Shown here piece by piece: positions 1-64,000 of a DNA stretch of 64,000 nucleotides. Position numbers and translations under genes: made by a program. Location: positions 8,980-72,979 of the forward strand of contig JANRKA010000071.1 in the NCBI GenBank assembly GCA_033875325.1, given 5' to 3'. The notes beneath the pieces were generated by a model. The model searched no databases. It was not told the origin of the DNA and saw nothing but the letters and a program-made list of their open reading frames with translations. The stretch comes from Elusimicrobiota bacterium. Lineage in GTDB: Bacteria > Elusimicrobiota > Elusimicrobia > UBA1565 > UBA9628. How positions within the stretch are numbered: position 1 is the stretch's first letter; every line of letters starts with the position of its first letter.

Positions 1-2423
<2,423 letters not shown>

Positions 2424-2443
2424 GCCTGGACGCGGCCGGCCAG

Positions 2444-3082
2444 ATGGCCTTGGACGAGGCTTGCCTCGACCTCGCCGCCGTCGGCGAGGTCGTCCTGCGC
2501 GTCTACGATTGGTCCGGCCGCGCCTGCACCTTCGGCTACGCGCGATCCCACGCCGAGGTCCGCGCCGCTCTCGACGAGAGGGGCTGGCGCGGCGTCGCTC
2601 CCGTGCGCCGCGCCACGGGCGGGGGCATCGTCTACCACGACGGCGACCTCACCTTCTCGCTCGTCTTCCCCTGGGACAAGGCCTTGGCCCCCGACCACGT
2701 GTACAAGAACGTCCACCGGGGCGTCTATCTCGCGCTCAAGGACCGCGGCGTGAGCACGGCCCTGTGGTCGCCGCGCGAGAAACCGCTCGGGGCCTCTCCG
2801 TGCTGCTTCGCGCGCGCCGAGCCGATGGACCTCGTGTCCCCGGACGGCACGAAGCTGCTCGGCGGCGCCTTGCGCAAGCGCGGGGGAAAGGGCTTATATC
2901 AGGGCTCGCTGAGGCCGGAAGGACTCGGCCTCGCCCGGGCGGAGCTGGCGGACGCCGTGGCCGACGGCGCCGCGCGCGAGTTCGGCCGCGCGCCGACGCG
3001 GGCGCTGCCGCAGGCCTGGCGCGACGCGGGACGGGCGCTGGAGGCCCGCTACCGCTCGCGGGAGTGGAACGAGAGGAGATGA
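2444..3082 (+). CDS. octanoyltransferase / lipoate-protein ligase family protein (BPL/LPL catalytic domain, LipB-like)
   Basis: The ATG is 20 nt after the gcvP stop. Motifs 'RRATGGGIVYHDGDLTFSLVF' and 'KLLGGALRKRGGKGLYQGSL' resemble the LipB/LplA catalytic core. Its position next to gcvP fits lipoylation of GcvH. Confidence 0.6.
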   Translation: MALDEACLDLAAVGEVVLRVYDWSGRACTFGYARSHAEVRAALDERGWRGVAPVRRATGGGIVYHDGDLTFSLVFPWDKALAPDHVYKNVHRGVYLALKDRGVSTALWSPREKPLGASPCCFARAEPMDLVSPDGTKLLGGALRKRGGKGLYQGSLRPEGLGLARAELADAVADGAAREFGRAPTRALPQAWRDAGRALEARYRSREWNERR

Positions 3083-3083
3083 C

Positions 3084-3314
3084 ATGAAGACCTTCGTGTT
3101 GTGCAAGCTGGCGCCGGGCAAGGAGCAGACGGCCGTGCGCGCCATCCGCTCCATCGAGGGCGTCACCGAGGTCTACATGGTGTTCGGCGGCTGGGACGTC
3201 GTGCTCGCCGCGGAGTCCGACACGGTGGACAAGCTCTCCAACCTCATCGTCAGCCGCGTGCGCTCCGTGGACGGCGTCACCGCCACCGAGACCCTCGTCA
3301 CCACCAACCTCTGA
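3084..3314 (+). CDS. stand-alone Lrp/AsnC C-terminal (RAM) domain protein
   Basis: This 76-aa ORF, 'MKTFVLCKL…VYMVFGGWDVVLAAESDT…', matches the RAM ligand-binding domain pattern. It starts 2 nt after the upstream stop. Confidence 0.55.
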   Translation: MKTFVLCKLAPGKEQTAVRAIRSIEGVTEVYMVFGGWDVVLAAESDTVDKLSNLIVSRVRSVDGVTATETLVTTNL

Positions 3315-3349
3315 GCGACCCGCGTCCGCCCTCGCGGCGCGACCTCGGC

Positions 3350-4906
3350 GTGGTCGCGGCCTTCGTCCTGGCGACCGGCCTGTGCCTGTGGGCCAAGCCC
3401 TGGCACATGGACGAGCCCTTCTTCCTGGCCATCGCGCGGCAGATCCTGAAGGACCCGGGCCGTCCGTTGTCCTTCTCGTTCAACTGGTACGGCTCGGCCG
3501 TGCCGATGGGGACCATCAACAACACGCCGCCCCTCCTGGCCTACCTGCTGGCGGCGGCCCTCAAGCTCGCCGGCGGGTCCGAGTTCTGGACCCGCGCCTT
3601 GTTCTTCCCTTTCGACCTCGCCGCGGCGTGGGGCCTGCTGGCGTTGGCCGCCCGTTTCTTGAAGAAGCCGTTGTGGCCGACGCTCATCGTGCTCGCCGGC
3701 CCGGCGTGGGCCCTGAACATGCACCACCTGATGGCGGAACGCGTGATGGCCGGCTTCGCCCTGCCGTGCCTGTGGCTGCTCGTCAAAGGCGTCGACGAGC
3801 GGTCGGCGCGCGCGTGGCGCGCGTCCGCCGCGCTGGCCTGCCTGGCCATCCTGTCGAAATACAACGCCGTCTTCCTTCTCCCCGCCGCCGTCGCCTACGG
3901 CGTCGCCGCGGGCGCGCCGTACCCGGCGCTCGCGGCCTGGTGCCTCGCCGCCGTGTCCGGCGCCGCCGCCTGGCAGTTGTGGTCGTGGGCGTCGGGCGCC
4001 AATCCGGGCCTGGCCGCCCTCGCCGTCACCGCGGAGGCCTCCGCCGGGTTCTGGTCGGCGCCCAGCCACAAGGCCCGCGCGCTCCTGGCGTTCACCGGCG
4101 GCTGCGGCCTGGCCGCGGCGTCGTGGGGCGCGCTGCTGCGGCCGCCGCGCGCGCTCGTCGCCGCCGCCGCCGTCTTGTCGGCGGTCCTGTTCGCGCCGTG
4201 GCTCGACCTGGCGCCCGTCGTGCGCGGCGTGGACCGCGCCACGGGCTTCATCCTGGCCTGGGGCGTGCTCGTCTCCGCCGGGGTCCTCGCGGCGGGCCGC
4301 CGGACCCGCGGAGCGCCCTTGTGGGCCGCCTGGGCGCTCTCCGTGGCCGCGCTCCAGCTCGCCTATTGGTCCGTGCTCGCGCGTTTCGTCGTCTTCCTCG
4401 TGCCGCCGCTGACCTTCTGGTTGGCGGAGCGTCTCGAGGAGAGGGGGGCCTCCTGGCGGCCGCACGCCGCCGTCTTCGCCGCGACCGCCGCGCTCGGGCT
4501 CGGCGTGGGCGTCGTGGATTGGACCTACGCCGCGGCTCAGCGCGAGGCCGCGCGACGCGTCGCCGCGGAGGGCGCGGGAGCGAGGCTCTGGACCACGGCG
4601 CATTGGGGCCTGCAGGAGTACCTCGTCGCCGCGGGCGGGCGGCCGCTGGACCTTGCGGCGGGCGGCTGGGACGCGGTGAGGCCGGGCGACCTCGTGGTCG
4701 TGACGCGGGCCAACTCCAACGCCTTCAAGCCGCCGCGTCCCATCGCGGCGAGCGTCTCGAGCTGGCGGGTCGAGAGCCCGGTGCCGCTGCGCCACCTCAG
4801 CGCGTGGACGGGCGAAGGCGCGTTTTATTCGTCCGTGATGGGCTTCCTGCCCTGGTCCTTCTCGACCGAGCCGGTCGAGGAGTTCACCGTCGTCTCGCCG
4901 CGCTGA
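3350..4906 (+). CDS. multi-pass membrane glycosyltransferase, GT39/GT83-like (PMT/ArnT family)
   Basis: It has a hydrophobic multi-TM N-terminus. Motifs 'DEPFFLAIARQIL', 'NNTPPLLAYLL' and 'LSKYNAVFLLPAAVAYG' are typical of PMT_2/ArnT-like glycosyltransferases. The start is uncertain: GTG 3350 or ATG 3407. Confidence 0.6.
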   Translation: MVAAFVLATGLCLWAKPWHMDEPFFLAIARQILKDPGRPLSFSFNWYGSAVPMGTINNTPPLLAYLLAAALKLAGGSEFWTRALFFPFDLAAAWGLLALAARFLKKPLWPTLIVLAGPAWALNMHHLMAERVMAGFALPCLWLLVKGVDERSARAWRASAALACLAILSKYNAVFLLPAAVAYGVAAGAPYPALAAWCLAAVSGAAAWQLWSWASGANPGLAALAVTAEASAGFWSAPSHKARALLAFTGGCGLAAASWGALLRPPRALVAAAAVLSAVLFAPWLDLAPVVRGVDRATGFILAWGVLVSAGVLAAGRRTRGAPLWAAWALSVAALQLAYWSVLARFVVFLVPPLTFWLAERLEERGASWRPHAAVFAATAALGLGVGVVDWTYAAAQREAARRVAAEGAGARLWTTAHWGLQEYLVAAGGRPLDLAAGGWDAVRPGDLVVVTRANSNAFKPPRPIAASVSSWRVESPVPLRHLSAWTGEGAFYSSVMGFLPWSFSTEPVEEFTVVSPR

Positions 4907-4944
4907 CGCGGGCCGGGCGGCGCGGTCCTGTGTATAATCGGGTC

Positions 4945-6360
4945 GTGAGCTCCGCCAGCCGGCCGGGGGCCGTGCCCGGCTCCTTCCGCGACCCCGCCGG
5001 CTTCGTCTTCCGCGAGGGGCGCGCCGTCCACCGGGCGCTCACGCGCGAAGGCGCGTCGGCGTTCCGCGCGTTGGCCGCGTCGGGCCTGCTGGAGAGGCTG
5101 ACGGCGTCGGGCGCCGTCGCGGCGACCGAGGAGGTCCCGGCGGACGCGCGGGCGCCGCTCGACGCGCGTTTCCCCGGCACGGAGGCTTTCCTGTCGCACC
5201 GCGAGGTGCCGTGGCTCGTCGAGCCGTGCGAGTGGACCTTCGAGATGCTGCGCGAGGCCGCGCTGCTGCACCTCGAGGTGCTGGAGCGCTCGCGCCGCGA
5301 GGGCTTCACGCTCCTGGACGCCTCCGCGTACAACGTGCAGTTCGTCCGGGGCCGCCCGCTGCTCATCGACACCTCCGCGCTCGCGCCGGACCCGGACCCC
5401 TCCTTGTGGCCGGCCTACGGTCGTTTCTGCCGCCACTTCGTCTACCCGCTCCTGCTCGGCTCCGCGGGCCTGGCGGACCCGGCGGAATACTTCCTGCCGC
5501 ACCTCGACGGCCTGGACCCGCGGGCCGTCGCGCGCCGGCTCGGGTGGGGGAGCCTGCGGCCGCGCGCTTTCTTCGACGTGTTCCTGCAGGCCGCGTCGCA
5601 GTCGCGGGCGGCCGCGGACCCGGAGGCGTTGGCGGCGGCGCTGGCCGGCCGCGGGCCGGCGGCGCGCGAGGGCGGCGCCGCGTTCCAAGGGTTGAACCTG
5701 CGCCGTCTCAGGCGCCTGGTCGAGGGCCTGCGCCCGCCCCGCCGCGCGCCGGCCTGGGCGGAGCACGATCCGCGCGACGCCCATCCCGCCGCCGCGCTCG
5801 AGTGGAAGCGGGGGCGCGTGGAGCGCTTCGTCGCGGAAGCGCGGCCCGCGACCTTGGTGGACCTGGGTTGCCGGGTGGGCGAGCACAGCCTGCCGGCCGC
5901 GGCCGCGGGCGCCAGCGTCGCGTGCGTGGACGCGGACCCCGCCGCCCTCGAGCGCCTGCGCGCCGGCGCGCGGGCGTCGGGCGCGGACGCGACCTGCCTG
6001 CGGGTGGACCTGCTCAGCCCCACGCCGGCGCTCGGCGTGGGCGCGGCGGAGCGGCCGGGCTTCTTCGCGCGAGTCCGCGGCGACGCGGCCCTCGCGCTCG
6101 GTCTGGCGCATCACCTGCTCTCGTCCGGCATGCCCGTGGACGCGTTCGCCGGTCTGCTCGACGCGGTCGCCGCGCGCCGGCTGCTCGTCGAGTTCGTCCC
6201 GCCCGAGGACCCGTTGTTCGCGCGCTTGAGCGCGCTGCGCCGTCCGGCGGGCGTCGGCCGCGGCGTCTTCCTCGCCGCTTTCGAAGGCCGCTTCCGCATG
6301 CTGCGCGAGGAGCCCGTGCCGGGCGGCGGCCGCGTCCTCTTCACCTTCGAGCGCGCATGA
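4945..6360 (+). CDS. two-domain protein: kinase-like N-terminal domain fused to class I SAM-dependent methyltransferase
   Basis: The N-terminal half has 'LLDASAYNVQF..GRPLLIDTSAL', reminiscent of the catalytic/DFG region of RIO/Kdo/LPS-kinase-like folds. The C-terminal half has SAM motif I 'LVDLGCRVGEH' and motif II 'VACVDADP'. A GTG start lies at 4945 after a RBS-like stretch. Confidence 0.5.
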   Translation: MSSASRPGAVPGSFRDPAGFVFREGRAVHRALTREGASAFRALAASGLLERLTASGAVAATEEVPADARAPLDARFPGTEAFLSHREVPWLVEPCEWTFEMLREAALLHLEVLERSRREGFTLLDASAYNVQFVRGRPLLIDTSALAPDPDPSLWPAYGRFCRHFVYPLLLGSAGLADPAEYFLPHLDGLDPRAVARRLGWGSLRPRAFFDVFLQAASQSRAAADPEALAAALAGRGPAAREGGAAFQGLNLRRLRRLVEGLRPPRRAPAWAEHDPRDAHPAAALEWKRGRVERFVAEARPATLVDLGCRVGEHSLPAAAAGASVACVDADPAALERLRAGARASGADATCLRVDLLSPTPALGVGAAERPGFFARVRGDAALALGLAHHLLSSGMPVDAFAGLLDAVAARRLLVEFVPPEDPLFARLSALRRPAGVGRGVFLAAFEGRFRMLREEPVPGGGRVLFTFERA

Positions 6361-7709
6361 GGGCCGACCTCTACCAAGGCCTGGTCCTCGCCTTCCTGCT
6401 GGCGACGCCGTACCTCGCCGAGAGCCAGGGCCACGCGCCGGCGGACCGCTGGCCGTGGGCGGACCCGGCGCTGTGGACGGTCGTCGCGGCGGCGGCCGCG
6501 GCGCTGGGCGGCTTGACGCGCCTGGCCGGGTCGAGGCGCGACGGGGGGCGCCTGCGCGCCGCGTGGCTGGCCGCGGCCTGGGCCGCGTGCGTGTGGCTCG
6601 CGTCGCGGCCGGCGGGCGGGGCTTTTTTCTCGTCGGAGCGGGTCTCGGACCCGGTCCTGCTCGCGGCGCTCGGGCTGTTCGTCGCGCTCGCGGCCGGGCC
6701 CGGCGCGGCGGCGGCCGCCCGCGCCTGCGAGACCGCGGCGCTCGCCATGGGGCCGGTGCTGCTGCTGAGCGCGTTCTCCTGCCTGCGCGCAGCGGGCGCG
6801 GCGCCGACGCCGCGCGTCCCGCTCCCCGCGCGCGCCGGCGACGCGCGGCCCAGCGTGTTCGTCTTCCTGTTCGACGGCTGGTCGCGCGAGCTCTCGTTCC
6901 CCGGCGGCCGGCCGCGCCCGGGGCTCGACAACCTGGCGGCGCTCATGGAGGTCTCCACCTTCCACGCCGACGCGCGTTCCCCGCACTTCGCCACGGAGGA
7001 GTCGGTGCCGCGCATCCTCTTCGGCGCCTGCGGCGACGCGGGGTGGCGCGGCCGCCCGTCGTTGTTCGTCGGCCCGCGCGCCGCGGGCTGGCGCACCGTG
7101 CTGGCGGGGTGGGTGGCGCCTTACCCGGCGCCGGACGAGCGGCAGGGCGTGGACCTGTTCGCGCTGACGGACGGGCGCCGCGCGCCGACGCCGTTCCTCG
7201 CCCGCCTGCCCATCTACGCCTACGCGCTCCTGCGGCCGCACCTGGCGCGCCTGCGCCCCGGCGAAGACGCCACGGGCTCGGTGCTGGTGCTCGCCACGCT
7301 GGGCCTGGAGGAGATCCACGCGCTGGCCATGGAGACCATCAGCCGCGACGACGAACCGCTGCTCGCGTTGTTCCACTACCCCATCCCGCATCCGCCGCTC
7401 GTCCACGGCCGCGCGGGTTTCGACCCGCGCGCGGAATACGCGCCAGACGCCGCCGCGGCCGGCCTGGAGCACCTCGACCGGGTCGTCGGCGAGCTCGTCG
7501 CGCGGCTGAAGGCCGCCGGCCGCTTCGACGCCTCCGCCATCGTCCTGCTGTCCGACCACGGGCGACGCTTCGCCGGGGAGGACCCGACCCGCGTCCCGCT
7601 GCTGGTCAAGGCGCCGGGCCAACGCGCCGCGCGCCGCGCGACGGGCCGCTTCGAGTTGTGCCGCCTGGACGCGCTCATCGGCGCCCTCGCCGCGGGGCGG
7701 TCGCCGTGA
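6357..7709 (+). CDS. membrane-anchored sulfatase / alkaline-phosphatase-superfamily protein (LTA-synthase/PEtN-transferase-like)
   Basis: The ATG overlaps the upstream stop (ATGA). It has N-terminal TM helices, then 'VFVFLFDGWSRE' and 'IVLLSDHGRRF' motifs typical of the sulfatase fold. Confidence 0.5.
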   Translation: MRADLYQGLVLAFLLATPYLAESQGHAPADRWPWADPALWTVVAAAAAALGGLTRLAGSRRDGGRLRAAWLAAAWAACVWLASRPAGGAFFSSERVSDPVLLAALGLFVALAAGPGAAAAARACETAALAMGPVLLLSAFSCLRAAGAAPTPRVPLPARAGDARPSVFVFLFDGWSRELSFPGGRPRPGLDNLAALMEVSTFHADARSPHFATEESVPRILFGACGDAGWRGRPSLFVGPRAAGWRTVLAGWVAPYPAPDERQGVDLFALTDGRRAPTPFLARLPIYAYALLRPHLARLRPGEDATGSVLVLATLGLEEIHALAMETISRDDEPLLALFHYPIPHPPLVHGRAGFDPRAEYAPDAAAAGLEHLDRVVGELVARLKAAGRFDASAIVLLSDHGRRFAGEDPTRVPLLVKAPGQRAARRATGRFELCRLDALIGALAAGRSP

Positions 7710-7815
7710 GCCAACCCTACTTCGACCCGGGCTCCGGCTCGCTGCTCGTGCAATACGCGGCGGGCCTCCTGCTGGGCGGCCTGCTCGCGTTGTGGCGCCG
7801 GCTGAGGGGGCGCCG

Positions 7816-8625
7816 CTAAGGCGCGAAGGCGCCTTCGTCCGGCGGGTAGCCCGGCGCCGCGGCCGTGCTGAGCGCCAGCTCCTCGAAGGCTTGGTCCGCG
7901 TCGTCGGCGTCCAAGGCCTCCGGCCACAGGCCGGACTTCTGCATGCGTCCGATGATGCGCCGCGAGTTGCGCTCCACGTATCGGCCGCGTTTGGCCGGGC
8001 TCCAGCGACGCGGGTTGGGCAGCACCACGGCCATGGCCACGGCTTCGTCCGGCGTCAGCTCCGCCGCGCTTTTGCCGAAGTAGGCCCGGGCCGCGGCCTC
8101 CGCGCCGAAGACGCCGTTGCCCCACTCCGCGCAGTTGAGATACAGCTCGAGGATGCGCCTCTTGCCGAGGACCTTCTCCAGGCGCCGCGCGATGAGGGCC
8201 TCCTTCACCTTGCGCAGCGGGTTGCGCGAGGGGGAGAGGTAGAGGTTCCGAGCCAGCTGCTGGGTGATGGTGCTGCCGCCGTGGGCGAGCTTGCGCTCGC
8301 TGAGGTTGCGCTCCCAGGCCACGCGCTGCGCGGCCCAGTCCACGCCGTCGTGACGCCAGAAACCGTCGTCCTCGGCCGTGACGACGGCGCTCTTGAGGTG
8401 CTCGGAGATCGCGCCGAGCGGCACGAAGTCCCAGCGCAGGGAGAAGGGTTTTCCCGCGGCCTTGGCCTGGCGCTTGCGCAGCTCGATGTAGGCCGTGGTC
8501 TTGGGTGGGCGCTTCTTCAGGGGCGCGGGGTCGGGCAGCCACAGGACCCAGCCGACGGCGGCGGCGAGGCCCAGCAGGAGGGCGGCGAGGGTCGCGCGTA
8601 GGACTGGCATGACGGGGACGCCCAT
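7816..8625 (-). CDS. mtgA: monofunctional biosynthetic peptidoglycan transglycosylase (GT51)
   Basis: It has a signal/TM N-terminus and the GT51 motifs 'AEDDGFWRHDGVD', 'GGSTITQQLARNLYL' and 'KRRILELYLNCAEWG'. Confidence 0.85.
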   Translation of the reverse strand: MGVPVMPVLRATLAALLLGLAAAVGWVLWLPDPAPLKKRPPKTTAYIELRKRQAKAAGKPFSLRWDFVPLGAISEHLKSAVVTAEDDGFWRHDGVDWAAQRVAWERNLSERKLAHGGSTITQQLARNLYLSPSRNPLRKVKEALIARRLEKVLGKRRILELYLNCAEWGNGVFGAEAAARAYFGKSAAELTPDEAVAMAVVLPNPRRWSPAKRGRYVERNSRRIIGRMQKSGLWPEALDADDADQAFEELALSTAAAPGYPPDEGAFAP

Positions 8626-8633
8626 GTTACCAT

Positions 8634-8960
8634 TTGGGCATGAACCGACTCCTGCTCGCCGTACTGCTGTCCGGCTCGGTCGCCGTCGCCCGCGCCGCCG
8701 ACGCGCCCGCCGCCGAGAAGCCCGCCAAAGGCGAGGCCAAGGACGAGGTGCGCGCCGAACGCGAGGCGTTCCGGGCGGCGCTGGCCGACGCCGAGGAAGC
8801 CTTCAAGCGCGACGGCGGGGACCCCGCCGAGCACCGCCGCAGGATGCGCGATTTGCGCAAGGCGCATCACGACAAGATCCGCGCCATGCGGCTCAAGCAG
8901 CGCCAGGAGCGCGTCGGACCCGACGGCAAGCCGCGGCCGAAGTCCGAGAAGAAGAAGTAG
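8634..8960 (+). CDS. secreted highly charged low-complexity protein
   Basis: It has a signal peptide 'MNRLLLAVLLSGSVAVARA' followed by a K/E/R-rich region. There is no recognisable domain. Confidence 0.4.
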   Translation: MGMNRLLLAVLLSGSVAVARAADAPAAEKPAKGEAKDEVRAEREAFRAALADAEEAFKRDGGDPAEHRRRMRDLRKAHHDKIRAMRLKQRQERVGPDGKPRPKSEKKK

Positions 8961-8968
8961 GCGGGCCG

Positions 8969-9370
8969 TCAGGCCTTGCCGGGGACCCGGCGCAGCAGCT
9001 TCAGGCGCGCCCGTATCGAGTGCCGCTCGGCGAGGGTCGCCTCCGGGCGCTCGAGCAGCGACTCGAAGAGCCCGCGGCTCTCGTCCTTGCGGCCCAGGCG
9101 CAGCAGGTAGTCGGCCTTCTTGAACACGGCCGAGAAGCGGCGGAAGGGCGCCTCCAGGGCGATGGCCTTGTCGAAGGCGGCCAACGCCGCGTCGGTCTCG
9201 CCCAGGCGGTCGTGAGCCTCCGCCGCGTAGACGCAGACGAGCGCGCGGTCGAGGTCGGGCAGGTCGGAGGCCGCCAGCTCGTTCAACACGGCGAGGGCCT
9301 CCCGGTGCGCGCCGCGGGTGGCGTGTTTCTCGGCCTTCTCCGTCGCGGCTCGGAAGTCGTCGAAGTCCAT
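8969..9370 (-). CDS. TPR-like repeat protein
   Basis: This 133-aa ORF shows TPR-like helical repeat periodicity ('EALAVLNELA', 'AALAAFDKAIALEA'). Confidence 0.45.
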   Translation of the reverse strand: MDFDDFRAATEKAEKHATRGAHREALAVLNELAASDLPDLDRALVCVYAAEAHDRLGETDAALAAFDKAIALEAPFRRFSAVFKKADYLLRLGRKDESRGLFESLLERPEATLAERHSIRARLKLLRRVPGKA

Positions 9371-9389
9371 GTCATGACGATGATACCTT

Positions 9390-10364
9390 TCACGGAGACG
9401 GCGGGTCCACGATGCCGGCCTGGTGGGCGTCCACGAAGACCTTCTCCTTGCCGTCCTCGCCCGTCCCGCCGGTGACGCGCACCGCGGTCTGCTCGAAGTT
9501 CACCGCGGCGGTGCCGCGCCGCGACATCATGATGGTCCAGCGCATGGTGGCGGTCTCCCCGGGCGCCAGCTCGGGCGCGGCGGCCGCGTGTCCGGCGTCC
9601 AGGCGGGGGCCGGCGGAGCCGTCGAGCATCAAGCCCTCCTGGGCGGCCTCGACGAAGAGGCCGCGCAGCGGCGCGGCGCCGTCGTTGCGCAGGGTCAGTT
9701 CCACGGTGACGGCGTCTCCCGCGAAGTAGATGGGGTGCTCGCGGCGCAGGACGGGCGGCACGCCTCCGGTCGCGGCGATGCGGTGCGGGGCGCGCCCGGG
9801 GAAGAGCATGGTGAAGCCGGTCGCGTCCGCGCGGTTGATGCCCCAGGGAGCGAGGTAGTCCACGCGCACGCTCAGCCCGTCGCCGCGCGACCAGAACCCG
9901 GTGAAGCGGTCCTTATAAGGGACCAGGGGGCGGCGCGTCACGGCGGCGAAGGCCTCCATCTCGCCGTAGGCGCCGATGACGCCGGAGCCGCCCGCGATGA
10001 GGATGCGGTCCACGGGTCGTCCTGACGGCGCGGGCTCGAGCGGCGGGAGCGCCTCCTCGGGCGGCGGCACGGCGACCGCGTCGCGGGCCGCCGGCGCGGG
10101 CGAGCGGTGCGCGGCCAAGGCTTCGTCGAGTCGCTGCGCGAGCCACGCGGCGACCGCGGCGGCGTCGCGCGACCAGGTCGAAGCCTTCCGCGGGGCGGTG
10201 GGCTTGGGCGCGGCGGCGGGAGCCGGGGCGAAGCGTCCCGGGGGCGGCGTGAGGGCCGCGCGCGCGGCGGGGCCCATCATCCCGGCGATCTCGGCGGCTC
10301 CGGTGGCCTGCGCGCTCAGCGCGAGGAGGCAGGCGACGGCGACGACGCGGCGACTGTGTCTCAT
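9390..10364 (-). CDS. secreted hypothetical protein
   Basis: The likely start is MRHSRRVVAVACLLALSAQA, a signal peptide. The ORF is long and the rest reads as beta-rich sequence. Confidence 0.45.
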   Translation of the reverse strand: MRHSRRVVAVACLLALSAQATGAAEIAGMMGPAARAALTPPPGRFAPAPAAAPKPTAPRKASTWSRDAAAVAAWLAQRLDEALAAHRSPAPAARDAVAVPPPEEALPPLEPAPSGRPVDRILIAGGSGVIGAYGEMEAFAAVTRRPLVPYKDRFTGFWSRGDGLSVRVDYLAPWGINRADATGFTMLFPGRAPHRIAATGGVPPVLRREHPIYFAGDAVTVELTLRNDGAAPLRGLFVEAAQEGLMLDGSAGPRLDAGHAAAAPELAPGETATMRWTIMMSRRGTAAVNFEQTAVRVTGGTGEDGKEKVFVDAHQAGIVDPPSP

Positions 10365-10504
10365 GGTCGGCTCCATAGGACTCCCGTCGATGGGAGCATA
10401 ACCCCGGACCTGTTGCGGCGCCATCACAAGACGGATAAATCACGGTAAAGATGCGGTAAGGCCCCTCCCTTGCGCCGCAGGGGTTCTTATGCCAGAATGA
10501 TGGC

Positions 10505-10903
10505 ATGACCGCCGGCGCGGATAAGCTCGTCCTGGTCGTCGACGACGACGACAGCGTGCGCGAGATGCTCGAGTTCATCGTCAAGAAGGAAGGTTTCCGC
10601 GTGGAGACCGCGGTGGACGGGGAGGACGGGGTGCAGAAGGCCCAGTCGCTCGCCCCCGACCTCATCATCCTCGACTTGATGCTGCCGCGCTACGGCGGCT
10701 TCGAGCTGTTGCGCCAACTCCAGTCGGGAGAACGGCGCGGCGTGCCCGTGGTGGTGGTGACCGGCCGCTACACCGACCGCTCCACCGCCGACCTCATCCG
10801 CCAGGAATCCAACGTCGTCGAGTTCCTGGAGAAGCCGGTCAAGCCGGCCGTGCTGGGCGCCGCGCTGCAGAAGATCATCGGACGCCGTCCGGGGACCTCG
10901 TGA
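10505..10903 (+). CDS. single-domain response regulator (REC only)
   Basis: It carries the CheY-like motifs 'LVLVVDDDDSVRE', 'DLIILDLMLP' and 'VVVVTGR'. Confidence 0.8.
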   Translation: MTAGADKLVLVVDDDDSVREMLEFIVKKEGFRVETAVDGEDGVQKAQSLAPDLIILDLMLPRYGGFELLRQLQSGERRGVPVVVVTGRYTDRSTADLIRQESNVVEFLEKPVKPAVLGAALQKIIGRRPGTS

Positions 10904-11319
10904 ACATGGAAGAAGGCAGGGAGTACGGCAAGCCCGCGGACAAGCTCGTGCTGCTCGTCGACGACGACGAGAGCCTGCTCGACCTGATGGACCACGTGGT
11001 CAAGAAGGAGGGCTTCCGCACGGACCGCGCCGCCGACGGGCACGAGGCGCTGCGCAAGGTCGAGGCTCTCAACCCGGACCTCGTCATCCTCGACTTCATG
11101 CTGCCCGGCATGGGCGGCTACGAGGCCCTGCGCCAGCTCCAGGCGCTCGGCTTCTCCTCGACGCCCATCATCATCGTCACCGGGCGGCAGATGGACCGGC
11201 AGAGCGTGGACATGGTGCGGCAGGAGTCCAACGTGCGCGAGTTCATGGAGAAACCCGTGCGCCCGGCCGCCCTCGCCGCGGCGCTGCACCGCATCCTGCG
11301 CACGGCGCCGGGCACCTGA
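10900..11319 (+). CDS. single-domain response regulator (REC only), tandem paralog
   Basis: It has 'LVLLVDDDESLLD', 'DLVILDFMLP' and 'IIIVTGR'. It shares the tail 'RQESNV.EF.EKPV.PA' with the upstream regulator. GTG 10900 overlaps the upstream stop; an alternative ATG is at 10906. Confidence 0.8.
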   Translation: MNMEEGREYGKPADKLVLLVDDDESLLDLMDHVVKKEGFRTDRAADGHEALRKVEALNPDLVILDFMLPGMGGYEALRQLQALGFSSTPIIIVTGRQMDRQSVDMVRQESNVREFMEKPVRPAALAAALHRILRTAPGT

Positions 11320-11762
11320 TGCGCCGGGTCCTGCTCACGGCGGCCGCGCTCGCGGCGGCCGTCTACGCCATGGCGCTGGGGGACGTGGTCCTGCGCGGGC
11401 GTTCCGCCTACCTCGAGGGCGAGAAGTGGCTCGAGTGGTCGCGCCGGCCCGAGCTCAAGAAAGCCCACTTCGACGCGGTCCTCGCGGAGCGGGAGAAGGC
11501 GTTGGCGAAGGAGAAGCCGTCGCTCGCCCCGGAGGCCTACGAGAAGAAGCTCGCGCTCGCGCGCTTCGAGCGCGACCAGGCCGTGGCCGAGAGCTCGCTC
11601 AAATACGCGTTCGTGTGGTACCGCACCGCCGTCGAGCTGTTCACGCCGCCCGAGACCCGCTGGACCCGCGCCGCGCGCGAGCGTTTGGCCGAGACCCGCG
11701 AGTTGTGGCGCGCGGAGCTGACGGCCCGCGGCGTGAAGGTCGCGGACCACATGCTCGAGTAG
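11319..11762 (+). CDS. hypothetical protein with N-terminal signal/TM
   Basis: This 147-aa ORF has a start overlapping the upstream stop. No domain was recognised. Confidence 0.4.
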   Translation: MRRVLLTAAALAAAVYAMALGDVVLRGRSAYLEGEKWLEWSRRPELKKAHFDAVLAEREKALAKEKPSLAPEAYEKKLALARFERDQAVAESSLKYAFVWYRTAVELFTPPETRWTRAARERLAETRELWRAELTARGVKVADHMLE

Positions 11763-11768
11763 CGGGCG

Positions 11769-12506
11769 ATGCTCCGACTGCTCGTCGGCCTCGCGCTCCT
11801 GCCTCTGTCGGCCTCGCTCTCCTGGGTGGGGGCCAAGACCCTCGCCGGCGTCGCCGTCGCCTCGGCGGGCGCCGCGCCGTTCGCGGCCGGGCTGGGCCTG
11901 TCGCTCGCGGGCTGGCTCGTGGCGCGTTTCGCCGTCGTGGACCCGCTGGGTCCCGTGGGCTGGGGCGTGCGCATGGCGCGCTGGACCTACGTGCTCGGCC
12001 ACGAGATGACGCACGCCCTCGCGGCCTGGGCGCTGGGCGGCAGCGTGTACGGCATCAAGGTCGCCGAGGACGGCGGGCACGTGGACCTGTCGCACTCCAA
12101 CGCCTTCATCGCGCTGGCCCCCTACTGCGTGCCGCTCTACGTCTTCGCGGTCGCGCTGGGCTACCGCGCCGTCTTGTGGCTGCGTCCGGACTTCGCGGGC
12201 GAGGCCCTGTTCCTCGGCCTGATGGGCGCGGCGCTGGCCTTCCACCTCCTGCTGACCTGGGACGCGCTCACGCAGTCGACGCAGCCCGACCTCAAGGCCG
12301 CGGGCGGGGTGGTGTTCTCCTGGGCGGTCATCGCGGCGGTCAACGGGGCGGTCGTGCTGGTCCTGCTCAAGGCGCTGTTCCCGGACTCGGTGGGACTGCT
12401 CGCCCGCTTCAAGGAGTCGGGCCGCATCGCGTTCTGGGCCTGGTCGGGCGCGTGGGCGGCGGGCAAACCCGCGGCCGTCGAGGCCTGGAGGAGGTTCGGC
12501 TCATGA
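11769..12506 (+). CDS. polytopic membrane protein with HExxH motif (putative membrane zinc metalloprotease)
   Basis: 'YVLGHEMTHALAAW' sits inside a hydrophobic multi-TM protein. Confidence 0.45.
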   Translation: MLRLLVGLALLPLSASLSWVGAKTLAGVAVASAGAAPFAAGLGLSLAGWLVARFAVVDPLGPVGWGVRMARWTYVLGHEMTHALAAWALGGSVYGIKVAEDGGHVDLSHSNAFIALAPYCVPLYVFAVALGYRAVLWLRPDFAGEALFLGLMGAALAFHLLLTWDALTQSTQPDLKAAGGVVFSWAVIAAVNGAVVLVLLKALFPDSVGLLARFKESGRIAFWAWSGAWAAGKPAAVEAWRRFGS

Positions 12507-13093
12507 GCCCCGAGCTCCTGCGCGAGTTCGCGCGCAAGGCGTTCCACATGCTCTCCTTGGCCTACCTGGCCGCCTTCCATCTGGCCGGCTGGCCGCTCGC
12601 CGGGCGCCTGATGGCCGTCTGGCTCCTGGTCTGCCTGGCCGTGGAGACCGCGCGACTCAAGGTCCCCGCGGTCGAACGCGTCCTCACGGGACTCTTCGCG
12701 GGGCTCATCCGCGAGACCGAGAAGAAACACTTCTCCGGCATCGTGCACACCACCGCGGGCTGCCTCATCGCGATGCTCGTGGGCGGCGGCGACTCCGTCA
12801 TCGTCACGGCCGCCATCCTCCAACTCGCCTTCGCCGACGCGGCGGCGGCGCTCGCGGGCAAGGCCTGGGGACACACGCGCCTCTTCGGCGGCAAGAAGAC
12901 GCTGGAGGGCAGCCTCGCGGGCTTCGCCGCGGGCCTGGCGTGCGCGCTCGCCGCGGGCGTGCCGCCCGGCCCGGCCGCCGCCTGCGCGCTGGCCGTCTCC
13001 CTCGTCGAGCTGCTCCCCACCACGGGCTGGTTCAACGACAACCTCACCATGCCCGCCGCCAGCGCGCTCGTCCTGCGGCTCCTCCTGCCGTGA
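12503..13093 (+). CDS. CdsA/dolichol-kinase-like CTP-transferase family membrane protein
   Basis: There is an ATGA overlap with the upstream gene. The motif 'RLFGGKKTLEGSLAGFAAG' is typical of phosphatidate cytidylyltransferase/polyprenol kinase family proteins. Confidence 0.5.
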   Translation: MSPELLREFARKAFHMLSLAYLAAFHLAGWPLAGRLMAVWLLVCLAVETARLKVPAVERVLTGLFAGLIRETEKKHFSGIVHTTAGCLIAMLVGGGDSVIVTAAILQLAFADAAAALAGKAWGHTRLFGGKKTLEGSLAGFAAGLACALAAGVPPGPAAACALAVSLVELLPTTGWFNDNLTMPAASALVLRLLLP

Positions 13094-14211
13094 AGCGGCG
13101 CCTGGCCCTCGTCGCGCGCCGCGTCGAGGGGCTCTCGGGCGCCTCGCGCATGATCGTGGAGCACGCGCGCCGCTTCGTCGCCGCGGGTTGGGAGGTGCAC
13201 GTCTTCGCGGGGCGCCTCGACGCGCCGGCCGTGACCGGCGCGGGCGCGACGCCGAACCTGGTGTTGTCCTGGCCGTGGGGCTCGTGGCTCAAGCGCGTCT
13301 CCTTCGCGCGGATGGCGGCGCGCGGCGCGCGCGGGTTCGACCTCGTGCACGGGCACGGCGACCTCTTCGACCAGGACGTCCTCAGCCTCCACAACTGCGT
13401 GCACGCCGCGCACGAGGCCGTGCGCGGGACGCCGCTGCCCGACTCCGACGCCACGGGCCGGCTGCACTCCCGGCAGCTGCGCGAGCGCCGCTTCCGCGTC
13501 CTCGTCGCCAACTCGCGCCTCATGAAGGACGACGCGACGCGCCGCTTCGGCGTTCCGCCGGAGAGCGTGGAGGTCGTCTACCCGGGCTTCGACCCGTCGC
13601 GCTTCACCCCGGCCGACCGCGAGCGCCTGGGCGCGCCCATGCGCGCCGAGCTCGGCGTCACGCCCGGGGAGACCTTGGTCGGCCTTGTCACCTCCGGGGA
13701 CTTCGAGAAGCGCGGCCTGCCGGCCTTCCTGCGCGCCTTCGCGCTGGCCGCGCGGACGCGCCCGGGCCTGCGCGCCCTCGTCGTGGGAAAGGAGACGCGA
13801 CCGGGCCCCTACAAGGCGCTCGCGGCCGGACTCGGCGTCGCCGAACGCGTCATCTGGCGCGAACCCAGCGCCGGCGTCGAGCGCTTCTACCACGCGTTGG
13901 ACCTCTACGCCCATCCCGCGCGTTGGGAGGAGTTCGGCATGAGCGTGCTCGAGGCGTTGGCCTGCGGCCTGCCCGTGGTGACCGGCTCGAAGGTCGGCGC
14001 CGCCGAGTTGATGACGGGGGGGCTGTCCGCGGGCGTGCTCGCCGACCCCGCCCCCGAGCCGCTGGCCGCGGCCTTCGGCGCGCTGGCCGACGACGCGGAC
14101 CGTCGCCGCGCCCTCGGCGCGCTCGGCCCCGCCGCCGCCGCGCCCTGCGCCTGGGACGCCTCCGCCGCCCGCCTGCTCGCGCTCTACGAGCGCCTCCTGC
14201 CGCCGCGCTGA
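13090..14211 (+). CDS. glycosyltransferase family 4 (GT1-fold)
   Basis: GTGA overlap with the upstream gene. The C-terminal 'EEFGMSVLEALACGLPVV' E-x7-E motif is present. Confidence 0.75.
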   Translation: MKRRLALVARRVEGLSGASRMIVEHARRFVAAGWEVHVFAGRLDAPAVTGAGATPNLVLSWPWGSWLKRVSFARMAARGARGFDLVHGHGDLFDQDVLSLHNCVHAAHEAVRGTPLPDSDATGRLHSRQLRERRFRVLVANSRLMKDDATRRFGVPPESVEVVYPGFDPSRFTPADRERLGAPMRAELGVTPGETLVGLVTSGDFEKRGLPAFLRAFALAARTRPGLRALVVGKETRPGPYKALAAGLGVAERVIWREPSAGVERFYHALDLYAHPARWEEFGMSVLEALACGLPVVTGSKVGAAELMTGGLSAGVLADPAPEPLAAAFGALADDADRRRALGALGPAAAAPCAWDASAARLLALYERLLPPR

Positions 14212-14302
14212 GCGGCGAGCTTTCATGCGCAAGCAGCAATACTGTTATTCATAATAATCAAACCTAACAAAAAATATTAGATTGCGATTTGCCGTGTCGT
14301 TG

Positions 14303-14325
14303 AGCCGGGGGACAGGCGCCCGGCT
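14303..14325 (+). repeat. hairpin with conserved loop motif GGGGACAGGC (same family as 26947-27036)
   Basis: The hairpin is AGCCGGG-GGACAGGCG-CCCGGCT. It lies in an AT-rich spacer 20 bp upstream of a TAGAAT -10-like hexamer. Confidence 0.5.
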
Positions 14326-14332
14326 TAACTGG

Positions 14333-14338
14333 TAGAAT
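14333..14338 (+). promoter_or_regulatory. -10-like hexamer TAGAAT, 8 nt upstream of the asmA GTG
   Basis: A (T/C)AGAAT hexamer recurs just upstream of several start codons (10486, 23252, 62873). Confidence 0.35.
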
Positions 14339-14346
14339 CGGGCATC

Positions 14347-16590
14347 GTGTCCGAGCATAGGCGAACGGCCTTGGAGGCGCTGCGGCGCGCGCTCCGGTTG
14401 CTGGCGCTGGCGGGGAGGACCCTCCTGCGCGGCTTCGGGTGGACCTTCGTCGTGCTCGTGGCGCTCGCCGCGGGGCTCGGGCTCTACGCCCAGCGTTTCC
14501 TCAGTCCCGAGAAGGCGCGCGTCATCATCATCGAGCAGCTCCAGGGCCTGCTCAACCGCGAGGTCCAGCTCGAGCGGGTCGTGCTGGCGCCTCGGGGCAT
14601 CAAGCTGCGCGGCCTGCGCGTGCGCTCGCGCCTGACGGGGGCCGAGGACCTCCTGGTCTGCGACACCCTGCTGGCGACCATCAAGCTCAAGCCGCTGCTC
14701 CAGCGCCGCGTCGAGCTGGACACTCTGCGCCTGGAGTCGCCGCGCATCTCGATGATCCGCACCGAGACCGGCGAGTGGGCCATCGCCGACCTGTTCACCT
14801 CCACGGCCGCCGCGCGTCGCAGCGCGCTCCCCTTCGACCTCGCCGCGGTCGAGACGCGCGTGGAGAACGGCGTGCTGCGCGTGGACGACCGGCTGCGAAA
14901 GCGCAAGGTCGTGCTCGACGGCCTCACCGCGCGCGTGGACGACTTCGCGCTCGCCAAGCCCTTCCCGGTCTCGGCGTCTTTCGCCACGACGGTCACCTTC
15001 GGCACGCGCACGGTGACCGCGCGCGCCGAGGCGGACGGTTCCCTCGACCTGGCGGGATTGAACTGGTCGAGCGCGACCGCGCGCGCCGACGCGTTCTCCG
15101 CCGTGGTGGACGGCACCAGCTTCTCCGGCGAGGTGGAGGCGAAGGGCTTCGTCGGCCCGTTGGTGACCTTCGAGGCCTCGGTGCCCGCGTTCGGGCCGGA
15201 GCAGTGGAAGCGGCATTTCGACCGCGCCTGGCCGCTGTCCCTGCCCGCCGGGCGGGTCGCGGGCGTCCTGCGCGTGCCCGCGCTCGGCCGCGTCGAGGTC
15301 GAGCGCCTGGAGACGCGCGTCGCCGGGGGGAGGGTGGTCGCCGAGGGCTCGGTCCTGTTCGTCTCGACGCCCACGCTGCGCGCCTCGGTGCGCGTCGAGG
15401 ACCTGGACCTCGCCCAGGCCGGGACCTGGTCCCCTTCGTGGGCCAAACGCTCCCTCATGGGCCGCCTCACCGGCCGCGTCTCTCTGGCCGGTTGGCCCGG
15501 ACGCCTGCAGGCCGAAGGCGGGGAGGTCGCGCTCAAGGGCTTCGGCGGCGTGTTCACGCGCCATCGGGTGGACGGCCTCGACGGGTACGGCTGGGCCGCC
15601 GACGAGTTCGCCGTGGCGCACGCGACCGTGAGCGCCGGGCGCCTGTCCTCCTTCGACAACGTGTTCGACGAGTTGTCGGGTTCGGCGTCCCTGCGCAAGC
15701 AGAACCTCGTGCTCGAGCGCCTCCGCACGAAGTGGGGCGGCTCCACCCTGAACCTCAAGGCCCGCGTCGAGCGCGTCTCCGACCCCAAGGAGGTCGCGGT
15801 GTCCGGCACCCTCGACAAGCTCGCCTGGGACGACGCTCAGCGCTTCGTGACCGCCTTCCGGGCCTCTCTCTCCACGAGGCCCGCCGTGCCCGAGGCGGAC
15901 CGGACCTGGGTGCGCGTCTTCAAATACGCCATCCCCAAACGCTTCCCCGACACCGTCGGGCACGTGCGCATCGGCGAGGTCCATCAAGCCAACTTCTGGT
16001 GCAAGGACGTGGACCTGCTGTGGACCCTGCGCGGGGTCACCCCCGACCTTCACGGCGTCAACGGCGAGGCGCGCCTGAGGCTGGGCACGGGCCGCGTGGC
16101 GGACATCCCCGCGGTCCAGGACGCGCACAAGTTCCTCAAAGTCATCTTCCTGCCCTTCATCTTCATGCACAAGATGAACAACCTGGCCGTGCTCAGCGCG
16201 GCGACCGCCTATCCCAAGACGCTCGATTTCCGGGCCATCGAGGGCGAATACGCCGTCTCGCGCGGCGTGGCGTCCACGCGCTACTTCACGGTGGACAGCG
16301 GCCAGCTCGTCGCCTACGCCGAGGGCGACGCCGATTTCGGCCGCGAGAAGGTGGACATGAACATCCTCACGCGCCTCACCGGCTACCGAGGCGCCGGCCT
16401 GCCCGAGTGGTGGACCGACGAGCAGGGCCGCGTGGCCATCGGCTTCCGCGTGAAGAACGACCTCAACTCGCCGGAGCTGGAGCCGCGCTTCAGCAAGATC
16501 GGCTCCGACGAGATCGAGAAGAAGGTCTCCGAAGGACGGGCCCGGGCCAAGAAGCGGTTCGAGGCCCTGGAGAAGCTCAAGACGCTGTAG
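14347..16590 (+). CDS. AsmA family outer-membrane biogenesis protein
   Basis: It has an N-terminal TM anchor, then 'IKLKPLLQRRVELDTLRLESPRISM', the AsmA N-domain signature. The protein is long and beta-rich. Confidence 0.7.
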   Translation: MSEHRRTALEALRRALRLLALAGRTLLRGFGWTFVVLVALAAGLGLYAQRFLSPEKARVIIIEQLQGLLNREVQLERVVLAPRGIKLRGLRVRSRLTGAEDLLVCDTLLATIKLKPLLQRRVELDTLRLESPRISMIRTETGEWAIADLFTSTAAARRSALPFDLAAVETRVENGVLRVDDRLRKRKVVLDGLTARVDDFALAKPFPVSASFATTVTFGTRTVTARAEADGSLDLAGLNWSSATARADAFSAVVDGTSFSGEVEAKGFVGPLVTFEASVPAFGPEQWKRHFDRAWPLSLPAGRVAGVLRVPALGRVEVERLETRVAGGRVVAEGSVLFVSTPTLRASVRVEDLDLAQAGTWSPSWAKRSLMGRLTGRVSLAGWPGRLQAEGGEVALKGFGGVFTRHRVDGLDGYGWAADEFAVAHATVSAGRLSSFDNVFDELSGSASLRKQNLVLERLRTKWGGSTLNLKARVERVSDPKEVAVSGTLDKLAWDDAQRFVTAFRASLSTRPAVPEADRTWVRVFKYAIPKRFPDTVGHVRIGEVHQANFWCKDVDLLWTLRGVTPDLHGVNGEARLRLGTGRVADIPAVQDAHKFLKVIFLPFIFMHKMNNLAVLSAATAYPKTLDFRAIEGEYAVSRGVASTRYFTVDSGQLVAYAEGDADFGREKVDMNILTRLTGYRGAGLPEWWTDEQGRVAIGFRVKNDLNSPELEPRFSKIGSDEIEKKVSEGRARAKKRFEALEKLKTL

Positions 16591-16603
16591 AAGGGGGGAC
16601 GCG

Positions 16604-17185
16604 ATGACGACGCCGGGAAAGATGGACGTGTTGGGGCTGCTGCAGGAGCATGGCGCCGTGGTGAGCGGGCACTTCCGTCTCGCCTCGGGCCTGCACACGC
16701 CGACTTATCTCCAGACCGCCCTCGTGCTGCAGTACCCGCACGTGGCGCAGAAGGTCGCCAAGACCCTCGCCGCCAAGTTCAGCGCGCCGGTGGACGTGGT
16801 CATCTCCACGGGCATGAGCTCGGTCGTGCTCGGCCAGGAGGTCGCGCGCGCCAAGAAGTGCCGCGCCATCTTCACCGAGCGGGCCCAGGGCGCGATGGCC
16901 TTCCGCCGGGACTTCACGCTGGCGCGCGGCGAGCGGGCGCTCGTCGTGGTGGACGTTCTCACCACCGGCCGCTCCAACGGCGAGGTCGTGGCGCTCGCGC
17001 GGGCCTACGGCGCGCGCGTCGTCGGCGTCGGCGCGATGGTGGACCGGTCCCAGGAGGCGTTGTGCCTCGGCGTGCCCGTGCGCTCCCTCATCGGCTATCC
17101 GCTGCACGCCGCGCCGCCCGAGGCGTGCCCGCAGTGCGCCGCCGGCGTCCCGCTGACCGGCGCCGCCCGTCCCGAGGCCGAGTGA
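16604..17185 (+). CDS. type I phosphoribosyltransferase, PyrE-like (orotate PRTase-like)
   Basis: It has 'GHFRLASGLHTPTYLQ' and the PRPP-binding loop 'VVVDVLTTGRS'. Confidence 0.6.
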   Translation: MTTPGKMDVLGLLQEHGAVVSGHFRLASGLHTPTYLQTALVLQYPHVAQKVAKTLAAKFSAPVDVVISTGMSSVVLGQEVARAKKCRAIFTERAQGAMAFRRDFTLARGERALVVVDVLTTGRSNGEVVALARAYGARVVGVGAMVDRSQEALCLGVPVRSLIGYPLHAAPPEACPQCAAGVPLTGAARPEAE

Positions 17186-17192
17186 GGCGACC

Positions 17193-18419
17193 GTGACGCC
17201 GCCGCCGGCCCGCACCTCGCTGCGCGCGCTCCTGCTCTGCCAGGCCGTGCTCGTGGGCGGGCTGACCCTGTCGTTCCCGTTCATGACGCTCTACCTCCAC
17301 CAGGAGCGCGGGCTGCCCATGGGCTTCGTCGGCCTGGTCATCAGCGCCTCGCTGCTGGCCACGGCCGCGGGCCAGGGCGTCGGCGGGGAATTGTCGGATT
17401 CGTGGGGCTGCAAACGCGTGATGGCCGCCGGCGTGGCGGGGAGAGCGGCGTTCACCGCGCTCCTGGCCGTGGCCATCGCGCGGGACTGGACGCTCGCCGC
17501 GCTGGCCGGGGCGCACTTGCTCGCCGCCTTCATGGGCAACCTGTACGACCCGGCGGTCAAATCCTGGATCGCGCAGGAGCACCCGGCCGAGGACCGCGCG
17601 CGGGCCTACGGCCTTCTGCGCATGGCGGCCAACGCGGCCTGGGCCGTGGGCCCGGCCCTCGGCGGCTTCATGGCGGGCCGTTCCTACGCGCTGATGTTCG
17701 GCACGACCGCCGCGGTGTGCGCGTTGGCGCTCGTGCTGCTCTTGTGGGCGGTGCCGCCGTCGCCGCCGGCGCAGGACCGCGAGGGTTTCGATCTGGTCGC
17801 CCTGCTCGCCGTCGCGCGCGACGGACGCTACCTGCGCTACTGCCTGCTCACCGTGGCCCTCGGCCTGATGACCGCCCAACTCGTGGCGCCGCTGTCGGTG
17901 CACGCCGTCGAACACGGGGGCTTGAGCGAGACCCAGCTCGGGGTGCTGTTCACGGTCAACGGGGCGCTGGTCGTGCTGCTGCAGACCGGGGCCAACGCGG
18001 CCATCGCCGGTAGCCGCCTGACCGCGGCTGCCGCCGTCGCCTGCCTGTTCTACGCCGCGGGTTGGCCCTTCATCGGTTTCGCCGCGGGCCTGCCCGCGCT
18101 CGCCGCCGGCATGGCCGTCGTCACCGTGGGCGAGGTGCTGCTCTCGCCGACGAGCAGCGCGCTGGCCGCCAACATGGCGCCGGCGCGCAACCGCGGCCGC
18201 TACCTGGGGTTCCACGGTCTCTCGTACCAGCTCGGGCACGCTCTGGGGCCGCTGCTGGGCGGCCTGGGCGCCGAGCACCTCAGCGGGCGCTGGGCGCCCG
18301 CGCCCTGGGTCGCCGCGGGCGCGATGGCGGGGGCGTGCGGCTGGGGCTTCCATCTGCTGGGCCGCGGCCTCAGCCGCGACGAACAAGGTCTCAGCCGCGA
18401 CAAGGAGAGCATCACATGA
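17193..18419 (+). CDS. MFS transporter
   Basis: It shows a 12-TM hydropathy pattern. An MFS motif-A-like 'G.LSD.WGCKR' is present. Confidence 0.7.
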   Translation: MTPPPARTSLRALLLCQAVLVGGLTLSFPFMTLYLHQERGLPMGFVGLVISASLLATAAGQGVGGELSDSWGCKRVMAAGVAGRAAFTALLAVAIARDWTLAALAGAHLLAAFMGNLYDPAVKSWIAQEHPAEDRARAYGLLRMAANAAWAVGPALGGFMAGRSYALMFGTTAAVCALALVLLLWAVPPSPPAQDREGFDLVALLAVARDGRYLRYCLLTVALGLMTAQLVAPLSVHAVEHGGLSETQLGVLFTVNGALVVLLQTGANAAIAGSRLTAAAAVACLFYAAGWPFIGFAAGLPALAAGMAVVTVGEVLLSPTSSALAANMAPARNRGRYLGFHGLSYQLGHALGPLLGGLGAEHLSGRWAPAPWVAAGAMAGACGWGFHLLGRGLSRDEQGLSRDKESIT

Positions 18420-19726
18420 TCGAGCGTTATTCCCGGCCCGCGATGGCCGCCATCTGGTCGGACGACAACCGCATGCGCGTCATGCTGCGCGTGGAGGAGG
18501 CCTACCTCGAGGTGCTGGCCAAGGAGAAATCCATCCCCGCCTCGGAGCTCAAGGCCTTCAAGCGCCTCATCGAGAAGTCCATGGTCGAGGCCGCGCGCCG
18601 CAAGGAGAACACCGCGGGTCATGAGGTCATCGGCATGATCTCCGCCGTCGCCGGGGAGCTCAAGAGCAAGGCGCCCAAGGTGGACCGCTATCTCCACTAC
18701 GGCCTGACCTCCTCCGACGTGCTCGATACCGCGCTCGCTGTTCAGCTGCGCGACTCGGCCGACCTGCTCATCGCGGGCTGGGAGGAGGCCTGCCGGCGCC
18801 TCAAGGCGTTGGCGCGCAAGCATGAGAAGACCGTCATGGTCGGCCGCACGCACGGCGTGCACGCCGAGCCCATCACCTTCGGGCACAAGGCCGCGGGCTG
18901 GCACGCCGAGGCCCAGCGCTGCCTGCGCCGCATGCGCCAGGCGCGCGACCTGGCCGCCTATGGGAAGATCTCCGGCGCGGTCGGCGGCTTCACCCACGCC
19001 GGGCCCGAGGTCGAGGCGGAGGTCCTCGACGCCCTCGGGCTGCGCCCCGAGCCCGTTTCCACGCAGGTCGTGCCCCGCGACCGCGTCGCGGAGTACTTCA
19101 CGGCCCTCGCCTTGTCGGCGGCGTGCATCGAACGCGTCGCCCTCGAGATCCGCCACCTCCAGAAGACCGAGACCCTCGAGGTCGAGGAGCCGTTCTCCGA
19201 GGGGCAGAAGGGCTCCTCGGCCATGCCGCACAAACGCAACCCCATCCTGTGCGAGAACCTCTGCGGCCTGGCGCGCCTCATCCGCTCCCAGTTGCCGGTC
19301 GTGTTCGAGAACTGCGCCCTCTGGCACGAGCGGGACATCTCGCACTCGTCCAACGAGCGCGTCGTGCTGCCGGACGCTCACATCGCGCTCGACTTCATGC
19401 TCCACCGCTTCTGCGGCGTCATCGACGGCCTGCAGGTGTATCCCGAGCGCATGAAGGCGAACCTGGAGTCCTCCAAGGGGCTCGTCTTCTCGCAGAAGGT
19501 CCTTCTCAAGCTCATCGACGCCGGTCTGGGCCGGCTCGAGGCCTACGAGATCGTCCAGCGGAACGCGATGAAGACCTGGAAAGGCGCCGGCCCCTTCAAG
19601 GCCGTGCTCGCCGCCGACCCCGAGGTCAAGCGCCGGCTCTCGACCAAGGAGCTCGACGCCTGCTTCGACCTGGCCGGCTACGCCGCGCATTCGCGCGAGA
19701 TCCTCAAGCGGGGGGGCTGTCTCTGA
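18416..19726 (+). CDS. purB: adenylosuccinate lyase
   Basis: The N-terminus is 'MIERYSRPAMAAIWSDDNRMRV'. The fumarate-lyase signature 'GSSAMPHKRNP' is present. ATGA overlap with the upstream gene. Confidence 0.9.
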   Translation: MIERYSRPAMAAIWSDDNRMRVMLRVEEAYLEVLAKEKSIPASELKAFKRLIEKSMVEAARRKENTAGHEVIGMISAVAGELKSKAPKVDRYLHYGLTSSDVLDTALAVQLRDSADLLIAGWEEACRRLKALARKHEKTVMVGRTHGVHAEPITFGHKAAGWHAEAQRCLRRMRQARDLAAYGKISGAVGGFTHAGPEVEAEVLDALGLRPEPVSTQVVPRDRVAEYFTALALSAACIERVALEIRHLQKTETLEVEEPFSEGQKGSSAMPHKRNPILCENLCGLARLIRSQLPVVFENCALWHERDISHSSNERVVLPDAHIALDFMLHRFCGVIDGLQVYPERMKANLESSKGLVFSQKVLLKLIDAGLGRLEAYEIVQRNAMKTWKGAGPFKAVLAADPEVKRRLSTKELDACFDLAGYAAHSREILKRGGCL

Positions 19727-20451
19727 GCGGGACCATCGCCCTCCTGACCGACTTCGGCCATCAGGACCCCTTCGTCGGGGTGATGAAGGCCGTCATCTGG
19801 TCGCGCGCGCCGCGGGCCCGCGTCGTGGACCTGTGCCACGGCATCCCGCCGGGAGACGCGCGCGCCGGGGCGCTCGCGCTCAGGTCGTCCGTGCCGTATT
19901 TCCCCGCGAAGACGCTGTTCGTGTGCGTCGTGGACCCCGGCGTGGGCTCGCGCCGCCGCGTCCTGTGGGCGCGCACGAAGAGACATTCGTTTTTGGCCCC
20001 GGACAACGGGCTTCTGTCGTGGCTCCCGGACCCCGTCCTCGAGCGCCGGGCCGTGACGGACGCCTCCTTGTTCCTCGAGCCGCTAAGCGGGACCTTCCAC
20101 GGGCGCGACCTGTTCGCTCCCGTCGCCGCCGCCCTCCTGAACCGCCGTCCGCCGTCGAGCCTCGGCCCGAGGGTGGACGCCGCCGTCGAGATCGCGTGGC
20201 CCGAGAACGAGATACTCGCCTTCGACCGCTTCGGCAACGCGGTCACGAGCATCCCCTCGAAGACGGCGGGCGGACGCGTCGTTTACAAGCGGCGCGACCT
20301 CGGCCCGTTGCGCACCCACTACGCCGCCGTGCCCTCCGGCAAGCCGCTCGCCGTGGCCGGTTCCTCCCATCTCGTCGAGCTGTCCGTGCGGGACGGTGAC
20401 TTCCGTACCCGCTTCCGCGCCTCCATAGGAGACCCCGTCCATGTCCGATAA
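19723..20451 (+). CDS. SAM hydroxide adenosyltransferase / fluorinase-chlorinase family (DUF62)
   Basis: It has 'IALLTDFGHQDPFVGVMKAVI' and a C-terminal beta domain. No ATG/GTG/TTG start lies upstream of the conserved N-terminus. A CTG at 19717/19723 or a sequencing error is possible. Confidence 0.6.
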   Translation: MSGTIALLTDFGHQDPFVGVMKAVIWSRAPRARVVDLCHGIPPGDARAGALALRSSVPYFPAKTLFVCVVDPGVGSRRRVLWARTKRHSFLAPDNGLLSWLPDPVLERRAVTDASLFLEPLSGTFHGRDLFAPVAAALLNRRPPSSLGPRVDAAVEIAWPENEILAFDRFGNAVTSIPSKTAGGRVVYKRRDLGPLRTHYAAVPSGKPLAVAGSSHLVELSVRDGDFRTRFRASIGDPVHVR

Positions 20452-21658
20452 CGCCGCCGTGCCCGAGACCGTCCACCGCGTCATCCTCAAGCCGGGCCAG
20501 GAGGACCGCATCCTGGCCGGCCATCTTTGGGTGTTCTCCAACGAGGTCCGCGAGGTGGCCGGCGCGGCCAAACCCGAGCCCGGCGACCTCGCCGTGGTCG
20601 CCACCGCGGGCGGGCGCGAGCTGGGGCTCGCGTTCTACAACCCGAAGAGCCTCATCGCGGCGCGCCTGCTCACGCGCAGCCCCGCCGAGCCCATCGACGC
20701 GGACTTCTTCCGGCGGCGCCTGGCCGACGCGATGGCCCATCGCGAGGCCGCTTATCCGGGCGAGAACGCCTACCGCCTGTGCTTCGGCGAGTCCGACGGG
20801 CTCCCCGGGCTCGTGGTGGACCGCTACGGCTCCATCCTCGTGCTCCAGGTGTTGTCGGCGGGCATCGAGCGGCGCCTGCCGCTCGTGCAGGCCGCGCTCG
20901 AGGAGCTGCTGGCTCCCAAGGGCATCTACCTCAAGAACGACCACCGGGTGCGCGCGCTCGAGGGCCTGCCGCTCGAGTGCAAGACCTTGATGGGCGCCAT
21001 CCCGGAGAAGGTCGCCATCGTCGAGGGCGGCATGCGTTTCGCCTCGCCCGTGGGCGAGGGTCAGAAGACCGGCCACTACTTCGACCAGCGCGACAACCGC
21101 GCCTTCCTGCGGCCGTATTTCGCGGGGCGTTCGGTGCTGGACCTGTACTGCTACACCGGCGGCTTCGCCGTGCACGCGGCCAAGGGCGGGGCCAAAAGCG
21201 TCTACGCGCTCGACAGCTCGGGCCCGGCGGTGGCCCTGGCGCGCGAGAACGCCAAGCTCAACGGCGTGGAAGGCGCGGTGTCGGTGGATGAAGGCGACGC
21301 CGAGCAGGCGTTGGAGTCCTTCGCGCGCCTGGAGCAGCCGTTCAAGCCCGATTTCATCCTGCTCGATCCGCCGAGTCTCGTGCCGGCGCGCAAACACCTG
21401 CCCAAGGCCATCCGCCTCTACGCCAAGCTCAACGCGCTGGCCATGAAGGCCCTGCCGCGCGGCGGCCTGCTCGCGACCGCGACCTGCTCGCACCACGTCT
21501 CGCGGGAGGCCTTCGTGGACATGCTGCGCCAGGCGCAGGCCAAGGCCCAGCGCCCGGCCACCTTGCTCGCCTTGCGCGGGCAGGCCGCCGACCACCCCGT
21601 CCTCCTGGCGATGCCGGAGACCGAATACCTGCACTTCGCCTTGCTGCGCATGGACTGA
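20441..21658 (+). CDS. rlmI: 23S rRNA m5C methyltransferase RlmI/RlmK-like (PUA + SAM MTase)
   Basis: It has 'LVVDRYGSILVLQ', the motif I 'VLDLYCYTGGFAVHAA' and 'FILLDPPS'. Confidence 0.8.
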   Translation: MSDNAAVPETVHRVILKPGQEDRILAGHLWVFSNEVREVAGAAKPEPGDLAVVATAGGRELGLAFYNPKSLIAARLLTRSPAEPIDADFFRRRLADAMAHREAAYPGENAYRLCFGESDGLPGLVVDRYGSILVLQVLSAGIERRLPLVQAALEELLAPKGIYLKNDHRVRALEGLPLECKTLMGAIPEKVAIVEGGMRFASPVGEGQKTGHYFDQRDNRAFLRPYFAGRSVLDLYCYTGGFAVHAAKGGAKSVYALDSSGPAVALARENAKLNGVEGAVSVDEGDAEQALESFARLEQPFKPDFILLDPPSLVPARKHLPKAIRLYAKLNALAMKALPRGGLLATATCSHHVSREAFVDMLRQAQAKAQRPATLLALRGQAADHPVLLAMPETEYLHFALLRMD

Positions 21659-21676
21659 CCCCGGACCGTCCTATTA

Positions 21677-22933
21677 ATGGAAGAAGACAAGTCCAAGACC
21701 TTCTCTCCGTCCAAGCTCTCCACCTACCAGAACTGCCCCAAGAAGTACCAGTTCCGGTACGTGGACCGCATCTCGCGCAAGCGCAAGACGCCCGAGACCG
21801 TGGTCGGCGTCGCGGTGCACGCGGCGTTCGAGGAGCTGCACGGCCTGGTCAACGGCGGGAAGGTCCCGACCTTGGCCGAGACCCAGGCGACCTTCGAGGC
21901 GGAGTTGGCCAAGGAATGGGACGACACGGTCAAGCTCCGCGACGAGCGCTTCACCAAGGACGACTGGCGGCGCGTCGGGCTCGACTGCGTCAAGAACTAC
22001 TACGACGCCGGTTTCCCCTTCGACCGGGACAAAACCGTCGCCGTGGAGAAACGCGTGGGTTTCCCCATCGACACGGAGGAGGGGGAGTACCGCATCGAGG
22101 GCTTCGTGGACCGGCTCGTGCTGGCCAAGGACGGCGCCTTCGAGATCCACGACTACAAAACCGCCAAGACCTTGCCCACGCAGGCCGACATGGACGAGGA
22201 CTGGCAGCTCGCCCTCTATGAGCTGGCCATCCGGCACGATTGGCCCGACACCAAGGAGGTGCGCCTGCGCTGGCACTTCGTGCGCCACGGCAAGGTCATC
22301 ACCTCCGTGCGCGACGCGGCCGCGCGCGAGAAGCTGCGCGCCGACGCGGCGGCCCTCATCGCGGCCATCAAGCGCGACCACGATTTCAAGCCGGTCGTCA
22401 CGGCGCTGTGCGACTGGTGCGAATACAAGGACCTATGCCCGGAGTTCGCCCACCCGGAGAAGGTCGCGGCCCTGCCGTCGGAGGAGCGCCGCAAGGACGA
22501 CGGAGTGAAGCTGGCCGACGCGTTCGCGGAGATCGAGGGCCGGCGCAAGAAGCTCAACGGCGAGCTCAAGGCCGCCGGCATCGAGAAGGAGCGCCTGGAG
22601 AAGCGGCTGGCGGCGTGGGCCGAGGAGCACGGCGTCGTCACGGTCGCGGGCACCGACGCGGAGGTGCACCTCACGCTGAAGGACGAGGTCGAGCTGCCCA
22701 CGAAGTCGCGCGAGCCGGAGCGGCACGACGAATTGGAGAAGGCGGCGCGCGCCCTGCCGCTGTGGGACGCCGTCGCGAAGCTCGACGGGCACGCCCTCGT
22801 GGAGGGCGTCAAGGCCAAGCGTTGGGCGGGCGACCTGCTGACGGCGGCCGAGGCGCTCCTGGAGCGCTACGGCAGGCGCGTCGTCAAGACGACGGCGCGG
22901 TTGCGCCGCCGCAAGGACGCCGACGAGGAGTAA
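21677..22933 (+). CDS. PD-(D/E)xK nuclease family protein with Cas4/AddB-type Fe-S cysteine cluster
   Basis: The N-terminal 'SPSKLSTYQNCPKKYQFRYV' and C-terminal 'CDWCEYKDLCPEF' give the C…CxxCx5C arrangement. Confidence 0.65.
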   Translation: MEEDKSKTFSPSKLSTYQNCPKKYQFRYVDRISRKRKTPETVVGVAVHAAFEELHGLVNGGKVPTLAETQATFEAELAKEWDDTVKLRDERFTKDDWRRVGLDCVKNYYDAGFPFDRDKTVAVEKRVGFPIDTEEGEYRIEGFVDRLVLAKDGAFEIHDYKTAKTLPTQADMDEDWQLALYELAIRHDWPDTKEVRLRWHFVRHGKVITSVRDAAAREKLRADAAALIAAIKRDHDFKPVVTALCDWCEYKDLCPEFAHPEKVAALPSEERRKDDGVKLADAFAEIEGRRKKLNGELKAAGIEKERLEKRLAAWAEEHGVVTVAGTDAEVHLTLKDEVELPTKSREPERHDELEKAARALPLWDAVAKLDGHALVEGVKAKRWAGDLLTAAEALLERYGRRVVKTTARLRRRKDADEE

Positions 22934-23307
22934 TCCCCGCCGTCAGTCGTAGCCGCCGCTGGACCCGTTGGAGCCGATGTTGAGCTGGGCCGCCAGGCTC
23001 GACCAGTCCATCTTGATGCGGTCGTGCTGGGCTTCCAGCTCGTGCCATCCCCGGTCGAACTCGACCGGCCGCTCCTTCCCGTGTTTGCGGCCCGTTCCCT
23101 TCTTCACGCGTGTCGGCGCTGTTTTCTTCATGGGGGCCTCTTCTCGCAGTATAGCCCCGACCCTCTTTTTCGTCAACGGGAAAGTGCCCCGGAGGACCCA
23201 TAAAAAAAGTGGGCCGGACCCATGTTTTTTATGGGCCCAATGGCCCCGCCTCATGCTAGAATCCGAGCGTCGTCACATGGCCGTCACATCGGGCACGAGA
23301 GGATGAA

Positions 23308-24522
<1,215 letters not shown>

Positions 24523-24677
24523 GCCTACGCGCCCTCTGGGGCGAAGGACCTATGGCATAGGTCCTTGGACCTATACGCATCTAGGCCCAATGCCCCATGG
24601 TGAAACTAGGTCTTTCAGTTAAAACCTGGTAGGTCTTCGGTGAAAGACCGGTAAGACGCAAGGGGAGGACGAAAGAG

Positions 24678-25958
<1,281 letters not shown>

Positions 25959-25978
25959 TCGGGCGCGCCGTCCGAAGG

Positions 25979-26016
25979 CCCCGGCCGACTCCCCTCGGCC
26001 GGGGCCGCTTTTTTGT
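25979..26016 (+). terminator. intrinsic terminator after second S8 protease
   Basis: A GC hairpin GGCCCCGGCCGA…TCGGCCGGGGCC is followed by TTTTTT. Confidence 0.7.
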
Positions 26017-26027
26017 ACCTTAGCCCC

Positions 26028-26948
26028 ATGGCCGCGCTCGACACGCTGTTCATCCTCAACCCCGCGGCCGGGCATGGGCGGGCGGGGGGGCGTTGGCGCG
26101 ACGCCTACGAACGCGTGAAGGGCCGCGCGGGGGCGCACCGCGTCGTGGAGACGGAGCGTCCCGGGCACGGCCGCGAGCTGGCCCGGGCCGCGTTCGAGGA
26201 CGGCGCGCGCCTCGTGGTCGCGGTCGGGGGCGACGGGACCGTCGGCGAGGTCGTGGACGGGCTGCTCGCCGCCTCGGCCGGCGCGCGCGCCAACGCGGCC
26301 ATGGCCACTTTCCCGGCCGGCTCCGGCTGCGACTTCGCGGGTCACGCGCGCATCCCGCGCGACCCGGCGGCCTGGGCCGACGCCTTCGCCTCGGGCACGG
26401 TCAAGCGCCTGGACGCCGGACGCGCGACCTTCCGAGTCGGCGGCGTCGAGCGCGTGCGCCACTTCCTCAACATGGCCGCCGCCGGCCTGCCCGGCGACGT
26501 CGCCTTGGCCGTGGAGAAACGCGGCAAACCGCTGGGCGGGACCTTGACCTACCTGTTGGAGGGCGCGCTCGCCGCGACGCTCTCGCGCGCCCGCCGCATG
26601 CGTCTGACGCTCGACGGCAAACCCGAGGAAGGCGACTTCCACCTCTTCACCGCGGCCAACACCAGCACCTTCGGCGGGGGCATGAAGGTCGCTCCCGACG
26701 CCGACACGGCCGACGGCCTGCTCGACATCGTGACCATCGGCGCCATGTCCAACGCGTCCCTGCTCGCGCTGCTGCCGAAGGCGCATTCCGGAGGCCACGT
26801 CGGCAAGCCGGGCGTCTCCATCCGCCGCGCGCGGCGCGTGGAGCTGTCCGGACCCGAGCGTTTGCCGCTCAACATCGACGGCGACGCCGAGGGCGAGGCG
26901 CCCGCCGTGTTCGAGGCCCTGCCCGGCGTCCTGCCCTTCCGTTATTAA
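26028..26948 (+). CDS. diacylglycerol/lipid kinase catalytic-domain protein (YegS/BmrU family)
   Basis: It has 'LFILNPAAGHGRAG' and 'VVAVGGDGTVGEVV'. An alternative TTG start lies at 26013. Confidence 0.75.
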   Translation: MAALDTLFILNPAAGHGRAGGRWRDAYERVKGRAGAHRVVETERPGHGRELARAAFEDGARLVVAVGGDGTVGEVVDGLLAASAGARANAAMATFPAGSGCDFAGHARIPRDPAAWADAFASGTVKRLDAGRATFRVGGVERVRHFLNMAAAGLPGDVALAVEKRGKPLGGTLTYLLEGALAATLSRARRMRLTLDGKPEEGDFHLFTAANTSTFGGGMKVAPDADTADGLLDIVTIGAMSNASLLALLPKAHSGGHVGKPGVSIRRARRVELSGPERLPLNIDGDAEGEAPAVFEALPGVLPFRY

Positions 26949-27036
26949 GCTGGGGGACAGGCACCCAGCTTAACAGACCTGTCCCACAACTTAAGGGGAC
27001 TGTCCCCGTAAGCTGGGTGCCTGTCCCCTAGCTTAC
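26947..27036. repeat. cluster of three palindromic elements sharing core GGGGACAG/CTGTCCCC between convergent genes (probable bidirectional terminator / REP-like)
   Basis: AAGCTGGG-GGACAGGCA-CCCAGCTT is at 26947-26971. The palindrome GGGGACTGTCCCC is at 26995-27007. The inverted copy GTAAGCTGGGTGCCTGTCCCCTAGCTTAC is at 27008-27036. They overlap the stop codons of dagK-like (+) and cupin (-). Confidence 0.55.
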
Positions 27037-27482
27037 TTGGGGAGGTCGGCGGGTTTGGAGTCGTAGGGGCCGTCGAAGGCGATGAGGAACTCCGCGCCGC
27101 CCCAGCCGCCGGTGGACAGGGAAAAGGCGGTCCCCGCCGGGATGAGGGCGTAGTCGCCGGCCTTCAGCGTCTCGGCGCGCGTCCCGAAGTCCAAGGTGAG
27201 CTTGCCTTTGAGGACGAGGAAGGTCTCGTGGCGGGAGTGGGTGTGCGGGGGGATGTGATACCCCTTGGGCACGCGCACCAGGGCCTGGACGGCGTGTGTC
27301 GCGGGGTCCTCCCAGACCAAGTGGTACTCCGCGCCGGGCGGCAGGGACCCGGAAGCCGCGAAACGCTGCTCGCCCGAGCGGCGCACCACGGGGCCCGCGG
27401 CGGCGCCGTCGGCGGGCGCGGACTGGGCCGCGGCGAGGGCCGCGTGAAGGGCGACGGCGACGACGAAGAGGGCGCGCCGCAT
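27033..27482 (-). CDS. secreted cupin-domain protein
   Basis: The start is MRRALFVVAVALHAALAAAQ, a signal peptide. The cupin motifs are 'HTHSRHETFLVLKG' and 'GDYALIPAG'. Confidence 0.6.
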   Translation of the reverse strand: MRRALFVVAVALHAALAAAQSAPADGAAAGPVVRRSGEQRFAASGSLPPGAEYHLVWEDPATHAVQALVRVPKGYHIPPHTHSRHETFLVLKGKLTLDFGTRAETLKAGDYALIPAGTAFSLSTGGWGGAEFLIAFDGPYDSKPADLPK

Positions 27483-27487
27483 CAAAA

Positions 27488-27532
27488 TGGTGGCGGGGGA
27501 CAGGATCGAACTGTCGACACCCGGTTTTTCAG
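27488..27532 (-). pseudogene. orphan 45-nt copy of tRNA-Phe 3' exon (anticodon loop to CCA), diverged direct repeat
   Basis: The RNA-sense sequence is CTGAAAAACCGGGTGTCGACAGTTCGATCCTGTCCCCCGCCACCA. This aligns to the 27703-27747 exon with 5 substitutions. No matching 5' half lies upstream. Confidence 0.6.
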
Positions 27533-27702
27533 ACTGGACTACATTTGGGAATGGTCGGACGAAAAAACATCTGTTTTTCCGTCGCTTTTCGATACTCAAA
27601 ACGGTCAAAAACGACCACTTCCAACGAATTTTTGTCGAGATGTGTGTCGAGATGAGCCCTTTTTCAGGGCCCATCCCGACATCACGCGACGGCTTTCAAA
27701 GA

Positions 27703-28021
27703 TGGTGGCGAGGGCCAGGATTGAACTGGCGACACCCGGTTTTTCAGCGTTTTGTTACCGCTCCACGCGGAGCAGGGCCGACCTTCCGACCTCTTCACGT
27801 TACCGTGAAGACCAGACTATATCTTCCGCTTCGAGAGCGGTTAGGCGTGTAGTCGTTACGGGTTCCCCGAGGTTTACGCTCCTCGAGGCCTTCCCTCGGT
27901 ATTGTCCTCCCAGCTCTCGCCGGGGTGGGAGTTCCACCGATATAGCCTAATGCAATTCCCGCCGTCGCCGGCGGGAGGGGCCGATTTGTTGACCGGTGCT
28001 CTACCACTGAGCTACCTCGCC
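27703..28021 (-). tRNA. tRNA-Phe(GAA) interrupted by a group I intron (5' exon 27992-28021, 3' exon 27703-27747)
   Basis: Joining the exons gives GGCGAGGTAGCTCAGTGGTAGAGCACCGGT|CTGAAAAACCGGGTGTCGCCAGTTCAATCCTGGCCCTCGCCACCA. This is a canonical cloverleaf. The anticodon loop CUGAAAA gives anticodon GAA. The variable loop GUGUC and the overall layout match E. coli tRNA-Phe. Confidence 0.8.
27748..27991 (-). ncRNA. group I intron (IC3-like) inserted between tRNA positions 31 and 32
   Basis: The 244-nt insert carries the conserved catalytic core 'GACUACACG' (R/P7 5') and 'AAGAUAUAGUC' (S/P7 3'). The 5' exon ends in U and the intron ends in G (omega-G). A candidate IGS GCCGG can pair with exon CCGGU to form a U•G wobble. 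Confidence 0.7.
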
Positions 28022-28103
28022 ACGGACTTACTTGGTAGAACAACGAGATTATGCCACATTCCCGGCTAGGTGGCAATGTAGACGAGATTCTGCGGGCGCG
28101 AGC

Positions 28104-29210
28104 TTAGGCGGCTAACACGCGAAGGAGGCTGCCGTCCTCGGCGACATGCAGCAGCTTGTTCGGTTGGGCGTGGGCCTTGAGCGGGATATCGAGCAGCTTT
28201 TCGAACTCCCACTTGTTCAGCGCTTCCACGACCGCCGCGTCGAGCCCGAACTCGAGACTGAGGGGGTGGTGGGGCTCCCATTCGGGCCGGCGCTCCGGCT
28301 TGCCAGGCGCCTCCAATCGGAGCGGGCCAATCTGTTTGATCAAGTCCGCCGTCTCGCCGTATTCGTCCCGCAGGAACGTCCTTCCTTCGTGCTGGATCTC
28401 GCCCTGAAACTTCGGCATCTTTTCCACGACAGGCCCCGGAATCCATTTCTTGGTTCGGACGATCTCGGAGCTTCTGCGCTCGATGGCGCTGGCGAGAGTC
28501 GCCATGCCCGCAAGGGCTGCCGCGCTTCGGTAATGCCGCGCGAGCTGTAGATAGCGTTCCTCAGTCGACGGCGGCTTCAGGTCCTCGTCCCCCGGGGGAT
28601 CGAAGATGAAGAGCTCGACCGGCGGCCCATCGTTCGGCAGAGAGGAAATCACGCCGTACTTGTAGTTGGCGACATGCGCGGCCTTCTTGGCAGCGAGGTC
28701 TTTGGAGGCGCCGCGCACCTGCGAGCGTCTGCTCCGTCCCCGCGCCTCATAGACGGCGGTGAAGCCTCGTGAAACCACGCGGAAGTCGCATCGCTTGCTC
28801 GTGGTGGTAATTCGGGTGATCTCCGCGAGCTTGACCGAGAGAGCCTTGCACATCGTCAAGGTCGCCAGCCCGACGCCGAGCACCTGGGAGACCGCCCCCG
28901 TCCACTCGTGATCGCCAGACGCTCTCAGATGCAGGGCCTCCGTGCCCGCGTCTCGATACATGGTTCCAGCGAGGTCATCGAAGGCCCGGACTATTCGCCG
29001 GGCGGGCCCGCAGTCGCGGATGAGATAATGAACGGAGGCGTAGTGGATCAGGGCGATGGGGCGAATCGTGATTCCGGTTCGCACAAGATTCCTGAGCACT
29101 CCACTGTGCGGGTAGCTGTTCGTGGCACAGGAGCCATCGCCGTCTCGCACGGGAATAGAACATTCCGCGAATAGGTCCCTGATGAAGCCGGGAATGCCTG
29201 AGTACAGCAT
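28104..29210 (-). CDS. hypothetical 368-aa protein (no recognisable domain), first gene of a 3-gene minus-strand cassette
   Basis: It is a long ORF with good codon usage and lies next to the tRNA. It contains an Rx4H stretch (RASGDH). Confidence 0.4.
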   Translation of the reverse strand: MLYSGIPGFIRDLFAECSIPVRDGDGSCATNSYPHSGVLRNLVRTGITIRPIALIHYASVHYLIRDCGPARRIVRAFDDLAGTMYRDAGTEALHLRASGDHEWTGAVSQVLGVGLATLTMCKALSVKLAEITRITTTSKRCDFRVVSRGFTAVYEARGRSRRSQVRGASKDLAAKKAAHVANYKYGVISSLPNDGPPVELFIFDPPGDEDLKPPSTEERYLQLARHYRSAAALAGMATLASAIERRSSEIVRTKKWIPGPVVEKMPKFQGEIQHEGRTFLRDEYGETADLIKQIGPLRLEAPGKPERRPEWEPHHPLSLEFGLDAAVVEALNKWEFEKLLDIPLKAHAQPNKLLHVAEDGSLLRVLAA

Positions 29211-29648
29211 CTACCGCGCTTCGAGCCGCCAACGTGCCTCGCGTTTGCCGAGGCTCCGCACCGCGATCAGCGCCGCGCGGTTCTTGTCGCGAGGCCTGGA
29301 GCGGCCGCCTTCCCAGGCCGAAACCGCTCCCGCGCTCGCTCCCACCAGCTTTCCAAAAGCCTCTCGTGAAAGACCCAGGCGGGCACGCTGCGAGCGGATC
29401 AAGTGAGGCCCGAGGTGCGCGTTCTTCACCTCTGCTCCCGAGGCGGTGGGGGGCGCAGTCATGCGCGCTCTATAGTCGGTCTGGAGCTTGGCGTTGTCTC
29501 GCCGCAGTTGGTCCGTGGTCCGGGACAGCTCCGCGACCTTGTGCTTGAGGGCGATGACATCCTTCCTGAGCTTGGCGTCTGCTTGGCGCGACACTCGGCG
29601 GGCCAATCGCTGGATTTCTTCTCTAAGAACCGCACCGATGTTGGGCAT
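29211..29648 (-). CDS. XRE-family helix-turn-helix protein with N-terminal coiled coil
   Basis: 'IRSQRARLGLSREAFGKLVGASAGAVSAWEGG' is an HTH_XRE. The N-terminal 60 aa show a heptad-like pattern. The stop abuts the start of the 368-aa gene. Confidence 0.55.
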   Translation of the reverse strand: MPNIGAVLREEIQRLARRVSRQADAKLRKDVIALKHKVAELSRTTDQLRRDNAKLQTDYRARMTAPPTASGAEVKNAHLGPHLIRSQRARLGLSREAFGKLVGASAGAVSAWEGGRSRPRDKNRAALIAVRSLGKREARWRLEAR

Positions 29649-29658
29649 GTCGTCCCTC

Positions 29659-30087
29659 CTAAAACTTCGTCGCGCAAACGAACGCGCCGATTCCGATGAA
29701 AAGAAGCACCGCCGCGCTGCATGCGTAATCCGCCGCGGTGTACCAGCACTCCGCCTTGCCCATTTCCGCGAATCGAGCGTCGAGCTCCTTCATCTGATCG
29801 TCGGCTGGGTCTTTACGCTCATGTTTGCCGAGCCATCGGCTCCAATGACGCAGGGATTTCGCTTGGTGCTGGCTTCCGAGATAATGCGCGAGCTGCTGGA
29901 CCAGGCAGGCACAGATAGGGACGAAGAACAGGCGCGCCATTCCTCGCAGCGAGGCTTCTTTCCCCAGCTCGTATAGCGCTCCGGTCGAAAGGCCGATGAC
30001 CGTTGTCATCAGCGCTAAGCCGACGCCGCGGTAGCGTTCGTGGGCCTGCTCGGCTTTCTCCGATTCGGCTTCGGTATCTAGTGCCAT
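29659..30087 (-). CDS. small membrane protein (2 predicted TM helices)
   Basis: It is 142 aa. Hydrophobic segments are 'GVGLALMTTVIGLSTGAL' and 'AAVLLFIGIGAFVCA'. Confidence 0.4.
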   Translation of the reverse strand: MALDTEAESEKAEQAHERYRGVGLALMTTVIGLSTGALYELGKEASLRGMARLFFVPICACLVQQLAHYLGSQHQAKSLRHWSRWLGKHERKDPADDQMKELDARFAEMGKAECWYTAADYACSAAVLLFIGIGAFVCATKF

Positions 30088-30091
30088 CGTT

Positions 30092-31627
30092 TCAAGGTTT
30101 CAGCTTCAGTCGTTTGATCCGCGGCACGAAGATCTCATGGAAGCGTTCGAGGGAATGGAGCATCCATTCGTACGCCTGGGGCCATGCCGCCCGGTCGAGG
30201 AGCTTGCCGTCGAAATGGGTCTGGATCTGGCTTTCCTTCTTCGTGGGGAGCGGCTCCCAGCGTAGAGGAGCGCCGAATTCCTTATCGATCGCCGCCTTCT
30301 CCGTCTTCAGCAGCTCGTAGTTCTTCTTGCGATCCGGACCCTTGATCGCGATGTAGACGGCGAGCCGGTTCTGGCTCGCGATGGCGACGTAAAGGAAACC
30401 CCCGGTGTTGATCGTCATCCAGCCCTTCGGGCGCGGGACTGGATAGCGTAGTTTGCTGCCGGCTTTCTCCGCGTAGTTGCGGAAGCCGCTCCAGAAGTCG
30501 AACTGCAGTTTCGTGACGCCGCCCGCCCCGTTGGTCGACGCGCGCCCCGGCAGCGCCTCGTCCAGGTAAGGCTTCAGGACCTCGATGAAGCGGTGGATGC
30601 GTCCGGCGATGAATTCCGGGTCATCGGGCACCGTCTCGTAGAGACAACTCGAAGGATGATCCTCCCAGGAAACTTTGTCGCCGAGGGCCTCCTCGATTTC
30701 GCGCCGGTGGGCGGTGAGCAGGGTCTTGAGCGCGCGGTTATGGCGAGGCTGGCAGTTGGTGTGTACCTGGAACGTGCGATCCGCGGGGTCGTAGTAGAGA
30801 GAGATACCCTCATAGATGGTCTTCCAGCGCGAGAAGACGCCTTGAACATACTGCTTGCTCCTGTGGAGCCTCCAGCCCTCGCCGGCGGGGCAGTCATCCT
30901 TTAACATTCCCTCCACGCCGTCGAGCAGCTTGGAAAAGCGTTCCTTCACGTCCGCAGGCACGTTTGCTGCTTCCCCATCCTCATTCTCGTCGTCTTCCTT
31001 TGCGGACTGTGCCGGCCGCGCGGAGTCGTGCAGGGGGTTTATCAGCAGGTATTCATCGTTCGTCGTCGTGACGAAATTTGAGAACTGCAGGACGCGGCAG
31101 TCGAATCGAAGGCCGCTGATCTGGGTGATGAAGTCGGAGTCGAAGTCTTCCGCCACTACGACGCCGACCTGTTCGTCGTTGAAGTCTGGTACGTGAGTGA
31201 CCTTGAAGTGCTCCTTGAAGCGTCGCACGAGGTTGTTGACTTCGCGGTCGAAGGGGATGAGGTTCGCCTTGCGCGCGAGCTCGCCGTCGGACCACCCGCT
31301 GATCGCGGTGAGGTAGTCGTTGAGCTGGGCGACGGTATCGCGGGGAGCCCTCCCGCGCTTCAATTCGATCACGACGACGCGGCCGTGCTGGTCGAGAGCG
31401 AGCAGATCGATGAACGCGCCGCGATCGGTCTTCACCTGCCGGCCGATGAGGAGGATGTCGTCGCCGAGCAGATGCGGATTGGCGCCGAGCCAGTCCTCGA
31501 GGTTCTTCTCCAGGCGCTCGAAGCCGAACTGCCTCTTCTGGATCGGCTGGAACACCCCGGCGTCCGACTTGAACAGCTTCATCGTCATGTTACAAGGATG
31601 ATACCAAGCACGGTCCAGCGAGTCCAC
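30092..31627 (-). CDS. NucS/DUF91-like PD-(D/E)xK nuclease fused to C-terminal DUF4268-like domain
   Basis: It has 'GAFIDLLALDQHGRVVVIELKRG', the D…ExK nuclease core. The C-terminal region is 'GWMTINTGGFLYVAIA…YIAIKGP'. An alternative start at Met14 (31588) overlaps, as ATGA, a small upstream ORF. Confidence 0.6.
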   Translation of the reverse strand: MDSLDRAWYHPCNMTMKLFKSDAGVFQPIQKRQFGFERLEKNLEDWLGANPHLLGDDILLIGRQVKTDRGAFIDLLALDQHGRVVVIELKRGRAPRDTVAQLNDYLTAISGWSDGELARKANLIPFDREVNNLVRRFKEHFKVTHVPDFNDEQVGVVVAEDFDSDFITQISGLRFDCRVLQFSNFVTTTNDEYLLINPLHDSARPAQSAKEDDENEDGEAANVPADVKERFSKLLDGVEGMLKDDCPAGEGWRLHRSKQYVQGVFSRWKTIYEGISLYYDPADRTFQVHTNCQPRHNRALKTLLTAHRREIEEALGDKVSWEDHPSSCLYETVPDDPEFIAGRIHRFIEVLKPYLDEALPGRASTNGAGGVTKLQFDFWSGFRNYAEKAGSKLRYPVPRPKGWMTINTGGFLYVAIASQNRLAVYIAIKGPDRKKNYELLKTEKAAIDKEFGAPLRWEPLPTKKESQIQTHFDGKLLDRAAWPQAYEWMLHSLERFHEIFVPRIKRLKLKP

Positions 31628-31712
31628 GGCGGGTCGGTCCGCGGGCGCTCCACCCCGTTGGGGTCCTGAACGAAGGAAGTGCTTTTCCCGGCTGCCGACA
31701 TAACGCAGGTCT

Positions 31713-31989
31713 TATTTTTCATAACCACCTCCCGCTCAGCCGGCCAGGAGTGAGCGGCGCCGCGCCTGCGGCATAAACGGTCACCCCCGCCGACGATCGG
31801 GAAATTCGGCCCAACCCCCGCCGTGCCCCAAATTGCCCGACAGCGCGCTCCGCGCGGCCGCCAGCTCGGCTGCGCCGGGGGCGGTCGCCAGGTGGGGACC
31901 CACCATTTATTCCTCATCGCGGCGCCGCTCCTCGGCCGCCTTCGACCCTTCGGGCGTTCGGAGGTGGTTATGAAAAATAAGACCTGCGT
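31713..31989. repeat. perfect 30-bp inverted repeat pair bracketing a 217-bp leader; the right copy contains the RBS+ATG+6 codons of the JAB gene
   Basis: 31713-31742 is ACGCAGGTCTTATTTTTCATAACCACCTCC. It is the exact reverse complement of 31960-31989, GGAGGTGGTTATGAAAAATAAGACCTGCGT. Confidence 0.7.
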
Positions 31990-32518
31990 GAAAGTCGTAA
32001 CGGACGGCAAGACGGACACGGCGCCGGTAGCTGGTGAGTCTCTGGCCACGGAAGCCATGAAGCGTTCGAGGGTGCCTCTCTACCGGGTGATGCTCGACCG
32101 GACGGGCTCTATCCTCAAGGAGGGGACGGCATTCGTCACGGAGCCGCGAGAGGCTGCGCGGTTGTTCCGTGAGTTCATCGGGGACGCACCGCAGGAGCAC
32201 TTCTGTCTGATGGTGCTCGACGCGAGAAAGCGGGTCATCGGAATCAACGAGGTCAGCGTAGGGACGCTCTCCGCGTCCTTGGTGCATCCGCGAGAGGTCT
32301 TCCGGGCGGCCATCCTGCTCAACGGCGCGGCCGTCGTGGTGGCGCACAACCACCCGAGCGGCGACCCGGCTCCTTCCCCGGAGGACCGCGAGGCGACCCG
32401 ACGGCTCCAACGCGCGGGAGAAATCCTCGGCATTCCCGTCGCGGACCACATCGTGCTGGGAGAGGGCGAAGGAGCCTCCCTACGCTTCTTCAGCTTCCGC
32501 GACGGCGGGTTGCTCTAG
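31970..32518 (+). CDS. RadC-like JAB/MPN domain protein (DUF2466)
   Basis: It has 'VVAHNHPSGDPAPSPEDREATRRL', the HNHPSG JAMM-like motif. Confidence 0.8.
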   Translation: MKNKTCVKVVTDGKTDTAPVAGESLATEAMKRSRVPLYRVMLDRTGSILKEGTAFVTEPREAARLFREFIGDAPQEHFCLMVLDARKRVIGINEVSVGTLSASLVHPREVFRAAILLNGAAVVVAHNHPSGDPAPSPEDREATRRLQRAGEILGIPVADHIVLGEGEGASLRFFSFRDGGLL

Positions 32519-32586
32519 GGCGTCCACGCCGCCGCCCTGGGGCGACCCGGGGCGGTCCGTGGGCGCCTTAGCCCAAGGAGAACACC

Positions 32587-33051
32587 ATGAACATGAATGA
32601 ATGCGTAAGCCGTGAGCGCGAGGCGTTGAAGGAGCGGCGGCGTCTGCTGGTCGAGAAGCTCAAGCCGTTCGGAGTCGTCAGGGTCGAGGTCGATTACGAC
32701 GGCTGCGGGGACTCGGGCGATATCCAGGAAGTCCGCGCCTTGAAGAAGGGCCCCCGCTCCGACAAGGAGCAGCCCGCGAACCTGGACGGGCAGAGCGTCA
32801 CAGTCGAGCGCTTCGAGAGCGTCTACAACACCGAGCGCAAGGACTGGGACCGCAAGCCCTACCAGGCCACGGTGACGCTCAAGGAGGCGTTGAGCGACTT
32901 CGCGCTGGACTTCCTCTCGTTCCTCGGCATCGACTGGTACAACAACGAGGGCGGCTACGGGACCATCGTCCTGGATGTGGCGGGGGACGAGGCCAAGGCC
33001 GAGCACAACTATCGCATCGAGTCCAGCGAGTATTCGGAGCACGCCCTGTGA
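32587..33051 (+). CDS. hypothetical protein (mobile-element-associated)
   Basis: It is 154 aa and acidic, with 'DYDGCGDSGDI'. It overlaps the next gene as ATGA. Confidence 0.4.
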   Translation: MNMNECVSREREALKERRRLLVEKLKPFGVVRVEVDYDGCGDSGDIQEVRALKKGPRSDKEQPANLDGQSVTVERFESVYNTERKDWDRKPYQATVTLKEALSDFALDFLSFLGIDWYNNEGGYGTIVLDVAGDEAKAEHNYRIESSEYSEHAL

Positions 33052-33422
33052 GCCATACCTACCACCATGCCGTGAGCTCGGCTCGACTGTTCGGCGGCAA
33101 GCCCGAGGACTACCAGGCCGTTCATGACTGGTTCGACGAGAGCAAGGCCCACTTGGCCGAAGCCAGGCACCGGGCCAAGCGCCACCACGCGGAAGGCATC
33201 TTCGAGGCCGAGCGCGTGTTCGGCAAGACCATCATCAACAGCAACGGGACGAAGGTGCCCGTGCGCTACATCGGCGAGCAGCACGTCAAGGAGGATTGCG
33301 GCGGCTTCATCCCGTCCGAGGCCGATTGGTGGCGCTGCATCGTGCGCCAGCCGTGGATGAACCGCGGCTACGAGAGCAAGGACGGCTCCAACGCGCGGGC
33401 GGTCCGCGCGTCGGAGCCGTAA
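33048..33422 (+). CDS. hypothetical protein
   Basis: It is 124 aa and translationally coupled to the upstream gene. A hairpin terminator follows it. Confidence 0.4.
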   Translation: MSHTYHHAVSSARLFGGKPEDYQAVHDWFDESKAHLAEARHRAKRHHAEGIFEAERVFGKTIINSNGTKVPVRYIGEQHVKEDCGGFIPSEADWWRCIVRQPWMNRGYESKDGSNARAVRASEP

Positions 33423-33436
33423 CGCAAAAGCGGTTC

Positions 33437-33465
33437 GGGGCCCGTCGGCGAAAACCGACGGGCCC
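33437..33465 (+). terminator. hairpin terminator GGGGCCCGTCGG-CGAAAA-CCGACGGGCCC
   Basis: It is a perfect 11-bp stem. The 3' U-tract is weak (TCTGCTTTG). Confidence 0.55.
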
Positions 33466-33469
33466 TCTG

Positions 33470-33650
33470 CTTTGCGGTGGATATTGCCGCGCCCGTGGAC
33501 GGCGTGGACGAGCAGGTCGCCCACCCCGCCCACCGCCGCTTGGATATCTCTGCCCTGCGGGGCGGATCGGTCCGCGACGCTCCACCCGCGCGAGAGGCCG
33601 CGGGGTCCCCGAGATCTCCACAATCTCCACCGCTCGGCGGCGGAGATTTT
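33470..33650 (+). repeat. partial copy (C) of island repeat family
   Basis: It shares 'GCGGTGGATA..CGTGGACGGCGTGGACGAGC.GGTCGCCCACCCCGCCCACCGCCGCTTGGAT', the palindrome GGCGGATCGGTCCGCG, and the tail 'CTCCACCGCTCGGCGGCGGAGATTT' with copies at 36961, 63775 and 35925. Confidence 0.6.
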
Positions 33651-33699
33651 TTCTTCTTCTCCTTCCACGGCACTTCCCGCTCCGCCGCCTCCCTTCTTC

Positions 33700-33923
33700 G
33701 GTCTGGTCCATTTCGCACCTTCTCTCGGGCCGCAGGAGTGAAGCCCGCCTGCGCTGCGGCATAAACGGTCACCCCTCTCGGCGACTCCCCGGCCGCTCCA
33801 GAGCCTTGCTCGTTCCGCTGGCCGGGTCCCTGCCGGGGGACCCACCATTTATTCCTCGCTTCGACGGACTTCCTCGCGACCCTCCACCCTCCGGGCGGGC
33901 GGAGGTGCGAAATGGCCCAGACC
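33700..33923. repeat. imperfect inverted repeat pair bracketing a 184-bp leader homologous to 31743-31959; right copy includes start codon of gene 33912
   Basis: 33700-33719 is GGTCTGGTCCATTTCGCACC. The reverse complement of 33904-33923 is GGTCTGGGCCATTTCGCACC. Similarity continues into the coding region: the left copy encodes MDQTEEGRRRSGK and the right gene begins MAQTYETRRRSGK. Confidence 0.6.
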
Positions 33924-34298
33924 TACGAGACTCGGCGGCGGAGCGGGAAGCACGAAGGCTCTGACGTGAAAGTCCAGGGACGGAGCCAAGCACCCCGGGA
34001 GAAGCACATGAAAACTGGAAAAGCGTTGGGCTTCAAGAAGGGGGACTTCGTCCACACGGGAGCGTTCCCCGGAATCATCATCAGCGACGTGCAGACGTTC
34101 GCGCCGTGTTGCGAGGTTTGGGGCTTCGAGCACGAGATGGGCTCGGCCTACGCCGAGGACATGACGCTTCTGACCTGGGAGAACTTCCAGGAACTCGCCA
34201 AGCGCTTCGGCTTCGACAGCACCGCCGACTCCAAGACGGCGCAGGAGGCCATCGCCAAGGCGAAGGCGGCGGCTTCGGGGGTTCCCGTAACTGCCTGA
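33912..34298 (+). CDS. hypothetical protein
   Basis: It is 128 aa with no recognised domain. It lies downstream of a conserved leader module. Confidence 0.4.
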   Translation: MAQTYETRRRSGKHEGSDVKVQGRSQAPREKHMKTGKALGFKKGDFVHTGAFPGIIISDVQTFAPCCEVWGFEHEMGSAYAEDMTLLTWENFQELAKRFGFDSTADSKTAQEAIAKAKAAASGVPVTA

Positions 34299-34364
34299 TT
34301 CGACCAGGGGTCCCGAGGGCGACCTCGGGGCCCCGAGCCGGGCCAGGCCCGGGAACTGAAACAC

Positions 34365-35894
34365 ATGGAGAAAACAATGAACGAGACGAAAGAGAAGGAA
34401 GCCATGAAGGTGCCGGAGCGCGCGCTGTTGAGCATCCCGCTCGACAAGGTCGAAATCGTGGAGAACGTCCGCAGGAACTTCGACGCGGCTGAAATGAAGG
34501 AACTCGCGGCGAACATTAAGAAGGTCGGCATCCTGCAGAACATCATCGTCATCCGCAACGGCAAGGGAGCCTACACGCTCTCGGCAGGCGAGCGCCGGGT
34601 GCGGGCCGCGCGGATGGCGGGGCTCGTCGAGATTCCCGCGTCCGTGTACGAGGAAGGCGTGGACCCGAAGATGCTCCAGGTGTTCGAGAACCTCCACCGC
34701 AAGGACGTGGGGCCCGTCGAGGAGGCGCGGGGCTTCAAGCACCTTCTCGACGAGGGCAAGCACACCATCGAGGGCCTGGCGCAGGCCGTGGACAAGTCGG
34801 TGAAGTACGTGACGCGCTCGATTCGGCTCCTCGAACTGCCGAAGGCGGCGGTCAAGGCCGTCGAGGCGGGAACGCTCTCGCCCGAGCACGGCCATCAAAT
34901 CCTCCGCGCCCCGGAGGACAAGCGCGAGACGTTCGTGACGTTCGCGCTGACGCCCAAGTGGGGCGGCGGGAGCGACGTGCTTCCCACCATCCACGACCTC
35001 AAGAACGAAATCGAGCGGCGTTTGGAGAAGGACCTCTCGAAGGCCTGCTTCCCGAAGGACAAGGAGTACGCGGGGGCCATGGCCTGCTCGCTCTGCCCGT
35101 TCAACACGGGCAACCAGGACGTGCTGTTCGAAGGGGCCAAGGACGGCAAGTGCACCGACGGCGGGTGCTTCGCCAAGAAAACGTCCACGTTCCTGCGGGA
35201 GTTCCGCGAGGATGCGGGCAAGAAGCTCGGCGGGGTCAAGTTCGCGGGCTACGCGGGCCAGGACCACGGCATGCCGCGCGAGGTCGGCGAGGGCGTCGTG
35301 CTGAGCGCCTCGGAGGCCAAGAGCGAGGCGGTCAAGGCGCTCCTCAAGAAGGACCCCAAGAAGTTCGGCTTCGCCGTGCTCAAGCCGTCGCGGTTCGGGA
35401 GCAAGTCGCCGAGCGCGGTCCTCGTCTGCAACGACAAGGACTTCGTGACGGCGAAGCTCCGCAAGTCCGAGGAGAAGGCCGAGCGCGGTATGAGCGAGGA
35501 GGAGCGGGCCAAGGCTCACTTCGTCGCGACTCATGAGAGCAAGGCGCTGTTCCTCGCGGCGGCGAAGTCGCTCAAGGCAGTCAAGAAGTCGCACTTGGTG
35601 GACGTGGTCATGGCCTTGAACGGCGAGGAGTTGGCGTTCGAGGCCATCGGCGTCGAGGCCGACGAGGACGCGGCGCGGGCGCTCAAGAAGTTGTCCGAGA
35701 AGGACCTCCTGCGCCTGGCGTGGCTGTGCACGGTCCAGCACTACGAGTTAGACGAGCGCCTCTCGGGCCTCATCGAGGTCAAGAAGGTCCGCAAGGAAGC
35801 GCGGACGTTCGCGCACTCTGAGTGGGAGCGCATCCAGAAGGAGGAGGCCGCGAAGGCCGAGGCTCCGAAGGAGGTTGAGCCCGCCGTGAAGTAG
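34365..35894 (+). CDS. ParB/Sulfiredoxin-like nuclease domain protein (plasmid/ICE type)
   Basis: The N-terminal 'ILQNIIVIRNGKGAYTLSAGERRVRAARMAGL' is the ParB GERR-like motif. The long K/E-rich C-terminus has a Cys cluster 'CSLCPFN…CTDGGC'. Confidence 0.7.
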   Translation: MEKTMNETKEKEAMKVPERALLSIPLDKVEIVENVRRNFDAAEMKELAANIKKVGILQNIIVIRNGKGAYTLSAGERRVRAARMAGLVEIPASVYEEGVDPKMLQVFENLHRKDVGPVEEARGFKHLLDEGKHTIEGLAQAVDKSVKYVTRSIRLLELPKAAVKAVEAGTLSPEHGHQILRAPEDKRETFVTFALTPKWGGGSDVLPTIHDLKNEIERRLEKDLSKACFPKDKEYAGAMACSLCPFNTGNQDVLFEGAKDGKCTDGGCFAKKTSTFLREFREDAGKKLGGVKFAGYAGQDHGMPREVGEGVVLSASEAKSEAVKALLKKDPKKFGFAVLKPSRFGSKSPSAVLVCNDKDFVTAKLRKSEEKAERGMSEEERAKAHFVATHESKALFLAAAKSLKAVKKSHLVDVVMALNGEELAFEAIGVEADEDAARALKKLSEKDLLRLAWLCTVQHYELDERLSGLIEVKKVRKEARTFAHSEWERIQKEEAAKAEAPKEVEPAVK

Positions 35895-35906
35895 GCCTGT
35901 TGACTT

Positions 35907-35932
35907 GGCCCATCCGGGAAACCGGGTGGGCC
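35907..35932 (+). terminator. hairpin terminator GGCCCATCCGGG-AAA-CCGGGTGGGCC
   Basis: It is a stable GC hairpin immediately after the ParB-like stop. Confidence 0.5.
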
Positions 35933-36070
35933 TCTGTGAGCGGGTCGTGCCTGGATGAACGGGGAAAACTTCGATGGCCGGAGTTCGCCCCCTGGCGGGG
36001 CGCGGACCGGTCCGCGAGCGCTCCTCCCTGCCGGATCGGCCGCAGGGACCGCGAACTCCGGTGGAACTAA
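35925..36070 (+). repeat. diverged copy (D) of island repeat family
   Basis: It contains the perfect palindrome CGCGGACCGGTCCGCG at 36001-36016, followed by 'GCTCCTCCCTGCCGG…GGGACCGCGAACTCC'. This is similar to the tail of the copy at 63775. Confidence 0.5.
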
Positions 36071-36479
36071 ACGCGGGGGTCGTTCGTATAGCTTGTGTGG
36101 ATCAGGAGACCCCCGACGCATTCCGGTGGGAGGAATGGGACTGGCGGCCGCTGGCGCGCCTCATCGCCTGGGTCCTCCTCGCCGCCCTTTGGGCGCGCTC
36201 GCGAGACATCGTCTCGCTCGCGCTCATTCAGCGCGTTCTCCGCGAGCTCCTGCTCGGCTGGCTGCTCTCCTTCGGCCTGCTGACTTATGTCCAAGCGCTG
36301 ATCGCCACCGCGGCCTTCCGCCTCGCGCTCGCGCTCGACGACGCCGCTTACGGCCTGTCGGAACGCCTCGTGAGGCTCTTCATGCGCCGCGCGTCGTTCG
36401 CCGCGACTTTCGTCGCGGCGTTCGGCGTCGAGCTCACGTTCGTTCTCGGCGCGCTTTGTCTCGTCGTGGGGGCGCTGCG

Positions 36480-36899
36480 ATGATTACGAGCCTGCGGGTC
36501 GTGCACGCGGGCCGCCGCCCAGGGCCTCTCATCCGTTCGGCCGAGGACGCCTACCGCGTGCTGTGCCCGCTGGCGCGGGGCCTCGACCGCGAGCACTTCT
36601 GGCGGCTCGACCTCGATTCGCGGCGGCGGTTGCTCGGCTGCGAGCTCGTCTCGATGGGAAGTCTCGACGCCTCGATCGTCCATCCGCGCGAAGTGTTCAA
36701 AGGTGCGCTCCTGAACAACGCGCACAGCATCATGGTCGCGCACAATCATCCGTCCCATGACTTGAGGCCTAGCCAGGCGGACCGACGGACCACGAAGCAA
36801 CTCCTGTTCGTCGCGTGCATGCTCCAGGTGGACCTGGTCGACCATCTCATCGTCGGCGACGACAGCTACTTCAGTTTCAAGAAAGCGGGACTTCTCTAG
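36480..36899 (+). CDS. RadC-like JAB/MPN domain protein, second copy
   Basis: It has 'IMVAHNHPSHDLRPSQADRRTTKQL'. The ATG overlaps the stop of an upstream hydrophobic ORF (35974-36483) that may encode a small membrane protein. Confidence 0.7.
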   Translation: MITSLRVVHAGRRPGPLIRSAEDAYRVLCPLARGLDREHFWRLDLDSRRRLLGCELVSMGSLDASIVHPREVFKGALLNNAHSIMVAHNHPSHDLRPSQADRRTTKQLLFVACMLQVDLVDHLIVGDDSYFSFKKAGLL

Positions 36900-36960
36900 A
36901 AAAGAGGAAGCCCAGCGCCGAGAGCGCCGGGCCTCCTGTCGAACGAAGCAGCTCCTGGGG

Positions 36961-37270
36961 GAAAAGCTTCGCTCAAGGCGAGTATAGAGCGCGAAGCGTG
37001 GAGCGCGCAAGACCCAAAAAGATAACCCAGCCCCCCATCCGTAAGAGCCGGGTCATCGTCCTATCGAGGGTTGCCTTACGAGGGGCCCCCGACAGAACGG
37101 AGCATAATCCCGGCGCCCGGATATTTCAAGACCCAAAAGTCCCAGGGCTGCGGTGGATACCGCCGCGTCCGTGGACGGCGTGGACGAGCGGGTCGCCCAC
37201 CCCCGCCCACCGCCGCTTGGATTTCTCCGCGCCTGCGGCGCGCGCGGACCGGTCCGCGTGCGCTCCTCCC
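36961..37270 (+). repeat. full-length copy (A) of ~300-bp island repeat family with internal 110-bp insertion
   Basis: 'GAGTATAGAGCGCGAAGC…GCGGTGGATACCGCCGCGTCCGTGGACGGCGTGGACGAGCGGGTCGCCCACCCCCGCCCACCGCCGCTTGGATTTCTCCGCGCCTGCGGCGCGCGCGGACCGGTCCGCGTGCGCTCCTCCCCGCCG' is ~95% identical to 63775-63950. Confidence 0.75.
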
Positions 37271-37395
37271 CGCCGGCGATCCGAAAACCTGGCCCAACCC
37301 CAGCCTAGCCCTTAGTTTTCGAACGGCTAGCGTGCCGCGAGGCGGCCAGCCCGGCTGCACACTCGAACAAGACTAGTGTCGCTCGTCTCGCGAAT

Positions 37396-37412
37396 ATACC
37401 CACCCCCAGTAT
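37396..37412 (+). promoter_or_regulatory. candidate CsoR/RcnR-type operator ATACCCACCCCCAGTAT
   Basis: It is a G/C-tract flanked by inverted TAC…GTA arms. This resembles RcnR/CsoR operators (TACT-G6-N-AGTA type). It lies 15 bp upstream of the regulator's ATG. Confidence 0.55.
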
Positions 37413-37426
37413 GCTATGCTAGGGAC

Positions 37427-37678
37427 ATGTCTCACGGGACAACCAAGAAGCGCGGACTCCTCAACCGCGTCAATAGAATCCGCGGGCAGGTCGAGGCGAT
37501 CGGCCGCGGCCTCGAAGACGAGCGTGACTGCTCGAGCCTTCTGCAGACCATCGCTGCGTGTCGAGGCGCCATCGATGGCCTCATGGCGGAGGTGATCGAG
37601 GATCACATCAAATCCCATCTCACCGAGCCCCGCGCGACCCGAACGCTGCTCGCCGTCGTCCGTTCATATTTGAAGTAA
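37427..37678 (+). CDS. CsoR/RcnR/FrmR-family metal-sensing transcriptional repressor
   Basis: 'LNRVNRIRGQVEAIGRGLEDERDCSSLLQTIAACRGAIDGLMAEVIEDHIKSH' gives the C-H-C ligand pattern of DUF156. Confidence 0.75.
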   Translation: MSHGTTKKRGLLNRVNRIRGQVEAIGRGLEDERDCSSLLQTIAACRGAIDGLMAEVIEDHIKSHLTEPRATRTLLAVVRSYLK

Positions 37679-37696
37679 AGACAAGAAGAGGACATT

Positions 37697-37963
37697 ATGG
37701 ACCCGAAGATCGTGATGACCGCATTCTCGATGCTGTTCCTCGCCGAGATGGGGGATAAGACCCAGCTCGCCGTGCTCACTTTGAGCGCATCGAGCGGCAG
37801 GCCCGGGTCGGTGTTCATCGGCGCGGCGGCGGCCTTGATCGCGGTCACGGCGCTCGGGGCCTTTATAGGCGCCGCTACTGGACGGTTCGTTTCGCCCGTG
37901 CTGCTCAACCGGGTCGCGGCGACGTCCTTTATCGCCATAGGCTTATGGATGTGGGCGCGCTGA
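37697..37963 (+). CDS. UPF0016 (GDT1/TMEM165/MneA) half-size cation transporter subunit
   Basis: It has the signature 'E-x-G-D-K-T-Q' (EMGDKTQL) in TM1 and 3 TM helices. Confidence 0.7.
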   Translation: MDPKIVMTAFSMLFLAEMGDKTQLAVLTLSASSGRPGSVFIGAAAALIAVTALGAFIGAATGRFVSPVLLNRVAATSFIAIGLWMWAR

Positions 37964-37964
37964 T

Positions 37965-38918
37965 ATGCACAACGAATCAATAGAGCGTTGGACCCATGAC
38001 CACGTCTTCGGCCAAGATCGCCCGCGGTCGGGAGAAAGCCGGACGCAACTCGTGATCGTCATCACGGCGGTCATGATGGCGCTTGAGATCGGAGCCGGAA
38101 TCGCCTACGGCTCGATGGCGCTGCTGGCGGACGGGCTCCACATGGCCTCGCACGCTTCCGCGCTTGCCATCTCAGCGTTGGCCTATTACTACACCAGGCG
38201 GCACGCCCATGACGCGCGCTTCAACTTCGGCACAGGCAAGATCAACTCGCTGGCCGCCTTCGCGAGCGCGACGCTGCTCGCGGCATTCTCCGTGATCATG
38301 ACCTGGCAGAGCGCGGCGCGGCTCCTCGCTCCGGTCAAGATCGAGTTCAACCAGGCGATCCTCGTCGCCACCCTGGGATTGGCGGTCAACGGCGTCTGCC
38401 TGCTCATCCTCAAAAACCGCGGGCACTCGCACGACGACGAGCACGAGCATGCTCACGACGATCATGGGCACGCCGAGGATAGCGATCACAACCTCTGGTC
38501 CGCCTATTTGCACGTCCTGGCCGACGCCCTCACTTCGGTCTTGGCGATCGCGGCGCTGCTCGCCGGAAAGCGATTCGGCATGACATGGATGGACCCGGCC
38601 ATGGGCATGCTGGGCGCCGCGCTCGTCATCCGCTGGGCCTGGCAGCTTCTGCGCGCATCAAGCCATGTCCTCCTGGATATGCAGGCCCCGGAGACGATGC
38701 GGCGGGCCATCTGCGAGGCGATCGAGCGGCGCGGGAATGCCCGAGTGACGGACCTCCACGTATGGTCCGTGGGTCCTGGAATCTATGCGGCGGAGATCGG
38801 CGTCGTCGCCTCGGAGCCCGCGAGCGCGGACGAATACCGCAAGCTTCTTCCTGAAGCGCTTGGCGTCGTCCATGTCACGGTCGAGGCGCAGCGCTGCGAG
38901 TCGCGCGCCTCGGCATAG
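37965..38918 (+). CDS. czcD: cation diffusion facilitator (CzcD-type) metal efflux transporter
   Basis: It has the CDF TM core ('HMASHASALAIS', 'YLHVLADALTSV'), a His-rich loop 'HSHDDEHEHAHDDHGHAED' and a C-terminal cytoplasmic domain. Confidence 0.85.
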   Translation: MHNESIERWTHDHVFGQDRPRSGESRTQLVIVITAVMMALEIGAGIAYGSMALLADGLHMASHASALAISALAYYYTRRHAHDARFNFGTGKINSLAAFASATLLAAFSVIMTWQSAARLLAPVKIEFNQAILVATLGLAVNGVCLLILKNRGHSHDDEHEHAHDDHGHAEDSDHNLWSAYLHVLADALTSVLAIAALLAGKRFGMTWMDPAMGMLGAALVIRWAWQLLRASSHVLLDMQAPETMRRAICEAIERRGNARVTDLHVWSVGPGIYAAEIGVVASEPASADEYRKLLPEALGVVHVTVEAQRCESRASA

Positions 38919-38927
38919 GCCGATCTC

Positions 38928-40145
38928 GTGGCGGATTCAATCGAAACCACCCCTTCTCGCGCGATCCCGCGCGGCGTCTGGGTGCTGGGCTTCGTGAGCC
39001 TGTTCATGGATGTTTCGTCCGAGATGGTCCACAGCCTGCTGCCCGTGTTCATGGTCTCCGCGCTCGGAGCCGGCGCCTTTGCCGTCGGCCTAGTGGAGGG
39101 CGTCGCCGAGGCCACGGCTCTCATCGTCAAAGTGTTCTCCGGCACGCTCAGTGATTATCTCGGCCGCCGCAAGGAATTGGCCGCCTTCGGCTACGGCCTA
39201 GGGGCGTTGTCCAAACCCCTGTTCGCCCTGGCCGGGACGGTGAACGGCGTCCTTGCCGCCCGCTTCATCGACCGGATTGGAAAAGGGATGCGCGGGGCTC
39301 CCCGAGACGCGCTCGTCGCCGATCTGACGCCGGAGCCGATCCGCGGCGCGGCCTACGGCCTTCGACAATCCTTGGACACGGTCGGAGCCTTCCTCGGGCC
39401 GGTGCTGGCCATGGCGCTCATGCTGCTTTGGGCCGGGGATTTCCGAAAAGTTTTTTGGTTCGCCGTCATTCCCGGCATTCTCTCCGTGACGCTGCTCTTG
39501 TCCGGGGTCCGGGAGCCGGAGGCATCGAAGAAGCCCGGCGAGCCCCGGAGTCCGGTCCACTGGCGGACGCTGAAGCTCTTTGACAAGGCGTATTGGTGGG
39601 TCGTCGCCGTGGGCGCGGTGTTCACGCTCGCACGCTTCAGCGAGGCTTTCTTGATCCTGCGCGCACGCCAGAACGGCCTTTCCGACGCCTTGGCCCCGAC
39701 CGTGCTCGTCTTGATGAACGCGGTCTACGCCTCCACGGCCTATCCCGCCGGAAAGCTCGCGGACCGGATGGACCGCCGCCTTTTGCTCGCAGCCGGACTA
39801 CTCGTCTTGCTGCTCGCGGATCTAGCGCTGGCCCGGGCCGAGGGGTTGACGCTCGTCGCCGTCGGCATCGCCTTGTGGGGCCTGCATATGGGCATCACGC
39901 AAGGCCTGCTCGCGACGATGGTCGCCGCCGCCGCGCCGTCGCACCTGCGCGGGAGCGCCTTCGGCTTCTTCAATCTCGCCGGCGGCTGCGCGATGCTGGC
40001 GGCGAGCATGCTGGCCGGACTTTTGTGGGAACAGTTCGGCGCTCCCTCGACGTTCTATGCCGGAGCCGCGTTCTCGGCCGCCGCGCTGGTCCTCCTCGCC
40101 GCGAAGCCTGCCGACACCATCCCGACCGAACGCCGTTTGTCGTAA
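38928..40145 (+). CDS. MFS transporter
   Basis: It shows 12-TM hydropathy and a motif A-like 'GTLSDYLGRRK'. Confidence 0.7.
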   Translation: MADSIETTPSRAIPRGVWVLGFVSLFMDVSSEMVHSLLPVFMVSALGAGAFAVGLVEGVAEATALIVKVFSGTLSDYLGRRKELAAFGYGLGALSKPLFALAGTVNGVLAARFIDRIGKGMRGAPRDALVADLTPEPIRGAAYGLRQSLDTVGAFLGPVLAMALMLLWAGDFRKVFWFAVIPGILSVTLLLSGVREPEASKKPGEPRSPVHWRTLKLFDKAYWWVVAVGAVFTLARFSEAFLILRARQNGLSDALAPTVLVLMNAVYASTAYPAGKLADRMDRRLLLAAGLLVLLLADLALARAEGLTLVAVGIALWGLHMGITQGLLATMVAAAAPSHLRGSAFGFFNLAGGCAMLAASMLAGLLWEQFGAPSTFYAGAAFSAAALVLLAAKPADTIPTERRLS

Positions 40146-40213
40146 GATCAAAGACGGGCTCGAGACCAGGGCGCTGTCCAGCAGGGCAGCTATAGCGAAA
40201 AACACGATTTTTC

Positions 40214-40279
40214 TTATTGAGATTGATTTTCAATAAGAATTGTGTTAGGCTCTCCCTTATTGAAATGACATTTCAATAA
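40214..40279 (+). promoter_or_regulatory. two AT-rich palindromic operators (TTATTGAGATTGATTTTCAATAA and perfect TTATTGAAATG-A-CATTTCAATAA) upstream of siderophore locus
   Basis: It is an AT-rich island in GC-rich DNA. The second site is a perfect 11+1+11 palindrome immediately before the RBS AAAGGAGG. A Fur/metalloregulator-box-like architecture is possible. Confidence 0.55.
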
Positions 40280-40292
40280 GAAAGGAGGGCCG

Positions 40293-40505
40293 GTGCGCGA
40301 GAAGATAGCTGATGACGGGACCCGGGGCGAGGTCACGCTTTGCGGTTCCTGCGATGACGCGCACGTCCGCTGGGGCCGCCTGACGCTCAGCATTCCCCGA
40401 GAGGAATTCCTCAGGCTCGCGGACATGCTCGCTCGCGCCGCCGCCGATCTCTCGCGTGAGCCCGCCAAGAGGCCCGCGTGGAACGCGGCAGGACCGCTGC
40501 AGTGA
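40293..40505 (+). CDS. small hypothetical protein (70 aa) with Cys pair CGSC
   Basis: It has a strong RBS. It overlaps (GTGA) a possible GTG start of the synthetase. Confidence 0.3.
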   Translation: MREKIADDGTRGEVTLCGSCDDAHVRWGRLTLSIPREEFLRLADMLARAAADLSREPAKRPAWNAAGPLQ

Positions 40506-42238
40506 AGACCGCCCGCCACGAGGTGCTTGAGCGCGTCTTCAACGCCCTGTGGCGGGAAGGCTTCAGCGAGTCCAAGCGCTGGTCCGGCGGTCTCGCCACC
40601 GTGAGACTGCCCGGGGGCGCCGAAGTGGCCGCTCCGGCCGTGCGGATGGCCAGCCTGGGGGTCGTGCGAACCGGCTTTCCTTATTATGTCCGGGTGCCCG
40701 GCGGCCCGGTGGAGTCGCTCTCGGAGCCGGAACATCTGGTCGAGCTTCTTCCCGAAAGCGACGGCATGAGAAAGCGCTGGAGCGACGAAGTCGCTCAGAG
40801 CGCCGAGAACATGGGCTTCTTCCTGGACCGAGCCCTGGCTCGCCGCGCGGAACTAGGCTCCGCGCGGACGCTTTTGGAAGCCGCGCCCGCCGCGGCTCGC
40901 CGCTTGAATATAAGGCCTGAGGAATACCTGGAGTCCTGGGTGCTCCGCGGCCATCCGCTCCATCCCGGCTGCAAGACGCGCTGGGGCTTCGATCAAGACG
41001 ACTTAGCCCGATACTCTCCGGAGCTCGGCCGCCCCGTGGCGCTCTCGTTCTTCGCGCTGCGCCGCGACCACGTTCAAGAGACGCTGTCGCGTCCTGATGC
41101 GCCTGCCGCGTACCCCAGCTGCTGGACGGGGGTATTCGACGCGGAGCTGTCGGGCCTCGGCTTTGAGCCGTCCGAGTACGCGATCCTTGCCGCTCATCCC
41201 TGGCAGGCGGAGCGAGTGCTGCGTCGCTTGTTCGCGGACGAGCTGCGCTCGAAGGTCATCCTGCCTCTTTCGGCGACGTTCTTCGCGCAGCCGCTGACAT
41301 CGGTGCGCACGATGGCGCCGCTCTCCGCCTGCTCGCCCGTGCACTTGAAGCTGCCGCTCGCCATCCAATCGACGAGCGCCGAGCGCACGGTCTCGGCTCC
41401 TTCCGTGCGCAACGGCCCGGCGCTCTCACGCTGGATCGCGGCCGCGCTCGCGGCGGCTCCCAGGGTTTCCGAGATCCTCGAACTGCAGGAGGAAGTCCGC
41501 GGCCTCCACTATCGCGCGCCAGGCTCGGCCGAGAGCGACCCAGCCGCCCTCGAAAAGGCGCGTCACCTCTCTTTGCTTGCCCGAGTGCGGCCAAGCGAAC
41601 GCCCAGGAACTTCACTCGTTCCGGCCGCGCTGCTTTCGGAGCTGTCGCCGCTTGATGGAAGGCCGGTGGCGGCCGAGCTCGCCGAACGCCGCGGCGATGC
41701 CGCGCTTTTCTTCGCCGAGTGCGCCGAGGTGACGGCGCGCGCGCTCCTGCCGCTGCTCGCGCGAGGCTTGGCGCTTGAGGCCCACGGTCAAAACGTTCTT
41801 TTCCGCTTGGACGAGCGCGCCCGGCCGATCTCGTGGGTGCTGCGAGACCTGGGCGGCGTGCGCTTCCTCGCCTCGTGGATGAAGGATATCCATGCCTTCG
41901 AGCCGCATCCCGCCACGCTCATCGCCGCGGCCGACGAGGGCGAGCTGGTCGGAAAGCTGCACCACGCCTGGCTGCAGGGCCTTCTCGCGCCGCTCGCCGA
42001 CGCGCTCGTCGAAGGCTGTCACACGAATGACGAAGCCCTCTGGGAGGCGGCTCGACCGCGGGTTCGCACCGCGTGGAACCAGGCCTCGCCCGGCGGCGCG
42101 CGCGGCGCGCTGCTCGAACGGCTGCTCTTCGCTCCGCGCGTGCGGGTCAAGGCTCTCACGCGCATGCGCCTCAACCGGCGCTACGCGACCTACGACTGGT
42201 GCGAGATCGACAATCCGCTGTCGGAGGCCCGCGCTTGA
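40478..42238 (+). CDS. IucA/IucC-family NRPS-independent siderophore synthetase
   Basis: 'RWSDEVAQSAENMGFFLDRALARR', 'HPWQAERVLRRLF' and a FhuF-like C-terminus are present. Alternative GTG start at 40502. Confidence 0.8.
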   Translation: MERGRTAAVKTARHEVLERVFNALWREGFSESKRWSGGLATVRLPGGAEVAAPAVRMASLGVVRTGFPYYVRVPGGPVESLSEPEHLVELLPESDGMRKRWSDEVAQSAENMGFFLDRALARRAELGSARTLLEAAPAAARRLNIRPEEYLESWVLRGHPLHPGCKTRWGFDQDDLARYSPELGRPVALSFFALRRDHVQETLSRPDAPAAYPSCWTGVFDAELSGLGFEPSEYAILAAHPWQAERVLRRLFADELRSKVILPLSATFFAQPLTSVRTMAPLSACSPVHLKLPLAIQSTSAERTVSAPSVRNGPALSRWIAAALAAAPRVSEILELQEEVRGLHYRAPGSAESDPAALEKARHLSLLARVRPSERPGTSLVPAALLSELSPLDGRPVAAELAERRGDAALFFAECAEVTARALLPLLARGLALEAHGQNVLFRLDERARPISWVLRDLGGVRFLASWMKDIHAFEPHPATLIAAADEGELVGKLHHAWLQGLLAPLADALVEGCHTNDEALWEAARPRVRTAWNQASPGGARGALLERLLFAPRVRVKALTRMRLNRRYATYDWCEIDNPLSEARA

Positions 42239-43398
42239 GACTCCCGGCGCTCATCGCCTCTCATGCGCTCGCCGTAGCCGGCGTCGAGGCGGTTTTTTCG
42301 TTGTCGCCCTTGGTCCTGGCGCGCGCCGGCGCCGCGGGCGCCGGGCAGCAGGCGGCCTGGGCGGGCCTCGCGGCCGCCGCCGGAGTGGGGGCTTCCATGG
42401 CCGCCGCGCCTCTCTGGGCCCGGCTGGCCGACGCGGGCTATCGCCGAGGGATGCTCGCGCGCGCCTACGCCGGAATGGCGCTGGCCGCGATCGCCGCTCT
42501 GCTGGCCGCCGGGCCCTGGCAGTTCGTCGCGGCCCGCGTGCTGCTCGGCCTGCTCGGCGGCGGCACGCTCGCCGCGTCGTCGCTCGTCGCCGCGGGACCC
42601 GCCGGCGCGGCGGCGGTCTCGCGCGTGCAAGCCGCCTCGCTCTGGGGCGCCGCGCTGGGCCCCGTAGTTGGAGGCTGGCTGCTGGCCTCGGGACGGATAT
42701 GGGTGATCGGCCTATGGGCCACGCTCGGCGCCGTCGCGGCCGCCGCCGCGGCCGCCGCCGCGACGCTTCGCCTGCGCGTCGATGAGACTCCCGCGCCGCA
42801 AGAAGACGAGCCGGCAGCTTCCGCGTCCTCCTTCGGGCTCAGGGCGGGTCTCGCTTCGGCCGGCCGCTCCCTGGAAGACCCCTGGATTCCGCTCCTGGCG
42901 GGCGGCGACGCCGCCTTGGCCGGCGCCGCGCTCAGCGTGTCCCGAACGGCCGCGGCCTTGGCCGCGCCGGCCTGGGGAGCCGCCGCCTCGCGTCGCGGCC
43001 CGCGTCGCGTTTTGATTGCCGCTCTGGCCGCCGCGGGCGCTCTCACGGCCGCCCAGGCGCTTCCGCTCGGCGCGGGCGCGTTCCTCAGCGTGCGGGCGCT
43101 GCTCGGAGCCGCCGCCGGAGGACTCTCCGCCCTGCTCATGGCCGACGCCGTCGTCCTTTTAGGCGAACGGCGGCGCGGCGCCGCCTGCGCCGCCGTGGCT
43201 GTCGGGGCCGACGCCGGCAAGGCGGCAGCCGGCCTGGCCGCGGCGGCCTTGCCGGGCGCGACAGCCGCCGTCGCGCTCGGCGGAGCCGTTCTGCTCGTGC
43301 TTCCCCGCTTTCTTGTCAGTCAAAATCGTTGGAGGAGTTCATGCGACGTTTCGTCTTTGACGCCCACATCTACGCCGGTCGAATCGCCGGCGGCCTAG
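42235..43398 (+). CDS. MFS transporter (putative siderophore exporter)
   Basis: The TTG start overlaps the synthetase stop. The protein is Ala-rich with 12 TM helices. Confidence 0.55.
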   Translation: MRLPALIASHALAVAGVEAVFSLSPLVLARAGAAGAGQQAAWAGLAAAAGVGASMAAAPLWARLADAGYRRGMLARAYAGMALAAIAALLAAGPWQFVAARVLLGLLGGGTLAASSLVAAGPAGAAAVSRVQAASLWGAALGPVVGGWLLASGRIWVIGLWATLGAVAAAAAAAAATLRLRVDETPAPQEDEPAASASSFGLRAGLASAGRSLEDPWIPLLAGGDAALAGAALSVSRTAAALAAPAWGAAASRRGPRRVLIAALAAAGALTAAQALPLGAGAFLSVRALLGAAAGGLSALLMADAVVLLGERRRGAACAAVAVGADAGKAAAGLAAAALPGATAAVALGGAVLLVLPRFLVSQNRWRSSCDVSSLTPTSTPVESPAA

Positions 43399-46300
43399 TC
43401 CTGCTCTGGTCGCTCACGGGATCGCTGATGATCCTGGACCCGATCCTGCGGCGCGGCCTCGACCGCGTCCCGAAGCAGGCGGCTTTGGCTCGCGTCGACG
43501 CGGCGACGGTCTCGCCCTCCGCGCTGCGCGCCGCCTCCGGTCCCGCGACCGCCGTGCGCCTGCGTGCGGACGGGAGACGGACTTGGCTCGAAGTAGAGCG
43601 GCCGAAGGGTCCGCTCGAGGCCTACGACGCCGCGACCGGCCGGCCGACGCATGCCCTGTTGCAGCTTGATGAGGCGCTCGCGCTTCTCGGCAAACAGCTC
43701 GAAGGGGGGAAGTGGCGTCCGGTTTCCGCCGAGCGCATCGACGCGTACGACTATGATTACAAGACCGGCGAGCTGCCGGCCTTCCGTATCCGGCTTGAAG
43801 GGCCCGGTGGGATCGTCCTCTATGTTTCCGCGCGCGATGGCTCGTGGCAGAAGACGACGACGGTCTGGGCCCGCGCGTTCAAGAGGCTCGGGATGGGCCT
43901 GCACACTTGGAACTGGCAGTTCCTGCGTGGGCCGTGGGACGACACTCGCCGCTGGGCGCTGGTGCTCCTCATCGGACTTCCGTGCACGCTCCTGGGGGCG
44001 CTCGGCCTGATCCTTCTGCGGCTTCGCAGCAAGGCGGCGGCCGCGGCTCCGAAGGCGGCCGCGCGGCGGGCCGTCGCCGCAGGCGCCGCGGTCTCGGTGC
44101 TTCTCTCATGCGTCCCGCAGGCCTCGGCCCAAGCGATGGCCCGCGCCGTCTCTTCGCGGCCGGTCGGCGCGCCCGGCGTCACGATGATCGTGCCGGGCGC
44201 AAGCGTCTCGGCGCATTCGTCGCTGGCGCCTGCCACCTCCATCGGGTTGATTCCACCGGCCCACATCAACGCGCCGTCCGTCACGCCGCCGCAGCAGCCA
44301 GCGCCTCTCGCGAGCCGGGTAGCGGTAATCCCCGCCGCGCTCGCCATCCCGATGCCGCTTCCAGCGTCCGCCATCGCTCAACCGCGCTCCGCGATCGGCG
44401 CTGCCAGTCTCAAGCCCGAAATCGAGCTCGCGTCGCCTCGCCAGCTTGCGACGAGGCTGACTCCCTCGATACCGGAGACCGCCGTCGCGCCCCAGGCGTC
44501 CGACGCTTCAGCCGAATCTTTCGCCGTAGCCGGTCGCATCCTCTTCGACGGAGCCGGAGCCGCGGCGGCCGACGGCGCGCCCGTTCCAGCCGCGCCGCAC
44601 TCTGGAGGCAGGAGCAACGGTCTGGCGCCTCCGGGCGGCAACTCCGATGAACCGCCGCGCCCTCCGCGCCGCTCGGGCGCCTTCGGGCTCTACGCCACGC
44701 ACGCCGCCCATATGGCGGTCATGTCCTCGGTCTGGCGCGTGGCCTGGCCGCTTTTCGCGCTCGATACGATCGGCAAAGCCGGACTCGCCTGGGTCGGCTC
44801 GACCGCGGGCCTCGCGACGATGGGCGGCGGGCTCATCGCGGGCGTTCTCGTCGACCGATTTCTTCCGCGCCGCTCGCTCGTGGGCTCGGCGCTCGTGCGC
44901 GCCGCGCTGGCCGCGGGCGTCGCCGTGGCCGCGTTCACCGCTTCTCCGGGCGTCGCGTTCTTCCTGGCCGCGGCGACGGCGCACTCCTTCGCCACGATGA
45001 CCGTCCATATCGGCCAGTCGGCGCTCTCGCCCCGCGTGGCGGGCGGCGACGAGACGAAGCTGCAGAGGATCAACACGACGCTCAAACTCATCTCCGCAGC
45101 GGTCTCGATCCCAGGAGCTCTCGTGGGGGGTTGGCTCGCGGCCTCGGTCGGAGTTCCCGGCGCCTTCCTTGCCTACGCCGCCGTGTCGCTCTTGATCTTG
45201 GCGCCCGCGTATCACTTCCTTCTGCCCGAGGCCGGTTCCGCGAACGACGCGCCCGAAGAAAAGAAGCCGAAGGGCGGCTTCTTGGAGACCGCGCGCGTCA
45301 TCCTCTCCAGCCGGCCCGCGCTGGCGGCGATGGCCGCCATGGCCCTTCTCACGCTGATGAACGCGCCGCTCCAGGGCACGACTTTGCCGATCCTCGCGCG
45401 CGAAGGCCTGTCGGGCGGCGCGCAGTCGGTCGGAGCGCTCCTGTCGGCGTTCAGCGCCGGCCAGTTCGTCGGCATCCTGGCTCAGCTTACCCTCGCCAAG
45501 AAGCTGCCGCCCAAGGCCTGGGTCTGGCTCGGCGCCGCGGGCATGGCGGCGTTCTCGCTGCTGACACTGACGTTGCCGGCCTTCTGGCCTACCGCCGCGG
45601 CGGTCGCGCTCCTCGCGGCGCTGACGCAGCCGGCCTCGGTCGCGCTCAAGACGATCTTCCAAAAGGAAGTCGCCGCCCGGCGCCCCGAGCTGCTCGGCCG
45701 CGCCATGGGCCTGAACAGCCTGGCCTACGAGCTGGCGGTCGTCGGCGGGGGAGCGCTGCTCGCCCTTGCCGTCGCCGGTACGCTGGCTTCGGCCCTGTCT
45801 ACGCTGGCGCTCGTCTATGCCGGCCTGGGTCTCGCCGTCGGGGCGGCTGCGTGGTGGATGGGCCGCAAGCCCCGACCCAAGGATGGGTCCGGCTCGAAGC
45901 TGCACGGCTTTGCGCTCGGCGCGCTGCCGCTCGCGCTCGGCGCCGGAACGCCCGCGGCATGGCACGTCCTCGCGGGGACCGCGTTCGGCGCGCTGATCCT
46001 TCTCTATTCGATCACCGGCACGGTGAGCCTGATCTCGCCATGGCTCAAGCAGGTCTTCGATCCGAAGCTTCCCGCCTATCCCGAGGTCCGGGTCGAGGCC
46101 GAGCAGTTCCCGCTGTCGCCCGCGACCGCGGTCCTGGCTCTCACGCAGGAGGAGCGCGCCCAGCTCAAGCCCGGCATGCCGAGGCTTCGCGCCGCGCCGG
46201 GCTCTCCGCCCAAGCGCTGGTACGCTTTCGAGCTGGCCGACGGCTCGCTGGTAGACGTCCACGCCCGCACCGGCCGCCGCATGCGCTCGCCTCGCTCGCC

Positions 46301-47396
46301 GGCGTTCGTCCGCTCGCAGGTCCGCCGCTGGCTGGCCGGCACGCCGTGGAAGGCGCGCGGCCGGCCCGTCCTGATGACCGCGCAGGGAGACCACTACCGA
46401 AAGGGGGAGACGCCCCACTACCGCGTGGATCTCGACGGCCCAGGGGGGTATCAAGCGTTCTTTTCGGTCAAGGACGGCAGGCTTCTCGAAACGCACTCTC
46501 GCCTGTCGCGCTTCCTGCGGCTGACCGGCAAGGGCCCGCATACTTGGGCGATCAAGGCGCTCGACCGTCACGATATTCTCAAGCGCCTGCTCACGCCGCT
46601 GTTGCTGGGCCTGCCCATGCTCGCCATCGCTGCGACGGCGTTCTGGCTCAAGGTTCGCCACGGCTTCTCGATCGAGATTCCGTCTTTCGGCTCGGACGTC
46701 GGCGTCTGGCATCGCTTTCTCGGCACCTATTCCTTGTTCGCGCTGGCGCTTATGTCGGTCACGGGCCCGCTGACTTTGCTGATGCCCGTCGTGACCAAGA
46801 AGCTCACGCCTAAGCTACCTTCCGCGAAAGTCCTTGGGCCAGAGGCCTTCACGATCTCGCCGCTCGAGGCCGCCGAGCGTCTGGGCTCGGATGTACAGCC
46901 CGTCTCGGCGTCGTTGCGCGCCACGAGCCGCCGCGCCTGGTATGAGTTCGTGTTGGCTGACGGCACGCGCCGGGCCATCTCGGCCCAGGACGGCGGCGAA
47001 CTGCCAGTCCTGATGACGCCTCAGGAGATCGAGACGGAGACACGAGACTGGCTCGAAGGGAGCGCATGGTCGGTCAAGGGCACGCCGCTGCTGCTCGAGA
47101 CCTTTGACGCGCATTACAAGGACTTTCAAGAAGCCGAACTTCCGGTTTACCGCGTAGAGCTGAACGGCCCTAAGGGTCTGCGGCTCTATCTCTCGGCGCG
47201 TGACGGCCGGCCGGTCAACATGCTCTCGGTCCGCACGCGCCTTTCGCGCTGGCTCGCCGTCGGCGTAAAGGCGGTGCACGCCTTCGAATGGGGGCCGTTC
47301 GGGCGCAACGAGACGCTGCGGCGCTTGGCGATGATCCTCCTGCTCACGCTGCCGCTCGCGGCGACCGTAATCCTCGGCTTCATCGCGAGGCTATGA
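43329..47396 (+). CDS. 1355-aa multidomain membrane protein: PepSY-TM module + Ala/Pro-rich linker + MFS-like transporter core + two further PepSY-TM modules
   Basis: The N-terminus 'FVFDAHIYAGRIAGGLVLLWSLTGSLMI' is the PepSY_TM helix. Residues ~450-850 have MFS-like hydropathy ('LVDRFLPRRSL'). The C-terminal repeats 'LTGKGPHTWAIKALDRH…' and 'HAFEWGPFGRNETLRRL' are PepSY-TM-like. It is one uninterrupted frame. Confidence 0.55.
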   Translation: MEEFMRRFVFDAHIYAGRIAGGLVLLWSLTGSLMILDPILRRGLDRVPKQAALARVDAATVSPSALRAASGPATAVRLRADGRRTWLEVERPKGPLEAYDAATGRPTHALLQLDEALALLGKQLEGGKWRPVSAERIDAYDYDYKTGELPAFRIRLEGPGGIVLYVSARDGSWQKTTTVWARAFKRLGMGLHTWNWQFLRGPWDDTRRWALVLLIGLPCTLLGALGLILLRLRSKAAAAAPKAAARRAVAAGAAVSVLLSCVPQASAQAMARAVSSRPVGAPGVTMIVPGASVSAHSSLAPATSIGLIPPAHINAPSVTPPQQPAPLASRVAVIPAALAIPMPLPASAIAQPRSAIGAASLKPEIELASPRQLATRLTPSIPETAVAPQASDASAESFAVAGRILFDGAGAAAADGAPVPAAPHSGGRSNGLAPPGGNSDEPPRPPRRSGAFGLYATHAAHMAVMSSVWRVAWPLFALDTIGKAGLAWVGSTAGLATMGGGLIAGVLVDRFLPRRSLVGSALVRAALAAGVAVAAFTASPGVAFFLAAATAHSFATMTVHIGQSALSPRVAGGDETKLQRINTTLKLISAAVSIPGALVGGWLAASVGVPGAFLAYAAVSLLILAPAYHFLLPEAGSANDAPEEKKPKGGFLETARVILSSRPALAAMAAMALLTLMNAPLQGTTLPILAREGLSGGAQSVGALLSAFSAGQFVGILAQLTLAKKLPPKAWVWLGAAGMAAFSLLTLTLPAFWPTAAAVALLAALTQPASVALKTIFQKEVAARRPELLGRAMGLNSLAYELAVVGGGALLALAVAGTLASALSTLALVYAGLGLAVGAAAWWMGRKPRPKDGSGSKLHGFALGALPLALGAGTPAAWHVLAGTAFGALILLYSITGTVSLISPWLKQVFDPKLPAYPEVRVEAEQFPLSPATAVLALTQEERAQLKPGMPRLRAAPGSPPKRWYAFELADGSLVDVHARTGRRMRSPRSPAFVRSQVRRWLAGTPWKARGRPVLMTAQGDHYRKGETPHYRVDLDGPGGYQAFFSVKDGRLLETHSRLSRFLRLTGKGPHTWAIKALDRHDILKRLLTPLLLGLPMLAIAATAFWLKVRHGFSIEIPSFGSDVGVWHRFLGTYSLFALALMSVTGPLTLLMPVVTKKLTPKLPSAKVLGPEAFTISPLEAAERLGSDVQPVSASLRATSRRAWYEFVLADGTRRAISAQDGGELPVLMTPQEIETETRDWLEGSAWSVKGTPLLLETFDAHYKDFQEAELPVYRVELNGPKGLRLYLSARDGRPVNMLSVRTRLSRWLAVGVKAVHAFEWGPFGRNETLRRLAMILLLTLPLAATVILGFIARL

Positions 47397-48004
47397 TGAC
47401 GATGCGCGCCCTCATCTCAGCGATTCTGCTTTCGTGGTCCGCGGTGAGCGAAGCCGCGGGACCCCGAAGGCCCGCGGCTCCACCGAACGGCGGCGCGTCG
47501 ACGCCTTCCGTCCCTCGCGTCTCGCTGCCGATATTACCTGCTCAGACCTTCAACTCCCCGCCTACGCCGCCCTCAACGGGCGGAACGCAACCGCTGCGTC
47601 TCTCGCGCGATGTCGCGCGGGACGAGGCCGCCGCGACGCTGGCCGCCGCCGGCTTTCCCGAGCGCTTGCGAGAGCACGGGCTGGTCGTCTGGCAGATCCT
47701 GCGCGCAAAGACTCGCGGAGGGGAGAAGGCCTTCCTCACGGTCGGCCTTCCCGCGGACGGCATTCCGCTTGAGCGCGGCTCCGGGAATCCCGAGCGCCGC
47801 GCAGAGCTGGACCGGCGGCTCGAGGCCGCGCGCGACTTCATCGTCTCCGAGGCGTCGCGCCTGCTCGGGATGCCCGAGGACATGGTCTCAGTGAACGCGC
47901 GGCTCGTCGCGACCTGCTGCGGCGCGGGCTGTCAGTCGTGTCTCATCACCAAGCCCGAGCACGCCGAGCGCTGGACCGGACAGAAGCCGCGTCCCACGAA
48001 ATAA
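47393..48004 (+). CDS. secreted hypothetical protein with C-terminal CCGAGCQSC motif
   Basis: It has a signal peptide MMTMRALISAILLSWSAVSEA and a Pro-rich segment. ATGA overlap with the upstream gene. Confidence 0.4.
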   Translation: MMTMRALISAILLSWSAVSEAAGPRRPAAPPNGGASTPSVPRVSLPILPAQTFNSPPTPPSTGGTQPLRLSRDVARDEAAATLAAAGFPERLREHGLVVWQILRAKTRGGEKAFLTVGLPADGIPLERGSGNPERRAELDRRLEAARDFIVSEASRLLGMPEDMVSVNARLVATCCGAGCQSCLITKPEHAERWTGQKPRPTK

Positions 48005-48047
48005 AGAGAGCATTGCGCGCCTTGCGAATGTCTGCTAGACTCAAGCG

Positions 48048-48323
48048 ATGACTTCGCGTTTGCGTTCGCTAATCTGCGCTCTGGCCCTATTCGTCTGTGG
48101 GCTGGACATCGGCGTGGACGCGTTCGGCCGCTGCGAGGAATCCAAGAGCGTCGCGACCGCGTGTCACGTCTGCGCCTGCGCGAATCACTTCTTCAATCCG
48201 AGCGAAGCGGAGAAGTCCTTGCGCATCGATCGTCCTCAGCCTTCGTATTCCTCCTACCAGCAGCCGGTCTACTCGCTCCTCCTGGTCGAGTCGATCTTCC
48301 AGCCTCCTAAGCTCACCGCCTAG
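48048..48323 (+). CDS. small secreted Cys/His-rich protein (possible metal-binding)
   Basis: It has a signal peptide and the motif 'ACHVCACANH'. Confidence 0.3.
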   Translation: MTSRLRSLICALALFVCGLDIGVDAFGRCEESKSVATACHVCACANHFFNPSEAEKSLRIDRPQPSYSSYQQPVYSLLLVESIFQPPKLTA

Positions 48324-48415
48324 CGGAAGAGCTTTCCCCCGCGCGATCCGTTCCTGAGCCCTATCTTGCCGCCTTGTCGCGGCGGCTTTCGCGCTCAGGT
48401 TGTTGAACGATCCCA

Positions 48416-49660
48416 TTGTCGAGCAGGATACTTATGACCCAGTTGATATTTCTCTTCATCTTGGCGACGGCCCCCGCCATCGCCGCCGAGCCCGCATGCC
48501 CCGCGCTGTCGAGCCCGCAATCCGTGCTCGATTGCGTGCTCCGCGTGCATCCCGCAGCCAAGGGATCGGCGGCGTTGCTGTTGCAGGCGGAGGCGCTCGG
48601 AAGCGCGGCCGGGCAGCGGCCGAACCCGGAGGCCGCGGGCACCGGGGTTTTCGGCGACTCGCAGGATCAAATGCAGGTCTCGCTCCTTCATACGTTCGAG
48701 ACCGGCGGCAAGAGAGGTCGTCGGCTGGATCGCGCGCGCGCCGAGGCCCTCGAACTGGGGGCCGAAGCGTTGAGCGTCAAGGAGGAGATCGCTGTCGACA
48801 CCGTCTCCGACCTTTTCCGTCTCCGCCAGATCCGCGAGGAGCTCAAGCTGTTGCAGGAGGCTTTGGACACCTTCTCGAGGATCGCCCGGCAGCTGCGGGC
48901 GCGTCCGCGCCGGTCTCCCGAGCAGGAGGTCTCGTTGTCGGTGTTCCAGCTCGCCGAGCGTGATTATTCCGTCAAGCGCTCGGCCCTCGAAGGCGAGACA
49001 CTCGCCCTCCGCAGGGAGCTCGAACTCGGGTTAGGGGCGCCGCTCCCGGATTCCGATTCAGTGCTCCCTGCGCGGCGCACCCAATGGCCCGACCTGGGCG
49101 CGCCGGGTTCGCCGGCGGCGCTTCGAGGCTCGTCGGCTCTGCGCGCCACGGCGGCGCTCGAGGCGGCGCAAGCCGAGCTAGGCTCGGCCCGGGCGGCGGC
49201 TTATCCGGACGTCCAACTTGGACCGAGCGTCCAAAGGCAAAAGAACGGACCCGGCGAGGGCTCGTCGACCTTGCTCGGCGCGAGTTTTTCGCTGCCGCTT
49301 CCTCTTTACCAGCGCAACGCGGGCGGCAAGCGATTAGCGACACGAGCGGTCGAGACTGCCCAGGCGAGGTCCGCGGCGGCAATGGCGGCTCTCGGCGCGC
49401 AGAGGGACGCGGAACTCGCGCGCTACCGTGCCGCTACTTCGACGCTCGCCCAGGCCGGCGACACCGAGAAGCTCGAAGCCGAGCACGAGAAGATGGAAGG
49501 GCTCTATGAACGAGGCCTGATTCCCAGCGCGCTCGTCATCGAGGCTCACCGGCAGATGGTCGACTATACGCGCGACCTCAACGAGCAGGAGCTGGGCGCC
49601 GTCCGCGCTCTCTGGACGATCTATGCGATCGAAGGCCGCGTTCTCACGGAGAAACTGTGA
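48416..49660 (+). CDS. TolC/CusC/CzcC-like outer membrane efflux factor
   Basis: It has a signal peptide and two OEP repeats rich in coiled-coil heptads ('LSVFQLAERDYSVKRSALEGETLALRRELE'). Confidence 0.8.
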   Translation: MSSRILMTQLIFLFILATAPAIAAEPACPALSSPQSVLDCVLRVHPAAKGSAALLLQAEALGSAAGQRPNPEAAGTGVFGDSQDQMQVSLLHTFETGGKRGRRLDRARAEALELGAEALSVKEEIAVDTVSDLFRLRQIREELKLLQEALDTFSRIARQLRARPRRSPEQEVSLSVFQLAERDYSVKRSALEGETLALRRELELGLGAPLPDSDSVLPARRTQWPDLGAPGSPAALRGSSALRATAALEAAQAELGSARAAAYPDVQLGPSVQRQKNGPGEGSSTLLGASFSLPLPLYQRNAGGKRLATRAVETAQARSAAAMAALGAQRDAELARYRAATSTLAQAGDTEKLEAEHEKMEGLYERGLIPSALVIEAHRQMVDYTRDLNEQELGAVRALWTIYAIEGRVLTEKL

Positions 49661-50271
49661 ACATGATCAAGCTGATTCCCATCGCCTTGCTGCTGCTGGC
49701 GGCTCCCTCGCAGGCGAGCGACGAGCACAAAGATCACAAACCGGGCGAAAAGCATGCGGATGCTCGCAAGAAGGAAGTTGGCCCGGCAAAAGACGAGCAC
49801 GATCATGAGCCGGGTGAAAAGCACGCTGAAGATCACAAAAAGGAAGGCGCCCCCGCGAAAGACGAGCACGAAGGCGAAGAGGGACACGGCGAGGAGCACG
49901 GGGAAGAAGAAGAGGCAAGCCCCAATGTCGGCCCCGGCAAGGGCGTGGAGGCCTTCGGACATGAAGGCATGAAGCTGTCGGCGAAGGCGGCGGCGAGCTT
50001 GGGTTTCAAGACATCGCCCATCGCGGGCAACGGCGCGGTCAAGGTGCCTGTGTCGGCCCTGGTCTTCTTCCAAGACGAGGTCGGCGTCTATCGATCGCGC
50101 GGGGGCTGGATCAAGCTCGTCGAGGTCGAGCTTGCGGAGCGGACGAAGCGCGACGCCATCGTGCGCTCCAAGGAGCTAAAGCCGGGCGATCAATTGGTCG
50201 TCGCGGGAGCCGCCGCGATCCGGGTCATCGAGCTCGACCTGACCAGCGGCGACGTGGGCCACGGGCACTGA
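49657..50271 (+). CDS. short (204 aa) periplasmic adaptor-like protein with His/Glu-rich repeats
   Basis: It has a signal peptide, then three 'DEHxxxPGEKHA' repeats. The C-terminal ~100 aa ('VPVSALVFFQDEVGVYRSRGGWIKLVEVELAERTKRDAIVRSKELKPGDQLVVAGAAAIRVIE') resemble the beta-barrel/membrane-proximal end of HlyD-family adaptors. It lacks the lipoyl and alpha-hairpin domains. Confidence 0.45.
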   Translation: MNMIKLIPIALLLLAAPSQASDEHKDHKPGEKHADARKKEVGPAKDEHDHEPGEKHAEDHKKEGAPAKDEHEGEEGHGEEHGEEEEASPNVGPGKGVEAFGHEGMKLSAKAAASLGFKTSPIAGNGAVKVPVSALVFFQDEVGVYRSRGGWIKLVEVELAERTKRDAIVRSKELKPGDQLVVAGAAAIRVIELDLTSGDVGHGH

Positions 50272-50281
50272 GGACTATTCC

Positions 50282-53200
50282 ATGATAAACAAGATCATTC
50301 ATTTTTCCGTCTACAACCGCGGCGTCGTGCTGCTCTTCACGGTGCTGGCGGCCCTCGCGGGCTGGTCAGCGTTCGAGAACCTTCCCATCGACGCCGTGCC
50401 GGACATCACGAACGTCCAGGTCCAGGTGAACTCTCAAGTGGACGGCCTGGCCCCCGAGGAGATCGAGCGCGGCGTGACCTTCCCGATCGAGGCCGCCATG
50501 AGCGGCATCGCGGGAGTCGAGCAGGTGCGCTCCATCACCCGCTTCGGCCTTTCCCAGGTGACGGTGATCTTCGAGGAAGGGACGGACATCTATCGGGCGC
50601 GTCAGATGGTTTCCGAGCGTCTGCAGAACGCGTCAGGGCAGCTTCCCGCGGGCGTCTTGCCCCGTCTCGGACCCATCAGCACGGGCCTGGGCGAGATCTT
50701 CTATTACACGCTCGAAGCCGAGAAGCCGGCCGAGGGCGAGGAGCGAATAAGGCAGCTAATGGAGCTTCGAGCGCTTCATGATTGGACCGTTAAGCCCCGC
50801 CTCTTGACCGTCAAGGGCGTCGCCGAGGTCAACGTCATCGGCGGCTACGAGAAGCAATACCACGTTCAGCCCCGGCCGGCTGCTCTCGCGCGCTACGGCT
50901 TGCGCTTCTCGGACCTCAAGGAGGCCCTGGAGCGGACCAACCGCAACGCGGGAGGCGGCTACGTGCAGCAGACCGGCGAGCAATTCCTCGTCCAGGCGGT
51001 CGGGCTCTTGAAGACGCCCGAGGAGATCCGCCGCGTCCCGATCAAGTCCCTCGAGACGCTCAAGACGGTCACGATCGGAGACGTGGCCGCCGTCGGCCTC
51101 GCGACGGAGCTTCGCACCGGCGCCGCGCTCGTGCGCGGCCGCGAGGGGGTGCTCGGCAGTACGCTCATGCTCATGGGCGCGAACAGCCGCTCGGTCTCCC
51201 TGCGCGTCGCCGAGCGGCTTGCCGAGATCCAGAAGAACCTGCCTCCCGGCTACAAGCTCGAGACTCTCTACGACCGCTCCGTGCTGGTCAACGCCACGCT
51301 GGGCACGGTCGAGCACAACCTCGTGACGGGAGCCGCGCTCGTCATCGTGATCCTTCTGCTTCTGCTCGGCAACGTCCGCGCCGCTTTGATCACGGCCGTG
51401 ACGATCCCGCTGACCTTGCTCATGACCTTCATCGTCATGCGCTGGTTCGGCATGTCGGGAAACCTCATGAGCCTGGGCGCGCTCGACTTCGGCATCATCA
51501 TCGACGGCGCGGTGATCGTCCTGGACAACTGCGTCCGCATGGTGCATCTGCGCGCCAAGCAGCTCGGCCGCGGGCTCACGGGACCGGAGGTCCAGAAGAC
51601 GGTCTACGAGGCCGCCGTCGAGATCCGGACGGCGGCCGGCTTCGGCGAGCTCATCATCGTCGTCGTCTTCCTGCCCATCTTCGCGCTCGTCGGCATCGAG
51701 GGCAAGATGTTCGTGCCGATGGCGGGAACGTTCTGCGCGGCGGTGCTGTGCGCGCTGATCCTCTCGTTCACGACGGCGCCGGCTTTGGCGAGCCTCTTCC
51801 TCAAAGGCGACACGGACGACAAGGAGCCTTGGCTCATGCGCAAGGTGCGGGCCGGCTACGCGCCGATACTCTCAGGCGCCGTGACCCGCCGCAAATGGAC
51901 CGTCGGGGTCGGCCTGTCCGCCGTTGCCTTGGGCGGCATCCTTTACGTGCGACTGGGCGGCGAGTTCCTTCCTCAGCTCAACGAGGGCTCGTTCACCTTC
52001 CAGTTCGTGCGTCCCGTCAACGTCAGCCTCGACCAGTCCATCGCGTTCCAGGAACGCTCCGAGAAGCTGCTCGGAGCGTTCGAAGAGGTCTCGGTCGTCT
52101 TCTCGCGCATGGGCACGGCGGAGATCGCCACCGACCCGATGGGCGTGAACATCTCCGACACCTACGTCATGCTCAAGGACAAGAAGGATTGGCCGCTCGT
52201 CGACGGCAGGAGACGGACCAAGGACGAGCTGGGAGCCGCGATGAGCAAGCGGCTGGCGGAGGAGATCCCAGGCCAGCGCGCGCTGGCGAGCCAGCCCATC
52301 GAGATGCGCTTCAACGAGTTGTTGGAGGGCACCAGGGCCGACATCGCGATCAAGGTCTTCGGCGACGACTTGGACAAGCTCACGCAGGTCACCAAGGAGA
52401 TCGCCGAGATCGTGGGCAAGGTGCAAGGGGCCGGCGAGGTCGAGCCTGAGCTGCGCGGCAAGTCGCCGCTCTTGCGCGTGGTTCCGCGCGAGGGCGTCCT
52501 GCGCACGCTCGGCGTCTCGACCATCGAAGTGCTCGAGACGATCGGGATCGCGCTCGGCGGCGAGGAGGCCGGTCAGATCTATGAGGGCGTCCGGCGCTTC
52601 CCGATCATCGTGCGCTTGAGCCCGACCGACCGCACGGACCTAGACTCCATCCGGAAGCTCCCCGTTGGCATCGGAGCCAACGCCACGATCCCTCTCACTG
52701 AGGCGGCGGAGGTGTCTTTCACCGAGGCTTACGGCGCGGTCACGCGCGAGGACGCCAAGCGAAGGGCCGCCGTCCTCGTCAACCTCGCCGGGCGGGACAC
52801 GGAGAGCTTCGTCGGGGAGGCCCAGGCTGCCGTCGAGGCCAAGGTCAAGCTGCCGCCGGGCTACTACGTCGAATGGGGGGGAAACTTCAAGAATCTTCAG
52901 AAGGCGCGCGCCCGGCTGATGCTCTTGACCCCCGTGGCGTTGGTCCTGGTCCTTATGATGATCTACGCCGCGTTCAAGAACGTCTATGAGACGATGCTGA
53001 TCTTCTCCTGCGTGCCGCTGGCGCTGGTCGGCGGCGTCCTCGGTCTCATGCTCAACGGCCTGCCGTTCAGCATCTCGGCCGGCGTCGGGTTCATCGCGCT
53101 GACCGGCATCGCGGTGCTCAACGGCGTCGTGCTCGTGCACTACTTCAACGACCTGCGAGCAGCCGAGGGGCTGTCTGGCTGGAAGCTGGTGGAGAAGGGA

Positions 53201-53422
53201 ACGTTGATCCGGCTGCGGCCTGTGCTCATGACGGCGCTCGTCGAGATCTTCGGCTTCCTACCGATGATGCTCGCGACGGGCCTGGGCGCGGAGGTGCAGC
53301 GTCCTCTGGCGTCGGTCGTGATCGGCGGCGTCATCTCGTCGACGACGCTGACGTTGCTCGTGCTTCCCACGCTCTATCTGATGTTCGAGCGCTACATGGC
53401 GGCCCCGGAGGTAGAAATATGA
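50282..53422 (+). CDS. heavy-metal-efflux RND transporter, CusA/CzcA family
   Basis: 1046 aa. It has the RND/AcrB architecture and HME-type motifs ('GAVIVLDNCVRMV', 'AIKVFGDDLDKL'). Confidence 0.9.
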   Translation: MINKIIHFSVYNRGVVLLFTVLAALAGWSAFENLPIDAVPDITNVQVQVNSQVDGLAPEEIERGVTFPIEAAMSGIAGVEQVRSITRFGLSQVTVIFEEGTDIYRARQMVSERLQNASGQLPAGVLPRLGPISTGLGEIFYYTLEAEKPAEGEERIRQLMELRALHDWTVKPRLLTVKGVAEVNVIGGYEKQYHVQPRPAALARYGLRFSDLKEALERTNRNAGGGYVQQTGEQFLVQAVGLLKTPEEIRRVPIKSLETLKTVTIGDVAAVGLATELRTGAALVRGREGVLGSTLMLMGANSRSVSLRVAERLAEIQKNLPPGYKLETLYDRSVLVNATLGTVEHNLVTGAALVIVILLLLLGNVRAALITAVTIPLTLLMTFIVMRWFGMSGNLMSLGALDFGIIIDGAVIVLDNCVRMVHLRAKQLGRGLTGPEVQKTVYEAAVEIRTAAGFGELIIVVVFLPIFALVGIEGKMFVPMAGTFCAAVLCALILSFTTAPALASLFLKGDTDDKEPWLMRKVRAGYAPILSGAVTRRKWTVGVGLSAVALGGILYVRLGGEFLPQLNEGSFTFQFVRPVNVSLDQSIAFQERSEKLLGAFEEVSVVFSRMGTAEIATDPMGVNISDTYVMLKDKKDWPLVDGRRRTKDELGAAMSKRLAEEIPGQRALASQPIEMRFNELLEGTRADIAIKVFGDDLDKLTQVTKEIAEIVGKVQGAGEVEPELRGKSPLLRVVPREGVLRTLGVSTIEVLETIGIALGGEEAGQIYEGVRRFPIIVRLSPTDRTDLDSIRKLPVGIGANATIPLTEAAEVSFTEAYGAVTREDAKRRAAVLVNLAGRDTESFVGEAQAAVEAKVKLPPGYYVEWGGNFKNLQKARARLMLLTPVALVLVLMMIYAAFKNVYETMLIFSCVPLALVGGVLGLMLNGLPFSISAGVGFIALTGIAVLNGVVLVHYFNDLRAAEGLSGWKLVEKGTLIRLRPVLMTALVEIFGFLPMMLATGLGAEVQRPLASVVIGGVISSTTLTLLVLPTLYLMFERYMAAPEVEI

Positions 53423-53727
53423 AGGAGATAAAGGCGATCATCCGCACTACGAAGCTTGAGAAGGTCGTCGAAGCACTGCAGTCGATCAAGGACCTGCCCG
53501 GCTGCATCGTCTCGCACGTCCACGGATACGGCGCCAGCACCGGCCATGAGGCCGCGGAGTTCACGAAGCTCGAGATCGTAGTCGACGATGCCGCCGTCTC
53601 TAAGGTTCTGACCTCCATCCGGGAGAACGCGTATACCGGCAATACAGGCGACGGGAAGATATTCGTGATTTCTTGCGCTGACGCCGTGCGAATCAAGGAC
53701 GGCAAACGCGGCAAAGCCGCCCTCTGA
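53419..53727 (+). CDS. P-II (GlnB-like) family protein associated with cation efflux operon
   Basis: 'MKEIKAIIRTTKLEKVVEAL…GDGKIFV' is the P-II fold signature. It is translationally coupled (ATGA) to the RND gene. Confidence 0.7.
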   Translation: MKEIKAIIRTTKLEKVVEALQSIKDLPGCIVSHVHGYGASTGHEAAEFTKLEIVVDDAAVSKVLTSIRENAYTGNTGDGKIFVISCADAVRIKDGKRGKAAL

Positions 53728-53732
53728 ATCAT

Positions 53733-54521
53733 ATGGATTTCCTTTCCCGGGGGCTTGAAGAAGCTTGTCGACGGCGAGCTCAAGGAACAGCAACGGTGGT
53801 AAGCGTGAGAGTCCTCGCTCTCGGCGCCGCAATCCTCTGCGCAACTCCGGCCGCCGCGCAATACGTGGAGCCCGAGCTGCAGGTCCAGAAAATATCCGCG
53901 AAGGCGTACCCTCCCGTCGCGGAGGACGAGTCGTCCATCATAAGCTCCGACGAGTTCTACAAACGGAGAAACTCGGTCTTTTCCGTTGAGGAGATCGCCG
54001 TCATCCGATTCGTCTTCAAGGGCCCGTGGTACAAGTCCGCCGATTACCTGGCGCGGGAGAAGGCGGCTTTGCTGGGCGCAAACGGGCTCGTCCTCGTGGA
54101 GTCCATCGGGCGCGAAGATATGGGCGCCGGCGCGATTCGGACCTACAAGGCGTTCCGGCTGGCGAACTCCTCCGGCAACCCGATTTATATGAAGCCCTCT
54201 GAGGAGGCGCCGCCCGCCCAGCCATCCGCGGCCTCGAGCACGAATCCAGCCGCAACGCCGAAACCGGCGAAGACCGCTTCCGCCGCGCCTTCGGAGCCGC
54301 CCAGAAAGCACCGCCATTTTGAATGGGTTTGGACGAAAGACGCCTCGGTCCTCTCCCATCGCCTCGGCTTCGACGCGGCCCGCGCGAGCAAGGACGAATT
54401 GGAGCAGTTGAAGCTGTACGTCCGGGAGAATTTCCGCGCCGCGGAATATAAGAAATTAATCAGAGCGTCCGGGAAACGCTCCAAGGTCATGCTAGATTTC
54501 GTGAATGGGGCGATCGAATGA
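53733..54521 (+). CDS. secreted hypothetical protein (paralog of next gene)
   Basis: It shares 'LAREKAALLGANGLVLVESIGRED…YKAFRL' with the next ORF. Confidence 0.4.
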   Translation: MDFLSRGLEEACRRRAQGTATVVSVRVLALGAAILCATPAAAQYVEPELQVQKISAKAYPPVAEDESSIISSDEFYKRRNSVFSVEEIAVIRFVFKGPWYKSADYLAREKAALLGANGLVLVESIGREDMGAGAIRTYKAFRLANSSGNPIYMKPSEEAPPAQPSAASSTNPAATPKPAKTASAAPSEPPRKHRHFEWVWTKDASVLSHRLGFDAARASKDELEQLKLYVRENFRAAEYKKLIRASGKRSKVMLDFVNGAIE

Positions 54522-55219
54522 GGCGCATGGTCCTGCTCGGCGTACTGTTGTGCGCCTCCTCGCGTGCCGGGGCCCAATACCCGCCCGAGGTGGAGGTCAC
54601 CCAGGTTCTTAAAGAGAAGCGTCCTCACATGCTCGCCTCGAAAGTGGCCGTCGCCGACTGCTACACGAGCTCGCTCCCGGGCGCGCAAAGAGAAGAGGTG
54701 GCGCTGGTCAAAGTGACCGTCCGCGGAGCCTGGGAGAGGAGCGCTCAGCATCTGGCCTCGGAGAAGGCCGCGGAGCTCGGAGCCAACTGCCTCCTCGTCG
54801 TCTCATCCTTCGGCAAAGACAACGCCGAGTATCCCGTCCATCGTTCCTACAAGGCGTTCCGGGTCACCGTTCCCTACGGACCGTGGCGCGTCCCAGCGTC
54901 GCCCGAGAGCCTCGCTTCGGCCGCGACCTCCGGCTCCGCTGGATTCGACTTCCCGCTGCCGAAGCTCAAGGCGCCGGTCATCGAGAAGAAACCCTCCAAG
55001 GCGCACGGCGACCACCTCAGTCGCGCCATGGGCGAGGCCGTCTACGTCCATGAGATCGTGCTTGACCCCGCCCGCGCCGACTCGGAGACGTGGGCGGACG
55101 TCGTTCAGGACGTGAAGGAATATTTCGGCGAAGCTGAGGCGGAGAAGCTGGTCCGGCTCGTTGCGGCGGGAAGGACGGTCCGGATCGATCTGAAGACGGG
55201 CGCGGTGTCGGGGCTATGA
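54518..55219 (+). CDS. secreted hypothetical protein (paralog)
   Basis: Signal peptide. It has 'LASEKAAELGANCLLVVSSFGKDN…YKAFRV'. Confidence 0.4.
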   Translation: MRRMVLLGVLLCASSRAGAQYPPEVEVTQVLKEKRPHMLASKVAVADCYTSSLPGAQREEVALVKVTVRGAWERSAQHLASEKAAELGANCLLVVSSFGKDNAEYPVHRSYKAFRVTVPYGPWRVPASPESLASAATSGSAGFDFPLPKLKAPVIEKKPSKAHGDHLSRAMGEAVYVHEIVLDPARADSETWADVVQDVKEYFGEAEAEKLVRLVAAGRTVRIDLKTGAVSGL

Positions 55220-55677
55220 ACCGGCATAGAACAAGACGAGCGGCCGCGGCGATCGGCGTGCTGTGCTTGACGCTGCTGGGATGCGATGTCACGCCGCTCA
55301 TCAAAGAGGATAAGGCGTGGGTCAATCCCCAGGCTCTTTGGCGGCAGGCAAGAAACGATTTCGTCGTTGTTTTCGAGGCGATCCCTCGAACGCCGGCACA
55401 GGGGCGGGAAGCCGATTTCCAAGTCACCATTCATGACGACTCCAAGGAACCGCCCCAACCGGTCTCGGATGCGAAGATCATAGGGATCGCGGTGATCCCG
55501 AGCATGCCGGGGCACGTTCGTGAACTGGAGTTGAAGCCCGGCCTGGCAGCGGCTGCGCCGGGAATCTATCGGGCGCGCTCGACCTTCGATACCAAAGGAA
55601 AATGGCTGGCGAAGCTGCTGATCCATCTCTCCTCAGGAGAGAAGATAAACGTCGAGTTCCCGTTCGAGGTCCGCTGA
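55216..55677 (+). CDS. lipoprotein, Ig-like/YtkA-FixH-like (possible periplasmic metal-binding)
   Basis: The lipobox is 'LTLLGC'. The profile is beta-rich, with 'IPSMPGHV'. Confidence 0.45.
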   Translation: MNRHRTRRAAAAIGVLCLTLLGCDVTPLIKEDKAWVNPQALWRQARNDFVVVFEAIPRTPAQGREADFQVTIHDDSKEPPQPVSDAKIIGIAVIPSMPGHVRELELKPGLAAAAPGIYRARSTFDTKGKWLAKLLIHLSSGEKINVEFPFEVR

Positions 55678-55916
55678 TGGCGGCGGAAGACATGGACCGC
55701 GGCGCCTTGGCGACGGTCGAGGTAGTCTACCCCGACGGGAGAGCCAAGATTCTATCCTTGGATTTTCCCAGTGCCTTTGAAAAAACTCAGTGGCTCGGAA
55801 TCAACATGTGCGAGTGCGGCGGAGACATCCGGTACAAGTGGGATGACGCTCATACCCGTCGGCAGGCCGTCTGTCCCGCATGCGGCATCACCTTCCTGGT
55901 ACGAAAAGGCCGGTAA
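55677..55916 (+). CDS. small zinc-ribbon protein (CxCGG…CPACG)
   Basis: It is 80 aa and starts at an ATGA overlap. Confidence 0.35.
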   Translation: MAAEDMDRGALATVEVVYPDGRAKILSLDFPSAFEKTQWLGINMCECGGDIRYKWDDAHTRRQAVCPACGITFLVRKGR

Positions 55917-56051
55917 TGGATGAGATGGGCATGCGGGGTTATGTCGCCGCCGCCTGCATGCTCGGAGGCGTCGCCTTTATCGTCGTTGCCCTTCATACGT
56001 TGTGTAAGCATCGGGAAGATGATCATTAGAGAGCAGTTAGGAGTCGTCTAA

Positions 56052-56534
56052 ATGCAGATCGTCGATAATACGCCTCAGTCCTATGCACCGCTGCTGAAGG
56101 TGACGCTGCGCGAGCTGATCGACTGCGCTCCCGCCCAGCGCCTCAAAGGCATTCGGCTGATGTTCTGGGAGATTGGCGGCGACACCTCTGACGAATCCCG
56201 AGTGACCACGCGATATTCACATCAAAACGGGCAAGCCGTGGTGCACGTCGAATTGGGTGCGATCCTCCGGCTGACGGGCCTTGAGTGGCGCCCGTGGGCA
56301 TTGGGTCGCCGGACGGCTCATGCGTTGTCGTTTGCCTTGGCGAACCATGCCGTCCATCATGGTGGAGTAAACCGGGCTCACTTGGCGACCGAGGCGCGGC
56401 GCATCCAGGTCGAGTTGCTGAAATCCTGGTCGGAGCGGTTGATTGCGCGAATGGAACTTCCGAACTTCGCCAAGCGCCTCATGTCTGCCTTTGTGGCGCG
56501 CCGGCTTGCCGTCATCGCCGCAAAAAAGACTTAA
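56052..56534 (+). CDS. hypothetical protein
   Basis: It is 160 aa, preceded by RBS AGGAG. No domain was recognised. Confidence 0.35.
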   Translation: MQIVDNTPQSYAPLLKVTLRELIDCAPAQRLKGIRLMFWEIGGDTSDESRVTTRYSHQNGQAVVHVELGAILRLTGLEWRPWALGRRTAHALSFALANHAVHHGGVNRAHLATEARRIQVELLKSWSERLIARMELPNFAKRLMSAFVARRLAVIAAKKT

Positions 56535-56590
56535 CCGGCGGCCGCGGAAGCGGCTGATCGACGTGAAACAGATTTTAGGAGAACGATAAG

Positions 56591-58795
56591 ATGAGCGCCG
56601 AGACGAGCAGTTTTAAGATACGCGGGATGGATTGCGCCGAAGAAGTCTCCACCTTGAAACGGGAAGTTGGGCCTCTGGTCGGCGGCGAGGGCAAGCTCTC
56701 CTTTGACCTTCTCAACGGCAAGATGACGGTGCAGTCGCCGGCGGCGCCTTCTTCCGCGATCGTCGAGGCCGTCGCGCGGACGGGAATGCACGCGCAGCCG
56801 TGGGATGGAACGGTTGATTCCGGCGATTCGAGCTCTCAAGCCCCACAGCGAGCGATTCTCACGGGCGCGAGCGGCCTCTGTCTTGTGTCGGGATACCTAG
56901 CCCACGCCTGGCTTTCCGGGAGCTTCTTGGCTGCGATGGGGTCGGAAGGGCTCGGCCTGGCCCATGGCGTGCCCATGGCGGCGCGCGCCCTCTACGGCTT
57001 CGGGATATTGGCGGGTTCCTGGCTGATCCTGCCGAAGGCGATATTCGCGGCGAGGCGCCTGCGGCCCGATATGAACCTGCTGATGACCGTCGCCGTCATC
57101 GGGGCGATCGGCATAGGGGAATGGTTCGAGGGCGCCACCGTCTCCTTCTTGTTTTCCGTGGCGCTGCTCCTCGAGTCATGGAGCGTCGGACGCGCGCGTC
57201 GGGCAATCGCGGCGCTCATGGAGTTGTCGCCGTCCGTCGCGCACCTGAAGCTCGAGGACGGCACGTTGCGCGAAACTCCTGCCGGCGAGGTGCCGGTGGG
57301 CGCCGTCTTCGTGGTCAAGCCGGGAGACAAGATCCCGCTCGACGGCCTCGTGGTCGCGGGCGAGAGCGCTGTCAATCAGGCGCCGATAACGGGAGAGAGC
57401 ATGCCCGCGGCGAAGGCACCAGGCGGCGTCGTGTATGCCGGCACAATCAACGGCGACGGAGCGCTCGAGGTCAAGTCGACGAAGGCCGCGGGACAGACGA
57501 CTTTGGCCCACATCATCCGGCTGGTGGGGGAAGCCCAGAGCAAGCGCTCGCCCTCGGAGCAGTGGGTGGAGAAATTCGCGAGGATCTATACGCCCGCCGT
57601 CATGCTCCTCTCCCTCGCCGTCCTCCTCGTCCCGCCCTTGCTCTTCGGAAGCCCTTGGACGCCGTGGCTTTACCGCTCCTTGGTCCTGCTCGTCATCGGC
57701 TGCCCCTGCGCGCTCGTCATCTCGACGCCGGTGACGGTCGTCGCCGCCCTCGCTGCCGCCGCCAAGAACGGCGTGCTGCTTAAAGGGGGGACTTTTGTCG
57801 AGACGCCGGCGCGGCTGAAGGCCGTCGCGTTCGACAAGACCGGAACTTTGACGAAGGGCGAGCCGGCGGTCGTGTCGGTCGCGGCGCTCGGCGGGCACAC
57901 CGAGACCGAGCTGCTCGAGATCGTCGCCGCCATGGAGGCGCATAGCGGTCATCCGCTGGCGAAATCCATCATGGCCTACGCCCAACAGAAGGGCATCCGA
58001 CCGGCCGCGGCAAGCGGCTTCGAGATCATCCAGGGCAAAGGCGCGACGGCGACCGTGAACGGAGAACGATACTGGCTCGGCTCGCATCGCTACCTGGAGG
58101 AGCGCAAGCAGGAGACGAAAGAAGTCCACGATATGCTCGAGACCATGACGAGCTCGGGGCGCAGCGTCGTGATCGTCGGGGATGAAAAGCACGTCTGCGG
58201 ACTCATCGCGCTCGCGGATACGGTCCGGCCCGAGGCCCGAAGGACTTTGGAGGCGCTGCACGCGGAGGGCATCGAGCACCTCGTGATGCTCACCGGCGAC
58301 AACAAGGGAACGGCGGACGCGATCGCCAAAGAACTGGGTCTCGACGAAGTCTACGCCGAGTTGCTCCCTCAAGACAAAGTCTCCGCGATCGAGAAGCTGG
58401 TCTCACGCTACGGCTCGGCGGCGATGGTAGGAGACGGCGTCAACGACGCGCCCGCCCTCGCGGCCTCGACCATGGCGGTGGCGATGGGCGCCGCGGGAAG
58501 CGACGCGGCGATCGAGACCGCCGACGTGGCGCTGATGTCGGACGACCTTTTGAAGCTGCCTTGGCTCATGCGCCACTCCCGGCGCAGCCTTCGGATCATC
58601 CGTCAGAACATAGGCCTATCACTCTTGACCAAGGCCGCCTTCGTGCTGCTGACGTTTCTAGGTTACGCTTCGCTGTGGAGCGCGATCGCGGCGGATATGG
58701 GTGTGTCGTTGATCGTGATCTTCAACGCCTTGCGGCTGCTCGCTGATTCAGGGCAGGACCATCGAACCGGTAATGACTCGGCGAAAGGGCGATAA
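56591..58795 (+). CDS. heavy-metal translocating P1B-type ATPase (CPC motif)
   Basis: It has an N-terminal HMA-like domain ('FKIRGMDCAEEV'), the TM6 'CPC', 'DKTGTLT', 'GDGVNDAPAL' and 'HEGSTVVV'-like hinge motifs. Confidence 0.9.
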   Translation: MSAETSSFKIRGMDCAEEVSTLKREVGPLVGGEGKLSFDLLNGKMTVQSPAAPSSAIVEAVARTGMHAQPWDGTVDSGDSSSQAPQRAILTGASGLCLVSGYLAHAWLSGSFLAAMGSEGLGLAHGVPMAARALYGFGILAGSWLILPKAIFAARRLRPDMNLLMTVAVIGAIGIGEWFEGATVSFLFSVALLLESWSVGRARRAIAALMELSPSVAHLKLEDGTLRETPAGEVPVGAVFVVKPGDKIPLDGLVVAGESAVNQAPITGESMPAAKAPGGVVYAGTINGDGALEVKSTKAAGQTTLAHIIRLVGEAQSKRSPSEQWVEKFARIYTPAVMLLSLAVLLVPPLLFGSPWTPWLYRSLVLLVIGCPCALVISTPVTVVAALAAAAKNGVLLKGGTFVETPARLKAVAFDKTGTLTKGEPAVVSVAALGGHTETELLEIVAAMEAHSGHPLAKSIMAYAQQKGIRPAAASGFEIIQGKGATATVNGERYWLGSHRYLEERKQETKEVHDMLETMTSSGRSVVIVGDEKHVCGLIALADTVRPEARRTLEALHAEGIEHLVMLTGDNKGTADAIAKELGLDEVYAELLPQDKVSAIEKLVSRYGSAAMVGDGVNDAPALAASTMAVAMGAAGSDAAIETADVALMSDDLLKLPWLMRHSRRSLRIIRQNIGLSLLTKAAFVLLTFLGYASLWSAIAADMGVSLIVIFNALRLLADSGQDHRTGNDSAKGR

Positions 58796-59073
58796 CAAGA
58801 GGAGGACTCGGCGTTCTAGGGTCTGGTATGCGTGGATTTTCCGTGCGGTCATTCTGACGATTGTCGTGGGCGGGGGCACCTTGCTCTTTCGTCGTGCGGC
58901 GGAATCGATCGAATGCTCTTCGTCGGAGCACAAGCGCCGTTTCCACGGCCCCTTGCCTGCCGGCGGCAAGCGTGAAGAGTGTCCGTGCCGTTGACGGCTG
59001 CCATCTTCCGGCCGTTGCCCAGCGATAAGCGATAACCTTGACAAACTTCGACATGAGGGTTATAAATGACACG

Positions 59074-59472
59074 ATGATCAGAGGCCTTGCGCCGTGCACG
59101 AAGTTTATAGCGGGCGCCCTCATTGCCGCGCTGACTGCCATCGCCACGCAAGCGCCGCTCATCGCCCACGCGGTCGGGCACTGGGCCGCGTCCGCTCACG
59201 AGCACAGCCACGGCGAAGCGATTCACCGCCACGACCATGACGCCCAGCACGATCACGAGTTGCGCATCCAGACAAGTCCGCTGTCGGTCGTGCCCGCCAA
59301 GTTCGTCAATAAGTTTGACCAGAACCTCCTACCGCTCTGTGTTCTGACCTCCGTGACGGCCGCGCTTCACATGAACATCGTCTCCGCCGATGCGTGGAAG
59401 GTGCGGGGCCCGCCTCTCCCGCTCTCGCGTTCCTTCCCTCCCGCCTACAGCACGGCTCCTCCGGCCGTCTAG
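59074..59472 (+). CDS. secreted His-rich protein
   Basis: It has a signal peptide and then 'HAVGHWAASAHEHSHGEAIHRHDHDAQHDHE'. Confidence 0.4.
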   Translation: MIRGLAPCTKFIAGALIAALTAIATQAPLIAHAVGHWAASAHEHSHGEAIHRHDHDAQHDHELRIQTSPLSVVPAKFVNKFDQNLLPLCVLTSVTAALHMNIVSADAWKVRGPPLPLSRSFPPAYSTAPPAV

Positions 59473-59592
59473 CTTCCGGGTCCCGTCCTGGGAACCGGCT
59501 TTCTCCGCGTCAGTCGCCGGGCACGCCCCGCCGAAAGGGTCGTGTAAATTGAGCGGCCACGAAGAATTAAACGTCTAACGGGGAATCAAATC

Positions 59593-60321
59593 ATGCATCA
59601 GGAAAACATTCAGCTTGAGAGCCGCCGACGCGGATTTAGCAAAGCGTTTATCTTTATGGCCTTGTTCGCGGCGTTGGCGGTGTTCATCCCGGACGCCGGC
59701 GCTCACGGGGTGACTGCGGGCGACAAGGGCTATATCCAGGAAAGTTCCGGCAGCCTGGTTTTTCCGTTCATCTACCTGGGCGCAAAGCACATGGTCACGG
59801 GGTACGATCACCTGCTGTTCCTGTTCGGCGTGATCTTTTTCCTCTACCGCTTCAGAGACATCGGCGTTTACGTCAGCCTGTTCGCGGTGGGGCATACGGT
59901 CACGCTCCTATTGGGCACGCTGATGAAGATAAGCGTCAGCGCCTACCTGATCGATGCCGTGATCGGCTTCTCGATCGTCTATAAGGCTCTCGATAATATG
60001 GGGGCGTATCAGAGGTGGTTCGGCTTTCAGCCTAACACCAAGGCGGCCACGCTGATCTTCGGCCTGTTCCATGGGTTCGGTCTTGCCACCAAGATCCTTG
60101 AGTACAAGGTCTCGCCGGACGGGCTTTTCTTGAATCTCGTCTCTTTCAACGTCGGAGTGGAGTTGGGACAACTGCTGGGCCTGGCCATGATCCTCATCGG
60201 CATGGGCTTTTGGCGGCGGTCGGACAACTTCATGCGGCACGCTTACGCCGCGCAGGTGGTTTTGATGACGGGAGGTTTCCTCCTGGTTGGATATCAACTT
60301 GCCGGATTTTTTGTCGCTTAA
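59593..60321 (+). CDS. HupE/UreJ-family metal (Ni/Co) transporter
   Basis: It has 'GAKHMVTGYDHLLFLFGV' (H-x4-G-x-DH signature) and 6 TM helices. Confidence 0.7.
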   Translation: MHQENIQLESRRRGFSKAFIFMALFAALAVFIPDAGAHGVTAGDKGYIQESSGSLVFPFIYLGAKHMVTGYDHLLFLFGVIFFLYRFRDIGVYVSLFAVGHTVTLLLGTLMKISVSAYLIDAVIGFSIVYKALDNMGAYQRWFGFQPNTKAATLIFGLFHGFGLATKILEYKVSPDGLFLNLVSFNVGVELGQLLGLAMILIGMGFWRRSDNFMRHAYAAQVVLMTGGFLLVGYQLAGFFVA

Positions 60322-60332
60322 GGAGAACACTC

Positions 60333-60974
60333 ATGTACAACGCGAACATGCCTGACAAATCAGAACTCCCTTCAACGGAGAAGCTCGTCAAGTCCACCAT
60401 CCTGGCCGCCGTTTCGGCCGGCGTTCTTTTGGTCACGGTCGTTATGCCGGCTGAATATGGCATCGACCCTACCGGCGTGGGCCGCATTCTAGGCTTGAAG
60501 AGAATGGGGGACATTAAAGTATCCCTGGCACGAGAAGCCGCTGCCCAGCAGACCGCGGACCCGGCCGCCGGCGACCAAACTGCGGCCCGGCCCATAGAGG
60601 CGGCAGTGCCTGCCGTCGCGCCGGAGACAAAGCCAGCCGCAGCCGCGGCGGGAAATCGCGCCGACGAAATGCAGGTAACCCTCGCCCCCAATGAAGGAAC
60701 CGAGATCAAGGTCGAACTGGCCAAAGGCAGGAAGGTTGATTACATCTGGGCGACCGACGGCGGCCCCGCCAACTTCGACCTTCACGGCGATTCCAAAAAG
60801 CTGAAAATCGATTATCACGGATACGGCAAGGGTTCGGAGCAGAAGAGCCAAGGCACTCTAATGGCCGCGTTCGACGGGAGCCACGGCTGGTTCTGGAGAA
60901 ACCGAACGCCCAATACGCTCACCGTGACTCTTAAGGTTCACGGCGAACACACCGGCATCAAGCACATGAAGTAA
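60333..60974 (+). CDS. membrane-anchored hypothetical protein
   Basis: It has an N-terminal TM segment, an Ala/Pro-rich linker and a beta-rich C-terminus 'DYIWATDGGPANFDLHGD'. Confidence 0.4.
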   Translation: MYNANMPDKSELPSTEKLVKSTILAAVSAGVLLVTVVMPAEYGIDPTGVGRILGLKRMGDIKVSLAREAAAQQTADPAAGDQTAARPIEAAVPAVAPETKPAAAAAGNRADEMQVTLAPNEGTEIKVELAKGRKVDYIWATDGGPANFDLHGDSKKLKIDYHGYGKGSEQKSQGTLMAAFDGSHGWFWRNRTPNTLTVTLKVHGEHTGIKHMK

Positions 60975-61089
60975 GGACCTTTTCAATGAAAAGCGCACAC
61001 GACCACGATCAGACGACGTCGCAGGGACACAAGCACGGCGATGCCGCGATCCACGTCGATCCGTCGGGGAGAGGAAGGGGACCTTCATC

Positions 61090-62322
61090 ATGACGCGCAC
61101 TGAAACCGAGATGAACCGCCGGTCCAGCCTCGACTCTCTTTTCCCGCTGAACTACGACCGCGGAATCTGGCTGCCGGCGGGTTTGGCCGTGGTAGGGTTC
61201 GCAGGATTGGAGATGGTCTTTCACCTCGGCGGCGCCGCAGCCCAGGCGGGGATGCCTGACTTCCTCACGGAGGTCCGGGAAAGGACAGGATTCCGATTCT
61301 GGGATTTTCTATACCGCATCGGCTACTCGCTCCTGGTAATCCCCTTCCTCCTGCCCGCCGCAAGGGCTATTCAGGGGGCCTTGCGGAGACTCCTCGTCGC
61401 CTATCTATTGGCCCTGGGCGCCGGGGGACTGCTGGCGATATCTCTTCGGCCGGGAACCCTTGAGGCCGTCCCTTGTCTGCTGATCGCGGGCTGCGCCATC
61501 GTCACGCTGTTCTTCGCCAGGAGCGGGTTCTTCGCGATGACGGCTTTGGCGGCCGGCGCGACCACGACCGCGGCGTTGGCAACGTTCATGATCGAGCTCC
61601 ATGGCCCCATCGACATCGTTTCCGGCCTCGCATTGGGAACAATCGCCTTCCATCTCGCCTTCTCGAAGCCTCTGTTCTTTCTCGATCGCCCCAGTCCCTG
61701 GACGGGGATCGAGCACGAACTGGACAACCTTTGGAATCTCTTCGTCTCCAATACCCGACAGAAGTGGGAGCGCAACTACGCCTCGGGCTCGTGGGATTTC
61801 CTGAATTCGCCGTCGCAGCGCGGGCGCCACTACGCGATCGCGGGAATCGTCGCCGATCGTCATCCGGACGGAGGAGCCCGGGTCCTCGACGTGGGCTGCG
61901 GGCTCGGCACGCTGTACCCGCTGCTGAAGGGGCGCGTCTGTTCGTACTCGGGCCTCGACCTTTCCGAGGAGGTGATCAAGCGCTGTCGTTCCGCCTTCGC
62001 GGACGATCCGAACTGCACTTTCGCCAGCGGAGCCTTCGAGGATTTTCCGGCGCAGGAGCCCTTCGACGTCGTCGTGCTCAACGAGGTCCTGTACTACTTT
62101 CCCGTCTCGCGAGCCGTCGAGGTCTTCCAGAAGGCGCTCTCGCACGCCGGAGACGATGGTTTCGTCGTCGTCTCCATGAACCGTTCATGGAAAGGGCGCC
62201 TGATCCGGGCGCGACTGAACGCGATCTCGCCTCCGGTTCAAAGCCTGAGGATCACCAATCTCCAGACGGGAAGCTACTGGACCGTCGAAGTCTACAGCCG
62301 TGCCAAAGGAGAACATGGATGA
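61090..62322 (+). CDS. membrane domain fused to class I SAM-dependent methyltransferase
   Basis: It has 5-6 N-terminal TM helices. The C-terminus has motif I 'RVLDVGCGLGTLY' and motif post-I 'YSGLDLSEEV'. Confidence 0.5.
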   Translation: MTRTETEMNRRSSLDSLFPLNYDRGIWLPAGLAVVGFAGLEMVFHLGGAAAQAGMPDFLTEVRERTGFRFWDFLYRIGYSLLVIPFLLPAARAIQGALRRLLVAYLLALGAGGLLAISLRPGTLEAVPCLLIAGCAIVTLFFARSGFFAMTALAAGATTTAALATFMIELHGPIDIVSGLALGTIAFHLAFSKPLFFLDRPSPWTGIEHELDNLWNLFVSNTRQKWERNYASGSWDFLNSPSQRGRHYAIAGIVADRHPDGGARVLDVGCGLGTLYPLLKGRVCSYSGLDLSEEVIKRCRSAFADDPNCTFASGAFEDFPAQEPFDVVVLNEVLYYFPVSRAVEVFQKALSHAGDDGFVVVSMNRSWKGRLIRARLNAISPPVQSLRITNLQTGSYWTVEVYSRAKGEHG

Positions 62323-62771
62323 TGACAAGACTAGCCGTGCTATTCGCCGCGCTTCTGGCCGCTTCGACCTCTCTCGCCCACGACGAAGGCCACGGTCCCA
62401 GGCTCATGGAGGAGCCTCCCAAGCAAGGCGGGCTCATCGCTTCGGTCGTAGACGCGAAGGACGCAAAACTCGGGCCGGAGGCTCCGCTCGTCTATAAAGC
62501 CGAGTTGATCCGCTCGGATGACGGGACGATGCGTCTTTTCCTTTATGACGCCAAGATGGCGCCGCTAGATGGGGCCGCCTTCGAGAAGAAGGCGAACGCG
62601 ATCATTCTATCAGGGAAAAAGAAGAACAAGAAGCGCAGCTTCTCGCTGAGCAGGGAAGGCGGCGTCTACTCCGGCGTTGCTCCCAAGGCCCCGAGCCGCC
62701 CCTTCAACCTCGAGGTCTCGCTCAAAGACGGTAAGCGGTCCTTGCTCGTGGCGTTTGAGAATCTAGACTGA
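62319..62771 (+). CDS. secreted hypothetical protein
   Basis: Signal peptide MMTRLAVLFAALLAASTSLA. It is followed by 'HDEGHG'. Confidence 0.35.
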   Translation: MMTRLAVLFAALLAASTSLAHDEGHGPRLMEEPPKQGGLIASVVDAKDAKLGPEAPLVYKAELIRSDDGTMRLFLYDAKMAPLDGAAFEKKANAIILSGKKKNKKRSFSLSREGGVYSGVAPKAPSRPFNLEVSLKDGKRSLLVAFENLD

Positions 62772-62877
62772 CGCCGCACATCTGGCCCTCGTGGCTCATT
62801 GGTGTTTGGGTCTCGTCTAGTCCTGCGAGTCGCACGCTGCCTTCCGCGCGACCTAGAAAAATTCTTTAATTGCAGAA

Positions 62878-62932
62878 TAGGCGATGGAGTTCGCCTGAAC
62901 CGCCTCCGCCCAGGAGGCTGATGACTCCTACC
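62878..62932 (+). ncRNA. fluoride riboswitch (crcB RNA motif)
   Basis: 'GGCGATGGAGTTCGCC…AACCGCC…CTGATGACTCCTAC' matches the aptamer consensus (P1 GGCGAUGG/GUUCGCC, pseudoknot ACCGCC, 3' CUGAUGAnUCCUAC). It lies directly upstream of crcB. Confidence 0.85.
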
Positions 62933-62966
62933 GGAAGACGTTCTGGTAGGAGTCATTTTCATTTTA
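62921..62966 (+). terminator. riboswitch expression-platform terminator (ATGACTCCTACC…GGTAGGAGTCAT + TTTCATTTT)
   Basis: The 5' arm of the hairpin is the 3' strand of the aptamer. This is a mutually exclusive fold, typical of transcriptional ON riboswitches. Confidence 0.65.
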
Positions 62967-62980
62967 GAGGAGTGAGCAAT

Positions 62981-63355
62981 ATGGATAAGTCAATACCGCT
63001 TGTTTTCGGCGCGATCTTGGGTGTATTCGCGCGTTATCTGGTCGCGACGAGGATCTACATGATGACTGGGACCGGCTTCCCGTTTGGAACCTTGGCCGTC
63101 AATATCTCCGGCTGCCTCCTAGTAGGAGTCTTTGACAGCTGGGCAGGGGACCGCGGACTGATCGGGCCGGCGGGGCGCCTATTTCTCATGACCGGGTTCT
63201 GCGCGACCTACACGACCTTCTCGACTCTCATCCTCGAGAGTGCGCACCTCATCAGCAACGGGCAGATCGCCCGCGCCCTGGCGTACTATCTCGGGAGTGG
63301 CGTCCTGGGATTCGTGAGCTTCCGTCTGGGCGCGTTCCTTGGGAGAATATTCTAG
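62981..63355 (+). CDS. crcB: fluoride ion channel CrcB/FluC
   Basis: It has 'IPLVFGAILGVFARYLV…GTLAVNISGCLLVG' and 4 TM helices. It is preceded by RBS GGAG. Confidence 0.85.
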   Translation: MDKSIPLVFGAILGVFARYLVATRIYMMTGTGFPFGTLAVNISGCLLVGVFDSWAGDRGLIGPAGRLFLMTGFCATYTTFSTLILESAHLISNGQIARALAYYLGSGVLGFVSFRLGAFLGRIF

Positions 63356-63774
63356 GAGGCGGCATGGAGAAGGAGGTGCGCTGGCTAGGAAGCCTCCATG
63401 GCGGGTTATTGTCCCCACGCAGCGCGCGTGGATGAAGCCACTAAAATTCGTATTTGACTCGGCCGCCTGATTCGGGGCGAGTCATCCACCGCGGGTCCTG
63501 GCCAGCGATAACTTGGAGAAGAAGGGGAAGGTCTTGATGACGCGAACCGAGGCCTCCGCAGCACTGGGTCGCAGCAGCATGGCCTGAAGCCAATGGCCGA
63601 TGCGTAGGCGCGCGGCGAATCGGCGTAACCGTTCAAGCTGCCGAGTGTCCGTTCGTCGTTGTAGTCCGTCCGTCAGGCTTCGATCACGCCTTTCGCCTCG
63701 ACAATCGTCACGAACCGATTGTCGTGAGGTATTCCTCGCGAAAACGTCTGTTTAGGGGAAAAGATTCGCTCGAG

Positions 63775-64000
63775 CCGAGTATAGAGCGCGAAGCAGTACC
63801 TGCGTAAGACCCAATGCTTGCGGTGGATACCGACGCGTCCGTGGACGGCGTGGACGAGCGGGTCGCCTACCCCGCCCACCGCCGCTTGGATTTCTCCGCG
63901 CCTGCGGCGCGCGCGGATCGGTCCGCGTGCGCTCCTCCCCGCCGTGCGGCCGGCGGGGACCGAGAACTCCACCGTCTCCACCGCTCGGCGGCGGAGATTT
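63775..64000 (+). repeat. copy (B) of ~300-bp island repeat family, running off window end
   Basis: It is near-identical to 36969-37270 minus the 110-bp insert. It continues into the 'CCACCGCTCGGCGGCGGAGATTT' tail shared with copy C (33630-33650). Confidence 0.75.

What the first reader, a model, noticed from the sequence alone, without database searches (positions are those of the whole stretch)
28104..30087. Three-gene minus-strand cassette abutting the tRNA: unknown 368-aa protein + coiled-coil XRE-HTH + 2-TM protein (candidate defence/abortive-infection system)
The cassette is tightly packed: stop/start abut at 29210/29211 and there is a 10-nt gap at 29648/29659. It sits at a tRNA integration hotspot and is immediately followed by a nuclease and other mobile-element cargo. 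The large protein has no domain I can recognise from sequence. It contains an Rx4H (RASGDH) stretch compatible with, but not diagnostic of, HEPN. The small membrane protein resembles effector-type 2-TM proteins (SLATT-like size and topology).
Basis: inference. Interest (0 to 1): 0.6.

Follow-up and report, generated by a model that had tools for sequence, protein, structure and literature searches.

The report
Two-nuclease defence-like operon beside an intron-split tRNA
The three genes are real, but they are the tail of a four-gene operon led by a restriction-like nuclease; the large "unknown" protein belongs to a rare, undescribed family that probably cuts DNA, and the regulator and membrane genes are optional add-ons.

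Summary
Three tightly packed minus-strand ORFs lie at the stated coordinates, and all are under purifying selection (dN/dS 0.04-0.22).

The trio is not a conserved unit. Among about 11 related metagenomic or MAG loci, only the window has all three genes.
- Five lineages have HTH+X without the membrane gene.
- Two have membrane gene+X without HTH.
- One has membrane gene+HTH followed by a different gene.

The constant partner in the close clade is the upstream gene (30092-31588). It is a NucS-like/DUF4268 nuclease that matches PADLOC candidate PDC-S11 (1e-31). It has a conserved promoter and sits 4 nt from the cassette.

The 368-aa protein (X) founds a rare family of about 350 aa: 133 cluster representatives among 1.84 billion, with no Pfam, PADLOC, PHROG or NCBIfam model. 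It carries an E...D...ExK(R) motif on an alpha-beta-beta-beta-alpha-beta core (AF2 pLDDT 89), so it is a probable PD-(D/E)xK nuclease. HEPN and SLATT are not supported.

Distant members sit beside PDC-S06, an SLFN-helicase+MazG operon, or SIR2-HerA/CRISPR, or they stand alone.

Best reading: a modular, horizontally acquired two-nuclease defence-like operon with an optional XRE regulator. No function has been tested.

The "tRNA" is a tRNA-Phe(GAA) split by a 244-nt group I intron.

The parts
28104..29210 (-). X: 368-aa protein of an undescribed ~350-aa family. It has an N-terminal domain (about residues 1-95), a PD-(D/E)xK-type core (about 100-205; E102, Q109 where the family has E, D142, E155, R157 where the family has K, K176) and a C-terminal domain (about 215-368).
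   Evidence: ORF. 10 close homologs among 5.8e9 proteins. 133 representatives at E<=1e-3 among 1.84e9. Family invariants R140, D142, E155, K176 and P205. AF2 model with pLDDT 89 and pTM 0.88, showing an alpha-beta-beta-beta-alpha-beta core. No family hit in Pfam, PADLOC, NCBIfam or PHROGs.
29211..29648 (-). HTH: 145-aa protein with an N-terminal coiled coil (about residues 3-65) and a C-terminal XRE-type helix-turn-helix (about 75-130). Its stop abuts the X start.
   Evidence: HTH_31 at 26.3 bits (cut-off 27), HTH_3 at 20.9 bits (cut-off 23), and weak coiled-coil families. MqsA and DicA subfamily matches below cut-off. phrog_2104 at 3.6e-8. 82-87% identical in related loci. Absent from L009 and L022.
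29659..30087 (-). 2TM: 142-aa small membrane protein with 2-3 hydrophobic segments. It is a facultative gene in the slot between Nuc and HTH.
   Evidence: ORF. Hydropathy. Only 3 homologs (including itself) among 5.8e9 proteins, all directly after the Nuc gene. dN/dS 0.05-0.16. Absent from L001, L002, L004, L007 and L008.
30092..31588 (-). Nuc: first gene of the operon. It has a NucS-like PD-(D/E)xK domain (D59/D64...E73-L-K75, numbered from MKLFK) and a C-terminal DUF4268. It is a PDC-S11-type candidate defence nuclease. The likely start is ATG 31588 or 31582; the open frame runs to 31627.
   Evidence: Pfam NucS_C 4.4e-9 and DUF4268 2.2e-26. PADLOC PDC-S11 8.5e-32 and 1.2e-31. PDB NucS 2vld 3.9e-5. 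Present upstream of X in every informative close-clade locus. DUF4268 nucleases MdgA and MdgB are experimentally shown to be modification-dependent antiphage nucleases (PMC12366544).
31598..31626 (-). Promoter-like site TGGACT-17 nt-TATCAT with a TG extension, about 10 nt upstream of the Nuc ATG. It implies a near-leaderless operon start.
   Evidence: Consensus scan. The same element is conserved upstream of Nuc in L001, L002, L004, L007 and L009, although the flanks differ.
27703..28021 (-). tRNA-Phe(GAA) gene split by a 244-nt group I intron (27748-27991). Its 5' end lies 83 nt from the X stop.
   Evidence: Rfam RF00028 at 47.4 bits, E 7e-11. ARAGORN with the intron option gives tRNA-Phe(gaa) i(31,244), and the spliced sequence folds as a canonical 75-nt tRNA. 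The same arrangement occurs in L011 and L022.

Best explanation
The cassette is the distal part of a four-gene, horizontally acquired operon: promoter, then Nuc, the membrane gene (2TM), HTH and X. I read it as a modular two-nuclease defence-type locus.

- Nuc is a NucS-like/DUF4268 nuclease of the PDC-S11 / Mdg type. Characterised relatives cut modified phage DNA.
- X is a member of an undescribed family whose core is a PD-(D/E)xK nuclease fold (E102, D142, E155-x-R/K157, K176), flanked by family-specific N- and C-terminal domains. I infer that it is a metal-dependent DNA endonuclease acting as a self-contained, restriction-like effector against incoming DNA.
- The coiled-coil XRE protein is a dispensable transcription regulator that tunes expression. 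Its position resembles that of a controller (C) protein of a restriction system. It is not an obligatory antitoxin.
- The small membrane protein is a lineage-specific optional accessory of unknown role.

Shown:
- gene reality and operon layout;
- which genes travel together;
- family size and conserved motif;
- the predicted fold class;
- the neighbours.

Inferred:
- nuclease activity;
- the substrate;
- a defence role;
- the regulatory role of HTH.
For: - Operon: gaps of 4, 10 and 0 nt between the genes, and a conserved promoter only upstream of Nuc.
- Partnership: Nuc lies upstream of X in all 8 informative close-clade loci, although the outer flanks differ (L001, L002, L004, L007, L008, L009, L011 and the window).
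- Nuc identity: PDC-S11 at 1e-31, NucS_C plus DUF4268. DUF4268 nucleases defend against modified phage (PMC12366544).
- X fold:
  - The family-wide motif is SSEVIAVGL...GKRCDF...ExKGR...KK.
  - D142 lies just before beta-2 and E155-x-R157 lies within beta-3 of an alpha-beta-beta-beta-alpha-beta core in a pLDDT-89 model.
  - The weak Foldseek hits are mostly PD-(D/E)xK nucleases: AdnA, RecE, Hjc, NlaIV, Bax1, VRR-NUC, Cas4, MGME1 and HincII.
- Defence-type neighbours of distant members: PDC-S06 at 5.5e-159; an SLFN-helicase (Nhi/AbiO-like)-MazG-97aa-X operon; Cas2, SIR2 and HerA.
- HTH is dispensable. L009 and L022 have 2TM followed directly by X. In L009 the HTH ribosome-binding site and first three codons are fused to X, and X is still under purifying selection.
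- HTH relatives are stand-alone regulators next to BREX, restriction-modification and Abi genes on plasmids.
- Sporadic distribution: 1 of 72,556 plasmids and 0 of 50,697 phages carry a relative. G+C is low.
Against: - The window's X has Q at a position that is E in 54 of 59 family members, and R where 45 of 59 have K. Catalysis could therefore be weakened or lost.
- The defence association rests on about 7 distinct contexts with no background statistic. Two contexts (Aeromonas, Thiothrix plasmid) show no defence neighbours.
- PADLOC has no model for X, HTH or 2TM.
- Co-occurrence of Nuc and X within one narrow clade could reflect shared descent rather than function.
- No methyltransferase was found nearby, and no phage or toxicity data exist.
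Confidence: 0.45

Rival explanations
1. HTH and X form a type II toxin-antitoxin pair. X is a nuclease toxin, and the XRE protein is its antitoxin and autorepressor. Nuc is merely a neighbour.
For: The stop and start abut (TAGATG), as in coupled toxin-antitoxin genes. The HTH shows weak similarity to MqsA/HigA-type antitoxin HTH domains. The pair lies on mobile DNA.
Against: Two independent loci (L009, L022) keep an intact X under purifying selection with no HTH gene. L010 keeps HTH but replaces X with another gene. Distant family members are solitary. HTH homologs on plasmids stand alone.
Confidence: 0.1
2. This is the first reader's model: a three-gene abortive-infection system in which X (HEPN-like) senses infection or cleaves RNA, and the small membrane protein (SLATT-like) kills the cell.
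For: The genes are tightly packed, a small membrane protein is present, and the setting is defence-like.
Against: The trio is not conserved. Rx4H is not conserved and the fold is alpha/beta. There is no SLATT hit. The membrane gene is absent from most loci that keep X.
Confidence: 0.06
3. X is a mobile-element maintenance enzyme, for example a structure-specific resolvase or recombination nuclease of the Hjc/RecE type, and not an immune effector.
For: Weak fold hits include Hjc, RecE and AdnA. The locus lies in an island with RadC, ParB-like, DUF6878 and DUF6915 genes typical of transferred DNA. One homolog is on a small plasmid.
Against: X is transcribed divergently from the RadC/ParB block. 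It keeps its Nuc partner where that block is absent. There are no relatives in 50,697 phages or in the IMG/VR scan, and in only one plasmid. Its neighbours are defence-type genes rather than replication or transfer genes.
Confidence: 0.12
4. X in this clade is a catalytically dead DNA-binding partner that guides or restrains the Nuc nuclease. In this reading the operon is a two-component system rather than two independent nucleases.
For: E109Q and K157R at conserved positions in the window's subclade. Strict Nuc-X linkage within the clade. Mosaic identities suggest that the modules recombine yet stay together.
Against: E102, D142, E155 and K176 are retained. Members with R157 but E109 also follow Nuc (L004, L008). 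Distant members function without Nuc. L010 has Nuc without X.
Confidence: 0.12

Closest known systems
PDC-S11 (PADLOC candidate) / MdgA-MdgB DUF4268 nucleases (applies to the upstream gene Nuc)
   Same: N-terminal NucS-like PD-(D/E)xK domain plus C-terminal DUF4268. PADLOC PDC-S11 hits at about 1e-31 cover both ends. DUF4268 nucleases were shown to restrict modified phage DNA (PMC12366544).
   Different: Nuc is about 496 aa against 315-375 aa for the models, with an extra stretch of about 150 aa in the middle. Here it heads an operon with further genes, whereas PDC-S11 is defined as a single gene. I could not compare it directly with the MdgA/B sequences, because no supplement is held.
Solitary PD-(D/E)xK restriction-type nucleases (type IV enzymes such as Mrr; Shedu SduA)
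   Same: Single polypeptide of about 350 aa with a central E..D..ExK core flanked by extra domains. No methyltransferase partner. Sporadic distribution in accessory DNA and defence islands.
   Different: No sequence match to the Mrr, Shedu/DUF4263, NucS or any other Pfam or PADLOC model. No significant structural match. K is replaced by R in this clade. Neither activity nor modification dependence has been tested.
Controller (C) proteins of restriction-modification systems (from general knowledge of C.PvuII-type regulators)
   Same: A small XRE-type HTH gene immediately upstream of, and coupled to, a nuclease gene.
   Different: The protein is 145 aa with a long N-terminal coiled coil. No methyltransferase is present. 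No C-box-like operator is conserved between loci. The gene is dispensable.
Type II toxin-antitoxin modules with XRE antitoxins (MqsA, HigA)
   Same: Weak HTH similarity (TIGR03830 at 3e-6, below cut-off) and abutting genes.
   Different: The gene order and partner are not conserved, and X persists without HTH.
HEPN and SLATT
   Same: An Rx4H string in X. A small protein with transmembrane segments.
   Different: The Rx4H string is not conserved and the fold is alpha/beta. No SLATT model hit, and probably three hydrophobic segments.

Membership tests
PD-(D/E)xK nuclease superfamily (X) | Acidic and lysine residues in the order E ... D ... (D/E)xK, placed on an alpha-beta-beta-beta-alpha-beta core (D just before beta-2, ExK in beta-3) | tested here: met
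   Family-wide conservation of E102 (57/59), D142 (58/59), E155 (59/59) and K/R157 (45 K, 14 R). AF2 elements: H101-124, E131-133, E143-147, E150-159, H162-177, E183-190. This clade has R157 and Q109.
PD-(D/E)xK nuclease superfamily (X) | Significant sequence or structure similarity to an established member | tested here: inconclusive
HEPN (X) | Conserved Rx4-6H motif in an all-alpha fold | tested here: not met
   RASGDH occurs only in close homologs; the position of H101 varies across the family. The model is alpha/beta. No Pfam HEPN hit.
SLATT (142-aa protein) | Match to the SLATT profiles, and association with SMODS, SLOG or other nucleotide-signalling genes | tested here: not met
   No Pfam family at E<=1 and no PADLOC hit. 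The neighbours are nucleases and an HTH, not cyclase or SLOG genes.
PDC-S11 (Nuc) | Match to the PADLOC PDC-S11 profiles, with NucS-like plus DUF4268 architecture | tested here: met
   PDLC04916 at 8.5e-32 (N-terminal half) and PDLC04913 at 1.2e-31 (C-terminal half). NucS_C 4.4e-9 and DUF4268 2.2e-26. There is an extra middle insertion.
Modification-dependent (type IV-like) restriction (Nuc, X) | Cleavage depends on modified bases in the target DNA | not testable with these tools
   Only an analogy to MdgA/MdgB through DUF4268.
Type II toxin-antitoxin (HTH-X) | The toxin gene always comes with its cognate antitoxin gene | tested here: not met
   L009 and L022 have X without HTH, L010 has HTH without X, and L012, L013 and L014 have X alone.
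Restriction-modification with C protein | A cognate DNA methyltransferase in the same locus | tested here: not met
   No methyltransferase domain among the genes from 26013 to 58795 that were scanned, nor in the close-clade loci L001, L004, L007 and L009.
XRE-family HTH regulators (145-aa protein) | Match to the HTH_3 / HTH_31 profiles above the curated cut-off | tested here: inconclusive
   HTH_31 at 26.3 bits against 27, and HTH_3 at 20.9 against 23. Several concordant sub-threshold matches. Plasmid homologs are annotated as helix-turn-helix regulators.

The most novel reading that the evidence does not exclude
X defines a new, rare family of stand-alone antiphage or anti-plasmid nucleases with its own sensing domains. 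In addition, the Nuc-led operon behaves as a small swap site where downstream modules are exchanged precisely at gene boundaries while keeping one promoter and the ribosome-binding sites. The modules seen are the membrane protein, the regulator, X, a 151-aa D..ECK protein and a 198-aa Cys-rich protein.
Probability: 0.3. Interest if true: 0.55.

Novelty: new member of a known kind. Interest (0 to 1): 0.4.

Why it matters
If X is an active defence nuclease, it adds a family that no current defence catalogue (Pfam, PADLOC 2.0, PHROGs, NCBIfam) can recognise, found from Elusimicrobiota to Firmicutes and Proteobacteria. The set of related loci is also a clean natural experiment. It shows that a regulator and a membrane protein can be gained or lost at exact gene junctions behind a restriction-like nuclease. 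That bears on how defence operons are assembled. The practical gain is modest: the kind of system (nuclease-based innate defence) is well known, and nothing here has been tested for function.

Tried and rejected
- **No family hits for X or the membrane protein.** Pfam, PADLOC, NCBIfam and PHROGs gave nothing for either. Scanning 59 family members gave only two marginal hits.
- **First structure model unusable.** The AF2 model from 11 close homologs was poor (pLDDT 57, core below 50). A 59-sequence alignment fixed it.
- **No structural relatives.** Foldseek against PDB and BFVD gave no significant hit. PDB sequence-profile searches gave nothing.
- **X versus Nuc.** hhalign of the X family against Nuc found no relationship.
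- **Second word-indexed search.** Run with the wide alignment, it added only one protein.
- **Locus scans with limited return.**
  - The genome scan found one locus and the metagenome scan found two.
  - The viral scan found none.
- **Plasmid and phage searches.** tblastn with X and three distant members found only the Thiothrix plasmid.
- **Zinc site rejected.** I considered a Cys/His zinc site in the N-terminal domain (C27, H34, H56, H61), but C27 and H34 are not conserved.
- **Leader peptide rejected.** I considered whether the 45-aa ORF upstream of Nuc is a leader peptide. It is not conserved in L001 or L004, where the promoter sits directly before the ATG.
- **No shared operator.** I looked for a common operator palindrome at the promoter and found none consistent between loci.
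- **MdgA/B sequences.** They could not be obtained, and the H-NS/PDC-S11 preprint could not be read.
Full report
**1. The observation**

The three minus-strand ORFs exist exactly as described: 28104-29210 (368 aa, called X here), 29211-29648 (145 aa, HTH) and 29659-30087 (142 aa, 2TM).
- The HTH stop and the X start abut (TAGATG).
- The 10-nt gap before HTH carries a GGAGG ribosome-binding site.
- G+C at the third codon position is 0.71-0.78 in frame.
- Pairwise dN/dS against homologs is 0.05-0.16 for 2TM, 0.04-0.13 for HTH and 0.09-0.21 for X. All three are therefore real protein-coding genes.
- The block has lower G+C (0.61-0.63) than the DNA to its left (0.70-0.76).
- An exact match of the 142-aa protein places the source in an Elusimicrobiota MAG.

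**2. The tRNA**

ARAGORN in default mode and Rfam at gathering threshold see no tRNA in the window. Reading the sequence showed tRNA halves separated by an insert.
- Rfam in E-value mode finds a group I intron at 47.4 bits (cut-off 50, E 7e-11).
- ARAGORN with its intron option calls tRNA-Phe(GAA) with a 244-nt intron. The spliced sequence folds as a canonical 75-nt tRNA.
- The gene runs 28021..27703 on the minus strand, so the cassette abuts its 5' side at a distance of 83 nt.
- A 49-nt, 90%-identical copy of the tRNA 3' half lies 215 nt further left (27484-27532). This looks like an att scar. It bounds only about 170 bp and lies on the side away from the cassette.
- No other tRNA-half copies occur in the window.

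**3. The real unit is a four-gene operon**

Four nucleotides upstream of the 2TM gene ends a 496-511-aa gene (30092-31588, called Nuc).
- Nuc has a NucS-like nuclease domain and a C-terminal DUF4268.
- It gives strong hits to the PADLOC candidate PDC-S11 (8.5e-32 and 1.2e-31) and a weak PDB match to NucS.
- A promoter-like site, TGGACT-17 nt-TGgTATCAT, lies about 10 nt before its ATG. The same site is conserved in five related loci whose further upstream DNA differs.
- No comparable site precedes the other genes.

**4. Which genes travel together**

X has only 10 close homologs among 5.8 billion proteins, all of them metagenomic. Their contigs, together with the 2TM homologs and the genome and metagenome scans, gave these layouts:

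| Locus | Layout |
|---|---|
| L001/L002, L004, L007, L008 | Nuc-HTH-X |
| L009 | Nuc-2TM-X |
| L022 | 2TM-X, followed by the same intron-tRNA |
| L010 | Nuc-2TM-HTH, then a 198-aa Cys-rich protein in place of X |
| L011 (complete Elusimicrobiota genome CP096137, syntenic with the window) | Nuc cut by an IS3 element, a 206-aa gene in the 2TM slot, HTH and X frameshifted |

- Only the window has 2TM, HTH and X together.
- The constant partner of X in this clade is Nuc (8 of 8 informative loci).
- In L009 the X gene begins with the HTH ribosome-binding site and its first three codons (MPN). This is a precise deletion of HTH.
- X in L009 and L022 is still under purifying selection (dN/dS 0.12-0.14). 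HTH is therefore not an obligatory antitoxin.
- Identities are mosaic. For example, window against L004 gives Nuc 82% and X 61%, whereas window against L001 gives Nuc 63% and X 75%. The modules recombine.

**5. What X is**

An exhaustive profile search found 133 cluster representatives at E<=1e-3 (58 at E<=1e-10), mostly 340-370 aa. Named examples are hypothetical proteins of Pelotomaculum schinkii, Aeromonas sobria and Carnobacterium maltaromaticum, plus one on a Thiothrix plasmid.

No member matches a Pfam or PADLOC family apart from two marginal hits to restriction-enzyme models.

The 59-sequence alignment shows the following conservation:
- invariant R140, E155, K176 and P205;
- near-invariant E102, E109, D142 and D204;
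- the consensus SSEVIAVGL...GKRCDF...ExKGR...KK...KYG..LPRDG..DPP.

With this alignment, AlphaFold2 gives pLDDT 89 and pTM 0.88. The core is helix 101-124, strands 131-133, 143-147 and 150-159, helices 162-177, then strands 183-190 and 199-203. D142 sits just before the second strand and E155-x-R157 lies within the third. This is the classic PD-(D/E)xK layout.

Foldseek finds nothing significant in PDB or BFVD. The weak top hits are mostly PD-(D/E)xK nucleases: AdnA, RecE, Hjc, NlaIV, Bax1, VRR-NUC, Cas4, MGME1 and HincII.

I therefore call X a probable PD-(D/E)xK nuclease with novel flanking domains. My estimate for the fold class is about 0.8.

Caveats:
- The window's subclade has Q109 and R157 where most of the family has E and K.
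- The RASGDH string is not conserved, so HEPN is rejected.

**6. The small proteins**

HTH:
- It has a coiled coil followed by an XRE-type helix-turn-helix. The matches fall just below the curated cut-offs.
- Full-length relatives at about 30% identity are stand-alone regulators on Comamonadaceae plasmids. One lies directly upstream of a BREX system. Others lie near restriction, MazEF or AbiE genes, or next to HU and integrase genes.

2TM:
- It has three hydrophobic segments and no SLATT or other family hit.
- Only three homologs (including itself) exist, always in the slot after Nuc.

**7. Contexts of distant X relatives**

| Locus | Context |
|---|---|
| L005 | Divergent from a PDC-S06 ATPase (5.5e-159) |
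| L023 | Last gene of an overlapping operon: SLFN-type helicase (Nhi/AbiO-like), MazG-like, 97 aa, then X |
| L013 (Pelotomaculum) | Between Cas2 and a SIR2-HerA pair |
| L014 (Aeromonas), L012 (Thiothrix plasmid) | Solitary |

The family is absent from 50,697 phage records and from the IMG/VR scan, and it occurs in 1 of 72,556 plasmids. This pattern suits a rare accessory defence-type gene, but the sample is small and lacks a background statistic.

**8. Mechanism**

Most likely (0.45) this is a modular operon of two nucleases.
- Nuc belongs to the DUF4268 class, whose tested members MdgA and MdgB degrade modified phage DNA (PMC12366544). DUF4268 also accompanies GmrSD type IV enzymes (PMC4619093).
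- X would be a second, self-contained restriction-like endonuclease.
- HTH would tune expression.
- 2TM is an optional accessory.

**9. Verdict**

The genes are real, and the setting is accessory and defence-like. The proposed three-gene system, the HEPN reading and the SLATT reading do not hold. The finding is a new, uncatalogued member of a familiar kind (nuclease-based defence candidates). Interest is moderate.

Noticed in passing
window 27703-28021 (minus); also L011 9501-9762 and L022 ~1307-1495: tRNA-Phe(GAA) interrupted by a 244-nt group I intron at the 5' edge of the anticodon loop. Default tRNA finders miss it. The same arrangement occurs in two other Elusimicrobiota sequences. A literature search turned up no paper describing a bacterial tRNA-Phe group I intron.
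   Followed up: partly
window 27484-27532 and 27699-27747: A 49-nt direct repeat of the tRNA 3' half (90% identical), 215 nt apart, which looks like an att scar. In CP096137 (L011) the two copies are swapped in similarity relative to the window. This suggests past integration and excision or gene conversion.
   Followed up: partly
window 31703-31732 and 31960-31989: A perfect 30-nt inverted repeat (GGAGG ribosome-binding site plus ATGAAAAATAAGACCTGCGT) flanks 227 nt between the divergent Nuc operon and the RadC gene. One arm is the likely RadC start. The other starts a non-conserved 45-aa ORF. It could be an invertible segment or a rearrangement scar. No recombinase was identified.
   Followed up: partly
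window 31970-36899: A plus-strand block of RadC, DUF6878, DUF6915, an unknown 128-aa gene, a ParB-like protein (509 aa) and a second RadC. This set is typical of transferred or conjugative DNA. Beyond it lies cargo: a CDF transporter, MFS transporters, IucA/IucC siderophore synthetase, an RND efflux pump and a P-type ATPase.
   Followed up: partly
window 62871-62937 (+): Fluoride riboswitch (RF01734, 62.4 bits), the only Rfam hit at gathering threshold.
   Followed up: no
L011 (CP096137) 4707-9124: In the complete genome of a related Elusimicrobiota MAG, the same locus is decaying. An IS3-family element replaces the 5' half of Nuc, and HTH and X each carry a frameshift. The frameshifts could be homopolymer sequencing errors; the IS insertion is not.
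   Followed up: partly
L007 3133-3588 and L009 3147-3602: A 151-aa gene directly after X carries a D...ECK motif (AFDLG...VECKSH). It may be a third small PD-(D/E)xK-type protein in the operon. It has no family hit.
   Followed up: partly
L017 (Polaromonas sp. JS666 plasmid 1) 3998-8405: A full-length homolog of the coiled-coil HTH protein sits about 300 nt upstream of brxA/brxB/brxC of a BREX system. This hints that the regulator family may control defence loci.
   Followed up: no
L004 3-1957 (minus): Upstream of the Nuc operon in this contig lie a family-B-type DNA polymerase fragment (YDFTSMYPEMM motif) and a 192-aa protein. They may be part of a self-replicating mobile element. Neither was analysed.
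   Followed up: no
window 23308-24522 and 24678-25958 (+): Two tandem paralogous secreted subtilisin-like protease genes lie on the chromosomal side of the tRNA, and they are syntenic in CP096137.
   Followed up: no

What the first reader, a model, noticed from the sequence alone, without database searches (positions are those of the whole stretch)
31588..33923. Two paralogous leader modules each bracketed by inverted repeats that contain the downstream gene's RBS and first codons
In module 1, 31713-31742 is the exact reverse complement of 31960-31989, which is the RBS + ATG + MKNKTCV of the JAB gene. They enclose a 217-bp leader. In module 2, 33700-33719 and onward mirrors 33904-33923 and the first ~13 codons of gene 33912. 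The left copy encodes MDQTEEGRRRSGK and the right encodes MAQTYETRRRSGK. These enclose a 184-bp leader homologous to module 1, with shared 'TGCGGCATAAACGGTCACCC' and 'GGACCCACCATTTATTCCTC'. In module 1 the left repeat also founds a minus-strand mini-ORF, MKNKTCVMSAAGK…, whose stop overlaps (ATGA) Met14 of the NucS-like nuclease. A perfect 30/30 identity suggests ongoing DNA inversion, a fim/inverton-like promoter switch choosing between divergent genes. The alternative is long-range RNA pairing that sequesters the translation initiation region.
Basis: seen in the sequence. Interest (0 to 1): 0.7.

Follow-up and report, generated by a model that had tools for sequence, protein, structure and literature searches.

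The report
Conserved gene-leader hairpin, not an inverton
The two inverted repeats are the feet of a roughly 330-base stem-loop cassette, conserved and co-varying in about 30 copies in related genomic islands, which carries the ribosome-binding site and first codons of the genes it precedes. It most likely acts as a folded single strand that gates those genes, not as a flip-flop DNA switch.

Summary
They are only the base of two ~330-nt imperfect hairpins.

The same cassette occurs in about 30 further copies in MAG and metagenome contigs. It always has the same orientation and always supplies SD, ATG and about 14 in-frame codons to RadC, ECF-sigma or ParB-operon genes. A third copy lies just past the window end.

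In a 108-pair structure, 51 pairs show compensatory changes (0/500 shuffles reach this).

An inverton is not supported:
- the interior is itself self-complementary;
- all copies have one orientation;
- no recombinase is encoded in the island.

Wobble statistics are strand-neutral (unlike typical RNAs), and the template strand folds slightly better. I therefore favour a DNA-level single-strand hairpin analogous to Frpo/ssi ssDNA promoters, which also locks the translation start in read-through RNA (confidence ~0.4). No canonical -35/-10 and no conjugation genes were found, so an mRNA-leader mechanism remains a strong rival.

There is no Rfam or plasmid match. I rate it a new variant of a known kind.

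The parts
31678..32013 (+). Module 1: complete ~335-nt hairpin cassette upstream of, and overlapping the start of, RadC gene 31970-32518
   Evidence: nhmmer E 4e-87. 97 of 106 consensus pairs form. DNA MFE -102.7 (+) / -111.5 (-) kcal/mol, z about -11.
31703..31732 (+). Module 1 left foot: perfect 30-nt complement of the translation initiation region
   Evidence: I2. Helices H2-H4.
31960..31989 (+). Module 1 right foot: SD GGAGGTG (31960-31966), ATG 31970 and codons 2-7
31767..31786 (+). Left invariant box TGCGGCATAAACGGTCACCC. It pairs with the right box, with conserved C.T and C.A mismatches.
   Evidence: helix 6 invariant in 15/15
31896..31915 (+). Right invariant box GGACCCACCATTTATTCCTC, 64-71 nt before the ATG in every copy
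31785..31897 (+). Apical branched domain (helices H7-H11) with conserved loop GGCCCAACCCCCGCCG. It is shortened or replaced in module-2-type copies.
   Evidence: (helix 8: 8 of 10 pairs with compensatory changes)
31946..31964 (+). Right-arm-only insert CCCTTCGGG...CGGAGG: a local anti-SD/SD mini-hairpin with no partner in the left arm
   Evidence: CCCTCCGGG is invariant or nearly so.
33672..33952 (+). Module 2: complete hairpin cassette with reduced apical domain, upstream of and overlapping the unknown 128-aa gene 33912-34298, followed by ParB-like gene 34365-35894
   Evidence: nhmmer E 6.5e-62. Arms 33673-33727 / 33896-33950 (I1). Folds.
33755..33774 (+). Module 2 left box
33838..33857 (+). 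Module 2 right box
33472..33649 (+). Conserved ~185-nt structured element directly upstream of module 2. It contains the palindrome GCGGATCGGTCCGCG (33562) and ends in a terminator-like hairpin plus T-run (33630-33655).
   Evidence: (40 pairs, 14 with compensatory changes)
31600..31668 (+). Partial copy of the upstream element (palindrome at 31629 plus a small hairpin) to the left of module 1
37137..37359 (+). Truncated third unit: an upstream-element copy (37137-37275) fused to a remnant of a module's apical domain (37268-37359), cut off by the metal-resistance cargo
   Evidence: (E 7.7e-11, model positions 127-216)
63806..64000 (+). Upstream element of module 3. The hairpin itself and the ECF sigma gene start at the window end, as seen in L041, which is 100% identical to 60858-64000.

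Best explanation
The inverted repeats are the basal helix of a portable ~330-nt stem-loop expression cassette. Three copies head the three core operons of this island: RadC-DUF6878-DUF6915, unknown-ParB-RadC, and ECF sigma.

Shown: the cassette is conserved, its roughly 108 base pairs co-vary, its orientation is fixed, and it donates SD, ATG and about 14 codons to whatever gene follows.

Inferred (probability about 0.4): the functional form is a hairpin in single-stranded DNA of the template (minus) strand. This is analogous to Frpo/ssi single-strand promoters of conjugative-plasmid leading regions. When the element is single-stranded, on entry or during rolling-circle-type replication, the stem recreates duplex DNA around the invariant, mismatch-containing AT-rich box (GGCATAAACGG / CCATTTATTCC). 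RNA polymerase initiates there, and the transcript lacks the left arm, so its ribosome site is free.

In the resident double-stranded state there is no such promoter. An upstream terminator-like hairpin blocks read-through. Any read-through RNA would contain both arms and fold back on its own ribosome-binding site. The cassette would then be an 'express only on arrival' switch, not a DNA-inversion switch.
For: Hairpin and covariation:
- The units are whole hairpins, not just terminal repeats.
- Across 15 copies, 86.9% of cells are paired. 51 of 108 pairs have changes on both sides. 0/500 shuffles reach any measure, and slid controls give 44-53%.

Fixed anatomy:
- About 34 copies all have the same orientation, with the ATG 64-71 nt after the right box and in frame in 15/15 and 19/19.
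- All copies within one island are co-oriented with their genes.

DNA rather than RNA:
- Wobble-type mismatches are strand-neutral: 45 G.T versus 53 A.C cells overall, and 17 versus 18 at pairs that alternate GC/AT. Functional RNAs are expected to favour G.U strongly (my knowledge, not tested here).
- 30-50 bp near-perfect stems would be RNase III substrates in RNA (my knowledge).
- The template strand folds better after composition control: z -6.9 versus -5.8, 23/30 copies, p = 2e-4.
- The invariant C.A mismatch in the box is a G.T on the template strand.

Promoter logic:
- No sigma-70-type promoter is predicted on the coding strand anywhere in 31400-34400.
- Most modules are directly preceded by a GC hairpin plus T-run.

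Analogy with known ssDNA promoters:
- The 300-nt fold energies of -81 to -111 kcal/mol exceed the -75 kcal/mol screen used to find validated ssDNA promoters (PMC12672017).
- F carries two 92%-identical Frpo copies 5 kb apart, each heading an operon (PMC9849209).
- DUF6878, DUF6915 and ParB_N genes lie co-oriented in a leading-region-like block next to the relaxase/T4CP genes of a conjugative Rhodobacterales plasmid. The DUF6915 gene matches 113 plasmids, 86 of them predicted conjugative.
Against: - No conserved -35/-10 pair was found on either strand or arm of 30 copies (threshold 8/12). Only a -10-like CATAAA is present. The host tRNA promoter does use TTGCCA-N17-CATAAT.
- No relaxase or T4SS lies within 10 kb in six genomic contexts. 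The island in the window (about 28-65 kb) has none, so a source of single-stranded DNA is not demonstrated.
- The stem covers exactly the ribosome footprint. This is the natural expectation for an RNA-level translational lock and only incidental for a DNA promoter.
- The upstream element has a riboswitch-like alternative pairing: a closing stem versus the terminator hairpin. That suggests regulated read-through into the hairpin.
- The strand preference is small, and the copies are not phylogenetically independent.
- There is no sequence similarity to Frpo/ssi or to any plasmid.
Confidence: 0.4

Rival explanations
1. mRNA leader. The whole unit, possibly together with the ~185-nt upstream element, is a long 5' UTR. 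The left arm is an antisense element that sequesters SD, ATG and the first codons, as in the rpoS leader or IS10/IS50 fold-back inhibition. Expression needs an opener such as an sRNA, a protein, RNase III processing or regulated antitermination, or else an internal promoter whose transcripts lack the left arm.
For: - The basal helix spans exactly SD to about codon 15.
- A conserved local anti-SD/SD hairpin offers an alternative partner.
- Terminator-like hairpin plus U-rich tails are predicted at the right box (31891-31904, 33824-33843) and before the left arm.
- The upstream element has mutually exclusive closing-stem and terminator pairings, with compensatory changes.
- Orientation is fixed and the ATG is in frame.
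- No conjugation genes are nearby.
Against: - G.U and A.C mismatches are equally frequent.
- The antisense strand folds better.
- No promoter was found upstream of the left arm, and a terminator-like hairpin sits immediately before it.
- 30-50 bp near-perfect dsRNA is atypical for cis-regulatory leaders.
- The stem is invariant, yet the apical 'sensor' domain can be deleted or replaced between module types.
- No opener was identified.
Confidence: 0.3
2. DNA hairpin or cruciform recognised by a protein for something other than transcription. Candidates are a single-strand initiation (priming) site, or a recombination or cassette-exchange site at which gene cassettes and cargo are swapped.
For: - The same cassette is fused to different genes, giving a shared N-terminal peptide.
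- Cargo is inserted inside module 3 and flanked by 94%-identical direct repeats.
- The foot sequence CCTTCCCGTC / GACGGGAAGG is conserved.
- Wobble statistics are strand-neutral.
Against: - The cassette is always placed exactly at a gene start with a functional SD-ATG in frame.
- No HUH, integron-type or other recombinase is consistently associated.
- The remnant junction looks like microhomology deletion rather than site-specific exchange.
Confidence: 0.12
3. MITE-like palindromic mobile element, comparable to Correia elements or Rickettsia palindromic elements. It would have inserted at gene starts and now supplies an RBS and N-terminal codons.
For: Size of about 330 nt, long terminal inverted repeats, multiple copies per island, and an in-frame contribution to proteins.
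Against: - All ~34 copies sit upstream of a handful of island gene families in one orientation. None lies in unrelated intergenic or genic contexts in 596 Gb of genomes or in the metagenome scan.
- Internal short-range stems co-vary, which transposase-end conservation would not produce.
- No transposase is associated.
Confidence: 0.05
4. Inverton: a site-specific recombinase inverts the segment between the 30-bp repeats and switches a promoter between RadC and the divergent NucS-like gene.
For: A perfect 30-bp inverted repeat 227 bp apart, with divergent genes at module 1.
Against: - The interior is itself a hairpin with co-varying local stems.
- There is one orientation in all copies.
- Arms are imperfect in most homologues.
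- There is no recombinase in the island.
- Modules 2 and 3 have no divergent gene.
- The NucS-like gene has its own predicted promoter outside the module, at 31598-31626 on the minus strand.
Confidence: 0.02

Closest known systems
Frpo / ssi single-stranded-DNA promoters of conjugative plasmid leading regions (F Frpo1/2, ColIb-P9 ssi1-3, pESBL classes 1-3)
   Same: A stem-loop of about 300 nt with very low folding energy sits immediately upstream of co-oriented operons of 'establishment' genes (ParB-like and anti-defence-type genes). Paralogous copies occur a few kb apart in one element. An AT-rich box with conserved mismatches sits inside a GC-rich stem.
   Different: There is no sequence homology and no canonical -35/-10 reconstituted in the stem. 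The stem extends over SD, ATG and about 14 codons. The hosts are uncultivated Elusimicrobiota/Armatimonadota-labelled MAGs. No oriT, relaxase or T4SS is nearby.
radC and STAXI motifs of Rfam: structured elements upstream of radC, ssb, antirestriction and integrase genes in mobile elements (my recollection of Weinberg et al. 2010)
   Same: A conserved structured non-coding element precedes radC-type and DNA-interacting genes of mobile DNA. Whether it acts as RNA or ssDNA is unresolved.
   Different: No Rfam family matches modules or upstream elements even at E up to 10. The element is much larger, and it embeds the translation start.
Fold-back inhibition in IS10/IS50 transposase mRNAs and the rpoS leader hairpin (my knowledge)
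   Same: A sequence upstream of the gene's own start is complementary to the translation initiation region. Transcripts that include it are therefore translationally silent.
   Different: Here the pairing is about 110 bp long with a branched apex, co-varies over its whole length and shows no G.U preference. No opener sRNA or internal promoter has been shown.
Invertible promoters (fimS, Bacteroides invertons)
   Same: Short inverted repeats flank a segment of a few hundred bp next to a gene start.
   Different: The interior is self-complementary, the orientation is fixed, and there is no invertase.
KorB/ParB-family global repression through palindromic operators in IncP plasmids (my knowledge)
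   Same: A 15-nt palindrome (GCGGAYCGGTCCGCG) sits once upstream of every island operon, and the island encodes a ParB_N + HTH protein.
   Different: Binding is untested. This concerns the upstream element, not the hairpin itself.

Membership tests
Inverton / invertible promoter | Inverted repeats flanking the segment | tested here: met
   30/30 and 44/55 arms
Inverton / invertible promoter | Both orientations exist in populations | tested here: not met
   About 34 copies in assemblies all have the same orientation. Raw reads were not available, so low-frequency flipping is not excluded.
Inverton / invertible promoter | Cognate serine or tyrosine recombinase encoded nearby | tested here: not met
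   No recombinase domain among island ORFs in the window or in L045, L047, L048. Integrases appear only sporadically (L046, L050, L016).
Frpo/ssi ssDNA promoter | Long stable stem-loop in the single strand that is the template of the downstream genes | tested here: met
   Minus-strand DNA MFE -111.5 and -93.4 kcal/mol, z -10.3 and -8.7. Seen in 30 copies. Co-varying pairs.
Frpo/ssi ssDNA promoter | Canonical -35 and -10 boxes reconstituted in the stem | tested here: not met
   No conserved site reaching 8/12 matches on either strand of 30 modules. Only CATAAA / AATAAA boxes are present.
Frpo/ssi ssDNA promoter | Location in the leading region next to oriT of a conjugative element, with genes co-oriented | tested here: inconclusive
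   Genes are co-oriented and belong to families found in a plasmid leading-region-like block. No relaxase or T4SS lies within 10 kb in six contexts.
Frpo/ssi ssDNA promoter | Sequence homology to known Frpo/ssi | tested here: not met
   No blastn match of module 1 in 72,556 plasmids at E up to 0.01
Frpo/ssi ssDNA promoter | Transcription initiates on ssDNA and is lost in dsDNA | not testable with these tools
   Needs in vitro transcription or conjugation RNA-seq
Rfam radC / STAXI or any curated RNA family | Covariance-model match | tested here: not met
   No relevant hit in 31400-34400 at E up to 10. No hit at gathering threshold in the window other than the fluoride riboswitch.
Fold-back translational inhibition (IS10/IS50, rpoS-type leader) | Upstream segment complementary to SD/ATG | tested here: met
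   (helices 1-4, 24 pairs with compensatory changes)
Fold-back translational inhibition (IS10/IS50, rpoS-type leader) | Both arms present in one transcript | not testable with these tools
   No transcript data. No upstream promoter predicted.
MITE / palindromic repeat element | Dispersed copies in unrelated contexts | tested here: not met
   True hits occur only upstream of RadC, sigma or ParB-operon genes. There were 0 hits in viral contigs.

The most novel reading that the evidence does not exclude
A previously undescribed class of portable 'arrival-only' expression cassette in uncultivated Elusimicrobiota-type bacteria. It would be a non-canonical single-stranded-DNA promoter whose hairpin also serves as a translational lock and donates the RBS and an N-terminal tag to any gene recombined behind it. 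It is paired with a second ~185-nt structured element and a palindromic operator. It operates in small islands that lack their own transfer genes, which would imply that mobilisable islands sense their own single-stranded entry.
Probability: 0.3. Interest if true: 0.8.

Novelty: new variant of a known kind. Interest (0 to 1): 0.55.

Why it matters
Single-strand promoters are known experimentally only from a few enterobacterial plasmids. If this cassette is one, it extends the principle to distant phyla and to islands without their own conjugation genes. It would also show a new design, in which promoter, translational lock and N-terminal codons sit in one movable hairpin.

If it is instead an RNA leader, it is a large, strongly co-varying, uncatalogued cis-regulatory structure controlling an element-encoded ECF sigma factor and RadC/ParB genes.

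In both cases it gives a defined, testable sequence family of about 30 copies with an explicit structure. It is also a caution that perfect inverted repeats next to gene starts are not necessarily invertons.

Tried and rejected
- Rfam at gathering and at E up to 10: nothing for the modules or upstream elements.
- blastn of module 1 against plasmids: no match.
- Viral contig scan: 0 hits.
- RNAalifold run directly on the MAFFT alignment missed the basal stem because of indels. I replaced it with a per-sequence fold vote and then counted pairs with the official tool.
- Sigma-70 promoter scans of the region and of 30 modules on both strands: nothing conserved.
- Reading ECF-type (GGAAC-N17-CGT), sigma-54 and Bacteroidetes-type motifs by eye in the conserved blocks gave no convincing conserved site. 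One ECF-like site at 36063-36090 lies outside the modules.
- Strand assignment from raw MFE favours the minus strand in 15/15 copies. I discounted this because the minus strand is G-rich. The shuffle-controlled z-scores keep only a modest effect, and wobble counts are neutral.
- Search for att-type repeats between the left island border and the sequence beyond the right end: only 13-nt chance matches.
- Looked for T4SS or relaxase around six homologous clusters: none found.
- The minus-strand mini-ORF as a functional, coupled leader peptide: rejected because it is not conserved.
- Cross-phylum spread of the island: not claimed. L041, from an assembly labelled Armatimonadota, is 100% identical to the window end. 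The identical ParB is labelled Elusimicrobiota. The flanking intron-containing tRNA region also aligns in L009, L020 and L028. MAG labels are therefore unreliable.

Full report
**Observation**

The window holds a perfect 30-nt inverted repeat at 31703-31732 / 31960-31989, 227 nt apart. It also holds a 55-nt, 80% repeat at 33673-33727 / 33896-33950, 168 nt apart. Everything else checks:
- The right arms contain GGAGGTG, the ATG and the first codons of the RadC-like gene (31970-32518) and of an unknown 128-aa gene (33912-34298).
- The minus-strand mini-ORF with its ATGA overlap exists.

A 30-nt perfect repeat is far beyond chance: shuffled windows reach only 12-16 nt.

**What the repeats are part of**

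Folding either strand of each unit shows that the arms are only the base of one long imperfect hairpin of about 300-335 nt. It has an AT-rich box pair in mid-stem and a branched apex. DNA MFE is -103/-112 kcal/mol for module 1 and -81/-93 for module 2, and no shuffle folds as well.

**Relatives**

I scanned one genome per species with the two box cores (GCATAAACGGT ... ACCATTTAT). This returned 39 stretches. Eleven are clearly homologous modules and the rest are chance hits. An nhmmer profile added two more full copies and a remnant in the window at 37268-37359. A metagenome scan gave 19 further true copies out of 20 matches. There were no hits in viral contigs, plasmids or Rfam.

L041 was fetched through the crcB gene and is 100% identical to window 60858-64000. 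It therefore shows what lies beyond the window end: a complete third module directly upstream of an ECF sigma factor gene.

**Anatomy that is constant in all copies**

- The left box precedes the right box relative to the gene, with no inverted copy.
- The ATG lies 64-71 nt after the right box.
- The ATG is in frame with the downstream ORF in 15/15 and 19/19 cases.
- The downstream genes differ: RadC, ECF sigma followed by DUF6573, the unknown 128-aa protein followed by ParB, and small proteins followed by RadC. They nevertheless share an N-terminal peptide of the type MKKTCK....DGKGNG, because those codons belong to the hairpin.
- Copies within one island are co-oriented.
- Except where a divergent gene abuts (module-1 type), each hairpin is preceded by a second conserved element of about 185 nt that ends in a GC hairpin plus T-run.

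**Structure and covariation**

I derived a 108-pair consensus by voting over per-sequence DNA folds and counted it on the 15-sequence alignment.
- 86.9% of cells are paired, against 78% in shuffles and 44-53% when partners are slid.
- 51 pairs have changes on both sides (140 cells).
- 0/500 shuffles reach any of the five measures.
- Compensation is found in the basal stem that pairs with the coding sequence (24 pairs in helices 1-4), in the middle stem, and in short-range apical helices (helix 8: 8 of 10 pairs).
- The box helix is invariant, including two mismatches that are never repaired.

Concerted evolution of two recombining repeats could mimic covariation of the feet. It cannot explain local apical stems.

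**Why not an inverton**

- The interior is self-complementary.
- The orientation is fixed in about 34 copies.
- The arms are imperfect in most homologues.
- Nothing with a recombinase domain is encoded in the island part of the window or beside most related clusters.
- Modules 2 and 3 have no divergent partner gene.
- The NucS-like gene has its own predicted promoter outside the module.

Raw reads could not be examined, so rare flipping is not formally excluded. I put it at about 2%.

**Which molecule folds**

This is the unresolved core.

Points favouring RNA:
- The basal helix covers just the ribosome footprint.
- A conserved local CCUCCG/CGGAGG hairpin offers an alternative SD partner.
- Terminator-like hairpins are predicted at the right box and before the left arm.
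- In the upstream element, the 3' strand of the closing stem (CCACCGC) can alternatively form the terminator hairpin.

Points favouring DNA:
- G.T-type and A.C-type mismatches are equally common: 45 versus 53 cells overall, and 17 versus 18 at pairs alternating between GC and AT. Functional RNAs are expected to tolerate G.U but not A.C.
- After dinucleotide-shuffle control the template (minus) strand folds better in 23/30 modules (mean z -6.9 versus -5.8, p = 2e-4) and in 12-13 of 13 upstream elements.
- The stems contain 30-50 bp of near-perfect duplex.
- No promoter is predicted upstream of the left arm, and a terminator-like hairpin sits there instead.
- The stem is invariant while the apical domain is dispensable between module types.

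**Context**

The island has 62-66% GC in a 72% GC genome. It begins next to an intron-containing tRNA at about 28 kb and runs past the window end. Its core is RadC-DUF6878-DUF6915 / unknown-ParB-membrane protein-RadC / ECF sigma, interrupted by 26 kb of metal-resistance cargo.

The same compact core recurs in other contigs with different neighbours: RND pumps, GTPase-type conflict systems and integrases. None of the six contexts has a relaxase or T4SS within 10 kb.

The DUF6915 gene matches 113 plasmids, 86 of them predicted conjugative. In one conjugative plasmid examined, DUF6878 and the DUF6915 homologue sit in a co-oriented block with ArdC-like, ParB_N and strawberry-notch genes. That block is about 12 kb from the relaxase and coupling-protein genes. 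This is the kind of region where ssDNA promoters are known (PMC11541004, PMC9849209, PMC12672017).

**Best explanation and its weakness**

Weighing these points, I favour a DNA-level hairpin on the template strand that works like Frpo/ssi. The stem provides the duplex for initiation when the element is single-stranded. The transcript then lacks the left arm and is translatable. In the double-stranded resident state the genes are silent, insulated by the upstream terminator-like hairpin and by fold-back of any read-through RNA. Confidence is about 0.4.

It fails two membership tests for Frpo proper. There is no canonical -35/-10 in the stem, although the host's own tRNA promoter is canonical. 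There is also no demonstrated conjugative context. I therefore claim analogy of mechanism, not membership.

The main rival is a purely RNA-level leader (about 0.3). Smaller rivals are a protein-recognised priming or recombination hairpin (about 0.12), a MITE-like element (about 0.05) and an inverton (about 0.02). The DNA and RNA roles are not mutually exclusive.

**Novelty**

The family has no match in Rfam 15 or in plasmid or phage collections. A full-text search for the associated DUF families found no papers. It is best described as a new variant of the known kind 'structured leader hairpins of mobile-element establishment genes'. Its unusual feature is that the hairpin embeds the translation start and N-terminal codons and travels with them between genes.

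Noticed in passing
window 27705-28052, minus strand: A tRNA gene is interrupted by a group I intron of about 250 nt. Rfam Intron_gpI scores 47.4 bits (E 6e-11), just under the gathering score of 50. ARAGORN calls no tRNA. The gene marks the left border of the lower-GC island and has a canonical TTGCCA-N17-CATAAT promoter at about 28030-28075.
   Followed up: partly
window 33472-33649, 37137-37275, 63806-64000; partial copies at 35990-36060 and 31600-31668: A second conserved structured element of about 185 nt lies directly upstream of the hairpin modules. RNAalifold gives 40 pairs, 14 with compensatory changes. Its closing stem (GCGGTGG/CCACCGC) competes with a terminator-like hairpin plus T-run. 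It has no Rfam match and folds better on the minus strand in 13/13 copies with RNA parameters (12/13 with DNA parameters).
   Followed up: partly
window 31629, 33562, 36001, 37243, 63912: The 15-nt palindrome GCGGAYCGGTCCGCG occurs once upstream of every island operon and nowhere in the host part (8 strand-matches against 2 expected). It is a candidate operator or parS for the ParB-like or HTH protein.
   Followed up: partly
window 37268-37359 and 37360-63805: The 26-kb metal-resistance cargo includes CsoR-type repressor, CDF, MFS, IucA/IucC, RND, P-type ATPase, HupE and crcB genes. It sits inside what was module 3. It is flanked by 94%-identical direct repeats (37137-37275 / 63806-63944) and leaves a remnant of the module's apical domain.
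   Followed up: partly
window 62871-62937: A fluoride riboswitch (62.4 bits) lies upstream of crcB (62981-63355).
   Followed up: no
window 36063-36090: An ECF-type promoter-like sequence, GGAAC-N17-CGTA, lies upstream of the WDWRP membrane protein and second RadC genes. It is a possible target of the island's ECF sigma.
   Followed up: no
L041 4095-4140 (about 950-1000 nt beyond the window end) and window 31626-31668: The motif GGCGGGTCGGTCCGCGGGCGCTCCACCCC-NNN-GGGGTCC occurs in direct orientation just left of module 1 and just after the sigma gene. It may delimit the island core.
   Followed up: no
window 28104-31627, minus strand: The left arm of the island carries an unknown 368-aa protein, an HTH protein, an unknown 142-aa protein and a NucS_C + DUF4268 protein. 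The HTH and NucS-like genes are syntenic in L009, and the NucS-like gene also in L028. Their function and link to the cassettes are unknown.
   Followed up: no
L009, L041 versus P0001: Taxon labels conflict. Contigs of an assembly labelled Armatimonadota are 100% identical to the window end, while the identical ParB protein is labelled Elusimicrobiota. Apparent cross-phylum spread of the island may be a binning artefact.
   Followed up: partly

What the first reader, a model, noticed from the sequence alone, without database searches (positions are those of the whole stretch)
33470..64000. Island-specific ~300-bp repeat family carrying a perfect 16-bp palindrome CGCGGACCGGTCCGCG (4 copies, all upstream of genes)
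The copies are at 33470-33650, 35925-36070, 36961-37270 and 63775-64000. They share 'GCGGTGGATA', a second palindrome 'CGTCCGTGGACG', 'CGGGTCGCCCACCCCGCCCACCGCCGCTTGGAT', and the 16-bp perfect palindrome. Palindrome positions are 36001-36016 and 37243-37258, with one-mismatch versions at 33561 and 63911. Each copy sits in an intergenic region just 5' of a gene or operon start. Two near-identical copies bracket the resistance module as direct repeats. This fits a reiterated operator/promoter cassette for an element-encoded dimeric regulator, or recombination sites.
Basis: seen in the sequence. Interest (0 to 1): 0.65.

Follow-up and report, generated by a model that had tools for sequence, protein, structure and literature searches.

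The report
Repeated structured leaders before island genes
The "palindrome repeat" is one small hairpin inside a conserved, heavily folded non-coding cassette of about 500 bases. The cassette sits in front of each operon of a horizontally transferred gene module and most resembles the single-stranded-DNA promoters (Frpo/ssi) that conjugative plasmids use to switch on their first genes in a new host.

Summary
Each is a ~500-nt cassette. It has an upstream ~190-nt multi-hairpin domain (R), which holds the palindrome as one stem. It also has a ~300-nt imperfect hairpin (H) whose base pairs with the ribosome-binding site, start codon and first ~15 codons of the downstream gene. There are five co-oriented copies: before radC1, orf128-parB, TM-radC2, the cargo (degenerate) and an ECF sigma gene just beyond the window. 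The same cassettes occur in Elusimicrobia, Bryobacteraceae and Armatimonadota MAGs and in 51 metagenome contigs. Compensatory base changes are strong (R 0.155 vs 0.057, H 0.232 vs 0.077; 0/500 shuffles each). There is no Rfam, plasmid (PLSDB) or viral (IMG/VR) match. Two divergent relatives place H-sigma directly upstream of a co-oriented TrwC relaxase. F plasmid's Frpo1/Frpo2 units have the same size, two-part build, reiteration and template-strand bias. Best reading (0.42): Frpo/ssi-like cassettes acting as folded single-stranded DNA. Main rival (0.27): an mRNA leader. The operator idea for XRE/CsoR is not supported. The direct repeats around the metal-resistance cargo are two such cassettes, probably substrates for homologous recombination.

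The parts
31630..31700 (+). Truncated R ('mini-R'): half-palindrome hairpin GGGTCGGTCCGCGGGCGCTCC plus a short P6 hairpin. A 92%-identical copy follows the sigma gene beyond the window (L005 697-658), so mini-R copies bracket the module.
31685..31995 (+). H cassette (copy E): long imperfect hairpin with perfect 30-nt arms at 31703-31732 / 31960-31989. The right arm holds the RBS GGAGGTGG, the ATG (31970) and the first codons of radC1. Invariant CTGCGGCATAAACGG lies opposite CCATTTATTCCTC.
31970..33422 (+). radC1 (31970-32518), DUF6878 (32587-33051) and DUF6915 (33048-33422): operon driven from copy E, ending in terminator hairpin 33437-33470.
33468..33662 (+). R domain (copy A): multi-helix fold P1, P2/P3 and P5 enclosing P4, the palindrome hairpin (33561-33576, 2 mismatches) and P6. 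It ends in a GC hairpin followed by a T-run.
33663..33950 (+). H cassette (copy A): hairpin arms 33673-33727 / 33896-33950. The right arm covers the RBS, the ATG at 33912 and ~13 codons of orf128.
33912..35894 (+). orf128 (33912-34298) and a ParB-like gene (34365-35894; PRTRC-ParB-like).
35979..36060 (+). Copy D: the 3' half of R only (P4, exact palindrome 36001-36016, P6).
36063..36088 (+). ECF-type promoter GGAAC-N17-CGTA, conserved in 10/10 related loci. It lies 8 nt upstream of the GTG (36097) of the TM protein-radC2 operon (36097-36899).
36956..37360 (+). Degenerate cassette B. It comprises seg a (36956-37017), a 120-nt insert (37018-37136), R lacking its 3' end (37144-37286, exact palindrome 37243-37258), and an H apical fragment (37264-37360). 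The internal deletion lies between two CTCCCCGCCG repeats. Cargo starts at 37361.
37361..63743 (.). Metal/fluoride-resistance cargo (CsoR/RcnR-like, GDT1, CDF, MFS, RND, crcB and others), bracketed by cassettes B and C. It is absent from the relatives L024, L065 and L068.
63744..64000 (+). Cassette C: seg a (63744-63814) plus R (63814-64000, palindrome 63912-63927 with 1 mismatch), cut by the window end. L005 shows the rest: H, then a 200-aa ECF sigma gene, then mini-R.

Best explanation
The repeats are copies of a two-part, ~500-nt structured non-coding cassette (R + H). The cassette belongs to a horizontally transferred 'establishment' gene module: radC, DUF6878/DUF6915, orf128-parB, TM-radC2 and an ECF sigma. 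It works through nucleic-acid folding, not through a palindromic operator.

Most likely it is the functional counterpart of the Frpo/ssi units of conjugative-plasmid leading regions. When the element enters a cell as single-stranded DNA, the strand that is template for these genes (the window's minus strand) would fold. H would form a ~300-nt imperfect hairpin containing an invariant 5-bp A/T helix flanked by fixed mismatches, from which RNA polymerase starts. R would form a compact multi-hairpin domain, either an accessory or a priming signal. Early genes, including the sigma factor, would be made before the complementary strand exists. The sigma factor would then drive the conventional GGAAC-N17-CGTA promoter of TM-radC2.

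Once the DNA is double-stranded the cassette is silent. It has no recognisable double-strand promoter. R ends in a terminator-like hairpin plus T-run. Any read-through transcript that contains the left arm of H buries the ribosome-binding site, the start codon and ~15 codons in a very stable stem (predicted MFE of the whole H hairpin -121 to -176 kcal/mol, RNA parameters).

Shown: the anatomy, its conservation, the covariation, the occlusion of the translation start, the co-orientation, the template-strand bias of R, and the relaxase linkage in two relatives.
Inferred: transfer as single-stranded DNA, initiation within H, and the role of R.
For: (1) Structure is under selection.
- R: 92.4% of cells paired vs 82.5% in shuffles; 39/57 pairs changed on both sides; covariation 0.155 vs 0.057 (0/500 shuffles); slid controls <=0.031.
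- H: 96.5% vs 86.9%; covariation 0.232 vs 0.077 (0/500); slid controls <=0.045.

(2) H folds far better than shuffles on either strand (z -5.8 to -11).

(3) Template-strand bias.
- R folds better on the template strand after composition control: mean z -4.5 vs -2.8, in 13/14 copies.
- F's genuine Frpo hairpins show the same bias: z -8.7/-8.2 vs -6.6/-5.5.

(4) F's repeated unit matches in build.
- It is 541 nt at 90% identity, made of a ~200-nt part plus a ~320-nt hairpin, and sits just upstream of ssb and ygeA.
- Its leading genes, including a ParB-family gene, all point toward oriT (PMC9849209).

(5) All cassette copies in every locus are co-oriented with each other and with the genes they precede.

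(6) Downstream genes are of the leading-region type.
- H precedes sigma 30 times, RadC 15, orf128 7, ParB 1 and DUF6878 1.
- 86 of the 113 matching PLSDB records, matched through the DUF6915 gene, are typed conjugative, and in one (non-mobilizable) plasmid inspected DUF6878 lies immediately upstream beside a strawberry-notch gene.

(7) L134 and L173 have H-sigma-(DUF6573)-TrwC relaxase in the same orientation. L134 adds a zeta toxin and a transposase. L151 has a tyrosine integrase.

(8) No sigma-70 promoter lies on the gene strand in any cassette, and radC1 has only a divergent gene upstream. By contrast, a clean ECF promoter is conserved where H is absent.

(9) Transfer across phyla: cassettes are 72-94% identical in Elusimicrobia, Bryobacteraceae and Armatimonadota, and the island is 62% GC in a 72% GC host.
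Against: - No oriT, relaxase or type IV secretion gene lies in the window or within 10 kb of the close relatives.
- In L073, L194 and L159 the module abuts housekeeping genes, and in L194 it is a ~4.5-kb islet with no mobility genes. A promoter active only on single-stranded DNA would leave sigma unexpressed there.
- No -35/-10 consensus can be read in the H stem. The same scan also finds none in F's proven Frpo2, so this test is uninformative.
- H itself shows no strand preference once composition is controlled: z -5.7 vs -5.5.
- Wobble counts do not favour the template strand. In H, G-U and A-C are 7 vs 7. In R, plus-strand G-U (212 cells) exceeds A-C (104).
- R ends in a hairpin plus T-run that makes sense only on the gene strand, and it has a terminator/antiterminator-like alternative pairing.
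- There is no sequence similarity to F's units.
- F's hairpin stops ~60 nt before the start codon, whereas this one includes it.
Confidence: 0.42

Rival explanations
1. Purely RNA-level leader. R+H would be transcribed as a ~500-nt 5' leader on the gene strand. R would act as a transcription attenuator or riboswitch-like sensor: a closing helix GCGGUGGA:UCCACCGC competes with a 5' hairpin plus a 3' terminator hairpin and U-run. H would be a translational lock that buries the RBS and AUG until an unknown factor, processing event or internal start releases it.
For: - A terminator-like hairpin plus T-run ends R in most copies.
- The alternative long-range helix shows a compensatory U-A (37) to C-G (5) change.
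- Conserved plus-strand G-U pairs occur in P1 and P2, and G-U exceeds A-C at 212 vs 104 cells.
- The three-hairpin junction looks like an aptamer.
- H pairs with the RBS, ATG and ~15 codons whatever the gene is.
- An extended -10 promoter (TGGTAGAAT) lies ~100 nt upstream of R in L073 (read from the sequence).
- The model works in resident chromosomal islets that have no transfer genes.
Against: - The gene strand is C- and T-rich (GC skew -0.08 in R, -0.17 in H).
- R on that strand folds only marginally better than shuffles (mean z -2.8, against -4.5 for the opposite strand).
- The terminal hairpin carries an A-C mismatch in 41 copies. It is a mismatch on this strand but a G-T wobble on the other.
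- Internal cassettes directly follow a strong terminator, and radC1's cassette follows a divergent gene, so most copies have no upstream promoter.
- A hairpin with a predicted folding energy beyond -100 kcal/mol would block translation permanently unless transcription starts inside it.
- No Rfam family matches.
Confidence: 0.27
2. One reading: the 16-bp palindrome (and CGTCCGTGGACG) are operators for an element-encoded dimeric regulator (XRE, CsoR-like or another protein) that co-regulates all the operons.
For: - The palindrome's outer half-sites are invariant and only its centre varies, which also fits an operator.
- In copy D the 3' half of R lies ~57 nt upstream of the -35 box of a real ECF promoter, a plausible activator position.
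Against: - The palindrome sits inside a covarying multi-helix fold.
- Conservation extends over ~500 nt.
- Cassettes are conserved in loci without any XRE-type gene, and CsoR belongs to cargo that relatives lack.
- The left half tolerates changes that keep hairpin pairing (A-U to G-U) rather than keeping symmetry.
Confidence: 0.08
3. Recombination sites or a mobile palindromic element. The cassettes (or the mini-R copies that bracket the module) would be sites for cassette gain and loss, or H would be a MITE-like palindromic element that inserted at gene 5' ends.
For: - Cargo is flanked by direct cassette repeats and is absent in relatives.
- Operon content between cassettes varies among elements.
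- Mini-R direct repeats lie at both module ends.
- H has long terminal inverted arms and contributes N-terminal codons: the H-linked sigma carries ~21 extra residues compared with an H-less homologue. This recalls Rickettsia palindromic elements (own knowledge).
Against: - No recombinase is conserved with the cassettes.
- Copies are never dispersed. None occurs in 27 kb of host DNA or 26 kb of cargo, and all 72 mapped H copies precede a few gene families.
- The arms covary to keep pairing rather than to keep sequence.
- No attC-like or IS-like features were found.
- Homologous recombination between 500-nt repeats explains the cargo without any dedicated site.
Confidence: 0.08

Closest known systems
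Frpo1/Frpo2 of plasmid F and ssi1-3 of ColIb-P9 (single-stranded DNA promoters of conjugative leading regions; Masai & Arai 1997, cited from PMC11541004 and PMC9849209)
   Same: - Reiterated homologous units of ~0.5 kb (541 nt, 90% identical in F), immediately upstream of successive co-oriented operons.
- Two-part build: a ~200-nt part plus a ~300-320-nt imperfect hairpin.
- The hairpin is more stable on the template strand.
- Downstream genes include a ParB-family protein.
- Genes point toward the relaxase/oriT side (L134, L173).
   Different: - No sequence similarity.
- Host phyla are Elusimicrobia, Acidobacteria and Armatimonadota.
- No -35/-10 boxes could be recognised.
- The hairpin here extends through the RBS, the start codon and ~15 codons.
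- The upstream domain here is itself significantly structured (z -4.7), whereas F's is not (z -1.5).
- One driven gene is an ECF sigma factor.
- Many copies sit in islands with no visible transfer genes.
Single-strand origins (sso) of rolling-circle plasmids and ICEBs1 sso1; G4/phiX-type priming signals (own knowledge)
   Same: Orientation-specific, strongly folded single-stranded DNA regions of 150-300 nt, recognised by host RNA polymerase or primase. R on the template strand is a compact cluster of GC hairpins.
   Different: None of the conserved sso motifs (RSB, CS-6) was looked for or seen. sso elements are not tied to gene starts and are not reiterated before each operon.
Fold-back inhibition of read-through transcripts (IS10/IS50 transposase mRNAs; hok mRNA) (own knowledge)
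   Same: An upstream segment pairs with the translation-initiation region, so only transcripts that start inside the element are translated.
   Different: The scale is a ~300-nt hairpin rather than tens of nucleotides. The same cassette is shared by unrelated genes.
Terminator/antiterminator leaders and riboswitch expression platforms
   Same: R ends in a hairpin plus U-run whose 5' half can instead pair with the 5' end of R. The aptamer-like junction covaries.
   Different: There is no ligand or partner, no Rfam match, and the gene strand folds poorly relative to shuffles.
Rfam motifs linked to radC or antirestriction genes (radC, STAXI) and T-box leaders (recalled from memory as leads)
   Same: They lie upstream of radC-type and DNA-handling genes of mobile elements. 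A GGUGGAUACCGC stretch recalls the T-box sequence.
   Different: cmscan of all 4227 Rfam 15 families found nothing in the cassettes, even at E<=10.

Membership tests
Frpo/ssi single-stranded DNA promoters | Lies in the leading region next to oriT, with the transferred strand as template of the downstream genes | tested here: inconclusive
   Two divergent relatives (L134, L173) have H-sigma directly upstream of a co-oriented TrwC relaxase. No relaxase, oriT or T4SS lies in the window or within 10 kb in close relatives.
Frpo/ssi single-stranded DNA promoters | A ~300-nt imperfect stem-loop in the single strand | tested here: met
   H gives z -8.7 to -10.3 on the template strand with covariation 0.232 vs 0.077. 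This is comparable to F's Frpo hairpins.
Frpo/ssi single-stranded DNA promoters | Canonical -35 and -10 boxes reconstituted in the stem | tested here: inconclusive
   No consensus promoter was found in the cassettes. Only an invariant A/T helix (CATAAA / AATAAA) flanked by mismatches is present. The same scan also fails on F's proven Frpo2.
Frpo/ssi single-stranded DNA promoters | Homologous copies reiterated before successive co-oriented operons | tested here: met
   The window has five copies, L067 has 4 H + 3 full R (plus one partial R), and all are co-oriented.
Frpo/ssi single-stranded DNA promoters | Sequence homology to the known Frpo/ssi elements | tested here: not met
   nhmmer of the R and H profiles against the F leading region found nothing below E 0.45.
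Frpo/ssi single-stranded DNA promoters | RNA polymerase initiates on the single-stranded form, giving early expression after transfer | not testable with these tools
   Needs in vitro transcription or conjugation reporters.
Known structured RNA families (Rfam 15) | Covariance-model match | tested here: not met
   Only the fluoride riboswitch at 62871-62937 reaches threshold. No match lies in the cassettes at E<=10.
Transcription attenuator / riboswitch-like leader | Intrinsic terminator with a mutually exclusive antiterminator helix | tested here: met
   A hairpin plus T-run ends R. The alternative closing helix shows UA37/CG5 covariation.
Transcription attenuator / riboswitch-like leader | The fold is specific to the transcribed (gene) strand, and a promoter lies upstream | tested here: not met
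   Plus-strand z averages -2.8 against -4.5 on the minus strand, in 13/14 copies. Most copies follow a terminator or a divergent gene. L073 has a possible upstream promoter.
Palindromic operator of a dimeric regulator | Symmetric conservation of both half-sites, and co-occurrence with the regulator gene | tested here: not met
   The inner left half varies while pairing is kept (AU51, GU12). Cassettes are conserved without XRE or CsoR.
MITE / IS fragment | Dispersed copies at unrelated sites | tested here: not met
   Copies occur only before module genes. None is in host DNA or cargo. There are no hits in PLSDB or IMG/VR.
MITE / IS fragment | Target-site duplications at the ends | not tested
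   No empty-site comparison was available.

The most novel reading that the evidence does not exclude
This would be a previously undescribed family of Frpo-like single-stranded-DNA expression cassettes outside the classical plasmid hosts. Each copy supplies the promoter, ribosome-binding site, start codon and ~15-20 N-terminal codons to whatever establishment gene lies behind it. One copy launches an element-encoded ECF sigma factor, giving an early (single-strand) to middle (sigma-dependent) cascade. R could alternatively be a new class of large structured regulatory nucleic acid.
Probability: 0.35. Interest if true: 0.8.

Novelty: new variant of a known kind. Interest (0 to 1): 0.66.

Why it matters
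Single-stranded promoters are known experimentally only from a few enterobacterial plasmids. Searches for more have relied on similarity to those plasmids and on E. coli promoter boxes.

A structurally analogous but unrelated family in Elusimicrobia, Acidobacteria and Armatimonadota would show that the strategy is general. It would also provide a covariation-defined model for finding leading regions in uncultivated lineages. And it would reveal a variant in which the hairpin also locks translation and tags the proteins' N-termini.

Even if the RNA-leader reading is right, R+H is a large, well-supported structured element absent from Rfam.

Practically, the result explains how a 26-kb metal-resistance cargo sits between two recombinogenic repeats.

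Tried and rejected
- **Rfam.** Searches at gathering score and at E<=10 found nothing in the cassettes.
- **Sequence databases.** PLSDB blastn matched only the DUF6915 gene. IMG/VR pattern scans gave no true copies.
- **Sigma-70 promoter scans.** These found nothing on the gene strand. The scan also fails on F's Frpo2, so its absence is not informative.
- **ECF motif GGAAC-N15-18-CGTA.** It is present only at copy D, not in R or H. The apparent GAAAAC '-35' in the H apex is really one strand of a covarying sub-hairpin.
- **Strand assignment from wobble counts.** Inconclusive. In H, G-U and A-C are 7 vs 7. In R, plus-strand G-U exceeds A-C, yet the terminal hairpin has 41 A-C mismatches. Counts of 1x1 mismatches in single-sequence folds favoured the minus strand but are not independent events.
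- **Large MAFFT alignments.** They were too gappy for RNAalifold, so I used a covariance model for R instead.
- **Minus-strand ORF across R.** Rejected, because indels in the alignment are not multiples of three.
- **T-box, attC and sigma-54 resemblances.** I checked these by eye and dropped them.
- **Homology to F's Frpo.** None.
- **69 of the 120 metagenome pattern hits** were chance matches.
- **First shuffle script** timed out.

Full report
**1. Observation**

The exact 16-mer is at 36001 and 37243. A one-mismatch copy is at 63912 and a two-mismatch copy at 33561. Five matches at <=2 mismatches were found against 0.48 expected.

Self-comparison confirms four similar stretches:
- 37137-37275 vs 63806-63944: 94% identity.
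- 33472-33649 vs 63818-64000: 84%.
- 36000-36059 vs 63911-63970: 85%.
- 36958-37017 vs 63755-63814: 85%.

All four lie in the 62-66% GC island that starts near 27-28 kb. The host DNA is 72% GC.

Directly downstream of two copies lie ~280-nt imperfect inverted repeats: 33673-33727/33896-33950, and 31703-31732/31960-31989, the latter with perfect 30-nt arms. A truncated fifth copy lies at 31630-31700.

**2. Anatomy**

L005 is an Armatimonadota MAG contig that is 100% identical to window 63740-64000. Using it, the full unit can be read.

The unit has three parts:
- An optional ~60-nt 'seg a'.
- R, ~190 nt.
- H, ~300-330 nt.

R is a set of hairpins:
- P1.
- A long helix P2 enclosing the variable hairpin P3.
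- A long-range helix P5 (UGGAUUUCUC : GAGAACUCCA) enclosing three hairpins: P4, the 'palindrome' (GCGGA-YCGG-UCCGC) and P6.
- A terminal GC hairpin followed by a T-run.

H is a long imperfect hairpin. An invariant CTGCGGCATAAACGG in the left arm faces an invariant CCATTTATTCCTCG in the right arm. Together they form a 5-bp A/T helix flanked by fixed C-A and C-T mismatches.

The base of H pairs the left arm with the RBS (GGAGGTG), the start codon and about 15 codons of the downstream gene. Because of this, unrelated proteins share N-termini such as MKKTCKIVVRDGKG (sigma), MKNKTCVKV (RadC) and MAQTYETRRRSGK (orf128). The H-linked sigma carries ~21 extra residues compared with an H-less homologue (no H in L071/L072).

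The window's copies precede these genes:
- radC1-DUF6878-DUF6915 (mini-R + H).
- orf128-parB (R + H).
- TM protein-radC2 (3' half of R plus a conserved ECF promoter GGAAC-N17-CGTA, 8 nt from the GTG at 36097).
- The cargo (a degenerate R + H fragment).
- The ECF sigma gene just beyond the window (R + H).

**3. Relatives**

An 18-mer scan of species genomes found 12 true loci: 10 in Elusimicrobia MAGs, plus one Bryobacteraceae and one Armatimonadota MAG. Each had several copies at the same syntenic positions.

A metagenome scan with the H core gave 51 true loci among 120 hits. Contexts fetched through sigma homologues show the same module. Its left flanks vary and carry defence cargo: dnd, PDC-S11, an SMC-like ATPase gene and a GTPase system. 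Its right flanks also vary.

L067 has four H and three full R copies plus one partial, one of them in front of DUF6878. Across 72 mapped H copies, the downstream gene is sigma 30 times, RadC 15, orf128 7, ParB 1 and DUF6878 1; the rest are small ORFs.

All copies in a locus share one orientation. There is no match in Rfam 15, PLSDB or IMG/VR.

**4. The fold is selected**

For R I built a covariance model from my hand-drawn structure and aligned 79 matches:
- 92.4% of cells pair, against 82.5% in shuffles.
- 39 of 57 pairs changed on both sides.
- Covariation is 0.155 against 0.057 (0/500 shuffles); slid controls are <=0.031.

Examples of covarying pairs:
- P5: GC31/UA29/CG4 and UA52/AU11.
- P4: CG35/GC23.
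- P6: UA47/AU17 and UA44/CG19.
- P3: AU22/GC14.

The palindrome is helix 9. Its four outer pairs never vary. The closing pair is A-U in 51 copies and G-U in 12.

For H (23 copies): 96.5% of cells pair against 86.9% in shuffles, 18 of 41 pairs changed on both sides, and covariation is 0.232 against 0.077.

Caveats:
- Copies are related, so cells are not independent events.
- The R alignment was fitted to the model.
- The H structure was derived from the same alignment on which the pairs were then counted.

**5. Which strand?**

The gene strand is C- and T-rich.

After dinucleotide-shuffle control, R folds better on the opposite (template) strand: mean z -4.5 against -2.8, in 13 of 14 copies. 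For the window copy the values are -5.1/-4.3 against -1.6/-2.0.

H shows no clear preference: z -5.7 against -5.5. In absolute terms its template strand is 9-13 kcal/mol (DNA parameters; 9-34 with RNA parameters) more stable.

Wobble counts are mixed. In H, G-U and A-C are 7 vs 7. In R, plus-strand G-U (212 cells, with conserved positions in P1 and P2) exceeds A-C (104 cells). However, the terminal hairpin has an A-C in 41 copies, which would be a G-T on the other strand.

R also has an alternative closing helix, GCGGUGGA:UCCACCGC, with a UA37/CG5 compensatory change. This helix excludes both P1 and the terminal hairpin.

**6. Link to conjugation, and the F comparison**

DUF6915 brought in 113 PLSDB plasmid records, 86 of them typed conjugative; in the one (non-mobilizable) plasmid inspected, DUF6878 sits immediately upstream, beside a strawberry-notch gene. 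The ParB is PRTRC-like.

In L134 the order is RadC, H-sigma, DUF6573, a 290-nt gap, and then a TrwC relaxase (1145 aa), a zeta toxin and a transposase. L173 repeats H-sigma-TrwC. All are co-oriented. L151 has a tyrosine integrase 2.5 kb from R-H-RadC.

In F, the Frpo1/Frpo2 repeat is 541 nt at 90% identity. It is made of a ~200-nt part plus a ~320-nt hairpin and sits just upstream of ssb and ygeA. The leading genes, including a ParB-family gene, all point to oriT. The template-strand hairpin is the more stable one: z -8.7/-8.2 against -6.6/-5.5.

The literature shows that these units drive early expression from single-stranded DNA, and that they are recognised as recombination substrates (PMC9849209; PMC11541004). 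There is no sequence similarity between the two families.

**7. Mechanism**

I favour an Frpo/ssi-like role (0.42). The template strand would fold on entry, polymerase would start in H near the mismatched A/T helix, and the early proteins made would include the ECF sigma. The sigma factor would then use the conserved double-strand promoter of TM-radC2.

In the resident double-stranded state three features would keep the genes off:
- The lack of any gene-strand promoter.
- The terminator-like end of R.
- The burial of the translation start in any transcript that contains the left arm.

The weak points are the missing transfer genes near close relatives, islets beside housekeeping genes (L073, L194, L159), the unrecognised promoter boxes, and the gene-strand features of R.

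The main rival is a purely RNA leader, that is, an attenuator plus a translational lock (0.27). Operator (0.08) and recombination-site/MITE (0.08) readings are weaker.

**8. The cargo**

Cassette B (36956-37360) is degenerate. It carries a 120-nt insert and a deletion between two CTCCCCGCCG repeats, and it ends in the H apex. The cargo runs to 63743, where the complete cassette C begins.

Relatives have radC2-cassette-sigma with nothing between them. The direct repeats are therefore two cassettes. Homologous recombination between such repeats is enough to explain gain or loss of the cargo.

**9. Verdict**

The operator interpretation is not supported. The element is best filed as a new variant of the Frpo/ssi kind, and membership is unproven. 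Alternatively it is a new structured leader.

Noticed in passing
window 27704-28027 (-), with 27479-27530: A tRNA gene (anticodon loop reads GAA, so Phe) is split by a ~240-nt group I intron (Rfam RF00028, 47.4 bits, E 8e-11, just under the gathering score of 50). ARAGORN missed it. A 90%-identical copy of the tRNA 3' half lies 173 nt away, like an old attachment-site scar at the island edge.
   Followed up: partly
window 36063-36097 and the same position in 9 related loci: A conserved ECF-type promoter TGGAAC-N16/17-CGTA lies only ~8 nt from the start codon of the TM protein-radC2 operon. This implies a leaderless mRNA, probably driven by the island's own sigma factor.
   Followed up: partly
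window 37018-37136; L043 3954-4071: A 120-nt insert inside cassette B is 82% identical to a segment in a Bryobacteraceae locus. It carries a minus-strand sigma-70-like promoter (TTGAAA-17-TATGCT) followed by a minus-strand terminator, and may be a small RNA gene or a mini-insertion.
   Followed up: no
window 31630-31668 and L005 697-658 (after sigma); also L024, L023, L025, L001, L038, L065: A short form of R (half-palindrome hairpin plus a 4-bp P6) occurs both before the first cassette and after the sigma/DUF6573 genes. The conserved module is therefore bracketed by ~40-nt direct repeats, beyond which the flanks differ between genomes.
   Followed up: partly
window 62871-62937: A fluoride riboswitch (62.4 bits) lies upstream of crcB, at the right end of the cargo.
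   Followed up: no
window 37396-37412: ATACCCACCCCCAGTAT lies just upstream of the CsoR/RcnR-like gene and looks like that repressor's own G/C-tract operator. It is separate from the repeat family.
   Followed up: no
window 30092-31627 (-): A 511-aa NucS-like + DUF4268 protein matches the PADLOC candidate defence family PDC-S11. Other elements carry dnd, SMC-like or GTPase defence genes at the same left flank, so this position is a defence-cargo hotspot.
   Followed up: partly
window 40210-40283: An A/T-rich 28-nt inverted repeat (TTTCTTATTGAGATTGATTTTCAATAAG / CTTATTGAAATGACATTTCAATAAGAAA) lies between divergent cargo genes and looks like an operator.
   Followed up: no
window 49732-49869: Two tandem 69-nt repeats (78% identical) lie inside a cargo ORF and encode a repeated charged, His-rich peptide.
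   Followed up: no
L073, L065, L067, L151 (right of sigma): In several genomes the sigma gene is followed by an OmpR-type response regulator and a giant (>4600 aa) NHL/Big/ZU5 surface protein, in one case with a type IX secretion sorting tail. Their relation to the module is unknown.
   Followed up: no
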